DNA from: Camelus dromedarius
Lineage: Eukaryota
DNA: 64,000 bases
Reading direction: 5' to 3'
Assembly: GCF_036321535.1 (NCBI RefSeq)
Contig: NC_087436.1
Span: forward strand, 29,762,001 to 29,826,000
Shown here: one piece after another, positions 1 to 64,000 of the stretch
How positions within the stretch are numbered: position 1 is the first letter of the stretch
Layout: each line of letters starts with the position of its first letter
The notes under the pieces: model-generated
Database searches by the model: none
Told to the model about the DNA's origin: nothing
What the model saw: only the letters and a program-made list of their open reading frames with translations
Position numbers and translations under genes: made by a program

Positions 1-481
1 ACTGCAGCCAAGGAAGCCTGGGAGGTAGAGAGCTGGCACTTTGTGCCACGGGAAGTTTACAGAAGAACAAATCCAAATGTTGAACTTCTATAAGAAAATA
101 TGTTCAGGTTCATTGGTGGGAAAAGAAATATAATTGAAAATCACAAGGGAATGTCACAAGAAAAATCATCACGTAGGCAAAACTTAGACTTAACCCTAAG
201 ACTTACTGCTTCCAGTGCTCTGGTATATTTCTGGTGGAAAATAAATTGCCACAGGCCCCTTCGGAGCAATCTGGCAACTTATATTGCACTAAAATGCACA
301 TACGCCATCTGACAAAGCAATCTCAATCCTAGGCTTCTTCCCCTATGGATAAAGTCATACTCACATCAGTGGTTACTGCATTCTTTAGTCTTGCTGCCAT
401 TAGATTTTTCATGACATTGGAACCTAAATGTTCACAAAGAGAAGCTCTCTTACTGATTTGTGGAAACTCAATATTATTTAC

Positions 482-615
482 CTTGAAACGGCAATAAGTG
501 TTAGGAAAAAGGAGATTTCACTTGGGACCATCATACTATAATAACATTTAGCTTTCGATTTGGAATCAAGAATTTTAGTTTAGAACAGTAAACTTTGCTT
601 CTGAGATTTCATGGT
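482..615 (-). pseudogene. Pseudo-exon (134 nt)
   Basis: ttattttttag|ACCATG...TTTCAAG|gtaaat; stops in all frames; fragment LDSKSKAKCYYSMMVPSEISFFLTLIAVS. Confidence 0.5.
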
Positions 616-1557
616 CTAAAAAATAAATGTAAATATATGTTTAAATATTTACATGTATGAGATTATCTTTTAGTTAGTTATAGCCAAATTAAACAAAACA
701 ATCTCTTTTGAAAAAGAAGAAAAAAATCCATCTATTCAGAAAATTAATAACTGAGGCTAAAATTGTTCATAACACAATTCAAATTGATATAGATTTTTGA
801 GTTCACATTTTTTTTTCAAAATTGAAAGAAAAAAAAATCAAGTGAGTCAAATAACACTTCTTTCCCTTGGTCTCTTTTCTTGTCAGTAGGCATATGTTGA
901 CTTCAATGATGCTTAATTTATTTTCCCATTACATAAATTTTTAAATTGTGATATTGGAACAAGAAGTACAAATGACATTTCTGTATATTTATGAAAATTA
1001 CTAAAATTACAAAGTAATTTAGATATATAGATTAAGCTTCTCATTCATATGATTTCTAATTTAGAACCATTTCTTCTATGTCTTAGTTGTTGCTATAATT
1101 AAATGCTAGTGAAATGAAATCTTTAAAAATTCCCACATAACTTTGTAATAAGTTATTGGAACAGAAGTAAAAATGAAAACACATAAAGAATACAAAAGTA
1201 ACATCAGAAAAACAGAATTATTCCTAAAGTTCTGAACTTTCAAAGGTATTGATGAAATATTCAGGGACATTTCAGATTATAGTAAATTATTATTTAAATT
1301 ACTATACATTCAATCTTAGAAAATAAGTGATAGATTATTCAGTAAAGGGAAAAGTAGAGAAGACTACTATCAAGAAAAAAAGAAACTGAAAAGATCCTAG
1401 TATTTTAACATTCAAGAGGCAGTCCTGTCCTTTTTATTGAAAAAAAGATCTTCATTCAACAGTAAAATAAATCATACTCACATAAAAAATGTATCTCAAT
1501 AATTTGAGAGAATAAGTAAACAAAATATGCAATCATTTTCATTTGAAAGATACCCAC

Positions 1558-1729
1558 CTACTGATAAAACACTTCATTTGCAGACTATACACATTAAAGC
1601 AAATTTATTAACATTATATTTCATAATGTTTCACACCAGAAGTTGTAAAGTGTCAAAACAGTTTCTATGTTATTCTAATTAATTCTTCATCATCAGATTG
1701 TCTTTGGTCTGCATTCAGATCCATCCACT
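1558..1729 (-). pseudogene. Pseudo-exon (172 nt)
   Basis: poly-T...gtttatag|AGTGG...AGTAG|gtgggt; (E)WMDLNADQRQSDDEELE*HRNCFDTLQLLV*. Confidence 0.55.
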
Positions 1730-2499
1730 CTATAAACAGTTTACGTAATTAAAAAAAAAAAAAGGGATGTAGGAGAATGTGGTAAGTCTGGTTAAGTCCA
1801 AATATAAGCGTGAATGCAAACATACACAAAGTCACAAGTGTGGTAAGAAATCTACAAAGGACCTCACAAAGTAGATATGCATTTCAACATGTATTAAAAT
1901 AAATTAGAACTAAAAATATTTCAAAGAAAATAAACAAATGATTAATAAATGCACAGTTTTCTCTGTTTCTCCTCACAAAAATGCTCATGAATTGGATTTG
2001 TGAACTAGACTACGTAGGGCTTGTCTGAAATGGCAAAGGAAATGTTTGAATCCAAATGACAACAGTAGTGGCCATATATAAACCTGACAATTAAGAGATC
2101 ATTCAGTGAACAAGACAGTAATCAAACTTGTTTTTAAACAATTGAGGCTTCAGGAAACAAATCAATAATGTTTCCTGTAAATAGAAATGCTGTTATATCG
2201 ATCTGAATACTTTTGGACTGTATCATGATTTCATCAAATTCATTTAATTTTTGTGTGAATTCTTTTGCAGGACATATTCATGGTATGATGTGGGTGTGTT
2301 TGATATAATCTATCAAATTAGACATTCTGTAATACTTTTTAAGTGTATAATTCTTTGCATTAAAATGTGAGAATTCAGATTACAAATCAGTAGGAACATC
2401 TTTACTGATAATGCAAAGGAATCAGAAGGGCAAACCATTTTTAATATGTTAATATAAATATATTTTTAGAAAAACTTTCTGCACTTAAGTGTTTGAATG

Positions 2500-3090
2500 G
2501 TATACACCCTGAGAGTGAGAGCCATTCTTTGCTTTGATAATCTATGGTTTATCCGATAATCTATAACATGGTTTCCTATTCTCCAGTCCTTTTAAATATT
2601 GTTCATTTATCTGGCCATGTTATACTGGTCACAAGAACTGGCACATTACTTTATAGGATTGCTGAGAGTTTCCTACACTCTTTCTTATTTTAAAAGCAAT
2701 ACTTGAATGTTTTACAACTGATATGTTTATTAGTTTATGAAAGTTTTACCCTCTACTTTATAAATAAGATTTAGTATTAGTAGGTATTGAAGTGCAGTGC
2801 ATTTACTGGGATAAATGTAAGATTCTTCTTTTATCTGTTCCTTCTTTATTTTCTTTCATCTGGTAATTAGATAATAACAATTACTAAATTGAAACAATAT
2901 TATAGTCTTAAAAATCCAACTTGCTTATGCCATATTATAATTTTACATACATTGTGGCATTGATTTTAAAATCATTTGGTTAAGAATTCTACATTTCTAT
3001 TCATAGATGAGATCAGACTATAATTTCCTTTCTTATGTTGTCATTGTCTGGGATAGGTATCAAGATAATTCTAGCCTCTTACTCTTTCAC
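2500..3090 (-). mobile_element. Old L1M fragment (ORF2 region), interrupted by a solo LTR and resuming ~3640-3800
   Basis: Resembles antisense L1 ORF2 consensus (tttctattcatagatgagatcagactataatttcctttcttatgttgtcattgtctgg...). Confidence 0.6.
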
Positions 3091-3116
3091 TCTATGAGCT
3101 TGAAAGGATTCGAATT

Positions 3117-3633
3117 TGCTGGGGCCTGGAGAAGGGTGCCCCAAAATGTGCCTCAATGGCATATTGATTAATTGAATTAAAGTTACTTAACAAATGCTGA
3201 TGCAAGAGGGACTCTCTGACCTCCTTTCTGTCTCCCTGACGGCAGGAAATAAATCTCTCATGTTAAAGGTGCACTCCCTGCATCTGGAGGTAGAAGGACA
3301 CACTTACTGCCAGGGATAAGGAATTCAGGCCAAGAGGCCTATATAAACAAACATTGTTACCTCTTTAATTTACTACCCCAAGCCCAAACCCTTTAAATTC
3401 TCCACTAATTGAGCATTTAAAACACACTTTTTTTTTTTTTTTTTTTTTTGTCTTTACAAAGGTACAGTCTCTTTGTCTGAGAAGTATAAAAACTGCTTGC
3501 TTTGGCCACTTCTTAGGTCCCATTTCTATGAGCCCTCCATGAGGATGAATTAAAATGTATTTCTTGTGTCAATTTTATTAGTCCAGCACAAGAACTCAAT
3601 AAGAATAGAGGAGGAAATTTCCCCTCCCTGACA
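3117..3633 (+). mobile_element. ERV1-class solo LTR (MER34/MER39-like)
   Basis: TG...CA termini, 4-bp TSD AATT (3113-3116 / 3634-3637), TATA-like gtataaaa at ~3484, attaaa poly(A)-signal variant at ~3549. Confidence 0.75.
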
Positions 3634-4004
3634 AATTATTTTCCTTGAATCTTCTCTTTCCACTCACCTGGGGTTTTCTTTACAGAAATTTATAATCTGT
3701 TTCTTCCATTGCTTTAATGGTTTTAAGAACATTCCACTCCTTGTCCTCTACCCATTGTGGGTTAGTTTTGACCTTTTTTTCTTTTCTCTGGGAATTTATT
3801 TCATCAGATTTTTTAAACATGCTTGGAAAAAGATATTGATAGGACATTTATGCCTCCCCCCCTCTCTCCTCACTCCCCTTCTCACTCTTTCCTGTTTTCA
3901 TTTTTCTTTACCTTCCTTCTTCCCTTTCTCCCTCATTCCTTCCCTTTTTCTTTATCCTTGACTTAGGGACCAGACTGAGTCAGACAAATTATACCAATAT
4001 TCAC

Positions 4005-4250
4005 CTACACAGTGTGTGTGTATGTGAAGGGTGCATATTTTAAGTATATCTAGCTGGTATATCAGCTTTATTCAGGAGTTTTTGCTCTGATATCCCGTTT
4101 TTCTTTCTCTAGGTTTGTTAGCATTGAAGTTCAAGCAGATGTTTCCTTAACAAAGGCTATCTTCATTGCTGACTTAACTGTCTGCATTTGTATATTTTGT
4201 TTCTTCTATTTTTTTGAAGATTTTCCTTAAATTAATCCTGTATTATCCAT
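4005..4250 (-). pseudogene. Pseudo-exon, K-rich; acceptor degraded or at 4237
   Basis: Donor TGTAG|gtgaat; reads MDNTGLI*GKSSKK*KKQNIQMQTVKSAMKIAFVKETSA*TSMLTNLERKKNGISEQKLLNKADIPARYT*. Confidence 0.4.
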
Positions 4251-4630
4251 TTAAAAAAAACTATCTATATTAACCAAAATTTTTCTATACTGGGGAAGTT
4301 TCTCCAAATTTATTTCCTAATATTATGCTGTAAAAGAGGTGCACGGTATAGTTAATCTTCTTGGATCCTCTAGTAACTTTTTTTTTTTTTAACTGCACTA
4401 TAGTAATAATGTCTACTTATTATTTCAGGTCCTCTATTTAGAGTCACAGGTAAATCTCAGTGTTCTGCCTAACACTGCATGGTTTTTTAAATTATCTGAC
4501 CTATACACTGGGCAAATCTGACCCTGAGGTTTTTAAAAGGATCAAATGAAACAATCCAATCAAATAATCTAGCACAAAGCATGGCATATGGGAGATGATC
4601 AAAATAACAGCAAACACAACTATTGCTTAC

Positions 4631-4706
4631 TGACTGATTTAGAGCAAACTGTGTATAATTTTTAGTGTTCTTCATAGGATCTGTAAGTTCTCAGTACTCT
4701 GATTAC
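4631..4706 (-). pseudogene. Pseudo-exon (76 nt, phase 2->0)
   Basis: attaagtag|GTAATC...CAGTCA|gtaagc; W*SEY*ELTDPMKNTKNYTQFALNQS, in phase with exon 5283-5366. Confidence 0.5.
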
Positions 4707-5282
4707 CTACTTAATAGCAATGGCTATAATTTGTACATTTCTAGTGTCTCATCTTGAATTATCTAGGTGAGTGTTGTCTTTGGTATTTTACATACTCTGA
4801 TAATAAGAAGGGAGACAAAACATTCTTTGTATGTGTGGGGGAAGATTTCATTCCCTACTATTGGTCCACTATTGTACAGTGTCATGACATTACATATTTA
4901 ATAGAATCTCAGATGATTTTGTAATTCTGTGTTTAAGTATATTGTGATTTATAGTACTACTTTTTCCATAGTATTAAAATACTTCTTTCATTAACATTTT
5001 GATATAAAAGCAGAGATCTTTTTATAGTTATGAGCATTTAGGATAACACTTGACACAAAATCTAAGTTTAACATAGTCATGTGTCAATAAATTTTAATTT
5101 TTTAAAACAGCAGTTTCACTGTGATTTTACTTTGAGCCTATTATGGAGAGTATTCTAAAATTTATAAATAATCCATAATTTGGGGGTATTCTAAGTTGCT
5201 AATTAATAGTAATTATTATTAGAAATTAACAGAAATATCAATTAACAGAAATATGAAAACAAGGTACTAAATATTAATTTAC

Positions 5283-5366
5283 CACGGAGAATCCTCAATT
5301 TTAATTGATGCACTACTATTCACAGCCAGGAACCAAAGATATAAACAGAAATGCTTATCTGTTAAC
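5283..5366 (-). pseudogene. Pseudo-exon (84 nt, phase 2->2, open)
   Basis: ctcagtttattag|GTTAAC...CCGTG|gtaaat; LTDKHFCLYLWFLAVNSSASIKIEDSP. Confidence 0.6.
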
Positions 5367-5599
5367 CTAATAAACTGAGCAAAGTAAATCAGTTTTTTTT
5401 TTTTTGCATCCCTTGAGAGTGTGTTTATCCTCTGTACTTCACCCTGTTTGTCCACATTTTTATGTGCCTCTAGTTTATCTAGGCAACCAGTGTTTTCATA
5501 CACTGTTCCTCTGGTCCCTGTCGGAATTCCTCTGTAGTCTTACCCTATGCCTGTAGCCCACCTGTACCTCAGTTCTCTCCACCTACTGTGCCTCACTTG

Positions 5600-5681
5600 A
5601 CTGTCATTCACCTATTGAAGAACATCTTGTTTCCTTCTAGGTTTCACCCAGTGTTAGTAAATTTAACTTATCTATATGTTC

Positions 5682-5720
<39 letters not shown>

Positions 5721-7040
5721 ATGTTTTCACACTAGTTGTGTAAATACACTGCAGCACAAGGCTGCACCTATGGTGACACTATGAATCTGGCAAGATGTCT
5801 TCTCAAGAGGTTGTAACACATGAAGCCCAATCAGCAATGAATAGGATTTCCTGTTGTCCCACATCCCCACCAGCAATTAATCGGTATGGTCAGTTTTTGG
5901 TGTTCAGCTATTCTAACAGATCAGCAGGGTATCTCCTTCAGTATTTTAATTTGCTTTTCCCAGATGTACAAAGCATATTGCTTTCCAGTAATTCCCAATG
6001 TTGAGCAATTTATACATGCTTATTTCATGTATATAAATTTATATACATATATGTGGATATATATATATATATGTGGATATATACATAGATATATGTATGT
6101 ATATTTATATATAGATAAAATTTAGTAAGGTCATATTGCCCTATTTCATTTTTTTTAATTTGGAGAGTTTATTTTCTTATTGTGGAGTTTTACTAGTTCT
6201 TTGAATATTCTACATGCAAATCTTTCTTCAGATGTGTGTTTTGAAAATTTACTTTCCTAGTCAAGGGCTGGTCTTTCCATTTTTTAAACACTGTCTTTCA
6301 CAGCATAGACAGTTGAAATTTTAATAAAGTCCATATTACCATTTTTTTCATGGATTGCAATTTTGTATTGTATGTGAAAACTAATCATCAACTTTTAACT
6401 CAAGTAGATTTTCTCCTAAACTTCCCACTGTAATTTTTATAGTTTTGCATTTTATATTTAAGGCAACAAATGTTTTTGAGGGAACTTATGTCTAAGGTAC
6501 AAAGTTTGTGTCTTCATTTATTTACTTCCTTTTGGTCATCCATTTGTACCCTCATCATTTGTTGGTGATGACTAAAGACTAGAAGACTAAAGACTAAAAG
6601 TATATCGATTCTGCATTGATGTGCCTTTATTCTTTTGACCAAGGTTAAGTTCTCTGTATTTGCACAGGTCTATGTGGACTTGTAAGTCAAAATCATAAGT
6701 CAAAATGAATTTTAAATCAAAATCAAACCTGTGGACTCTCTATTCTATTCCGTTTATGTGTCTATTCATTTTTAAAATATCACGCTTTCTTGATTCTTGT
6801 AGCTTTATGATAAATGATGATATTAGGACATGCGAGTTCATCAATTTGTTCTTTATCAGTATTGTCTGGACCACTCAGTGTTTAAAATTAGCTTGTTGAT
6901 ATCTACCAAATAACTTGCTGAGATTTTTATTGGGATTGCACTGGATCTTTAAATCAATTTAAGAATTGACATCTGAATAATACTGCGTGCTTCGATCACA
7001 AACAAGGAATATATTTCAATTGATTTATTTTTCTTTCATT
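5600..7040 (-). mobile_element. L1M (MC/ME-type) 3' region fragments, with a TA-rich microsatellite at ~6030-6115
   Basis: Antisense L1 hallmarks (ttgttgatatctaccaaataacttgctgagatttttattgggattgcactggatc...). Confidence 0.7.
5684..5719. repeat. (TG)n microsatellite
   Basis: Perfect tg run of about 18 units. Confidence 0.95.
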
Positions 7041-7509
7041 GTTTTCAAGAATATTCCATATTTTAAAATAAATTTATTCAATTTATTTAAACTAAAAAAA
7101 ATACAGTTCAAAAATTTCTCCCAGCAAACCAGTTTTCTTAAGAGACAATCCATTTTCTAATATCTAAATTCCTGATACATTGAGTATTTCTGGTAGGCAT
7201 GGAAACATTTGTATAATGTGAATTTACTCCCTGAAGACTCATTGGTTAACGATATGATTACAATGCCTTTAAAGTTCAAGTAGTGAGGTAAGGAAAAGAC
7301 TCAGAGCTACCATGAACATTTTGGAGAAATTTTAAGTATTAGCTGGTAATAACTGAAAGAATGCTATGTTAATAGCATTCTGCTATATAAGGGCAAAATG
7401 ACTTATAAGTCAAAATTAAAACACTTCACTTAGAATATTTCTTATAAATTTTCTCAAAAAATGTTAGTCTTTTGCCCCTCTAAAACAGCAGCACATAAAA
7501 GCAAATTAC

Positions 7510-7780
7510 CCTATTACTCTAGAAAATTAATAGCTGAGAAGTTGTCAAAACTTAATGGACTTCACATTTCGATAACAGTGGTGTTATTTTCATGGAAGTC
7601 TCTTTTGTTTGAATTCCATTATGTCTCAGTATGGATAGCAATTTCCTTATTAAATTCTTTTGTGAAATGAGTGGTAAATAAATCTTTATCTATCTGAAAA
7701 GTTCTGATAAATGTCATTTGGTAAATTTTCTTATCAACAGATTCTACAGAGATGATTTGAGAAAAATATATTAGTAATTT
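7510..7780 (-). pseudogene. Pseudo-exon (~270 nt, frame ambiguous)
   Basis: cctttcactttttacag|AAATTAC...AATAGG|gtaatt; frames give KLLIYFSQIISVESVDKKIYQMTFIRTF or LPLISQKNLIRKLLSILRHNGIQTKETSMKITPLLSKCEVH*. Confidence 0.55.
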
Positions 7781-8439
7781 CTGTAAAAAGTGAAAGGTAC
7801 AGAAAAGTAGACACAAAGACTGAGTTCAGTTTAATCCATTTGATCATGCTAGTATTTGTGAAGTCAGCGACATAGATATTTAGATCAAAATGCATTGTCA
7901 AATAGGGGTATTCAATTTCCCAAATATATTAAAACAACAGCTGTCAGTCACACTGACAAATGTAATGACAATATATTTATCTACTCATTGATCACAAATA
8001 AAATAGATTTCTCAAAATTTACATTATTTCTGTACTACTTAAGGTTAGTTTTAAAATATAAACGTACAGGTATGTGTTCCATCCAGTTTTATAAAATTTA
8101 TGGTGTTCTATGAATAAATACTTATAATCTTATATTTAAATATATAGATGAATTCACTGAAATATGTCTTGATATTTATATAAAATTAAACAATACACAT
8201 GTTAGATTATTATCTAAAATAAAATGCAAAAAGTAAAAACTAAATAATTATAGATTTGATAACTATATATAGATATATAAGAAAAAACATAAAAAACCCC
8301 ACAATTTTATGTCCAGCAGTAACTACCAATCATTGCATTATGTGTTTAATAAAATTAACTTTATCCTAAATAAGCAATTTTTTTAACTTAAAATTATTCA
8401 CCTTGCATTTTATTCATCATAATATTAAATCTGACATTA

Positions 8440-8720
8440 ATTTTTTGTGTGTATGTGTCACCTATGTGTCTATTTTTATTGAGACTGACTTTGTCCAGTG
8501 AGTCTTATTTTCTGCTTCTTTGCTTCCCTGATAATTTTGATGATGAACATAGTGAATTTTATTTTGTTAGGTGGTGGATATTTATGTACTCCTATAAATA
8601 TTCTTGAGCCTGGTTTTGGGACAGAGTTCAGTTACCTGGAAACAAAATGGTCTGTTTTTAAGCCTTGTTAGGTTAGGTGAAGGCAGCCTTTAAACTAGGG
8701 CTAATTTTTTAACACTACTA
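8440..8720 (-). mobile_element. L1MC/MD fragment
   Basis: gtgaattttattttgttaggtggtggatatttatgtactcctataaatattcttgagc resembles L1MC consensus. Confidence 0.6.
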
Positions 8721-8779
8721 ATGTATTTCCATATACACTGATATTCAACTATCTGATATTCAACTATCTACTTCCTCAT

Positions 8780-10060
8780 AATTAGGGAATCACCAATTAA
8801 AATAACACTCAGATTCCTTTTTTACCTATCAGACTGTTTGAAATGACAAGGAGTGACATTTTTGCAGGTGAGTCTATAAAGCAACACTCTCATTTATTGC
8901 TGGTGAACATGCAAACTCTATTCATACAGCCCTTCTGGAGGAAAGGTTGGAAAAGTCTAACAAAACTACACAGGAACTTACTTTTTGACACAGAAATTCC
9001 ACTTTTAAAAATCTGCCCTAAAATTACACCCCCTAACTGTAAGAAAACATACATGCACTATGTTATTCCTTACAGTATTTTTGTACCTGCAAAATATTAG
9101 AAGCAATCTAAATGCCCATGTATATAAATAAGAATGCTTGAAAAACATATAAATGCCCACATTAAGGAGTATTATGCATTTTTAACAAAGAATAGGAAAG
9201 AAGAACTGATGATTTCCAACATATAAGATGAAAAAAGCCAAATGCAAAAGAACATATACAGTATGCTACACTTCATGTAAGAAATAAGGAGATATAAAAC
9301 AACATGAATCTGCTCATTTGTATGAAAGACACAGAAAAGATAATTCATAAATAATAAGATTGGTTACCTTTAGGAGGTGGATGGGAAAAGACAGAATGAA
9401 AGAGAGAATACGGATGAGAGAAATCTCTCATCCACCAGTGGATGCTTAAATTAATGAGAGGAACTCTGAGGATAAAGAAGATAATTGCATAGTCTCAAAT
9501 ATCTCCCTTAAGATATTTACTAAATACAAAGCGAATATAATATCTTTACAGTAATGAAACCCAGGAGACATTACTTTAATTAAATAATCAAGATTACCAT
9601 CACAAATAATAAAATATCCACATCATATACCCCAGTAGGATGCATGGAGGACATATCACTTTCCAAAGATACATAACTTCAATTTAATCATGAGAGAACA
9701 TTAGGCAAACTTTAATAATGTGCATTCTACAAAACATAAGAAAACTAGTCTTCAAACTTATAAGGTCATTGAAAGTCAAGGAAAGATTATCTGTTACCTA
9801 TGGGAGGATTCTAAGTTGACATGACAACCTAATGCAGCTGGATTCTTGACAGTGTCCTGAAATGAATAAAAGATAGTGGAAAACTGGCAAATTTGAACAA
9901 AGTCTGTAGTTAAGTTTATAACATTGTACCAAATTTAATATCTTGATTTTGAATTATAAGATGTTAATATTAGGGCAAGCTGGGTCAAAGTGTACTGAAG
10001 CTCTCTGTAACATTTTGCATTTTTTTCTGCAAATCTAAAATTATTTTAAAATAATGAACT
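8780..10060 (+). mobile_element. L1ME/L1MC 3'-end fragments
   Basis: cagaaattccacttttaaaaatctgccc...; ggcaagctgggtcaaagtgtactgaagctctctgtaac...aaatctaaaattattttaaaataa, a typical L1MC 3' end. Confidence 0.7.
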
Positions 10061-10744
10061 ATAAAAACAAATGTTAACTAAAATATGAAGTTAGAATTTT
10101 TCTCTCTTTTAGGTTTCTCTTTGTTTTTGTTTTTTTTTTTGTATTTCTCTTGTCTGTATGTTATGATGTTCGCTTTCATGATTTATCTTGTTATGTATGT
10201 GTCGGCTTTAGAATCTATTTCTATTTTCCCCATGTTTAAACAAGGTTACTCTTCTTGGAGTACTAGAAACAGTTTATGTGGAGGAACCAGGCTAAGGTAG
10301 CTTTCTCACCTTCATAGCTTGAGAGCCGCCTCCTCAAAAATCATCCAATTTTTTCTATATTGTTTTACAAAAAATTTTTATTGTCATGAAAACAATTATG
10401 TAAGTACACATACGTGTTTTTATGGAAATGATATATATATATATACACATAGATGCTCTTGTCTAATAATATTTATAGATGCTTTTGTTTTGTTATGTGG
10501 CATGTACAACTGTATAGCTAGTGTTCTGGATATTGATAAAACTTCAATAAAAAGGAACTAGTATTATGAAAATACTTGTTAAAATATTAGCAAAATACCT
10601 TTCCCCATAATATACCTCAGAGAATTCCAAAAAACTCTTTTAAAATCTCTGGGATAGTGCTTTTAATTCTTTTAGAGAAATGGCAAAGCGAATTATGGCT
10701 TGTCCATAAGACATAAGCATATCCATTATAAAATGTTTGAGGAT

Positions 10745-11230
10745 CATTTTTCATTCATTTCACAAAGATTTACTGAGCATTTACTACATGCTAGGTACAT
10801 TTATAGGGATGGGGCAAAAGCAATGGGTAAAACTTTTAAAAAGTGTATTGGCTTCACAGAGTTTACATTCTAGGACTGTGAGAAAGACAATAAATAGTAT
10901 CAAAAGCATATTATATAATTCAGGGGAAACTTTTTTCAGAGAGTAGAAGCATCATATGAGGGCTAGGGGTAGGAATGTACCTGTGACGTTTCCATAAGGA
11001 TGTCTGTGTGACAGAGAAGAGATGAGGTCAGAGATGTAGTAGGAGTAAGGCACACAGGCTTCTAAGCAAATGGTTAAGGCTGTACCTTTTTATTTGATTG
11101 GTGGCCAATAAAGTTTTTGAAAAGAAAAAGCAATAACCTCTTTAAAGATTTAGCAGTATCACCTATGGCTGCTACGTGAAGAGAGACTACAGGTTAGCAA
11201 AGGAGCAAAAGAGCAAACAAGATTAGTAAT
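10745..11230 (-). mobile_element. L2 3' fragment
   Basis: cattcatttcacaaagatttactgagcatttactacatgctagg is the antisense L2 3' terminus. Confidence 0.65.
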
Positions 11231-12954
11231 GAAACGTTTTTTTTTAATCCCAGTTGAAACACTGAATCATTGCACCATTCAGTTGTGAGCCTGAAATCAG
11301 AAAATAGAGTATCTCCATATGCTTAAATTATGTATCTAAATGATAAGCAATGTCTGTGAATAAAAAACAAATCATTTGTTTTACTATCCATTAGTAATTT
11401 AGCAATAGAACTGCTTGTACTCAGTAGCTTTTGCTGTAATAAATCTTAACCATAAAACTAACCTGATACTGAGTTTTGTGAGTATTTTTAATGAATTACC
11501 AAACCTGGGACGGCCCCTGGCATAATTAGAATAGTTTACATCAGAAGTGAATGTTAGCTTTGATCCATTTTATTGTAAAATTATTATAACTATATGGAAG
11601 AGTTTGTTAGTATTTTATTTCACTGAATGATTTCAATATTCATTATAAATAACTAATTCAGGCATTTAAAAGTTATTATTTACAAATCAGTGACTTTTGT
11701 TTTACTTGAAAAGGTCAGTCCTGTTATGGGGTGGTATCACAATTCCCTTTGGCAAGAAGTTTTTTCAACCTGCATATGTACATTTTGAGAATTTGATGAA
11801 CTTTGGGGGTTTACAATTGTCCCTTGCTCATAATTTATACCTTCCACAATAGAAAATTCCTGCTACTTATATAAGTGTAAATTATCATTATAATATTTGG
11901 ATGACAAACTAAAATTTGAAATATTGAGAAGCATTTGTTCTGAATTCATTAAACTTACAAGAATCATGTCATAATAGACCGATAATTTTAAAAGACAGAT
12001 TTTCTTATACATACTTACAGATAAATAAATTAATAATACCAATTGCTTTATAATTTTAATTTACATTTTATCATAAAGATTTTCTATGTATTTTTTTGAA
12101 TTTGCATGACCTTAGTTCAATTGCTAAACTCATTTCCACAGGCTTAAATGAGAGAGTAAGATTAGACAATCTCTAAGGATTCTTTTTGTTCTAAGATTAT
12201 ATTAACTGTACTGCATGTCTTGAGCAGTGAAGTTAAATTGGATCTATAGTTGAAGTTTCTGTTCTATTGACTTAATATTTAGGGACTTTAGAGAGTGGAA
12301 CCAAGGAAGGCAAAACAGTCTTCTTACAATAGATCATAATGAATTTGCTAATATTATAGAAAGATTGGCAATAAATTGTTCTGCTATTTTATTCTGGTTC
12401 CTTCCCACTCTCACTAACTTATATATATTTACACATTCCTTTTTTTAAACATTTTTTATTGATTTATAATCATTTTACACATTCTTTATACAAACATGAT
12501 TTACGTTAAACCATATCTCTATTTTCTCTAGGAAGAATTTCAAAGGTTAGAAGCATTTACGTTTGTAGGGAATACAGTACCTATTATCTAGCCTTGATTG
12601 AAAGAGAATTAATTTTTTTTAAAATGTACTAAAGTATATAAACATTTGTTTCTTTTTGCTAAGCTTCAATTAATTTATCTTTTAAAAGATTTCAATGACT
12701 TATAAATTTTATAAATATATGTAACTGACATAAATCAAATTTGATATTTTTCTAGTTCATTTATTTTCTACCAAAGACGATCAAATTTTAAACATAAATG
12801 CTTTTCGTGACTTTGTTATGAGACACCTCATTACTACTGCTGTTTTTATTTTTTCTTCTTATTGAATGCCTGTATAGATATTTCCAAGTTGATGGTGCAA
12901 CAGCAAATAAACTTTTTCAATATTCATAATTGGAAATAGGTTGGCAACTTCTTT

Positions 12955-13390
12955 GTAGTAGAGACTGCTAATTGTCCCTAATACGCTTTCTTTCTTTATT
13001 TAGTAACAGAACCTTAAGTACATATGGCCATGAGCAGATTACATTCATAGTCCCCTACTCAATCATTAATTTTTATAATGCATACTTTTGAATGATTCGA
13101 TGGGCAGAAATTCCAGGTAACCTCCAAAAATACAAAGATGATTGTATTCAATTTTTTCTTACATTTTTCCCTGGCTGGAATGCAGAAGTGTTGCTAAACT
13201 CCTTCAAACATAAGGATGATACTGTAAGACAGGATTATGAAGAGCGACAAGACAGAAGTCATCTAGGGCCCAGAATGAACTCATGGAAAAGACCAGCTCT
13301 ACTAGCTCTTTTGATTGTTGGAGAGACAAACACCACTGCACTAAATGCCACTTATTATAGTAAACATTCTTGTGTAAAAGATAATAACAA
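12955..13390 (+). mobile_element. MLT1 (ERVL-MaLR) LTR
   Basis: tgtagtagagactgctaattgtccc...tttagtaacagaacc...ctggctggaatgcagaagtg matches the MLT1H/J pattern. Confidence 0.6.
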
Positions 13391-13539
13391 TTATATTTTT
13401 TTCTCCCCTAGGTTATTGAGAGGCAGACTTCTTTTGTTCTCCAAAAGGAAAAGGAACAGGAAATGAAAAGAATTATCTAATTTCCAGCCTGAAAGAGCTA
13501 TCAGTATTTTCAAAGGCTTATATTCTTCCATTTCTTTAC

Positions 13540-13629
13540 CTTGTTGCAATACCTGTAATTTATTTCATGCACTAACAACATTTGAAATAGTGAAGAATAT
13601 TCATCCATAGTTTATTAACCATGTATATT
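13540..13629 (-). pseudogene. Pseudo-exon (90 nt, weak GAG acceptor)
   Basis: tttttttctctctttgag|AATATAC...AACAAG|gtaaag; IYMVNKLWMNILHYFKCC*CMK*ITGIAT or **TMDEYSSLFQMLLVHEINYRYCNK. Confidence 0.5.
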
Positions 13630-14081
13630 CTCAAAGAGAGAAAAAAAAATCACAAAACCAATTTCCAAGTAGGATTATCCAAGATTGTTCTAAAATATGT
13701 CACCTCTTAATTTCTAATTTGTAACAACAGGCAAAAAAATGCACAATAATTATTTTAAACTTTGGTTTTATTCAAATGCTGATGATCGAAACATTTAAAA
13801 AAGCAATGAAACTGTTTTGAAAAATAGAAGTGAACTGGTAATTGTTTTGGGTTTATATGACTTTATGTGAGGTTCTTTTCAATATAGAACATGGCTAAAC
13901 AGAAATTCGCACATACTCTATTTACCTAAAAGATATAGTAATTTGGGAGAAAGCTTAAAATAATCTATCCTTTCATATAATTGTCATTCAACTGGAATAT
14001 TATGCATCCTTAAAAGGATGCATTATTTTTCCAAGGGGTATACATCCACAGAGAGTATTTTAAAGGAATATTTTCAGGAAC

Positions 14082-14520
14082 TGTGGAGGATCTGAGATTA
14101 TACCTTACTATCAAGCATATATGTAGCCTGCCTCATGGACACTGGCAGAAGACACATGACTCCTTGCTCAGAGACTAAGGACTTTATTATTGCAGCAGGG
14201 CACAGTTGCATGGGCCTCATGTTCATGTTGGCTCCTCTTTCCTCAAGACCAATGGAGGTGATGCTGATGGGCTCTAGTGGATGCTGTACACACAGTTTGA
14301 GTTACAGCTGAGGAATGTCAAGTATAGGTAACCCAAATCTTTATTACTTGGGCAGCAAGCAAGCCTGTGTGATGTCTTCTATGGAAGGGAACACTTTTTA
14401 TTATACTCGAAAATAAGAAAATCTGTTCCCTGGTCTATAAACACTGTCTTGGTCTTCCCAGGCTGACCACTACTTAGACATCTTTGAAAAGATGGTATAG
14501 AAAAATTACAACTAGTGCTT
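14082..14520 (-). mobile_element. ERVL LTR (LTR40-like)
   Basis: tgtggaggatctgagattatacc...ctggcagaagacacatgactccttgctcagagactaaggactttatta. Confidence 0.55.
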
Positions 14521-15692
14521 CTACTCATAAAATGCACAGAAACACAAGAGGCCAACTGAGAATTATCTCTCAAGAAATATATTTTCATATTTCTCGCTTG
14601 TTCTTTCATAATGCTGAAAGGCCTAAGAAAGTACTTGTACTCAAGATTCATATGATTTTTCATTACCAAATTGTTTTCCTTTTGGAAACAAAGACTGAAA
14701 AACAGTACAATAACCAAATTCGCTTTGAAGTCCACAAGCAGTTTGTGTTGTATGTCCCTATAATTATGTGTCACCTGTGGCCCCATCTCTTTTACTGAAG
14801 TACCTGGCACTTCTCTATATTCAAACTTGTGTAAGCAAACTGATGTATAAGGTATATAAAACTCCCATCATCAAGTTATTAAGTTATAGTAACAAATAAA
14901 ATGCAATTCAAATATATTAAAATAATGCTTGGGACCCTACATTTCAGCGTCTTTATGATCTAGAGTTCTTCACCTGTACTTACTAACAAATTTCAAGTGT
15001 GGAATATCTTGCTAATAAAACTAAATATCAGTTTTCAGGCTAAATTTTAAAGAAATAATGCTTAAAATTACATCTAACCAATGCAAACTCTGTTTTCATT
15101 AATTTCATTCAGAAGTATAGGATTAATTATGACATATAGATTTATATGGATGTTGATAATGAAAACTTTTTATGTGCTTGAAGGACAACATAACTTAGTA
15201 AATGAATATATTGATTTGCCTTCTTCTTCACCTTCTCAGCCACATTTCCATGAATTCTTCCTTAATCACCATGAATTCTCTCTTATCTAACTATTGTGTC
15301 TAAAATAAATTATCAGCAACATGAACCATTTGCTACATGAGAGCTATATCACATGAGATACATGATGTGAGATACAATTAATAATAAACAGATTCTATCC
15401 TTAAATTCTATAAATCTATGAGGATTTAAATTATAACTATGTCACAGAGCAAGTAACCTATCTCCCTATTAATGATATCCTATAAAAGCAATATATCTGC
15501 ACTAATTAATTATACCTGAAGTAACAACTATGGCTTAATTAAGTGTACCATTCCTAATAAATGAAATCTTAAAATAATTGGAAGTTTCTGTCTAGAAGCT
15601 GTGATAATTATTGTCATTAGACAGGGAATCAAACCTGGCCACACTAAGCAAAACCGATTCACAAATGACACTGAACCTGAGATTACCTAGGA

Positions 15693-15915
15693 CAGTCGTT
15701 CACAAACCTTTCTGTGAAGGGTCAGCCACTAAGTATATTAGACAATGTGTATCACAGAGTCTCTGTCACAGTTACTCAAATCTGTCATTGTAGCACATAA
15801 GTAGCAACAGACAGCATGTAAAAATAATGATGTCACTCTATTCCAATAAAGCTTTATTTACCAAAACAGGTCATGGGCCTGCTTAGCCCTGTTGTTTGCA
15901 GTTTGATGACCTTCA
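15693..15915 (+). mobile_element. MER58A (hAT-Charlie) DNA transposon
   Basis: aaacctttctgtgaagggtcag...gtctctgtcacagttactcaa...ttccaataaagctttattta. Confidence 0.75.
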
Positions 15916-16270
15916 ATGTAGGATAACGTCCTTACTATATTTACTACATTTCTGTATTTTCTAGTACTGTAATCTAGGTTCTTGTCCTTATCTCTCAACT
16001 TTGATGCTTAAGTTTCAAAAATTCTTGTCATATATAATGTTTTAATAAATTGCACTGAAATATATTTAGCACACATTTTTCTTTGTCTTAAAATTTAGCA
16101 GTTTTGAGATATTACATTCAGTTACACAGAGCTTTAGACACTATGAAAAGGCATCTTGCTTTTGTAAATAAAAGATAAGGGTGGCCACAATGGAACTGCA
16201 CAATATGACTCATGATTCATTCAAAAAGAAGTAGAGATTGAGTACAGGAGTAATAGAGTGCATGAATTAC

Positions 16271-16314
16271 TTCCTTAATGTAAGCCCCCATGTCATTTTA
16301 TGAACCTGTAATTT
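16271..16314 (-). pseudogene. Pseudo-exon (44 nt, phase 0->2, open)
   Basis: ctttctatcctaaag|AAATTAC...AGGAA|gtaatt; KLQVHKMTWGLTLR. Confidence 0.5.
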
Positions 16315-16447
16315 CTTTAGGATAGAAAGTTTGGAAATAGATAAGACGTAAATTTTACAACTTCTTATCTGATATATGAATGTCTTTTTATGCCACACCA
16401 AGTGTCTGCTCTCATTCAGTGTCTACTGATCATTGTTTTCCACTTAC

Positions 16448-16503
16448 AATACTAAGAATCCACTGTGCTGTGTCTTCTTTTCTGTTTTTTTGTATCTCAC
16501 GCA
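16448..16503 (-). pseudogene. Pseudo-exon (56 nt, phase 1->0, open)
   Basis: gtatattag|TGCGTG...AGTATT|gtaagt; (V)REIQKNRKEDTAQWILSI. Confidence 0.6.
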
Positions 16504-16860
16504 CTAATATACACTCAAAATTAATATCCATTGACAGTAAAGCAAGTAAGATTAATCCAGGAAGTATTATGAAAAAAATGGTGTGAAATGTATCTACCAA
16601 GTGACAAATCTTTCTCCCGTAGGATTTACATGGTTACTATAGTCAGTCTTTCTCCCTTCCGCATCATTATTTCCACTTTTCTGTCATTACTATCCTCATA
16701 TGAAGATGTTTTTATCTTCCACATTTCAAAAAATAAAACTTCTCCTTATCTCACATGTTCCACAAGTACTGAACCATTTCTTAGTTCTCCTTCAGAGCAA
16801 AACTTCTTTTAAAAAGCTTTTTAGAAAGTACAACGCCTAACAGAAGCAAGAGAAGGCATC

Positions 16861-17326
16861 TGTGTTAGGCTGAATGATAGTCTCCAAAGATACCCAGGTC
16901 ATAGCCCCTGCAATCAGTAAATGATACACTATATGGTAAAGGAGACTTGCAGATGTGATTAGGTTAAACATCTTGTGATGGGAGATGATCATAAATTATT
17001 TTGGTGAGTCTTAAACACAAATGTAAGTGTCATAAGAGTGATGGAGAGGAATATTTGACACTGACAACAGAAGGTGATGTGAGGATTGGAAGTGGAGAGA
17101 GATTTGAAGATGGTATACTGCTGCCTTGAAGATGCAGGAGGGGATCATAAGTCAAGAAATGCAGCCTACAAGTTGGAAAAGGCAAGGGGTAGTTTCTCCC
17201 TGGAGTCTCTGAAGGGAGCATGGTCCTGCTGACACCTTGGTGGAACTGATTTTGTATTTTTGACTTCCATATTAAAAAAAAAATAAGTTTGCATTAGTCT
17301 ATTACAACAGCTATAGGAAACTAACA
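16861..17326 (+). mobile_element. MLT1D/C-like MaLR LTR
   Basis: tgtgttaggctgaat...ttgcagatgtgattaggttaa...cagctataggaaactaaca. Confidence 0.85.
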
Positions 17327-17699
17327 TAACACTTTTTCTTATTCATAGATGTAAAGGGAGGTCTTTTAACATTTCACATTATAGCATAAACCACTTATAA
17401 AACTTTCAAAAGATATTTTTTATCAGGTTAATAACGTGCTTTTTAATTCTAGTTTAATAAAAGTATATATATCATGAATTTTAACAAAGTTATTCTGAAT
17501 CTATGTATGTTAAGATATACATTTTATGTATCTGATTGAGATGAGATTTTTCTCATTTAAACTGAGAATGTAGGAAAAACACACTTTTAAATTAGGTCTC
17601 AGTTATAAAAATTAGATTGATTATTACCTTGGATTTATGACATGCTTTTTTCCTATGCCCATTCAAGGTCAGCTTTTAAATGTAGTTGATTAATTATTT

Positions 17700-18320
17700 A
17701 ACAGTATAAGGGGCACCCAGAACGCACCATTTCACGTGAAAGCTAAAACCTGGAGAAGAACCACATGTAACCATGTAGTTCCCTGCTCCCATGCCAGCCA
17801 CTGTGCTGTCACTGAACAACAACTTCTTTCCACCGGCTGAAATCTAAGATCAGCCTCAGCCTCCCATCTATTGTTTTCTGTGGGGCTTCTAGAGGCCTTA
17901 CCTTGTACCTGCGTGTTTCTGAAGTGGGCCACACACAAGGAGACTTGTACGTATTTAGCCTTCTTCTCTGTGGTTCTCTGTGGTTACTGCCTTCTTCGAA
18001 ATTAGTCCCATGAGTTCCGTACACATTGGGTGCCTCAGACTCTGATCTCTCCATTTCCTCAGCATGGGAAAACTTCCCTTTCTGCTTACGCACTCTTTTT
18101 CACATCAGTATTTGGGAAGTACTGTTAGGAAAAAAAAAAATTAGAAATGAAATTTATCTGTAGGCTTATTTCGTCTTAATAATAAACCACCTCAAGCTCT
18201 GTATGGGTTGGTTATTCTCCAATGCCTTCAAACAATTTTGCCCAGCTTTTATAGCAGTCTTCAGTGTGTGGCCTTGTTCACTGCGAGCTACTTTATCAGG
18301 GCCTGAACCTGAAACCCTCT
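17700..18320 (-). mobile_element. L1M (MC/MD) 5' region
   Basis: ttgcccagcttttatagcagtcttcagtg...gagctactttatcagggcctgaacc resembles the antisense L1MC 5' terminus. Confidence 0.5.
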
Positions 18321-19002
18321 AATACGTATTTAAATGGATAGTTGTTAACAGTTTATGTTGCATTCCTTGTTTTTCTAATGAAAGTTTTTAGGTTTTCTAT
18401 TTTGCCATAATTCTGAAATTAAGGACCCATTTATCTTATTTTAATCATTTTCTTATCCATAATTTTAATGTTCTTTTAACAGCTGCCGATAACTTATACA
18501 TGTGCACTACTCACACTTCCCAAAGTCTTAGCAGTATTTCAAATAATGACAACTTCCTCCTCTTCAAAACATTTTCCTTTATGGATTTTCTTAAAAATAC
18601 ACCAAACTGGAATTCTGCTTACCACTCTCAATTTTTTATTCTCAGCTTAATTTTGACAGGTTTTTCTTGGCTTATTTTGTATTAATATCTACTGTCTGCC
18701 TAAACTTTTGGTTGGGTGATTTACCGAAAAAAACATTATTTTAAATGCCTATATGTTAATAACTCCCACATTTTTATTCCCACCTCTAACTTTTCTCAAA
18801 GTTTCAGACTCTGAAGTGATGTTTACTTACCACTTTTCATTTCTCTCACGTAAGAAACTAATAGCTCTGTTCTTTCTTTCTCCAAAGCATATCTCAAATG
18901 CATTTGCTTCCTTCTATTCCCATTTCCACTGTTACTATCACGGTACTATCATCATCATATCTCCATTCAAGACTGGTACAATACATCCATTCCTTTTCCC
19001 TA

Positions 19003-19442
19003 AGATTGATTCTTCAAAGAGTAATGGCAAAGAGAACAAGAGCCAGATGGTAGTTAAAAGGGTAAAGATACATTTTATTCAGAAATTATAGCAGTAGGGT
19101 AATAGAGGCTTCAGTATAGAAATGAGCTCACTCCAAATACAACAAAGAAAAGCGAGACTTTATAGCCAAAGAGCAAAGTGGGAGGTCAGTAGATAGAAAA
19201 ATATTACAAAGAGACATCAAGGGTAGGGGGATTCTTGCCAAACCAACAGAATTCTTGCTGCCGGTTGGCCAGAGAGATCAGATAGCAAAGGTGATCAGAT
19301 ACCAGTGGTGAGGACATTCTCTCTAAACTGGTTTAGTAGGAAGCTTGCAAAAACCAGGTTATGCTGGCCTGGCAAGGGTGGGGCTAAAAAGCCTAATGGA
19401 GAAGAGGGTAGAGAAGTCTGGTCGAAGAGAAAGTCTTTACCA
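19003..19442 (-). mobile_element. ERV1 LTR (MER31/MER67-like)
   Basis: attttattcag...actttatagccaaagagcaaagtgggaggtcagtagatagaaaa...ttctctctaaactggtttagtaggaagcttgc. Confidence 0.6.
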
Positions 19443-21169
19443 GTAACTACAGTATTTTTTAAATTGAAAGTTAGGCTCGTTCACATTCTCCAATTACTTT
19501 CTATTGGATGAATTATGTTAAAATCCAGTTTAAATATATATATTTCTCCTTTCATTTTCTGTCATTTCTGCTCTCTGAAAGTTGTAATTTTGCTTCACAA
19601 ACTTATTATCTGAGAAGAGCGCTATTGGATCTTCCTTTTACTTTAACCCTTTCTGAATTGCTCTGTTTAGGTATGTATCTTGCACACAGAATGAATCAGA
19701 TTCTGCTTCATTAGCCAATCTGAAAATACTGAATGATGAGCTATGTCCATTTATATCTCTGATATACTTAGTAAGCTGGTTTTCAGTTCTGTCATGATAT
19801 TTTTTTACAATATAAATTACACGTACAAAATCTTACATTATATTTACATTTTGGAGTTTTAGGGGGTATTTATAATTGTTTCTGTATCTATTCTTGCTTA
19901 TCATATAGTCTTATATAATAAAATATATTAGTCTTCCAATGTATTTTAATATTCTCTATTGTTTTTTTCAATGAATGATAATGTTCTCTAGTAACCTCTT
20001 TATTCTCCCTCCTTTTTGCCTAACATTTTTATTTACTTACTATCCTTTCAATGGCTGTTAGATATTGCCAAAACATTAATATTCTTCTTTCATTTATCTT
20101 TCCCTTTTCTTCAATTTTTTGTGTATTGTAATATCTCTACCTTTTTTAGTATATTTAGCAGTAGCATAATTTAGTCTTATTGCAAAATTTAACATATGTA
20201 ATAATTATCTACAGGTTTCATGCTATGCTTGTCTGAACTGAATGTTGTCAGTAACTAGGAAATTGCTCAGAAAGTGATCAAAGGAAAAGCATTTCCAAAG
20301 TTCCCAAATGTCCCCGATGCTCTGTATTCCTTAGATATGATGCACAGTTTAAATGAATGGCATATAATTTGGCTACCTTGTTCTTTCTTTCATAATCATT
20401 AAAACAATTCTTCATTACCTTCCTGTGTAAAATGTTGCTCTCAAGAAGACTGTTGCCAATATTAATTTTCTACCTTTTACTGACTTTCTGAAATAATTTA
20501 TATTATCGTATTATTTGAATTTTCATCTTTAGAAAGAAGAAACTATTACATATTCATTGCTCTCCTTTGCCTACATTCTATATTCAGGATATTCTTCCCA
20601 ATTTGTTTAATCTCTCCATTTCTGGTTTGCATATTCACTTGTATTTTTTTCTCTATATCTTTTGCTATGTTTCACATAATTTCTACTGATTTGATTTGAT
20701 GTTCCTTTTAAATGTCTTTAACTGAAAATTGTCTTCCTTCTCTTACCTCTACTCTTCTCACCCTCTACCAGACTACTGCTTTCTTTCCTTCTGTCTCACT
20801 CTCTTTCTGATTCTCTGATTAATTTTTATTTTGTTCCCAGTGTTTTTCTTCAGAGTAGATTTTTTTTTCCCTTAGGGTTGAGTAATTTTGGTGATTTCTG
20901 GTTGTGGTCTATGAAAGGTCTTGTAGGACCTTTCAATACTTCCCTTTATCTTAATTTTACCTTTGCCATCAGCCCTGAGCAGTGCTGCCCCATTCTACTA
21001 AGGATTTGGCTAATTACTATATTTTGAGCTTTATATTGATTACTTGTCATCTACATTTGTTGATGATTTTACCCTGGGTTTTTCCATTATGTTTCCAAAC
21101 AACTCTGCTTGGTTTTCCCAGTTGATCCAGCCATATGTTAAGTAAAAAGATATATATAAATACCGATAC

Positions 21170-21230
21170 CATAGGATGTTGTTGAAAGTCTCTCCAGTTT
21201 ATTTTATTTAATTTTCTCATTAACAATAAC
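21170..21230 (-). pseudogene. Pseudo-exon (61 nt, phase 0->1; alternative acceptor at 21237)
   Basis: ttttgttgttgcagagcatag|GTTATT...CCTATG|gtatcg; VIVNEKIK*NKLERLSTTSY. Confidence 0.5.
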
Positions 21231-21707
21231 CTATGCTCTGCAACAACAAAATAATCTCACTTTCAGGCAGTACTCAGCAAAATATAGTGCAGGTAATATC
21301 TCAGTATACTTGACGTTATCTTTTACATGAAAATAAGTAATTGTGAAACACTTCTGGTTGGCCGTTGCCTTAGTATACTATTTTTTTTTTTAGATGAAGT
21401 AGTAAAAACTAAATAAAATATGGCTTTTCTCAGAGAAAATATTTATCTCTAATGCAGTAGGAAAATAGTATCTATAGACTGAATGAATTTATCTCCCTTT
21501 AGGCTTAAATAAGAAATGGGTCTTATTTCTCATTGGCTTGTTTATATCCTAGGTTCTGATTCATATAATTACCCACTTTTATTGGCTCCCATATTATATC
21601 TTACTTTGATACTCTAGAAGCAAAAATATTTTTACAGTCTCTATTCAGCATTTACTGTGATTCCTTATTATGTTATTTGCTTAGCACAGATGTGATGCTG
21701 ATTGTAC

Positions 21708-21893
21708 TTCTCATTTTTTCATGACAAAAGAAGCAGAAATAAGATCTCTGGGAATTGGCTCTATGATATGGTTAATTGACACTAATATTAGCCTTGTGTT
21801 CTTCATCAATAAGATGGGAATATAGTAAAAACAGCAAGCCCCAACTGCATTCATGTGAAAAAAAAGTTGTTTTATGACTGCTTCTTGAAGCAT
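21708..21893 (-). pseudogene. Pseudo-exon (186 nt, phase 0->0)
   Basis: gtttcttataccag|ATGCTT...GAGAA|gtacaa; MLQEAVIKQLFFHMNAVGACCFYYIPILLMKNTRLILVSINHIIEPIPRDLISASFVMKK*E (ORF track 21711..21893). Confidence 0.6.
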
Positions 21894-22370
21894 CTGGTAT
21901 AAGAAACATATCTGTCTTTCAGATCCTTCAGAACAGTTTTCATAATAAATAGTTTACATATATTAGTTGTAATAGGTATTATATGATCCCTTACTAAATT
22001 TATTCTTCATATTCTTAAAATATATCTTCATAATGCTGATTTGCATAAAAGGGAATTTTTCTTCTATCGCATGAATTTAAGTATACATTTCTACACCCAT
22101 GAATGCCAGAAAGCAAAATCATAACAAGCTATTTCATGGGAATTCATTTTCTCAAAACATACCCTCTACATTTAAGGAAATGAAAATCTTTTCACACTCT
22201 GACTATATGCTTAAAGTTTTTTCAACAACATTGTGTAGACAACCAGTTTAAATTATCATCAATAACAAAACACACATTTGTAACCAATACAATATTAAAG
22301 ACAAAGGAAGGCATCATTTGAAAATGGAAATTTTACAGTACTTAGAGTTGTTAATGTCTCAGGTACTCAC

Positions 22371-22422
22371 GAGCACATAATTGGAAAAAGATGTTTACTT
22401 TTTGATAGGCAATTTTTTTAAC
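22371..22422 (-). pseudogene. Pseudo-exon (52 nt, phase 2->0)
   Basis: tcattttcatag|GTTAAA...GTGCTC|gtgagt; LKKLPIKK*TSFSNYVL. Confidence 0.65.
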
Positions 22423-22790
22423 CTATGAAAATGATAATATCTGTATCACTTCTTTTGTGAGAAAATGTTAACAGGATAGTATATCTTCTGTATAAAGGCT
22501 ATAAAATACCATACAGAATATTTATGTTACTTTTACTATATGCTAATACAAAAATCTGTTTGATTTCTTCATTAATTTTGTGCTTATTTTGATGTTTATA
22601 AATACAGTAATTCTAAAGTTAAAACTTGACTATTTTCTTGATTATGGAGAAACATTTGAACACACAAAAATAAAATTTTTTATTGCCTTTTACATAGGTC
22701 CTGAAAAGAGGATTAGAAAAAGACATGTCAAAAACTTAAGAGACAGAAACAGCTTTTTTTCTGTTGCTGTTAAATTTAATGAAATCTTAC

Positions 22791-22836
22791 ATTATTCGAC
22801 TGGCAAGTCTCATTTCTTTGAGTGTCTCAGTGAAGA
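22791..22836 (-). pseudogene. Pseudo-exon (46 nt, phase 1->2, open)
   Basis: atttttgacag|TCTTCA...GAATAAT|gtaaga; FTETLKEMRLASRI(M). Confidence 0.65.
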
Positions 22837-23759
22837 CTGTCAAAAATCATCAAAATTCAACACAACAGAGTAAAAGCTAATAGTCTTTTTGTTATACCAA
22901 AACTAAAAGGATTGGTAAGACTCAAAATGAAATGCTATTACTGAAAATCTTCTTTTATCTAATGCTTTGTGCAGTGAGTGAAAATTGAACAAATACATAC
23001 TCTTTCATGGTGTTAAAATGAATTCTGACACTATTAAACAAATATTCTTTGTTCCTAAAACCTCTTCAATACCTTTTCCACAAGTAGCATTATTAGAATA
23101 TCCTATGTGGTTTTATTCCATAATATTCTGACTACCCAGATAAATTTTTCTATAAAATAAAAATTAAGGATTCTCTTTAAAAAAATACTACAGCATGAAC
23201 TTTTGGGTGGTTACCATCTTAGAGGAAGTTATATTGTAATTATCCTTTCATAATCGCTAATGTAACTGACATCACTTCTTCTGCCCCCTTCCCAGAAGTT
23301 CCTACCCAAATAACAAAAAAGGCAATAAGATAAAATACATGGCAAGCAAAGATCTCAAATACATTCGTATTTCTAAGAAATTAAAGCAGTTAAAGAGCTA
23401 TGATATAATCCATATTTTTTGCTTTATTGACAACTAAAGCAAAATTCCAAACAATGATGAAAATATAAATCTTAGGGAAATAGTAAATCACAATGGTAAG
23501 CCAAGTGAGTATTATCACAAAAGACTTCTCCTTTGGAACAACACTGTATGTGAAGTCTATTTCAAAATTTTCATTCGTTTATTTACACGCACTTGTTTGT
23601 TTATTTATTTAACATATACTTTTTGAGTATGAAACATACATCAGTCATTATTACAGATGCTTAGCCAATCTGCCAGAAAGTGAAACATGCCACAGAAAGA
23701 AAAAGCAAATGCATACATATATTGGGTATATTGAGTATATAGCAAAGTGTCTCACTCTT

Positions 23760-25270
23760 AGAGAAAAAGCTGCCTCTCGATATTAGACAGAAGAGTTACA
23801 GTAAGAATGAGGGTAGACTAGAATAAACCTTGTAGTATTTGATTAGAACCAGAGATGCCAGTTTGCACTTATGTGCTTTTGTTTTTCTTAACATAGAAAG
23901 ACAGAAACGGATATAAAAAGAAACAGACACGCAGACATGTTTATGTGTGTGTATATACATATACGTTTCTTAGCTTTAACAACTGAGAAGACCTAGAAGC
24001 AGTAAAACTCTAATAGCAATGAGCATTCCTGTACTCTGGATTCACAGTATTCTCCAATTAAAGGAACCATGACCCCTTGAAGCAATAAGTGATTCCAATG
24101 CTGGAGAAAAGAAGAACAAGATGAGTCTGGACAATTTTTTTTTTTTTTGTATTTTATTCTTTCTGGGGTGGGGAGAGGTAATTAGTTTCATTTATGTATT
24201 TATTTTAATGGAGGTACTGGGGATTGAACCCAGGACCTCATGCATGCTAGGCATGTGCTCTAGTACTAAGCTATACCTTCCCCTCTGGAGAAATTTTTGA
24301 TATAAAAAAAGAAGATCTCAAGAAATAAAACTGACATGCCAAAGAATATTGGAGCTAACTCAAAGTTGCTTTCAGTAGCCAAAATTGAAAGAATTTGAGC
24401 AGGAAAAAAAAGATGGTAATATATTACTAAGGATAAGTAAACCAAATACACATGGATTCATACTGATATAAATTAATAATGAATAAATAAATGAAAGGGG
24501 AAAAGAGAAAGTTCTCCCATATAGTAGAGTTCTAATTAATAAATGTAGAAGAAATAATGGAAATAGAAACTCCATACTCAGAAAATACCATATCATTGTT
24601 TCAGGAAAGAGTGCTAAAATTAGTGGGTGATATTATGATGAGAAACAGGATATTTACATAGTCTCCTAATTATCTCCCAACAAAATACTTATTTAAAAAT
24701 TATCACTTTAAAATAGAGAAATCTGATGGACAGCATCTTAACCAAGTAATTAGAGTTAACATCACCAGAAATGGGACATGGTGCTGTCATGTGCCCCCTG
24801 ATACAATGCACTGAGAAAGGCAAGCTCAGCACTGGGGTACTTTTGTTATCCCATACATATCTGAATTTAAGCATAAGGAAACATCAGAAAATCTCAAATT
24901 TCAGAATAATCTACAAAATAACATGTTAGTACTCTTCAAAAGTATCAAGGTCATGAAAGACAAAGAAAAACTGAGGAACTGCTGTAGAATAAAAAAGACA
25001 AAAGAAATGTAGCAATTAAATACAGTAGATGACCTGGTTTTGATCCTGGTCAAAGATCATTAGTTGAAGCATTAACAAAATAATTGCATAAGGAATGTAG
25101 ATTAATATCTAATACCTTATCAATTCTCTAATTTTAATAACTTCATGCTATATATGATGTTAATATTTGGGGAAGCTGGGTGAAGACTATATAGGAATTT
25201 TTTGCAATAGTTTTACAAATTTTTGCAAGTCTGAAATTATTTCAAGATAAAAATTGTAAAATAATTTAAA
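23760..25270 (+). mobile_element. L1MC3/4-type 3' region, interrupted by a SINE
   Basis: gagaaatctgatggacagcatcttaaccaagtaattagagttaacatcacc...gggaagctgggtgaagactatatagg...tctgaaattatttcaag. Confidence 0.8.
24135..24283 (-). mobile_element. Camelid tRNA-derived SINE (Vic-1-like)
   Basis: Reverse complement ggggaaggtatagcttagtactagagcacatgcctagcatgcatgaggtcctgggttcaatccccagtacctcca, with A/B-box-like motifs and an A-rich tail; imperfect TSD tctgga(c/ga)aattttt. Confidence 0.85.
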
Positions 25271-25359
25271 AAATAGTATTTCTTAATCTTCTTAAGCACT
25301 GTAGTAACTTAAGAAATTTATGCTATATCTTTGAGTGCTTTTATTTTACAGTGTCTAAA

Positions 25360-26600
25360 CACAAAATAAGTATAAACAAATGAGCAAAAAAAAAGTGACA
25401 GAATGTGATGAAAACTCTCAAGAAACAAACCATGTCTGTAATAGCAAACAACTGGTGACATGGAGTAAGGCAAGGCCTCTCTAAGAAAATGAAATGTAAA
25501 ATGATTTAAGATGGAAAGAAATGACTGATTGAACAGCCAAAACAGTGAGTCTTCTAAAGCAACGTACTACCTTGTGCAAAGTCCCTGATATGGGAAAACT
25601 TCTGTTCTAAGAATCAAAATAGGCTTGATTCACAAAGAGTTGGGGCACTGAGTGGTGACTATGGGTAGAGAGTGGGGCAGGGCTAAAATCATGGAGAGAT
25701 TTTGCTTCCCTGAAAAGTTCTTTTAACTATATTTAAAATGTAATTAAGGGTTTGAGGCAGAGAAGGGAAAGCATCTTAGTTATAGTGAAAAAAAAAAAAA
25801 AAAAAGGAAAGAAAAAAACTCAAGTAAGGATGATTTTTCATGAGAACAAGAATAAACACAGTAAAACCAGTTAGAAAACTATTTAAGTAAAGGCATCCAA
25901 AGATAAAAAGATGGTGTCTTTGTTAAGTATAATGGAAGATACATTTAAGAGATGTTGATGTTCGAAGAACAAGAACTACTGATGAGTAGGATTAGGGAGT
26001 GTTAGATATGATAAAATCAGTAATAGTGTCAGCTGAGGTAGAAAAAAAAATAAAATTTGAAGCAAAGAATCAAGATTCTGTTTAAAAGAGTATGAATTTG
26101 AGTTGCCCATGAAACATTCCAGGTGAAATACTGAATAAGTAGATGACTGTATCAGAATTTATCAAGGTTTGAAATATTCTAAGAAGCCATCATCATACGA
26201 ATAGCCTTTAAACACACAGGAATGCATGATAACACAAAGGGAGAAAAGGGGAGAAGAAATACTTCCAGTAGAGAAGAAAGAAGTTGACTAGAAGGATTAA
26301 AGACAGTGCAAGAAATACTAGAGGAGATTTGCTAAATAATTATTTTGTTGTTGTCTTCTTTGAAGGGAAGATTAAAAATAGGGTGGTAACTGGAGGGAAA
26401 GAGGTTAAAAAAAAACTTTCAACAAGAAAAGAGATACTTGTTAATGAGAACAATCTAGTAGAGTAAGAGGCAGAGTTGAGAGACAGGAAGTCGATAGAAG
26501 GAACAGTTCTGTCATGAACACAAGAAAAAAGAAGAAAAGAGGAGCACATTTAGCCAAGTTGCAAAACTTATGATGGAAAAATGAGGCTATTCCTGACTGA
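25360..26600 (-). mobile_element. L2 fragments
   Basis: Purine-rich antisense L2 motifs (ttgtgcaaagtccctga..., tttgagttgcccatgaaacattccaggtgaaata). Confidence 0.6.
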
Positions 26601-27180
26601 TACAGACTATTTTCCTAATAGTGAGACAGGCCACCAGCTGGCCATTGTATGTATGGCAGCCATATGTATTGAATGATTACAACATGCTTCATCTCATTTA
26701 CTCACACGCTATTCCTACAAACATTACTAACAAGATGGATTAGTTACAAAGAGGATAGCATAACCAAAAGAAATCAGATAGCCTAATTAAAATTTTACTA
26801 GAACCAAGTTTGTCTCATAATAGCAAACTACCTTCTAAACAACAAAAGAAAGGGTTTGGTTGTTTATTTATTTATATTTCATCTTAATTCTCAAAGTATA
26901 TTACCATAGACAGGGGTATATAAAAACTTTATTGTTGTTAATAACCTAGAATAAAGAATTTAAAATTTAAATAATTTCATTAAGTTAGAATATGTTAAGC
27001 TGTGTAGTAAAAGCCTGAATCTGTTATTAATTTTGGAAAGTGCTGTATCCCCCCAATTCCTTCTCCATTCTGCTTTACTATCATGCCCTTTTTTTAATCT
27101 ATAAAGATTGAACCTAGTATCCACCTCATATGTCCAGTTTTTCAGACACAACTTAAACAATGCCAAAATACATATGATAC

Positions 27181-27259
27181 CATTTGCTGTAACAAATCAA
27201 ATTTTTTAAAAGCTGTCTTCAAAGGAATCACCAAACAAGCACTTTTATGCCATTTATTG
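27181..27259 (-). pseudogene. Pseudo-exon (79 nt)
   Basis: atgttctctattag|CAATAA...CAAATG|gtatca; NKWHKSACLVIPLKTAFKKFDLLQQM (open frame) or INGIKVLVW*FL*RQLLKNLICYSK. Confidence 0.45.
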
Positions 27260-27538
27260 CTAATAGAGAACATTTCCATGTATCTTAAAAAATATAAGTA
27301 GACATGTTATGAGTAAGGGTTTATAATCCTCAGGATACTAGAAAGAAAAATATGTATCTTTCATATTTTTTCTATTATTCTATTTAAAAATTGTCCTAAT
27401 CCTTAAAAAGTGATTGTTAGCTAGCCACTGAAATTTCTGGAGAAAAGATGTTAAAATTGATAGGTGCATTTTTCAATACTACACACATAGAAAACAACTC
27501 AGAGTTTTAATACATTGGAATTGCAACTTCTCTATTAC

Positions 27539-27613
27539 TTAGAAGTGCTGTACAAGTGAAGGATTCTGTGTTAATATTTCTTGGTATGTCAGCCAATTTC
27601 TTCTTTAATCATT
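27539..27613 (-). pseudogene. Pseudo-exon (75 nt)
   Basis: Strong acceptor ttgctatttttcgtttttctag|AATGAT...TTCTAA|gtaata; *LKKKLADIPRNINTESFTCTALL. Confidence 0.5.
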
Positions 27614-29169
27614 CTAGAAAAACGAAAAATAGCAAGAAATCTTTAGAGAATAAAAACAAAGGTATAAAAAGAATGAGTTAAAAACATTTAAATTACCATT
27701 TTATTTTTCAGCCAAATTTAAACTGTCAAAAGTATAAAAATGTGTGCAAACTCTTAAACAATCACAAAAACATAAAGTTGATATTTGATCACAACTCCTC
27801 TGCCTGTTTTATCAAATATGCTTAGATTGGAAATAAATGGAGAGTTTATTCCACAGCTCTCCTGGGTTGAAGGTAAAAGTTTCTATTCCCCAAAAAAAGA
27901 AGTAGAATATACTGGTTACAAGCAAGCATTGAGATTCATTCATCAACAGCATTCAAACATAGAAATTTGCTTACAAAGTTCATCTCAATGATATTTAGAA
28001 AAAAGACCAAAATTATTTGCGTTTGGTAGAGATACAAAAGCAAGACTAGAAAGTTACATTCTTTAAAATATTACTTGAATGGATAAACTTCAAAAAGAAA
28101 CAAAAAAAAAAAGGTTGCATTTCTATCCATTAAAATTGTTTGCTATTTATTTTTTTAGCTCATTATTTGAATGGGCTCATTGTTAGCTCATTGCCTACTT
28201 GAATTTACCAACTGCATGTCAGTTAATCTTACACTTCAAACTGGTTTTCCTCTAGTTTCTCTCCTTCTCAGTTTATCCCATAAAGACATTCTATAGCTAT
28301 TCAATAATTATTCAAAAAAAAAGGTGTGGTGTGCATGACACTAATCATTAGAATATACAGACTATCAAAAAAATATATTCCCTGCCTTCTTAAAGTTTCA
28401 GATCTAATTATTTTGATATTTATAACCTGTCTTCTCCTATATTTTCACTAATCACTTTTTCTTAGTCTCTGAAAAGTTCTAAGATACATAATCCAATCAT
28501 CTTTGTATTATTAAGCTTCCATTGGCCATCTAACTTAATTTTATCACATGGATAATGATTTTCAAATATGCCTCCAACTCTAAAAAAGACCAAAGAGTAA
28601 GATAGCTCTTCCCTTCAAGTAAATTAAATTTTAGTCTAAATGATAAAGAGAGTCTATAGAGCTAGATTCATCATGAGTTAGAAAAATTATTGGCATATAA
28701 AGGTTGGAAAATGCTATGGTACATGAGTATGAAGCAAAGGGGACTAAAATCTATCTGGATGTTGTGGAAAAATAGATGGCCTCTTTTTTATCCAAATAAT
28801 TTTGGGAACTTCTCCAAATCCCCACCTTACTTACTGTCCTTAATTTACTCTGTCTTGTATTTTATACTATTTTCTGTCTTTCTCCCCTGTCCTTGTTCAA
28901 GTCATTATTTCCTAGAGACAGATTCCCTCCTAAGATTTTATGGCAACATCAACACCAAAAGTTGTTATATAATACAAGCTGAGACTATGTTATCTGGCAA
29001 TTTTTATCAGTTGTAAAAAGTTTCCTCAACTACAACTTAAAAAATGTGTCAAATTACATGAAAAGTTGCGATGATAAAGTGAATATCTATATACTTTTAA
29101 CTCAATCTGGGTGTGTTTAAATTTTGTTGAACTGATTGAACAATTGCTTGTAAACATAATGATGATTCA

Positions 29170-29490
29170 CCAGTGGGTCAACAAATTATTTATTACTCCT
29201 ACAAATGGCAATGTAGTACCTATTTTTGGGCTTTGTTGGCCTTATTGTAGTCTCTGTCACAACTACTCAACTCTCTGATGTAGGGCAAAAAGTAGCCACA
29301 GACAATATGTAAATGAATGAGCTTGGCTATTATAAAATTAAGTTAGTTTCATATAATTTTTAGATGTCATGTAATATTATGCTTCTGTTGACTTTTCTTC
29401 AATCATTTAAAAATGTAAAAATCAATCTCAGCTTGCAGGCTATATAAAAACAATTAGTACAGATTCAGTGGATAAGCTGCAGTCCTGTGC
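29170..29490 (+). mobile_element. MER58B (hAT-Charlie)
   Basis: gtctctgtcacaactactcaactctc...gtagccacagacaatatgtaaatgaatgagc...caatcatttaaaaatgtaaaaa. Confidence 0.75.
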
Positions 29491-30719
29491 TTCACCTATA
29501 ATTTCTATTGTATGTGTTTTCTAAAAGCAAGGGCAGTGCTCTACTAATAAACAGTATAATTACCATATGTTGAAATTATATTAAATGCATTTTAATTATA
29601 CAAATAATACAGGAATGTACACTATATCCTTGAGAAAGTATCAAAGAATTACAGAGAAAGTTGTTGTGTGTTAGTTTATTCCCAGTCACTATTATCAGCA
29701 TGGTCTGCACAATTCCAGCATTTTCCAAAGCAATCACCTAAGTTTATGGAAAACATACTATCACATGCTTTGCCTAAAAACCATCTAGAAAGAAAACGGA
29801 TAAACAACTAGTCTGCCATTCATCCACTCCTTTTAGGAGGGAACATACTGGAGACAATGAAAGAGGGCAGACTTCTTTTTAAACATGCTTCTGGCAGACC
29901 TCCAGGCAAAAAAACAAATGCTTTTCCAGAGGTAAATTCCTCGTCAATGGAATGCTTTTAGCAGAATGTACATTTATTTCTGGGATTGTTTATGGTAAAC
30001 AAACTTAAAATCCTTTGACTTATGAAGCCTACTTTTGTGGATCATCCAAAGACAGAAAGGTATTTCATGATTTAAATGTCTTTTCTGGATAAGTGATGTG
30101 CCTGAACAGTTTACTTAGAAATATCATCTGTTATCCTTGACCAGAGCCTGTCTAACTTGGGAAGAAGGGGGCTAGGGAGCCTCACAGTATGACCTGACCT
30201 CCTTCTTCTTGTTCTTTGCCATAATTTTTATCTTTGAAATGGTTATGTTTGTATAAGATCTCTGATGCATATCAGTCTGATTTGATAATCTAGTACATTG
30301 TGTATTTTTAAGCATAAAATGTATTTTTAGTTTTCAATTTAATATGCTTTTTAAATCTTACTGATTCAGCACATGTTAATCTGTATCATTCTGCTAACCC
30401 TTTGAGATGCTGTAGTTTAGCCATTTCTTGATTGATAGACATTTAATATATTTACAAAGATATGAATATTACCCAAAAAAGCTGCAATAGACAGCCTGGC
30501 ACATTATTTTATGGGCACATGTGTTAGTATTTTTCTAAGACACATGGTGATTTAAAGGAACATAATTTATAAGATATGCATGTTGTAAAATTTAATTAAT
30601 GTCAAAAGTTACCATTTAAAGTGGTTTCCCCTTATAGATGGCAATTTGATATTTTAAACTTTCAACTTTTTTGCTTAGCTGATAGAAGAAAAATATGATT
30701 TCATGAAATCTCAAATACC

Positions 30720-31280
30720 ACAGGAAGAAGTGTAAATTGATATAACTGATTTGGGGGAAAATTTTGTCAGTCTCTAATGAAATAAACAATCCACGTTATC
30801 TTTGCCTCTAAAATTCCTTGGATAGTTATATGTCCTAGATAAACATATGCATATATTCCTCAGATCACATGTCCAAGTATTTTCATATCAACTTTGTTCC
30901 TAAGCATCCAAAGTTGCAGACAACCCAAATGTGTATAAGAAACAGAAGAGACCAATTGTAATCTATATAAATGATGGAATACTAAAGAGGAGGGAAAATT
31001 ATAGCTGTTACAACAATAAGGGTATATGTTATAAATATATGTTGAATAAAAAAATGTGTCACCAAAGGATACAAAAATTCATATAAATTGTCAAGGCTGG
31101 CAAAACTAAAGTATATTGTTTATACTAAAAGATAAAGTAGTAAGTACTTCTCTCAGGAACGGGCACGTAGAAGATTCTATGGTGCTGACAACATCCTAAT
31201 TTGTACTTTAATTTGTTTTACATTATCAATTTAATAATTAATACTTAAACTTCACAGATGTGTCTGATTTGTTCTTTTGC
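30720..31280 (+). mobile_element. L1ME 3' fragment
   Basis: agtgtaaattgatataactgatttggggg...gacaacccaaatgtgt...ggcaaaactaaagtatattg. Confidence 0.6.
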
Positions 31281-32701
31281 ATCCCAAACTAAAATGTTCT
31301 ATCTCATAAGTTCAATTTGCTTTACCTGATTATTGATACACTTAGAGGTCTTTGGACCTCCTCCTTTGATTCTTCTGTTTATATGCTTTTACCATTTTAC
31401 TATTCAGATATTTTTATTTTCCTAAATGATTTCTAGGTGTCCTACTACAATCCTTTGTCACATATGTTTTAATTACTTTCTCCTAGTTTGTCAACTATCT
31501 TTGAAATCTGTTTATGATTTACTATAACTTTTTTAGAAGACTTTAAGTCCAATGTAATCAAATTAATCAAGTTTTTTTATGCTTATTGATTTCTGAGTCT
31601 TGTTTAAGAAAGCAAAGTGACAGTGAGTCATATCCTATGTAGGTGTACTAAGTGTGGGAACTTGGGTTGGAAATAAAGAGCAGCGATCAGCTGGTAACAT
31701 CTACATATGCACTGCCTAATTGGCATGGCTTTCCTTCTCTGACAGAAAAAAAGCTCCTATTGCAAACAAGGTAAAGTATGGGCTACAGTAGCATGAAAAT
31801 CTATTCCCTGCCAAGCACACTGCCCAGTAAAAACAAGGAGTCTGGCAGAAATTCCCCTTTTAAAAATAAACACAAAGTCAAAAAGAAAGATCAAGAGTCA
31901 TTTACAGACATGCCAACATTGTAAGTAAAGAAGGCAAATTTTAAAATAAAACAAACAAGAGAAGGGTCTACACAATAAAAGAAGAATGACAGTAAAAAGC
32001 AATGAGGACTTTCAGATAAATACAACTGATATCCCCAGAGGGATACAAATTGTTGCATCCATAGAAAAATGAAAAGAGAAAGGCTAAAAATGAGATCACT
32101 GAAATAAAGAATACACATGTGATCATCTCTCACTGAATAATGCCTGAACGAATATATAGAAGAAGAAAGCTGAAATATGCTTAAAACATAAAATAAGCAC
32201 ACTAAAATACAAGAGGTCAAATGAACAACACAAATATCCTTCTTTGTGGCCATGTACTTGCCCCTCCAGTTCTACTCTTCGCTTCTCCCTTTACTTTCTG
32301 TCCTGGAAGCAGCTTGGAATGGACTCTGTCAACTGACACTCCTTTTTCCTCTGTCTGTTGGGTGAATTCAGTGGGGTAGAGCGAATGATTTAGATATGAG
32401 GGAAGGAAGAGAGCAAGATCAAGGTATTTTTAACTCTGACTCCCAACCAGTGACTGGCTTTGTCCCTACAGCATAGATTTTTGCTCCTTTCAAGCTGCTT
32501 CTACCAGCAGCTTCTGCAGTTCAGTCAACTCGCCCTGCTACTGTCCCTTTAAGCCAACGTGTGATTAAAATCTTCACTCTCACTAATCAAGGGTACTATA
32601 TATACTCTTTTGTGTTCTTTCTCACCCCTTCAACAACTCTGTAAAGAGTATCTAAACCCTTATTTAACTGCACCACCAGTTTCTTTTAATGAAACTTATA
32701 C

Positions 32702-32841
32702 GTGGATTTTCTTCTTATGTAAATCGGTAAACTTAAGAGTATTTTTTCTCATGCTCAAAGCCCGAAGGTAAATATTTTCGATTAAGAATGTGAAGCAACT
32801 GAAGTGACAGTTTGGTTCAGAGCTGCATTGTAGAAGTACAG
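32702..32841 (-). pseudogene. Pseudo-exon (140 nt, phase 2->1; alternative acceptor ~32798)
   Basis: gttttataatag|CTGTAC...ATCCAC|gtataa; CTSTMQL*TKLSLQLLHILNRKYLPSGFEHEKKYS*VYRFT*EENP. Confidence 0.5.
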
Positions 32842-34211
32842 CTATTATAAAACAGTTTCATTTTTCTGACAGTTTGTTCTCTGCTGTCCAGGAGATTTAA
32901 ATTTTCTTTTCCTATGGAGAAAGTCAGAGTATGATGGATTAAACATTAAGAATAACTTTAAAAGATTGTTTAAAGCAAGGCATGACCTAAATGATAATAT
33001 TTCAGAAGGTCTCTGTTTTGAAATTTCTTATTTAAGGTCAGTGACTTAGAAATCAAGACAAAATCTTGCTACCAAGTGAATGCACTTATTGATATTAATA
33101 AAATATTAAGTATTGTTCATCATCATCCAAACTAGGTTTTGATAGAATGCCTAGGGTTTCTGAGTAATCAGCTTATGGCAATTTCTGCCTCTTCTTTTCA
33201 TTTCTGAATTTGAAAAGAAAAAGGAAGAGCAAATGCATAGGTATCCTGCTCATGCAAGCAGGCACAAATGATGGAAAACTGTACCTTGGATTTTCTATTA
33301 ATACACTATTTTAAAAATACATTTATTATAGGCGAATATTTGGAAAAATATTTTTTAAAAATGAAAAATACAAATACAAAGTGGATATCTGAAAAAGAAT
33401 AAAGCATTCATTGGATTATAGGTGGAATGATATCACTGTGTGTGTGATTGGTGGAAAAATAAAGGGGGAAGTTGATGGTAAGTTCTAAGTTTGAGGTTAG
33501 ACAACTGGGGTAGTATTGAGAAAAAAGTTAAAAGTCTAATTACTTAATCCAGCAAAATCAACAATGAAGAACCCATGAAACACCTAGCTCTGTTTTTGTT
33601 TTGTTTTGTTTTTCAAATAAAATAAAAGCAGAGATATTTTTGGCCTATTTTCATTGTTATTGTTTTGGCTTTTTTAAAATAAGTTTTTGGTTTTGGAATG
33701 TTTTTATTTTTAATGTATTTTTCCTTTTTTATACTCTGATGACAACCTCTTGCATGCATGTTAAAATGGAATTGTACTACTCCTTTTAAAATATATTTTG
33801 AATGTATTCTAGTTATTAACAAATTTATTCAAGATTTAGTACTATGTTTTGTCTTCTAAAGAAATAATTAAATGTCTTCTATGCAATGATTGACCTTGAA
33901 AATAAAGAAGTATGCAGAGACAGCACATAATGTTCCTACTGAATCTAACGTTTAACTGTTGTTTAATTCATTTAATCATTCTTCTTTTGAGAGAAAGAAA
34001 TATATTAAATAATCAGGTAAAAATTCATCAGTAGCAACCATATTTATTTGGTGATTTTGTATGTAAGATAACATATCAAATTCTTGAATAAATATATTTT
34101 CTTACTATGATAACCACTACTTCAACTTGTGCATTATTTTAACAATAAAAATTCAAAATAGGTATTGTGATAAAAGGGGAATTTTGAATTTGTGAATTTT
34201 TACTTTCTCAC

Positions 34212-34322
34212 CTGACAAGAATAAAAAAACACTGTCTTTTAAAAGGAAAAGATGAATTTTTATAAATTATATTAAAATCCTCTCCACCTTGAATGATTGA
34301 AAAATTAACTTTCAAACTGTAT
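34212..34322 (-). pseudogene. Pseudo-exon (111 nt, phase 2->2, open)
   Basis: attttaatgtccag|ATACAG...TGTCAG|gtgaga; YSLKVNFSIIQGGEDFNIIYKNSSFPFKRQCFFILV. Confidence 0.6.
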
Positions 34323-36010
34323 CTGGACATTAAAATATGTTTATTTAGGATATTTTTTAACATTATTTCACATATCTACCTCTATAGCTATAGCTATAAC
34401 TATATACCTAAACCTAGACAGTGTCCACATGATCAGATAAGTAGGAGTTTGGTTCTGATCCAAGGGGTTTCCGTTATGGAAACAGTTTCCTTACAGAGTA
34501 GTGTCATACCCAACATTCTCCTCCCAACTGGAAATTTGTGATCAGTTTTTCAAAACAGTTCTATAATTTCCCATGAGAAAGTATATCAGAAAAAGTATAT
34601 AATTAAAAATCTATGAACTAAAATTCTTATTTTGCTTGTCTTTAATTAGTGGAGCCTCCTATACATGTAACTACTATATATTAAGATGAATTACTATTGA
34701 AAGATATTCCAAATAAGTATTGCAATAGCTTGTATTTGAAAACTTAAAAATCCTGAAATAACCTGAGTAACATGGCTTATATTACAGTATCTAAAACAAA
34801 AAATACATTTCCATCATCTATATTTAAATACATGCCTTTATGAATTATAATTAAAAATTGTTGGGTTCTTGCTTCTTCCAATATCAAACGATAGAAAATA
34901 GATGTATATTTTTTAGAGGTTATCACATAAACACAATATTAAATAAAGTTCAAAAAGAAGAGTACATAAAAGTAAAAATAAAGTAATTTATCATTTAATT
35001 TGAAGTAAACATTGACACAAATTTATTATTATAAGTGCAAAATAATGAGAGGAGTTAAGTCTACTGGTTGCATCATGAATTATTTATCAACACAGAGATG
35101 CATAATCAGAACAAGATATGTGCACTAGTCCTAGAACTTCAAGAATTAAAAAAATTTATATATATATAAGTACTCTGAGAGAGAAGAAAAAGGAATGATC
35201 TATTAAAATATTTTTCTGAATAGGTATCAACTAAAAATCATGCCAAATTTGTATGCAGATTGGAATTCTATTCAAAGAGATGGTACAAAAAGAGAGAAAA
35301 AAATTCTTAAAATTTCCTAAAATTTTATATGTGAATTATAACTCAGTAATGCTCAATTAACAATGCCCAAAGTGTTCAAATTTATAATAGTAATAATGCA
35401 AGCTATGTTTATTTTAAATTTAAAAATTAGTATGTGCTATCAACATTTTCAAAGATTTATAGTTACAATTAGGAACTATATTTAAATTGATTTTTATTAT
35501 TTGGAGTTACACATTTTATTTGTAATTTATTCAATGTTAATTTTAGACATTCAGCATTGATGAATGTATTGATTTCTTATCTGAGGAAGTGTATGGTACA
35601 AAATGTTGAAAATATTTAATGACATTATATTGATCATGATTGTACTTAATTTTTCTTTCTTATGTTCTTTTGATTTTTTGCAAAATTCCATCTTATGTTT
35701 GTTGTAACATAAATTTATTGCTTAACTGGCAAATTGTATAATGGTTTTCCACAACATTATGGCCAAAATTGGGACAAGAATGGATTATCTATAGTTTGAT
35801 TGGCAGAAAAAAATTATGAGAAAAAAAAGCAGTAAATTGTTAATTCAACTTTGAGGTAATTTTTATAACTGATTTAAAAATCAAATCAAATTTAGAAGTA
35901 AAATAAATCCTAGTATAGAAAAATTTGATAAGAAACATAAAGCAACTTTAGAATAGATTTTTCTTAAAATCTGCAAATGAATTCTATCATTTAAAAAAAT
36001 CTAATTATAC

Positions 36011-36133
36011 CTTTGGGTCTGCTCTCCCCTACGTCTTATTTGTAATAAATTCATCATCTTCCTTTTGAGATGCATACACCAATTTAATAGTTTCAAAATC
36101 TCTAGTGTTCCCTCATTTCAAAGAGATTTTGAC
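36011..36133 (-). pseudogene. Pseudo-exon (123 nt, symmetric)
   Basis: ttattgtttaaaacag|GTCAAA...CCAAAG|gtataa; SKSL*NEGTLEILKLLNWCMHLKRKMMNLLQIRRRGEQTQ. Confidence 0.55.
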
Positions 36134-39100
36134 CTGTTTTAAACAATAAGCAGAGGAATTCAGTCCACATCTTATTGCTCCGTGTTGCTACCACAGGCCA
36201 ATATCCAAACCTACACATATTTCTCAATGCTTTACTCCTTCAGGTATGTCCCTATAGTGCCTACATGTGGACAGTAAAATTAAAACTATAAGGTAAAATT
36301 CATATGATTTATCAATATTCTCTAAATTTCAAATGGCTTTGTGGTAGTATGTGAGCGAAGAACTTAAACATCATATGGCACAAAATTAATATGAAGTCCA
36401 GGACTTCTGCCAGCTATTCAGGCTTGCTTGGAACCTCACTGTGAAAGGTTTACTTAACACTGACGTTAACTAGAAAGTTACAACACTTGCTCTCAAAGTT
36501 CTTGAACTCATTTTGCATTTTTCCCACTTCTTATCTTCTATTAACTCAGCATTAAAAGCTTTGGCAAAATCACACAAAGTTTATTTTTACATCATAATTC
36601 TAAGATGGGAGGTGCCTACCTTCCTCACATTTGCTTAAAAAAGAGGACATCTAGGGAAGACATAAAAACAAACAAAAAAGAAAAGACAAAAATAAAATAG
36701 GAAAAAGAATTCTGGTTAACATTGTCTAAGATAAAAATAAGATCTTAATTGTTTGGAAATATTCTAAAACTGACCTGGGATATTAATTTGTTGAGGGAGA
36801 ATATCTTATTTTATTTTATATGGTAAGATTTACAAAAGTTAAGATTTTTATCCGGGCAACTCAATATATTTTAATAATAGTAAATCATATGAATTTCAGC
36901 AGAAAATTGTATTAGCCTATTATGTCTCTTAACATAGCATCATAAAATCAAATTCATGTCATACTCTGGATCTAAACAATAGGTAATAGAACATACCATA
37001 AGGGTTATGTCCATGACCCTGGAATTTTAAAAAATCAATTAAAAAAAATCAAATAGAAACTTCTGCAAGAGACTTAAAAAGACACACAAAATAAGCAATT
37101 TTGGACACAAGGAACAGCTTACTCTTTTAAACTTTGAGATTTGTTTTTTCCCTCAAATATTGTCACGTACCTTTGAAAACTGTCTTGAAAACTTCCAAGA
37201 AAAATCAACAGTCACTATCATGTTCAGAATATAGGAATTAAATGTCACCTTACAGGATTCTTCACAAATGATCTTAGATGAGATTTTAATTACCATTTTC
37301 AAGCCACTTATAAAAGCGAACAAGCAAAGCAGACTCAGACAAATCTTTTGTTACTACAGCTGTACATGCTTTAAGAATGGCCTTGAATACATGCTCAAAA
37401 GATTACAATTCAATTTGCTCTAACACACTGAATTGAAACGATGCCATGTGGGTTTTAGACCTTCCCAATTTGGATTAAAAATATCTTCTGGTTAAATCAG
37501 TCTTATAGAGTTTATGGAATGATGTCAGTGTAAAAATATGGAAGTTTTCCTTGAGTGAATGATAAGTGGAAAGTTGAATATAAATAACAATTCTTTACAA
37601 TTTCAGATTTAACATTAAGAAGCAAACTTAGTAATTTTATTGTGGTTTTGTCACAAATCATAGAAATAAGAATTCATCCTTCCTAAGGATTTTGACTATA
37701 CTCTTTGAACACGCTGTAAAATATACTTAAATACATAAATATTTTTTACCCAAGAATGAAGCATTCAACTCAAAAGTTAGATACTGTTCCAAGAGGATGT
37801 ATTATAATACAGCTTGTGTACTCCTGCAGATGTAACAAATACACCAAAAATAAATATGACAGAATGGTGAAAACTACAATCCAGAAATATGGAAAAGATT
37901 CAGTACAATATAGGCAGATAATAGTAGGATTGGATTGAACTGAAATGACTAAACAATTCACACACCCTTCACTGCACATGAAAAGTACATTTAAGAATTA
38001 AATTAAGTAATCTGGATAGATTCACAGGATCAAAGAGCTACTTACAAAGTTACTTAGGAGAAATACATATGAAAATGTCTAAAATAAACCATTGGATTTA
38101 GCAATATTTCCTTATTAGACAACTACATCCTACAAAAATTTATTTTCCTAATACCCTATCATTAAGGTAATTATAATGAAGGAGTATGCAATTTTTCCTG
38201 AATAGGTAGGGAAGAAAAGTAGTAAGTCTAAGGAAAAGAAGCATGATAGTGGAGTCTATAGAATGACGATCTTCAAGAGGTCAAAAATCTTTGTTAGTGT
38301 AGGTTTGGACAAGTGGAGATGGATTAAATGGGCAGTAGAGATGATCAAAGAGTAAAATATTTTAATCACTTTTTAAATAGTAAGAAACACTTGCTCTCCA
38401 AAACAAGGAAGAAGGAAATTCCTTCTTATAACAAATGTGATGGTCAAGAAATTTAAGGTGTATGATTTTTTTGAAGAGTTAACAGTTTGATGTAAAAGTA
38501 CTAGAGAATAATGGGGTTTCAGTTGACAGAATGTCTCTGAAAGCCAAAAGGAGAAGTGTCATGGTGGAAAAAGATGAAACAATTAGAAAGAGCACTCAGA
38601 AATGGAAAACTTGGCATAGAAAAATAAATGGGAGGCTTGATATAGATAAATGTCATTCATTAGCAGTTCGAGGGCAAAGTTCATTGGCAATGCTTATGTG
38701 TTTGTTTATTTGAAGAGGGAAGGAACAATAATCTGGCAGCTACAAATAAAAATCAAAAACATACGTACCCAACCTCTTGATCATTAGGTATGTGAAGCTG
38801 GGATGGGCAAAAGGCAGCATCTTGCTGAAAGAGCTGTGGGGTTCTATTTCCCAGGCACACTGGGTCTCAGTTTTCACTGAAAACGTGGAAGCATTTGTTT
38901 ATCAGAGCACAACCATCCAAGAAGACCTATCAAGCTGTGAGATGGAGAAGAGGAGAGTAGGTCTGGTAGAGATGCAGTACCATATGGTGGTAAAAGATGG
39001 TAATAGATGCATCAAAGTGAGAGATAAACAGGAACATGACACACAGAGATTCATTCCTGATAGTCTCGTTGAGAAGAATGAAAAGGTGAGATTTTTAAAA

Positions 39101-40759
39101 TACTTCACCCAAGATTTTTAGTGACTTCAATAATCCTTTTGATGACTTAAGAAATTGCCACTTTTTGGAATATCATTCAAGGTAAAGTGCTTATAAAATT
39201 TTACTTAGTGAAAAGTCCTATAATGCCTGGACACTCAGAAAACTGTCTAGTATTATATAAATACAAGTTGGTGTACTTGGAAGTTGTGATTACAGGTATT
39301 CTACTCATCATTTTGCTACATTTATAACTTTGTTTTAGTGAAATATATTGCTTTCTGAAATGTATTTGCAAAGTGAAATTTTATCATACACAAAGAATTG
39401 ATAGAGGGCTATTCTGTTAAATAAACACAATGAATGTGTATATTATGCTTAACATGCTATGGCTGTTTCACATTACTTATAGTTTTTGTCTACTGCATTG
39501 AAATTTACAGGAATTCTGCATATGTTTAGCTTAATGTAATCATTTCTTAACTGTGCTCTGGGGGGTCAACCCAGATTCAACAAAATTAGCTCTAATTCTG
39601 TGTCTTTTATTTGTTTCTACTTCTAGGTTAAATATGGCTTGAAAAAATTGTGCTAGAAAAATTGAAAATTGTGAAAATCACTGGCTTACTGGAAAGAGTG
39701 TTCTATTCAAAGATGAAGACCTGTCTCCAGCTTCCTTTAATCACTCGTCTGTTTCCAATGTGTCTGGACTTCCCACATCTAAAGTACTTCCATGAAACAC
39801 TTCACTTTTCTTACAGGAACTAAGATTATTTTTTAAGTTTGGAATTTATTAGAGTACTGTGATATTGTTTTTTCTATGTTAACACACCTTTCAAAGTGAA
39901 AAGCAACCCAAAAATAAAAACATCCTACCAACATTCACTTTTTTTCTCAAATTACTTCCTTCTTAGCATCTCATCATTGCTCTGACTTCAGCTAATTAAT
40001 GTATTAGTGGATGGATTTATTCATCTGAACATGTTATCTTTGTGAATGTTATCTTCATATATTAATGAAATGAGTGGAGTGTACATGGTAGTAACAGTAA
40101 AACAATCAGCTACAAGGGAAGGTTTACCTAGTAATTGTACTGATCGTTTGTGGCATGTGATTATTTTTATTTCAGTAATACCACATCTATAAGTACGCTT
40201 TTCTTAATTTCTCCATTTTTTCCCCAACTATCTTGGTCATTATAACATAGCATTTTTATTTCTCCAGAATCTCACAAGTCATTGATAATACTAAGCTGTA
40301 ACAGGTTTTTTGTTTTTGTTTTTTGTGATGCTTTGGTGATTTCCTGATTCCAATAAGATTTTTCAGACCAGTATCAAAATGCTGATGAGTTTAGAACTAC
40401 TTTGGTATTTTTGCAAATCAGAGAAAAATATTTATTTTTCCTGGATAGCCATGAGAGAATAACTTTTACTACACTTGAAAAAAAGCTCCTTTTGAAATGT
40501 ATCATTGCTAGTAATTCAAAGTACAGTAACAAAGTAAATGGGCAGTGTTTCTCTGTGCAAACATTTTGAAAGTGAGCTGCTTTATTTCCAAAGTTAACAA
40601 TAAGAAATGTCCTTAAGAATGGCTGTATTATCTTTTAATCTTTAAAATTTTTTATTACTTCTGCAAAGTAAAATGCCCTTTAAAAATTCTCATTTTGATT
40701 TTTCAAACACTGGTATTCTATGTCTTCAGTACATCAAAATGTCCAATTGTAAGAAAATA

Positions 40760-40938
40760 CTGGAATAGCTGTATAATCTGGGGGCCCAGTGCAAAACAAA
40801 CATGATTGTTGTGCCTTGTTCCAAACCTATTAAGAATTTCAAGATGGTGACAGCAGAGCATTAAATCAAATATGAGGTCATTATACCTGCGGAGTCCTGT
40901 GTGACTGCACAGCTCACACAAATATCAAGCTGGCTCTG
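40760..40938 (-). mobile_element. MER45A (hAT-Tip100)
   Basis: ggggcccagtgcaaaa...taagaatttcaagatggtgacagcagagcattaaa...ctgtgtgactgcacag. Confidence 0.8.
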
Positions 40939-42233
40939 TGCCTATATAGGTAAATCTTACAGATTCTCAAAACTGAATAAAAGAGAAAATGCATTTCATG
41001 TGTGTGCCTGGTAATTTAAATGATTATGAATTAAATTGGCAATATTTGGATTTGTGCACAGAATATCAGTTTGCCTCTGAATAAAAACTTCTATATGAAT
41101 TCATTTTTAAAATAAAAATATTTTTCTAAAAAGAGGATTCTTGAAATAAGGAAATTAAAGTAATTTATAATTTAATTCCATATTTTAGGTCCATATAATG
41201 TAATTAAAGAAATACATATTTCATTATTAAGTAAAAAATCAAGATAGAATGTATAGTCAAAATTACTTATTTTAAAATTAATATATTAAACAAATAAGAT
41301 CTAAGAGCAGAAATGAATGAACATTTTTGAATATGTAAAAATTATTTTCTGGGTGTTTCTGGACCATGTTTTAGCAGAGCAGGAGCTCACTACTGACCCA
41401 CCTCCTACTTGAACAATATGCTAACGTGATCTGCAAGTGGGTTGTAATTTCACCCAAAACATATTACAATAAGGAATGCATTTACTCTGACAGGGTTTGA
41501 CCTACATATGAATTTGTAAAAGAGACAATCATTGTCCTTCTTGAACTTAATAAGTGTCTTTCTGAATTCACATGCATACTTACCTGACCAATCCTCCTTA
41601 CTCTCTATTTCAAGTTATCTGGTAAAATTAATTTTAAATATAATTGATGGGTTGTATGTTCTAAATAAATGTGTATGTTACAAATGCAAATGCATTTATG
41701 TATTTTACAGCTATGCAGTTTCAATAACTGACTTATTTCTATCTGCTTTTTATTCACTTTTTAAAATTAGGCTACTGATGCATATTAGAATTTAATTACA
41801 CCAATTAGTACTGCCACATCAGACATATGATGTGCCTTCAATTAAGAAGTACCTAATGGGTATTAGTACAATTTAGCTTCATAATTAAAGTTCTAAGAAC
41901 AGCACAAATTAAACATTATGATTACAAAACATTAAAAATCTACTAGGAAAATTAAAGCTGAATATTTCAGCTTCTCCTTTTTGGTTGATTTTTAAAAAGA
42001 AATTCAAGATTATATAAAACACAGTATTAATATTATTGAAAAATTCTTAACTAAAGAGAGAAAGTTATGCATACACGTAAATACGTATGTGCATATATAA
42101 TGATTAAATATTTAAGAAAGTATGAAACCTAACATCCATGTCATCCGATGGACGTTAAAGGTTATCATTTCGGGGTTTTGTTTTGTTTGGTTGGCTTCTG
42201 GTTTTCCTTTTTTATACAGAAATATTTGGTTTC

Positions 42234-42645
42234 TGTGGCAGCCACTTAGAATTCCTGCTTCAGGGAACATAGATGACAGGCAGCCCCAGCTGCTACCCAT
42301 ATGATTGTATGACTGATTGCACTGAGGCCCTGTTGACTAGGCTGTTCTGGGACAACGGAGAGGGTCCCAGTTCCCGAAACATTCTTAGGAATATTGGGAT
42401 TCTTCCTGCAGAAGACTTGAGTTGAAGACTCCTCTTTGGTCTGGCCAAACCTAACTAAAACGGGGCTGTAGGCTGAGAATCTTTTGTCCCAATTCCTTCC
42501 TTCACCCTCTCCTTCCGTAAGGATCAGAACCGCATTGCTACACTTAATACATGCTTCCTCTCCTTAATGCTTAACAGGAATTTCCCCTCATGAATCTTTT
42601 GTGCAGCTAATAAATTCTTGGTTTCATAAAATGTGACCTAATAAT
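42234..42645 (+). mobile_element. ERVL LTR16-like LTR
   Basis: tgtggcagccac...gacaggcagccccagctgct...ttttgtcccaattccttccttc. Confidence 0.55.
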
Positions 42646-43334
42646 CTATCTGATATGAAACATATACATGTATATATTTGATAACGTCTGTTATAATTAG
42701 AATACTTATTTTTCTAGAGGGAGAGAATTTTTAAAAACTAAGAATATTTTCCTATTTGGATTATTTTGAATTTTTTTCGAAAGAAATAGAATACTATAGT
42801 AAATTCCAAATTGCCTACAAATAGGTAATAGCAATTCAGAGAAACTCTAGTACTGTATTCAAAATTAAGATTATGGTAATTTTTATCTTCCTACTTGCTA
42901 GGAATTATATTTAGGGTAAAAATACATTTTCTCCACAACGTATATAACAAAAATGAATGTAGATTACATTAAGACACTAATCTCATCACCTCCACTAATT
43001 TGTGAAAAATAGTATCAAAATGATAGACTGTATATTTTAGCATTATCTTAATCCTAATAGAAATCCTATAAAATTATCATACTTTATTACAGATAAGAAA
43101 CTGTGTTAAATAGAGTTTTGAGTGCCAGTTGAAGCACTATTTTCTTGAGTCCATGTCTACATGTACACTTATCGGGAGCACTTTACTTGGTGGTTATGCA
43201 TACATACGTATTATATATGTTTGTATATGTCATGAAAATTGTCTGTAGAATTTTAATGACTTGGGTAGAAAAAAACTGTGGAAAGTATACAGAGGCACCA
43301 TTTTTTTTTTCATTAATTTATTTAGCTCCCCAAA

Positions 43335-43530
43335 TTATAGCCCACAAGGCAATGCTACCTTTACCAAATGTTTTAAATAAAGCTTTTTTAGAACACAGGC
43401 ACATTCATTTTTCTAGGCCTGCTTTGGGGCTAAAACAGTAAAAATAAGTAGTTGCAAGAGATAGTATGGCTCCTGAAGCCTAAAACATTTTCTATTTGGC
43501 ACTTTACAGAAAAAGTCTGCCCATCTCTTA
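43335..43530 (-). mobile_element. MER58A (hAT-Charlie)
   Basis: aaataaagcttttttagaacacaggcaca...aagcctaaaacattttctatttggcactttacagaaaaagtctgcc. Confidence 0.7.
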
Positions 43531-43697
43531 CCAGCTTCAGAAAACAGACAACATAGACAATGATGATCAGGTACTAAAATAAAGCACAGCTCTTAAAACT
43601 AAAAACCCAGGTAAACTGGGCCAAAATGAATTGGTTGCTCGTAACAGAAAATTTTTGCTGAGAAAAAATAAAACTGTAAATCAATAAATAATGTTAC

Positions 43698-43999
43698 CTT
43701 TTGCTTTCAGGAAGTTCTTGCAGATCAATTTATCTGAAGCAACATTCTGCTCACCTAGGTAGGTAAACGGCTCCCTTAACAAACAATGACTTAGCAGAAC
43801 TTACTTCCCGACCTTCGCCTCGTTCTATATAGCAGTCCTCTTCCTAAAGATACAAGTTCTCCGGTTAAGGAGCTGGGACCCGCGTGGTGCCCGGCACCCG
43901 AAGCAGAACCGAGGGGCCCCGCGCTCACCTGCAGCCCGGGGTTCTCGGACCCGCTTCCCTCCTGGAGACGCAGCCTGGCTGAAGCCCCGCGTCTTCCGT
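43698..43999 (-). pseudogene. Three closely spaced 5' exons (43929-43999, 43805-43843, 43698-43733) with 85- and 71-nt introns
   Basis: Donors CAG|gtgagc, GAA|gtaagt, AAG|gtaaca; acceptors tatctttag|, ttgcttcag|; (T)EDAGLQPGCVSRREAGPRTPGCRKRTAI*NEAKVGK*IDLQELPESK. Confidence 0.55.
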
Positions 44000-45860
44000 G
44001 TTCTAGACGGAAGCCCCGCCCGCGCTGCCCGGGCTTGAGGGGGTCTGCACCTTGGGCTCCGGGGCAGGACTCTCTTCGCTCCTCTGCCGGTGTCTGCGCC
44101 TCTGGGCGTGCAGCCCTCCAACCGGGGACGCGGTGCCGGGAGAACTCTCCAGAAGGGCAGGCGCCCGAGGCCAGGGCTGGCTGCCGCCGCGGACACGCCC
44201 GCGCCGCTCTTCCCGCCTCTCCTCCCGGCGGGCGCGGGCGGGGGATCCGGGCGGGCTGGTAGGAAAGGGCTCCGCCGGTTGCCTCACGTTTTTTTGGCCT
44301 CATTTTTTTCTTTTTTGAATCAGGTCGATAGAATCTGCTTTCTCCTGGTTACTGAGATGTTTCCTCGTTCGTCTCGGCGCCCAGTTCCTCCCTCCTCCGT
44401 GTGTTGACCCGGCTGCCCGCCTGGCCGCCCGCTTCGCTCCCCTGAGGAAACGCCCGCCTCGACCTCCCGCTTGCGAGAGTTTCCTGAAGCCGCGCGGCGG
44501 CGAAGGGCCAGGTGCCCTGGCCTTGCAGCTCCTTCCTCGCCAGGAGCTGGAGCAGCAGCTCAGGGCAGAGAAAATAAACTTCCAGAAGGCTCTCAAGTTC
44601 TGCCAGAAGCTCCTGTGGAAGGAGAAGCGAAACAAAGTTAGCCTTGCTGGATGCAGGCCAGAGCAGAGGGTCGGGCCAAGGTGTCCCCTGGGTCAGGGGG
44701 GCGCTTCGGGCTGACTCTGCCGGCCCCTCAGGCTCCGAGTGAAGGCCATGTTGTCCAAACTGAAAGGTCAGCTGGAAGAAATGAGGTGCAAGCTGCAGTT
44801 CCTCGGACTTGTCACGCAGCAGCGGCAGGTAAGGCCCCCTGCATTTCTACCCGCCTTCCTCCTACGGCCTGGTAGTCGCCGAGCTTCCTCCTGTTTAAAC
44901 CTTAGAAAGCAGTCTATGTAAAAACGTACCCTGACTTTTCCGAAGCCACCCCCGGGGCCAGGGGCAGGTGCCTGGGCAGCAGGTCAACCAGGCCGCGGTG
45001 GCTCGCTGCCCCAGGTCATGTATGAGGAGCCATGGGGCCTGGAGCCCGGAGCCGAGTGACCTGCTCGTGATTTTGAACGTCTTGCTGCCCTCTGCGACTC
45101 GCAGGACTTCAGCCCCCTAGACGACCTCCATCTACAGTGTCAGCAAGTTCCCGCCACCGGCTGGCAGAGGAAGGCCAGGGACCCCGCAGCCCAGGTGCAG
45201 CCCAGGCCGAGGGAGGAAGCAGGCCTGGGGGTCCCTGTGCCCCGCAGGTTTTGGAGACAAAAGGGAGAAAGAAACAAAGAAAGAAATAGGCCCCTGGGGG
45301 CAAAAAGGTCGGAAAGTCTCACCTTCCTTCATCTGAGACAGGCTTGCACCAGAGCTGTAAGTTCCCTTGGGTTGGCTGCCACTGGCTGAGTAGCCTCAGA
45401 GCTGCGGGCCCTTCGGACACTCACCTGTGGACCTGGGCTTCTTGTACACCTTCCGGTGCTTCTGCACACTCCAGACTTCCTGCACTTCCTCCTCGACCGC
45501 GTCAGCAGCACTCTGTCCAGGTATGGCTGTGAGCCTGACAAGGACGAGGGCAGAGCCTGGCTAGTAATGGCCAAGGCAGGGACGGGTGGGTAGATGGGTC
45601 AGCGCCAGGCCCGTTTACTGGGGAAGGGCAACTGAGGGAGGGTGTGTCCCGCTGGCCTCAGCTTCTTTCTGGAGCGCACCCAAAGCCCGCAGGAGAGGTC
45701 AGTGAGGAAAGGACATGGTGGGAGTGGAGAGAAGGCGACAGGCTCCACCTTGCAACCGCGGCCCCCTCTCTTCTGCTCCCAGGCCGGGAGCTGAAGTGCT
45801 CCTTGAAGACAGTCACATTCAGAGCCCTTGTCTTGGCGGTGTGACCCTGGGCAGGCGTCT
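43810..45860. promoter_or_regulatory. CpG island / probable bidirectional promoter (CpG-densest ~43870-44520)
   Basis: Abrupt GC/CpG-rich block in an AT-rich background; GC box ccccgccc at ~44014; inverted ETS-like cores cttccgt (43993-43999) and acggaag (44007-44013); exon chains diverge on both strands. Confidence 0.85.
44544..45059 (+). pseudogene. Compact coiled-coil-like gene remnant (exons 44544-44636, 44732-44828, 45015-~45059), frameshifted
   Basis: ctccttcctcgccag|ELEQQLRAEKINFQKALKFCQKLLWKEKRNK|gttagc; ctgac...cccctcag|(g)LRVKAMLSKLKGQLEEMRCKLQFLGLVTQQRQ|gtaagg; gctgccccag|VMYEEPWGLEPGAE*; the middle exon is 97 nt, giving a phase mismatch. Confidence 0.5.
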
Positions 45861-47877
45861 GCCCTCTCGTTACACCGTGATCTTGAAAGGTGTAATGCTA
45901 AAGTAAAATAATTGATAGGGCCGAGCTGAAAGATAAGGTTTAACAATTACTTGCCTCTATGATCAACTCCCCTCCACGTGTCTACTCTTCATATACACAA
46001 CTCCCTTTCAGAGCTAACATCTGAAAAAGGGACTGTAAAAATGCATTCATTTGTCCGTTATTTATTTACTTAAACAAAGTGTTAATCACAAACTTTAAGT
46101 AGGCTTTGTTCCATGTGCTGATGAATAGGCAAGACAGGTTCTCTGGTTTACAGATTGTGTAAATACTAATCTGACTGAACTAGCATTAATTTGAAAGGCA
46201 GCAGAGGGTAAATCATGCTGAGAAGGTAATTCAGGAGAGTATGAGAAACAACCCGCTAGACTAGACTAGAAGACTTTACCAAAACCAAATAAAGTAGAAT
46301 GATTCTCAGTACAAATTTCTTTACAGCTTTCCTCCGGTGTTTCTTGACTTCTATACATTCTTAATGATAAAGGGTATAAATGTAACTATAAGATCTTTTA
46401 GATCATCTAGGTCCTTAATCACAATTTGTGAAATGGAATCAACTTCCTTGTTGAAGGTTATTCTAATAAAGTCTTTGGATCTAATTTTGACATACTCTTT
46501 CAGTCTGCTACATAATGATCAACACAGAATTCATTTTCTTTTTACTTCTGGATTTGTTCTGTTTCTTGGATGACATAAATTAACTTTTTATCTCAAATTT
46601 TCATTTTGCTGAAGAACATCTCAAATATTTTTTTTCCAGAAAGGAGTCTGGGAATTAACTTTTGTTACTTTAATTATTAATGACAGTTTATTTATTAGTT
46701 AAATGCATTACCCATTGCTTTGCTTCCTTATAGGACTCTAGCAAAGGAGAATTCCTCTATACCTGTAAAGAAACTGTCTTACTGTCAACTGGTATCTAAT
46801 GTTGCCAATGAGAGGTCTGATACAATATAATATTTTTCCTGTTTAGGTAACTTTTTCCCCTCCCCTTGGTAATCTTTCTACTTATTTTAAATATCACCAG
46901 GGTGTGTTAAGGTAAGGATATTAGCACTCAATGAAAGCTTTTATTTGATGGCTTATAAATGTGTCTAATGCAGGAGATTTTTCTTCTTTTATTTATTTAG
47001 CATTTGCAACCCTACATACACTTTATTCTTTCTGTGTCCAGACTCATGTTATATGAATGTTGAACCATCTGGACTTATCCTCCAATTAGTCTAAAACGTC
47101 ATGATTAAGTTAACATGGAACGACCACTCTGGCTGCTTTTCGGAGAAAAGAATTACGTGGTAGCAAGTGCAGACGTGGATAGAACCTTTGAGTGAATATT
47201 GCATGCATAGGATGGGAGGAAATGGTGTCCTGTTTTAGGATGAATAGCGATAATTAGATAAATGGTAAGAGTAGTAAATCTCTTGGGAATCAGTTTGTTG
47301 ACTAGATGACTTTGAAAAAGAGGACAACTGTGGCAAATTCTGTCTCTGTCAGGTTTTACCCACAAGGGTGATTTGCTTTGTCTGGGTTCCTTCAAGATCT
47401 TCACTAACAGTGTTTGCTAAAAAAAGTTTTCCCTTGTGGCTTTCACACTTACAAGTTTCTTCCTACTTTTGCAGGTGTGCTCTCTGAAATGGCTTTATGG
47501 ATAAGCTTTCTTCACTGATGCTTTTTATTCCTGATGGTTTTTGGTTTGTTATTTTTTTATTAAGTAAAAGCACTATTAAGATTTTACTTACCAGTCTTTC
47601 AGTTTCATGTTTGAGACTCTATTTGTGGATAAACAATGCCTGTTACCAGGTCAGGTGCTGCTGTCTAAATACAGCCTATTGAATAAGCAACCCTGCACAA
47701 GTTCTTTTCTTCCCACGGCCCATGGTGTTTTCCACATACCCGTTGATTTAAGATTAATCGTCTTTTCATGAGATTATTGATAGAATGAGGTAAGTCACTT
47801 AGATCTTTCTTTGCATTGCATGAAATATGTCGGTCCCACTTAGTTATTTTCCAGTTGTGTCCTTTAAAAAAAAAAGA

Positions 47878-48004
47878 TGTTTATTTTTTAATTTGAGGGG
47901 GTGTAATTAGGTTTTATTTATTTGTTTATTTTTAATGGAGGTTTGAACCCAGGACCTTGTGCATGCTAGGCATACACTCTACCACTGAGCTATACCCATC
48001 CCCT
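47878..48004 (-). mobile_element. Camelid tRNA-derived SINE (Vic-1-like), second copy
   Basis: Reverse complement gggggatgggtatagctcagtggtagagtgtatgcctagcatgcacaaggtcctgggttcaaacctcca; similar to 24135-24283; imperfect TSD tccttta(a/c)aa(a/c)aaaagat. Confidence 0.85.
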
Positions 48005-49540
48005 CTAAATCTCCTTTACAACAAAAGATTTCTCACTTTGCTGAAGGGATTTGTGAGAGAAATTTGTAACCTGCAGGCACTTTATTTCACCATTTCACCT
48101 TTTCCCACTCTTTCCAGAATTACTTAAATTTCCAGAAAGGAACTGGGGATACAGATTAGGAGTAGATTCAAAAAGGACTGGAAAGAGAAGGAAACAAGAT
48201 CCAGAAACAGACTGTCTGGATCCCAAAATAGACTTTTAACCACGTTATTATGCATCGATTAAGAAAACAGGGAAATTCTAAGCACCAAATACAAAGTATA
48301 ACTGCATCTGTGTGGCAGAGAATGAATGAAAAATAGCTGCAAAATTATTGATACTGTTCCTGTTTCTAAATTGGATTGTGTGCTCACATGCATTCATTCT
48401 GTTAGTGTCTCGTAAGTTAGGTATTTTAATCAAATATTAAATAATTGAAATACAATGTAATGAAATAAGATTAGATAACTAGGAACACATTACAACCAAA
48501 AACAAAAAGTGAAGTGAATACAGGCAGGATTTTATATGGCCTGACCTTTCACTATGTGACTAAATATATTTTAGTCCAGGAGATCACAAAACTCACACAT
48601 TTTTAGGCCCAAAAGAATGTAACAGAATAAATTAATTGTAAATAAGAGTTTCTTGAAGCCAATGATAATATCACATAGTAAAAAATAAAATAAAATTAGA
48701 AGTCTAAAATGTATAAAAATGAAAATAGTTAAGCACATAGAATTGATTTAAGTTGAATATCTTTTGGTCACTAGACATTTTAAATTTTTGTAAAGTTTAG
48801 AACTATGTGGATTATTATTATTATTCATTATTAAGCACACTAAAATTTTACTTTAATAATTTTTAAACTTTATTTGTATAATAACAGTTATGATGGAGGG
48901 AGATATAAAACAAAAATAAAATTTCAGGTGAATAGTGAGTGTGTAAGTGAGCAGTATGCATTGATCCCTTATTTTTTAAATCATACTGTTTTTATATATG
49001 TATATACAATTCAGGTTATAGAGATCCTGAGATATGGTGCATATTGTACTTGTATAAGCTTAATATTGATGTTAAGGATAACAAAGAAAATATATTGTAC
49101 AATTAAAAATATAAATAAACACATCAGTCTATGTAATTACTCATTAGATACAACATCTGTATGAATCTTTGCTGCCTTGAAGTAACTCCCTATGAGAATT
49201 TAGACTTAATCTTATTTGATCACATGGTCAGAAAGTCTTTGGTTCTGATCAGATATAGTGCTATAGACACTGTAGGTAGACACTGTACTAACTCCTAAAA
49301 ATAAGAGATATGTATTTCCCTTTTTGGTTTTTTTATCATATTTTCAGACACATAGTAAATAATTCAATAAACTACATACAACATCACTCAAATTCAACAA
49401 TTACCATGGTTTTTCTAAACTTGCTTCATATATTTCTTTTCTATTTTTGCCAAATTATTTTAAAATAATATCCCAGCATGCCATTATGTACCTACATAAT
49501 TAAGGCTGCATTTCCAGAAAATACAGTTATTTAGTAATAC

Positions 49541-49824
49541 ATTTTTTTATTGAAGTATGGTCAGTTACAATGTGTCAATTTCTGGCATATGGCACAATGT
49601 CCCAGTCATGCATATAATATATGTATTTATTTTCATATTCTTTTTCATTAAAGGTTATTATAAGATATTGAATATAATTCCCTGTGCTATACAGAAGAAT
49701 TTTTTTAATCTGTTTTTATATATAGCGGTTAACATTTGCAAATCTCAAACTCAAAATTTATCCCTTCCTACCCTCTTTGCCCCCATAGCCATAAGATTAT
49801 TTACTATGTCTGTGAGACTGTTTC
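49541..49824 (-). mobile_element. Young 5'-truncated L1 3' end (camelid/cetartiodactyl type)
   Basis: tttttttattgaagtatggtcagttacaatgtgtcaatttctgg...aagatattgaatataattccctgtgctatacag. Confidence 0.8.
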
Positions 49825-50559
49825 TCATCTACAAAATAGTAATATATCTTTAAAAGAGAATGTTAATTTCATTTACTACAGAACTTCAAATAATGATTGT
49901 ATTTAATGAGCCATATTTACTGTGTGTGTATATATGTGTATATATTATATATGTGAGAACATGATTTGGAAAAAAAAATTGACATGAAGTCCATGCTCAA
50001 TGAAAATTGTACCTTCTCAACTAATCTACCAAATGGAAAAAAAAATTACAGCAATACTCATTTCTCTTTCCATAAGTTATCTCATGATATTTTTAGATTT
50101 TGAAACCTTCAAACTGTGCTTATTATTGATTTCAAGTACATGTTTCCTATCTCTTTTCAATCTCCTCTATAATCTAGTGCAGTGGAAAGGATAAAATAGA
50201 ACCCACGACTTATTGTAGAAATAAAAAATGTAATATCTAGTATAATAATAATACTATATTAGAAGTAGAAAATACATATTATATTATATAAAAATCATAT
50301 AATAAAAATGGAGAATCTAGTGTAGATGTCACAGGAAAGGAAAAACATAAGCACCTTGAATTGATAGATACATAATCAATTAATTGAAAGCAAAATTACT
50401 TATTTAACTTATTTTTATGTATTATTCTTTTCCTGAGCATTGAACAAAGTATGCCTTCAAAGAGCACAGTGTTTGATATGAAGATAGATCAAAAGTAATA
50501 TAAGCAAAAAAATAAAGCATGACAGTTACTACTAAATTTAAAATACAAGGAACTTTGAG

Positions 50560-53350
50560 AGATCATAGCAAACATGTACAGTGTATCTTCTACCTGTAAG
50601 AGAGTAAACAGAAACTGAACTATGTAAGTTTATGTTGCATGAGGTAGGGGCTGCAGTAATAAATGAGAGATGAAGATAAAGACATAGAATAGATAGGAGA
50701 CTAGTTCATGCAAAACTTTACAGTTAAAGAAATTCGAGCTTTTGTATGGGGCAATATAAGCCACTGGTACTTTTAATCAGGGGATTGATATGATGATATT
50801 GCACAATGTTTTCAAGACATAATTTAGCCAACATTTAAAAAATGGATCAGAGAAGTTTGACCCCGCAGGTAAGGAGGCAAGATAAAAGTCTTTAGCCGTG
50901 ATCTAAGTGAGAATAAGACGGAAGTCAAAGCTAGGTAGGCTAAGTCAAAATTGGTGACCAAGAAGGTGGTGTGTTACGGAGAGTGAAAGGTTCAAGCTTG
51001 CGTCTTGGGTATCTGGCTTAGGTAATGATAATGTGTGATGACAATGACATATGCAGTTATGTTCAGGGTCAGTGAGTAAGTTCAAGCCAGTTAAATGTGG
51101 ATGGAAGTTGCACAAGCCATTTTCAAGAGTTCCTCTCAGAAATTCCCATGACAAACATAAAAATTACAGGAGTTATTTGTTACCATAGCCCATCTTGATT
51201 AATAGCAAGTTGCTAGATTTGATGGAGAAGCATGAACAGGTTTGGCAGAGCCAGCGAAGTGAAAATCATCCATTTATGTTGAGGCATATTTATTATGACA
51301 TGTCTGTTAGATACCTGAAGTAGTGAGAGCCAAACCAAGAAAATAAAAATCATTGAGAATTTAAAACAAAGGGACTTAGTGCAGGTAATTGATGGTAAAA
51401 ACAGCTTTAAAAGAGCCAATCAAGAGATAGTGAGACAACTCAGAATTAGCAAAAGCAGGAAGGTGCTACCACTTTTACATGAAGTGACCGATAAAGAGAT
51501 TGCATTAGTAGGGCTGAGGAGAGGGGTTGCTGGTGGAAACTAGAACCACAGTGGACCTGTGCAGAAGGAGCTGGAGCCATGGAAGACATGCAGCGCTAAT
51601 GAGAGGCGACACCAAGACCCAGAGGAATTGGGAGAATACTTATATCCCCCCTTTTCTCCTATTTTTCATCTTTCCACATGTGTCTCCCGTGGTTTGATCC
51701 CACACGGAAGCCAGCTTTCAGGAAATCCTGAGATACATAACTTACAGTAATCAGGTCCTCTGTGTTATGAACTGAGCAGGGCAGAGTGAGGAATAGATTT
51801 CCGAAAAAATAGACCGATTATAATCACAACATTCAAGTGGAAGTGTAAAAAATACAATTGAATTTATGAGTGTGGAATTTGGGGTAGAGATTACAGCATG
51901 GAAATATAAATTTGTCAGTTCCACTCAGATTGAACATAAAGCCATGAGATGGAATGTGTAAGGAAGCAAGTGCAAAGAAAGATGAGGGGAGGGGGAGAAT
52001 CAAGTCCTGAGACCTAGGGCATTCCAGTATTAAAAAGTCTAGGAAAAGAGGAGAAACCAGTAAAAGAGACAGAGAGAGTTTAAAAAAACAAACAAAAAAC
52101 TAGAGAAATAATAGGAAAACCAGAATCTAAATGGAGGAGGTAGTGATAAACTCTATCAAACACTGCTAACAGATCAAGTAAGGTGAGAAAAAGAAAGAAA
52201 GAACCGTTAACAGCAGAGGAGAAGTTTAATTATTATACTGGGGCAAAAAAACTTGTATGGAGGAGATTTAAGAAAGAATGAAATAAGCAGCTTTGGAGAC
52301 AATGAGTATAAATGATTATTTTGAGGAGTTTTGATGAGAAAGGGATTAAGTTCCCTGGTGGTATCTGGCAAGGAAAACTTGATATGCAGAGGCTTTTAGT
52401 TGACTATTTGCTTTTGTTTTTTAAAATAGGAGAAATAATAGCATATATGTATGATTATGAAACAACCCAGTAAGGAGAGAATATAGATGATGTAAGAGAA
52501 AGAGAGAGAGGTATTGCTTGAAAGGGATCTGTTGTAACCAGGAGGAGTTAATGAATAAGCAAAGTGGTTGGCTTCAGAGGTTGGCATGGATATTTCCTTT
52601 CTGGTAATTGTTCTCAAGAGGGGGAAATTTTGCAAAAATTGACAATGTCTGAAGGCATTTTTGTTGTCACAATTGGTAAATGGGGGAGAAGGAGCTACTG
52701 ACTTGAAACAGAGGACAGAGATGCTGAATCATTTCCTACAATGCACAGGAAAGGTCCCACTGTCCTACTAGCTGCAACCAGCAATGCATTATCTGGCTCA
52801 ATAAGGTCAGTAGAAACAAGGTTGAGAAACACTGCTCTATGGTAATATGCAAAATGTGTAGTATGAAAGCTAAGATACCGTATTAAGTATTCAAGTGGCA
52901 TTCGGAGCCTGTGTACTTTTCCTCCCAATTGCTCTAAGTTTTTTCAGTGACATAAGAAACAAGATCATCAGCCAGCAGTGAAATTGGGGAAAAGGCATGA
53001 AAGATTTGAAATGAGAAAATAATCTATAAAACTAATCTTATATGAAAGAGAGAAAGTGATGGCTTATGGACGAATAATGGGCTTATTTGACAGCATTAAG
53101 GGCACATTTGACGTTCAAGCTCATAGTTTTAAAGAGATAAAAATCAGCATGATTCAGTTGTATGTTTTTCTCTAACTACATTCAGGTGCCTGAAAGCAAT
53201 TACCGAATTAGTGGTGACATGCATGAAACCAGGGCTTTAGTTTGGCTAAGTGAGTCATGGTTGGTAGATAAAAATTTATTTGATGACCAAAGACAGATCA
53301 AAATATTTGAAGAGCTGAATGTATCAAATAATGAAGCATATTTAAGAAAC
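50560..53350 (-). mobile_element. L2 fragments with nested MaLR-like and MER20 pieces
   Basis: Antisense L2 motifs (ccactggtacttttaatcaggggattgatatgat; aaactctatcaaacactgctaacagatcaagtaagg). Confidence 0.6.
52605..52838 (+). mobile_element. MER20 (hAT-Charlie)
   Basis: gttctcaagagggggaaattttgc...gacaatgtctgaaggcatttttgttgtcacaa...cctacaatgcacagga...aggttgagaaacactg. Confidence 0.8.
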
Positions 53351-56300
53351 AGCAAATAATCTTTTATAAAGGTGATCATTTTATGCATCTTGGAGAAGAA
53401 ATAGCAACTGTGAATTCATTTTGTTTTTATGAAATGAGCAGAGAGTAAATGATGTTGAACCTGAGCTCAATAATCAAATTATTATTTTAGATTCATCAGA
53501 ATTGCACTACAGTGAAGAAAAGATTGAAGATGTTAAATTAAAAGAGAAGGAAGCTGGTTTTTTAATGCATCCAAGTGTGCATTCATCAAAGTCTTAAGTG
53601 TAGCACTGACAATAGGAATATAAATGAGGGCAGGGATTGAGGACAACTTTATTGGATGTAATCCACTAGGTTTTTAGCTTCATTACATCTCATGTTAGAT
53701 AAGGAATATATAATTTCTAGTCAATATAGAATGATACAGTTTTCAATGTATGAGAAAAATGAGTCAAAATAAAATATTCAACTTTAACAACATGGCTTCT
53801 GTGAAAGAAGCATATAAGTACTGTGCAGAAGGTGTAGATTCAAGAGTAATAAGAGAAGGGATGGTACCACTAGATCAATTCTCTTCCCTGATGGGACAAG
53901 TGTGGGAAGAAGCTCCTGGGAAACAGAAAAGGCAGGTGTTCTGGTCTAATCTTTTTGTAAATGTACTAACTCAGGGATTCTGGAAAATCAACTAAATAGT
54001 TTTTGGTATCAGGAGCATCCTTATCTATAAAATGCTTTTAGCAGATTGTGCAGGGTTATCCAGAATTGCTTATGATAAACCAGAAATTCATACATTTGAC
54101 ATCACGATTCCCAGGAAAATATCATGTTAGCTATGCCATGAGCTAAGTAAAAAAGGAGATGTTTTGTGATTAAGAAAAGTCTATCTATGTAAGTAATTGA
54201 ACATTTTATTTAGAAACTAAATCTAGGGACTTGGGGCAGAGCACAATCAATGACCAAAGAGAACTTGAGCTTCTACACTGGGCTCCAAACCTTTCCCTAT
54301 TTCATCAAGGCCTCATCGTTGTATCCTTGAAATTATTAGTAAAGCTCATACTGAAAAAGATCTCTGATTTGTGAGTCTGATTTAACAATTAAATAGTTTG
54401 TGTGACTTCAGATCGATTTTGTGGACGGGATTCTTTTTAAGACTCACAAATAGTAATGCTCAAGGAGTTTTTTTTCCTGTGTGAAAGGAACTAACAGAAG
54501 AATATGAGACTTTGATTCCAAAATGGTTTTTCTATTCGGTAGTGTGACATGGTGAGAGCTTTGAAGCATATTAAGGGGATAAGTCTTACCACTGAAAGGA
54601 AATAGAGGAAACAGACAGATCTGGGAGCACAGGAACAGAGTACAAGGACAAAGGGAAGCTGGAAAATTTTATTAGTGGTTTTTGCTAGCACATCTGTTAA
54701 AGTCCAGCCTTTAGTAGTAGAAGGGATACTATTTTGGGGAAATATGTAAGATTAGACTTTTCTTCACTTGAAGGCCTTCTTGTGTCTTTCTGACTTCTTG
54801 GAAAAGTCTCATATCCCCTTGGAAATGACTCAAGTCATTGATTACTTGAAAAACTATTTGTGAAACAGGAGGCCAAGGTCAGGTGATGACTAAATATTAA
54901 GAGTATTTTATTAAAGAAATGTACATTTACCAACAGAAGATTGGCATATCATTAATGGCATGGATTCTTCAAATTAATGATGGAAGAACCTATAATAACA
55001 GAATAATACAATTCTGTTATTTCAAATGGAAGGGACTGTTCGGATTAATGACAAGTCATTAAGTGGCTGCAAACTTTTGAAAAGTCACTTCCAGATACTA
55101 TTAATAGCCCATCTGCTGCTGGGGCTCAGGCAGGATTTAGACTATGGTGAGGTGGTGACTGCTCCAGCCCCTCCCCAAGTCACCCATGGTATACTCCTTT
55201 CATATGAGAAGAATGTGACAAGTGTAAGTAACCTTAGACAGACTTTGTATTATCTAGAGATAACACCTTAGTTAGTACTATTGACATAGACAGTACAGTG
55301 AGTGGGGGCCAGGTGACACCCCTCTGCCTTAGGAGCCTTATGTATCCTTGTGGAAAACTTAGCTCATCTTAACTAACCATAGCTGCAAAAACTATTTCCA
55401 CATAAGTTCACATTCTAAGGTTCCAAGCAGGCATAAATTCAGGTGGCATACTCTTTATCTCACTACTGTGCTGAATTTTAACCAGCATTAAAAGTTTTAT
55501 AGTAGGCAAAAGCATTGGGCCCTTGTGATCCAATCCAATCTGTCAGATATTAGAACATACTCAGGCTAGAGCCCTTTTGAGAAAATTAAATGGGGCCATC
55601 AGTTCAAACCTCTCAGGATTTTCACCCAAAATATACCTATGGTACCTGTGTATTATTATCCACTTGAAAGGCACATCTGTTACATTGGATGAAGCATCCA
55701 GTGCAGACAGGCAGGGCAAGCTACGTAATTTATGTGATTCATTGAAAAATGGAAACATAGGCCTCTTGTCCAAAAATTATTAAGGGTTGATTTAGTTAAA
55801 TCATTGTGCCCTGAGATTAATATGGGAAGTAACTCACACAATCTACTGAGAAGTTTTCTAGAGTCTTCAGGTGGTAATGAGGAAAAAATGTAATAGCATA
55901 ATTTTATATCTTTCCCACCTATGAAACTGTCTTTTGTTTTGTCTCTAATGATGGTTCTAAATCCCAAATTAAGTTTTTGTGTACGAAAGTAAGGTTATAT
56001 GAGTCCCCAGGACATGATATCCATAACATTGAATTTGACAGTGCTATTCTACAAGGTAATTTATGGTAGGTTTTAACTTTCTCCCTTTTAGCCAAATTAG
56101 GGGGGATGCAGCTCCATTACCAAGCAGAGGAGACATCCCTGAGTACTTTGTCAAACCCTAAAACATTTGTTTGGGTGTGCTAGCAAAGCTCTTGTTATGT
56201 CTGTGTGTGTAAACATTATGTGTGATGAGTTGCAAAGTCCTGATGTTGGAAGGAGGTGTGTGGAAATAGAATGAACTTGTAGTAGATGGGAAAGATGTTT

Positions 56301-59300
56301 AGAAGGAGATTACATCACCACAGAGAGAAGCCATCACAATATTTCCATAAGAGCAGCTCAGAGCAAGGGTGTAATATTTAACTTATCTTTTGCCATTCTT
56401 ATCCAAACAAATGACCAATGTTGGTAGAAATCTCATGGCCTATTTTCTGCAGAAGAGGGAAATTGGACTCCTACTGATTTGAATGTTCTACATGTACAAT
56501 TTGGATAAAATAAGTGACAAAGTGCCCTCTGATGACTCAGCTTATGGGTAATTGACTACAGTTATTATTCAATTCCTAGGCTTTGTTTACCATTCTAAGA
56601 TTTTTTTAAGAAAAATATTACCAGTGAATTGTGCAAACCAGAGGAGGCTGTGTATCGTTTCTGTACCCCATGTGGCCATAAATCAAGATGATACATTGCT
56701 AAGACAGCTCCCTGGGTGTGATGGAAAGCAGATAGTGGCCACCTGCTTGGTATGTCACAGCTTGATCTCATCTATTCCTTCAAACATATCAGTGTGAATG
56801 TGGATGGAATTAATATAAAGAATGCAGAAATGGAACCCAGAAAGCCTCGGAGAATGTGGATTTGTGTTTGATTTGTTGTTCCAAAATGACAAATAACTCC
56901 CCTCCAGAGGTACACAGTGGTCATTTATGGGAAGCCTTCTGGCACAACCATATTATCTTTGATGGTAGGATGTACGTAACTGAGAGTCTCATGAAGTACA
57001 ATATGTTGGAGTGCAGGTAGAACTGCACATTAAATCAATGTGTAATGCCATCAACATGTGTGGCAGATTCATTAACACTAGGCTCCCTGTGCCAGGCACT
57101 TTGCAAGGATTGTAGGAGTTCGTCATGGGAATATTGAATCTTGCAATATTATTCCAGGACACCCATCATTATGAAGCAAAAGACTTAACACCTCAAATAG
57201 GGACACTTAGAGAGAGCTTGTTTTTAGAAGACTAGCTGCTGCTGGAAATTAGCCTGGTAAGAAGGAAGACAAAGCTCTGATTGAATGTTCCAAATGCATA
57301 GTGACTCTTCCATAATCAGTAACAGCGCTGCAAGTACACTTGAACCTTGACCCACAAAGGACTATTGGATATTTTAATTACTATGGAATATTGTGTTCTT
57401 AAATTTCAGTGGCAGGAATTCCTAGTGAGCCAAGCTAAACAAGTAAAATTATGAGAAAAGTATATTTAGTGTAAGTTGTGGCTTGATATCACTAAACATT
57501 GTGATCTTTAGCATTATTCTCTAACAGCCCATGTCATATGGATAAAAAAAAAGAATTTGTCTCCCATGTTATGGAGCTGGTTAGAACTGAATGGATAAAG
57601 TAAGGTTTTTATCCATAGGCTGTGAATGGGAATTAAATGGGCTCTATTACATAAAGCTTTGTGAAAAACAGTGTCTGTAAAGACCTGGAATATATCTAGG
57701 ATAGGGTTATATCCATGAATCATAAAATACAGAGTTTACTGAACATGGGCTTTTTAAGATTTTTTTGAACATAAACTTGTAATCACTACGCCAGTCACTG
57801 GGAATATATGATGTATAAGAAAAAAAGGCATTTTTGCCTGAAAAGAATATCATTTTCACTTATATAAGGTGTGTCAGACATTTGTCACAGCTAAATAAGG
57901 GTTATAATTTCACTGACAGAATTAAATGCAGACTAGATTTACGTAGAGGATGATCCCTGAATGAGAAAATGTCATGGAAGCTGATATGAAGACTCCCACC
58001 CCAATTAAAGTGTAATCAGTAGAAACTGAATTTTTTTTTCAGAAAAAAATGATTTGAGAAAAATTAAATATTCAATTAAATAATCCCATAGACATGTAGA
58101 AAATGATGCAAATAGTTAAAGCTGTTGGAGAAAAAAAATAATTCAGTTGGTAAATGAAAGTCATAAGACCTATAAAGGGAGATGTTAACAAATGATGTAC
58201 TTTGTAGGAGGAATTCCTGCTCTCTGTTGAATGGTTCAAATCAAAGTCAGTGTTAGTCTGCTTAAGTGAAACACGCAGAAAATGTTGTAAGATAAATAGT
58301 GGAAATGTACCACAAATGTTTGGCACTGAGATGTTGACAAGGTCAGAGGATGGATGAGGAAGTTAAGGTTCTAACAGCTAGTCTGTGATTCTCTCCTGTT
58401 ATCGAGGAGAGGCCCTCTCAGCACACCAATAAAGCATGTGACCCAGTAAGATTGTGTAAACATACTAACAAGGGAGATCCCAGAGATCCCGCTATTTGAT
58501 TTTTTTTTTTTTTTTTACTAGCAGGAGGATGACTGCCTATGAAATGCTTTTAGCAGAATGTGCCAAGTTGTTTAGGATTGCTTTGGTTAGTAGAGCAGGG
58601 ATCCATATGTTTATGGGACGTGACTCCCTGGAAAATGTCACGTAAGTTATGTCATTCTCTGAGTATAAAAATGAGCATATTTTATGTGTAGAAAGATCAT
58701 TCTATGTAAGTGAAGTGTTGACACGTTTCCCTAGAAATCCCATCTGTCTGCCTGGGCAAAGGAGTATCTGGTGAAAAAATCAATGACCTGACTAAGATGT
58801 CTGAACACTACTTTGCCAGTGACTAGTGGTCGCCTGAATTATTGAAATTGACTAGTAAAGCTTGATACTCTGTAAGATTACAGATTTGTGCAAGTCTGAC
58901 TTCACATTACAGTCATTTTCTATTATCTCAAGAAATCATGCTCATGTAAAGGAATGAGTTCAGAAACTTTGGAAGGTTTCAACACTTAAAAGACTAAGAG
59001 TAGGTGAGAAACCTCGTCCCCGTATGACTTATAAATGTATGAGGAGAATTGGAGATAAAAGTGTTGTAGAATTAAAAGAATGACAAAATTTCATAAAGTG
59101 AGCTATATAACAAGTCATGTTAAAAAGTAAATTAAGAATACCCATCAGTAACCATGATAGAATGCAGGACCCAGATAAGAGTTCTAAGTGGCTAGAGGAA
59201 TAAATAATTCTTCATAAAAGAGCGTAAATATTTAAGATTCTTTGGAGAAGCTTAATTCTCTAAGGAACCAGTATGATGGCAAGAAATAATAACTGGAGGG

Positions 59301-59472
59301 AATTATATGCATGAGCTAGAATGGATTCATCTTTTGCGGGGTCTCTGGCATATTCAGTTTGGAGAGCAAGGGCTCTTTAAGAAAGAATACAAAACCACAA
59401 ATTCAAAATTGAAAAGCATTAAAACAAATGAGGTATCCTGAAACTTGAACTTCATTAGCTTACGACCGGAGG

Positions 59473-59697
59473 ACAAGGTCCGATAAATATTTTCTGTAAA
59501 GAGCAAGATAGTATATAGTTTAGGTTTGTGGGCCATGCTGTCAGTGTTGTAACTACTTAGCTCTGACTTTTATAGTGCTTAAACTGCCTGAAGCAATATG
59601 TAAACAAATGAGAGTTGCTGTGTTCCAGTAAAATTTTATTTACTAAAGCAGGTGGCAACCAGGATTTGGCCCATTGGCTGTAGTTTGCCTGTCTCTG
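59473..59697 (+). mobile_element. MER58A (hAT-Charlie)
   Basis: ttttctgtaaagagcaagatagta...caatatgtaaacaaatgagagttgctgtgttccagtaaaattttattta...ggatttggccc. Confidence 0.85.
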
Positions 59698-60908
59698 GCT
59701 TGAAAACCTGCCTCTGTTCATGAGAAAGATTTTAGTTTAAATTTGCCCATGTGCTCAAGGAAGAGAAGTAAAATTAAAAGATATAATAGAGGACAATATA
59801 ATGTAAATGAATAAACATGTTCATATATAATAAACATTATATTATAGAAATATAAACATAAAGTAATGGAACAAAATCCTAGTGGCAGTATCAGGAGATT
59901 GCATCAGGATTTATGAGTATGGAAGTCAAGGTATTCCTGTGTCATCTTTTCCTAAGAGATGGAAAGGAAAAAGCTAGGGACTGATACAAATTAAAGTTGG
60001 CAACTACAAAATGAGGAAATTAAAGTTATTCTGGAAAATAGAAGACAAATTCCTCCTGCTAAGAATAGGAGGTTCAAGTGTAGGGTGGAATTATTTGAAA
60101 AGCTGGTGAATCTTAGAATATCTTGTGCAGGAAAAGAGAAAAAAATTGATCAAAAGTAATATAATTTAAAATGATAATAGAAAAGTGATCCAGACAGAGT
60201 CTGTGTTATTCACAAAGGCAAAGAACCAAGAAAATAAACTGTGTGTCTTGGGAGTATATGCAAATGCAACATGAAATAAATAGATGACAAAATAGTAGAT
60301 ATTAGCAGAAATGTGTTTTTTAATGTTATAGTAAACACTGTCAAAACAAATTTGGTGTAATTTAGTTTCAAAATGACAACATACATCAGTTTTAACCTAT
60401 GACCATATCCATAATTATATGAAAATAAATATTTCTTTAAGTTTTCTGAACAACTAAGCCGATGTAGAATATTTAGCTCCAAATTAATTGGGAGAACTTC
60501 ATAGTGTCTTATAATTAAGTTGCCTTTAAATATGCCTGATCCTTCAGGCAAACATCTGTGGATATTTGTCTCCACATGTTCCAGCACGTTGAGGTGATTT
60601 GAATTCAGCAAAAAAAAAAAAAAAGTAATAGCTTAAGTTGAAAAGGGAATTATCCTAAGGGAATCTGGTGGAAATGCACTCAAGAACAGAAGAACCATAT
60701 CTGTTTCTTTCATGAGCATTTGCTGTGTTTTGATGTAGTAAGTTATCATTCATGGCCTAACACTTAATGAAGATAAATGATTGATATAATGGATGACCTA
60801 AGAGCACATGAGAACAGAAATGCTTTTGTCCTGAAGAATATATTCTTCCGCCTATAATTTGAATGTAAATTTTGAATATAGAAATTATGGCTGAAAGTAT
60901 TCTAAAAA

Positions 60909-60909
<1 letters not shown>

Positions 60910-60953
<44 letters not shown>
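60910..60953. repeat. (CA)n microsatellite
   Basis: Perfect ca run of about 22 units. Confidence 0.95.
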
Positions 60954-60957
<4 letters not shown>

Positions 60958-62069
60958 GCATTCAGACTAGTGCTACAGTACCCATTCAAAACATCTGAAG
61001 TCATTTATCTTTCTGAATTGCACCCAGTGTGAAGATTTTTCACACAAAACAAAACAGAAGTGAGCATCAGTAACACTTCCAACATGCATACACTTTGTTC
61101 TAAAGGAACAGCTGTTGCTTGATGAAAAAGTTGATGAAAAATGCCCAGCATTTGTTTTTTAAAAAGTTATCACCCAAATAAGAATTGTTGGGAACCAGAT
61201 GTTAAAATTGAGAGTGGTCTGTTTATTTCGGTTGAGAGTGTTATAAAAATGTTAATAAGGTGTTTTTATGTCTATTACACGGTGATATTTGACTCTTAAA
61301 GGTGCTTTTTGTTATACTTGAGTTTTGTTTCTGTGGGCTGGTATTATTGGTGTTAGATCACTGAAGAGTAAATAAAGAGAGAAAGAATGCTTTCTTGTAA
61401 CCAAAATATTGAACTGGAATGAGAACAGTGGCATAGTTTTGCAGATAACTTACAGTGAAAGCTTTAAAAGACTAATATCTTTTTTGCATTGAGAAATAAC
61501 CTAATAATATTTGTCAATAATTATCATCTCAACCTAAGGAACTATGCTACCTCAAAAACTACTATTCTAGGCATCTGCAGGATACCTTGATTTCTCACCA
61601 CCTGAGTACTTTACTACTCATGTGCAGCACATCTCCATCCATTTAACAGGTTCCAGTCGGCCACATAGTATTTAATATATAAATTCTTTTAATTGCATAA
61701 ATAATACATACTCCTTATAGAAAATGAAAACATTTCAAAAAATTAAAGCCTCATTTGAATATTACCCAAACCTAGTCCCTTCTTCAGAGATGACTTTTGT
61801 TTTCAGTTTGATGTGTATTTTCCCCAGATATATTCATTGCATTTATAAATGCATGTACGTTTACCTATTGAAAATATGCACAATTGACTTTTGTGAGTAT
61901 GCTTTCCTTAAATCAAGTGTATCAAAATGGGTCAATTTGAAATGTACTTTTTTCAATTCAACAATATACCTGAATAGTTTTATCATGAGAATAACATTAG
62001 GATTAAAAATAATAAAACTAATCATATTAGACAAATTTATTTGGGTGCTCTCTGTCCATTGACTATTAC

Positions 62070-62255
62070 GTGTCATATCTGGATTATTTCATTTAATCAT
62101 GACAAACTAATGAAACAGGTAATACTGTTATCTCCATTTTACAGAAGAGAAAAAAAGATAAACTAAGTACTTTTCTCAAGGTCAATACAGGGAACAAATG
62201 ATTCAAATTCAGATGGTTCTGTTTTCAGAGGTCATGTCATTAACCATTATGCTGC
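62070..62255 (-). mobile_element. MIR SINE
   Basis: tcatttaatc...aggtaatactgttatctccattttacagaagag...aaggtca...gattcaaattcag. Confidence 0.75.
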
Positions 62256-62554
62256 AATGGCGGCATTATAGTCTGCATAATGAGTAAACTGTTTTTGTTT
62301 AGCCATTCTTATACTGATGAATATTTAGAGTTTTTCTAATTGCAGCACAATACTGCAGTTGATATTCTTGCACAGTTATCAACAGTGCATTTCCAAAAGT
62401 AGAAAGGCAGAGCTTTATATTATTTACAGACTGTAAAATATATAAGAATTTTACTCTAAAACAACTCCCAGTAATGCATTTATACCAGCGTAGTTGAGCC
62501 TGCCCATTTCTCTACATTCTCATTTTATTTTTGTCAGTCTAATGGAGGAAAAAT

Positions 62555-62641
62555 TGTTTTAATTCACTTATTAGCTGTATTTGGATTGTTTCATATGTTT
62601 TAATTCACTTATTAGCAGTATTTGGATTGTTTCATATGTTT
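62555..62641. repeat. 41-bp tandem duplication (2.1 copies, 1 mismatch)
   Basis: tgttttaattcacttattagc(t/a)gtatttggattgtttcata x2. Confidence 0.9.
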
Positions 62642-64000
62642 ATCACCATTTGTATTCCCTCCAATCCAGAGAGGCTGTTCGTATCTTTTGCCTGGTCTTC
62701 TGTTATCTTGAGTCTTTCCAAAAACTAGTTTAAATGTCAACTCATCCAAAGAAATATCCCTACTTCCTGCAACTTGAAACATTCTCTTTTTATTTGGTTT
62801 TTATAATATTTTATCTGCACTTTCCTTATCATATCACTGTATCACTTTTTACTTTGTATAATTGCTATTTCTGTATTATCCAATCTCCCCTATAATATGC
62901 TTTATGGAATAGTTTATGTTGATTAATCTTTATCACTCATATTAAAATTAACAAAAATTAAAATAATGAAAATTTTAATTAATTTAGCTTTTAATTGTTT
63001 TCAGTTATTATGTATGCCACCCAGTGAGAGACATAATTTTTGGCATGTCTTTTTTTGAAACAATTAAAAGGAAACAAAAAAAAAATTATCTCTCTATGAT
63101 CATTCAGATCGGAAAAATGATGTGTTCTAAATAATGATGCTTATTCTGTTTATATATTAAGAGAGCAATTCATATGTCTAGAAACTTCTCTGATTTTTGT
63201 CATTATGGAGAATTTTTAAAAATTTAAAAAAAATCTCTGTCTTTCATTAAATTATAAAGATTTTAAAAAATCTTGATAAACTCATGGAAAAAATGTGAAA
63301 ATTGTTTCATTATTAAAAATGATTATGAAAAGCTCATACAATTATTATTTAGCTTATTCATTAAAGGTTCATTCTGCATTCTATTAGGAAATATGGAAAT
63401 ACAATATAGGAATATTAGGAAATATAGAAACACAATATAAATATAAGAAAGACAATAAGAAAGAGATAAGAATACTGGACTTAGAGTAGAATTCAGGGTA
63501 TGATTGAGGCATGTATGAAAATTTCAACCAAATTGCAAAAGAGTTTGCCATAGAATAGACCCTTCAGGCTCCCTCAGGTTTTAAACATTTCCCTACACGA
63601 CCCTCAACTAGTAAGTACAGTTTACTTTGGACTTTTGAATTCTATGGGTAACAGGAGGTCATGAATATTACTTTAGAAGGCTCAGAATTAAAGCTTGTGT
63701 CCCTAGAATTAGTGTCTTATTTATCAGAATCCACAAACATATTGAAGGAAATTCAAGGATATGGGCATCAAGTTAATAATTGAATGTTTTCTATGGTAAG
63801 TTGTTCTTGGCAAATCTAGAGAAGCAACTTAAAGTTGTGATCATGGTCCGCAGTTCAATCTCTCCAAGTGTTTACTTTTTGCTGCTAGAAAGGATTCTGC
63901 CTATGTATATTTCAAAGCACCAGTGTTTTAAGAATCTGTAAAGTATTATAATTCAGGAATATCTGTTGAAGAATCAAGAACAGGTCATTAATGATCTCAT

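Follow-up and report, generated by a model that had tools for sequence, protein, structure and literature searches.

Does the minus strand of this AT-rich region hold the remains of a lost multi-exon protein gene? The window (the whole stretch of 64,000 nucleotides of the Camelus dromedarius genome analysed here) lies in a gene-poor, AT-rich desert with ABHD18 on one side and a PCDH10-like gene on the other, equivalent to human 4q28.3. Synteny with human chr3/21 was rejected, LINC02465 was discarded as the human equivalent after PCDH10 was placed, and family searches for SLC34A2, SCLT1 and JADE1 placed none of them on the window's contig. Rfam found a single tRNA-like SINE head and nothing else. 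A preliminary description proposed that 21 short segments form the exons of a dead gene. Our tentative answer, given somewhat less than even odds, is that part of the chain is the relic of a protein gene that was lost very long ago. The segments, in the order of the putative transcript, are:

43929..43999, minus strand: segment 1, antisense, in DNA derived from an intron of the parent gene described below; donor scoring highest in the region; no coding exon of an ancestral gene
43805..43843, minus strand: segment 2, strong donor, acceptor straddling the edge of the inserted block
43698..43733, minus strand: segment 3, AG..GT borders
36011..36133, minus strand: candidate exon, AG..GT borders, weak sites
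34212..34322, minus strand: candidate exon, strong donor
32702..32841, minus strand: candidate exon, weak donor
27539..27613, minus strand: candidate exon, weak donor
27181..27259, minus strand: candidate exon, weak sites
22791..22836, minus strand: candidate exon, first member of a seven-segment run
22371..22422, minus strand: candidate exon, member of the run
21708..21893, minus strand: member of the run, open over 60 codons, searches without a long homologue
21170..21230, minus strand: candidate exon, member of the run
16448..16503, minus strand: member of the run, very weak acceptor
16271..16314, minus strand: candidate exon, member of the run
13540..13629, minus strand: candidate exon, last member of the run
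7510..7780, minus strand: longest segment, single copy in its own genome, neutral divergence in other mammals, where the acceptor region is retained
5283..5366, minus strand: candidate exon, AG..GT borders
4631..4706, minus strand: candidate exon, AG..GT borders
4005..4250, minus strand: doubtful segment, no AG acceptor, adjoining old L1-like sequence
1558..1729, minus strand: candidate exon, 5-8 stops in each frame
482..615, minus strand: candidate exon, AG..GT borders

The description of these segments as splice-bounded holds for nearly all of them: a GT donor follows all 21, an AG acceptor precedes 19, and both are present at 19 of the 20 internal segments. The segment at 43929-43999, which lacks an acceptor, is the proposed first exon. 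The other exception, 4005-4250, is preceded by AA, which leaves it without an acceptor; it is probably not an exon. None of the segments overlaps repeats common to about 140 kb of other loci.

Could the chain consist of pseudo-exons picked by chance from AT-rich desert, with an inserted RasGEF_N fragment as the sole real feature? We regard this as a serious but doubtful alternative. Splice-signal counts are equal on both strands, as it would predict: donors scoring at least 2 number 86 on the minus strand and 89 on the plus strand, and candidate exon pairs 161 and 198, respectively, so that the minus strand shows no excess. The donors of segments 1 and 2 come close to consensus (9.1 and 3.8 bits, within the top 2% of GT sites), and the internal splice sites of the chain are mostly weak. 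In unbiased exon scans and chains, which likewise speak for chance, the strand of the segments shows no excess over five control strands. The segments overlap just 3 of the 30 best candidates of the unbiased scan, however: a simple score would have picked others, and this weakens selection as the whole explanation. Several weak exon-like signals that agree in direction also count against chance. The AG-free zone upstream of acceptors is longer than in random segments (P=0.044), the DNA past the donors is T-rich (P=0.033), and the segments are A-rich against T-rich flanks (T/A contrast, P=0.0035). Of the 11 statistics in this set, 4 fall under 0.05; branch-point motifs and GC do not. Such features, hardly of a kind that would be selected deliberately, lean towards a fossil.

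Do the segments read as coding sequence? The three frames of the whole join (2192 nt, about 730 codons) contain 44, 43 and 57 stops, where about 50 per frame are expected from a background of 6.8%, and none is open. Over 19 segments, lowest-frame stops number 20, while random AG..GT segments have 23+-4 (P 0.26-0.27). The run from 22836 to 13540 has only 5 stops in 178 codons, with P=0.045 taken by itself and P=0.126 once all possible runs of seven segments are considered. The phase series given earlier for this run (1-2-0-0-1-0-2-2) is arithmetically right but carries little weight: any chain carries a frame onward, so the stop count is what matters. The remark that many stops lie one transition away from CAA, CAG or CGA is empty, being true of all three stop codons. 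Segment GC (31.4%) equals background; for comparison, ABHD18 exon cores stand at 45% versus 33%, and simulated AT-rich fossils at 32-33%. This absence of stop depletion and of a GC rise again agrees with chance.

Composition signals lean the other way, although the segments were hand-picked and tests on them are therefore not independent. They are purine- and GAA-rich (P 0.01-0.05), with a GAA density of 0.032 compared with 0.033 in ABHD18 exons. Under an AT-rich protein model, their amino-acid log-odds reaches 23.6, where random AG..GT segments give -1.5+-10.4 (P=0.013), and codon-level versions of the score give P 0.007-0.019; a generic amino-acid table gives P 0.10-0.25, both tables being rough. 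Simulated dead genes score 27+-9 after 0.2 substitutions per site and 15+-9 after 0.3, so that the observed value agrees with 0.2-0.3 substitutions per site of decay since the death of the gene. We relied on stop counts in the decay simulation, where the codon-level score was dropped as inflated by CpG codons. At 0.05 substitutions per site, none of the 150 simulated runs reached 20 lowest-frame stops; at 0.1, 2% did.

The preliminary description had the chain start in the only CpG island of the window. The island is real and the only one, but it is not the gene's own promoter. Its features are:

43851..45864, plus strand: CpG island of about 2 kb, descended from 3.7 kb of a RasGEF_N gene, copied with introns and since decayed
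44544..44637, plus strand: copied parent exon encoding a coiled-coil peptide, donor GT lost
44732..44828, plus strand: copied parent exon with a 1-nt deletion
45015..45194, plus strand: copied parent exon with several indels
45443..45520, plus strand: 3' part of the copied RasGEF_N exon, following the internal deletion, frameshifted

The parent locus lies on another chromosome, at the end of a contig, and one of its exons matches RasGEF_N (E 6.9e-7). By its peptides and its position this gene is probably KNDC1. Exons and introns of island and parent are collinear, with 68-86% identity in blocks, and only the middle part of the gene was copied. Where the parent is open, the copy is disabled by a lost donor, 1-nt deletions and the internal loss of some 1.4 kb. 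Compared with the parent across 171 nt in two exons, the copy shows pN 0.12 and pS 0.32. Judged by this alignment, the island can be identified as an old DNA-level copy of the mid-part of a RasGEF_N gene. As segment 1 lies antisense inside the intron DNA of this inserted fragment, the island is not an ancestral promoter.

Might the island instead have created a transcript that never coded for protein? On this account, which we hold to be unlikely, the imported island fires antisense and cryptic AG and GT sites of the desert are used as exons of a long non-coding RNA (lncRNA). Island GC is 63%, and CpG o/e is 0.60 overall, compared with 0.38 in the parent, rising to 0.86 at the left end beside segment 1; the island keeps more CpGs than the parent, as would an unmethylated orphan island. 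The near-consensus donors of segments 1 and 2, and the segment 2 acceptor at the insertion edge, would also suit such a transcript. The weakness of most internal sites does not, and 21 exons in 44 kb would be a high number for a newly arisen lncRNA. In RNA runs, 5-42% of the words are present, about their genome-wide share (the letter count of the run divided by about 2,030 million, the DNA-run figure on our reading of the column, with small-share rows left aside). These shares track letter counts and so give no evidence of transcription, a coverage that the chance explanation predicts. The same explanation gains from the lack, over 1-43.6 kb, of the strand skew expected of long germline transcription (T-A 0.004, G-C -0.008). 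The island lies 0.74 Mb upstream of PCDH10. In human, by interpolated position, the putative equivalent place has an intergenic CpG cluster among those reported in PMC5408416, and a spliced lncRNA reported in PMC10725455 lies about 130 kb nearer PCDH10; both would favour a non-coding transcript.

Is there an intact relative elsewhere? For the two of the 21 segments searched for protein homologues, a search that relatives under about 35% identity would escape, the intact orthologue envisaged earlier did not appear. Among 1.84 billion proteins searched without a word index, there were 4 matches, none of them a long relative, and searches restricted to longer proteins were blank. Three candidates were rejected as relatives: P0002 and P0003 are tandem-repeat proteins, one of them a fish galectin-domain protein, and P0016, a bacterial enzyme, is unrelated and had been clustered with a fragment in error. 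Pfam gave 4 weak, unrelated matches, all under cut-off, for 11 segment readings, 5 island ORFs and 30 further readings; PDB gave nothing below E=1. In the ESM Atlas, P0001 had no usable match and the best value for the 60-codon ORF (0.81) was at chance level. Within the dromedary genome, 7400-7900 has one DNA match, which leaves no working paralogue for that one segment.

DNA of other mammals does match 7510-7780. Its ORF fragments bear their own frameshifts and a stop, and identity is 40/60 in frame, 30/47 out of frame and 8/12 in the intron, with pS 0.23 and pN 0.16 over 69 nt. This one segment diverges neutrally, as chance would also have it, and such divergence makes any loss an old one. 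The DNA around these fragments was absent from metagenome, viral and prokaryote collections. Recent camelid loss of a gene intact in other placental mammals, one of the two timings first proposed, would account for the few stops of the seven-segment run but is very improbable and, for 7510-7780, largely refuted, as the stop count is too high in simulations (which exclude decay of 0.1 or less), searches with two segments found no long protein and the other mammals are themselves broken there.

We return to the ancient fossil as the preferred reading. Some minus-strand segments downstream of the island would be exons of an AT-rich protein gene, long dead, whose death preceded the split of camelids from the matching mammals, probably on or before the placental stem; the relic would since have decayed neutrally, with no protein made. 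The inserted island may have broken up the original 5' end or taken its place, and transcription running antisense across the relic could now start from it, in which case segment 1, and probably segments 2 and 3, would be newer exons. Against this fossil stand the lack of stop depletion, GC at background, the missing strand excess and the want of a protein relative or family, and the coding evidence is weak. A 535-nt run without frameshift also seems unlikely in a gene dead so long, because of the indels seen in the other-mammal DNA. An extended version strikes us as quite improbable: an undescribed multi-exon protein gene, still intact in marsupials or reptiles but unannotated there or diverged too far, would have been lost from the PCDH10 desert on the placental stem. 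A KNDC1 gene-body piece at its 5' end would have become a CpG-island promoter, from which a spliced non-coding RNA would still run across the old exons in several mammals.

A real fossil would represent a placental gene loss absent from the one catalogue examined and would imply a vertebrate protein as yet unknown. Should the chain be due to chance, it shows how little AG..GT borders and phase arithmetic weigh by themselves when the DNA is AT-rich. The firmer, smaller result, and the new one, is the origin of the CpG island as a copied piece of the body of a RasGEF_N gene, a test case for promoter birth by duplication.

How does the locus compare with known systems? The island resembles a duplicated (unprocessed) partial pseudogene of KNDC1, with collinear exons and introns, frameshifts, a lost donor and a parent at a chromosome end; only 3.7 kb of this parent, probably KNDC1, was copied, onto another chromosome. 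With GC above 50% and CpG o/e of about 0.6 or more, 43851-45864 falls among candidate orphan islands. It is intergenic like those described in PMC8286816 (here with GC 63% and CpG o/e 0.60-0.86), but its origin is traceable to a CpG-poorer gene body and its promoter role is putative. The supplements of PMC5644071 gave no match to the terms searched, and none of the 4 human chr4 lncRNA and 7 human chr4 pseudogene rows in file 4 of PMC5577775 lies near 132-133 Mb. That work (Hezroni et al. 2017, PMC5577775) describes lncRNAs derived from lost protein genes, such as XIST, JPX and FTX. In contrast to its cases, the relic is a candidate seen in DNA, its syntenic living gene and its transcript being hypothetical, and the promoter it adopted would have come from a duplicated gene body instead of a transposon. 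As in the ancient unitary pseudogene and lncRNA cases of the same paper, a multi-exon relic would persist in place with little or no similarity to a living protein, its promoter adopted later as in the scenario of Fig. 7b there.

The orphan CpG island at the right-hand end of the 21 exon-like minus-strand segments (482-615 to 43929-43999) consists of a gene fragment brought in from elsewhere. A peptide from the island's plus strand matched a second locus, at 83.37 Mb on contig C8 near the contig end, and aligning the DNA reveals that 43851-45864 was copied from a 3.7 kb stretch there, four exons with their introns, at 68-86% identity in blocks. The copy is disabled by a deletion of about 1.4 kb, one lost donor and frameshifts. 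A parent exon matches RasGEF_N, and from its peptides we take the parent to be KNDC1. Across two exons, copy and parent differ with pN 0.12 and pS 0.32, which suggests that the copy is tens of millions of years old. Its CpG observed/expected ratio is 0.60 (0.86 at the left end) versus 0.38 in the parent, as would be expected of an island escaping germline methylation. The preliminary description placed the beginning of a fossil gene in this island. However, the first segment (43929-43999) lies antisense within DNA derived from a parent intron, its strong donor sits in a short sequence absent from the parent, and the second segment's acceptor spans the insertion edge; this 5' end therefore cannot start an ancient coding gene.

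The window occupies G000:C1:29,762,001-29,826,000 of the 2.3 Gb genome. Family searches placed on the same contig the albumin cluster (72 Mb), an annexin (37.19 Mb), ABHD18 (32.35 Mb) and protocadherins (29.07 and 25.79 Mb). From the human gene order, the protocadherin at 29.07 Mb is presumably PCDH10 and the region human 4q27-q28 reversed; the island lies 0.74 Mb upstream of this putative PCDH10. The albumin cluster keeps what we take to be its human orientation, whereas ANXA5, ABHD18, PCDH10 and PCDH7 are reversed, implying an inversion on C1. An intronless annexin retrocopy, four annexin repeats in 900 bases with stops, was seen at G000:C14:53.711-53.712 Mb. Scaling from human positions (factor about 1.57), we assume an equivalent near hg19 chr4 132.9 Mb. 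PMC5408416 reports an intergenic CpG cluster at chr4 132,896,266-132,897,018 (hg19) and PMC10725455 gives intronic SNPs of the lncRNA RP11-789C2.1 at 133.02-133.03 Mb; interpolation would make the window orthologous to this region.

The splice borders first proposed hold with two exceptions: GT follows all 21 segments and AG precedes 19, and one of the two exceptions is 4005-4250, which lacks an acceptor and may belong to an L1-like remnant. Repeats noticed in the window include the following.

24160-24305, minus strand: tRNA-Ala-headed SINE, copy 1 (tRNA head 24209-24280, called as a tRNA by ARAGORN and Rfam; such an element is consistent with a mammalian genome)
47893-48006: tRNA-Ala-headed SINE, copy 2
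about 2300-4250 and 6170-6970, minus strand: L1-like remnants, common to flanking loci, with peptides that we take to resemble L1 ORF2
9931-10054 / 25130-25250: short old interspersed repeat pair (72-80% alike, the range over three pairs)
15758-15822 / 29249-29313: second such pair
43445-43513 / 59490-59559: third such pair

Further right, 52000-60000 shows strong G-over-C (0.17) and A-over-T skew on the plus strand and a 200-nt direct repeat (54000-54194 / 58512-58711, 70%). It looks like an old LTR-type element; six-frame Pfam searches of it gave no match.

Part of the chain may, we tentatively propose, be what remains of a protein gene that was lost on the placental stem or before it. Chance resemblance, with no real exon chain, is a serious though somewhat doubtful alternative. 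By a rough splice matrix, the sites are mostly modest, and the two strands are equally rich in donors of at least 2 bits (86 versus 89) and candidate pairs (161 versus 198). The 730-codon spliced join carries 44, 43 and 57 stops in its three frames; lowest-frame stops in the 19 segments outside the island number 20, versus 23+-4 by chance. The best seven-segment run (22791-22836 through 13540-13629) spans 178 codons, of which 5 are stops (P=0.045; 0.126 when all such runs are counted). That stops lie one transition from CAA, CAG or CGA, a point made earlier, is true of every stop codon. Segment GC (31.4%) equals background; in ABHD18 exon cores of the same region it is 45% versus 33%. No strand skew appears across 1-43.6 kb. 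In two unbiased exon scans, exon-like pieces were no more abundant on the segment strand than on five control strands, and just 3 of the top 30 candidates overlap the segments. These blanks are not strong, since the scans used crude models whose top ranks are dominated by old repeats.

Other signals favour real exons. Purines make up 53.8% of the segments, versus 50% (P 0.025-0.053), and GAA is enriched in them (P 0.010-0.018). With an AT-rich amino-acid table they outscore random AG..GT segments at the codon level (P 0.007-0.019) and the residue level (23.6 versus -1.5+-10.4, P=0.013); a generic table gives no such excess (P 0.10-0.25). Simulated dead genes score 49+-10, 27+-9 and 15+-9 residue-wise at 0.1, 0.2 and 0.3 substitutions per site. 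Among 11 further statistics four fall below 0.05: AG-free zone (P 0.044), T-rich DNA after donors (P 0.033) and exon-to-flank contrasts in T/A (P 0.0035) and purines (P 0.034).

A lncRNA that never coded is the less likely explanation of such exons. The words of 13400-23000 occur in thirteen RNA or probable RNA runs at shares of 5-42%, and a single reproductive-system study supplied the top four runs. In the eight top runs these shares do not exceed the run's letter count over genome size, and the seven segments supply only 325 of 9,571 words, so this is no evidence of transcription.

Large protein searches covered two of the 21 segments, 7510-7780 and 21708-21893. The single-copy, neutral 7510-7780 (90 codons, X at stops), searched against 1.84 billion proteins at E<=0.001, matched two short unnamed ORFs (75 and 41 residues, about 60% identity) and two repeat proteins, the latter unrelated. 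The resulting profile matched none of 1,466 longer candidates and 6 of 79 near-length ones, all short unnamed ORFs; for the 60-codon ORF of 21708-21893, 12 longer candidates gave no match. No name came from Pfam, PDB or the ESM Atlas either. A clustering error in the protein collection puts P0016, a 407-residue bacterial enzyme, among the 55-residue mammalian ORF fragments that make up P0011's cluster. The short ORFs, separated from one another by frameshifts, look like gene calls on other mammals' matching DNA, judging by a DNA identity of 83%. Identity to the window is 40/60 in the proposed frame, 30/47 out of frame and 8/12 in the intron, and over 69 nt readable in two frames 3 differences are silent and 9 change the residue (pS 0.23, pN 0.16); on these small numbers, this one segment diverges neutrally. 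Together with the stop simulation, this contradicts recent loss, which is thus very improbable; of the loss originally suggested, in this lineage or earlier, the older date is the one that we tentatively retain.

Searches of the open-licence literature returned no paper that treats this locus as the site of a lost gene or that places a copy of KNDC1 at 4q28, and the locus is absent from the human chromosome 4 rows of file 4 of Hezroni et al., a survey of lncRNAs derived from lost protein genes (PMC5577775). Under the ancient-loss reading, the gene would have died on the placental stem or earlier and its 5' end would have gained the island afterwards. This would match scenario b of that survey, in which a relic adopts a promoter later (PMC5577775).
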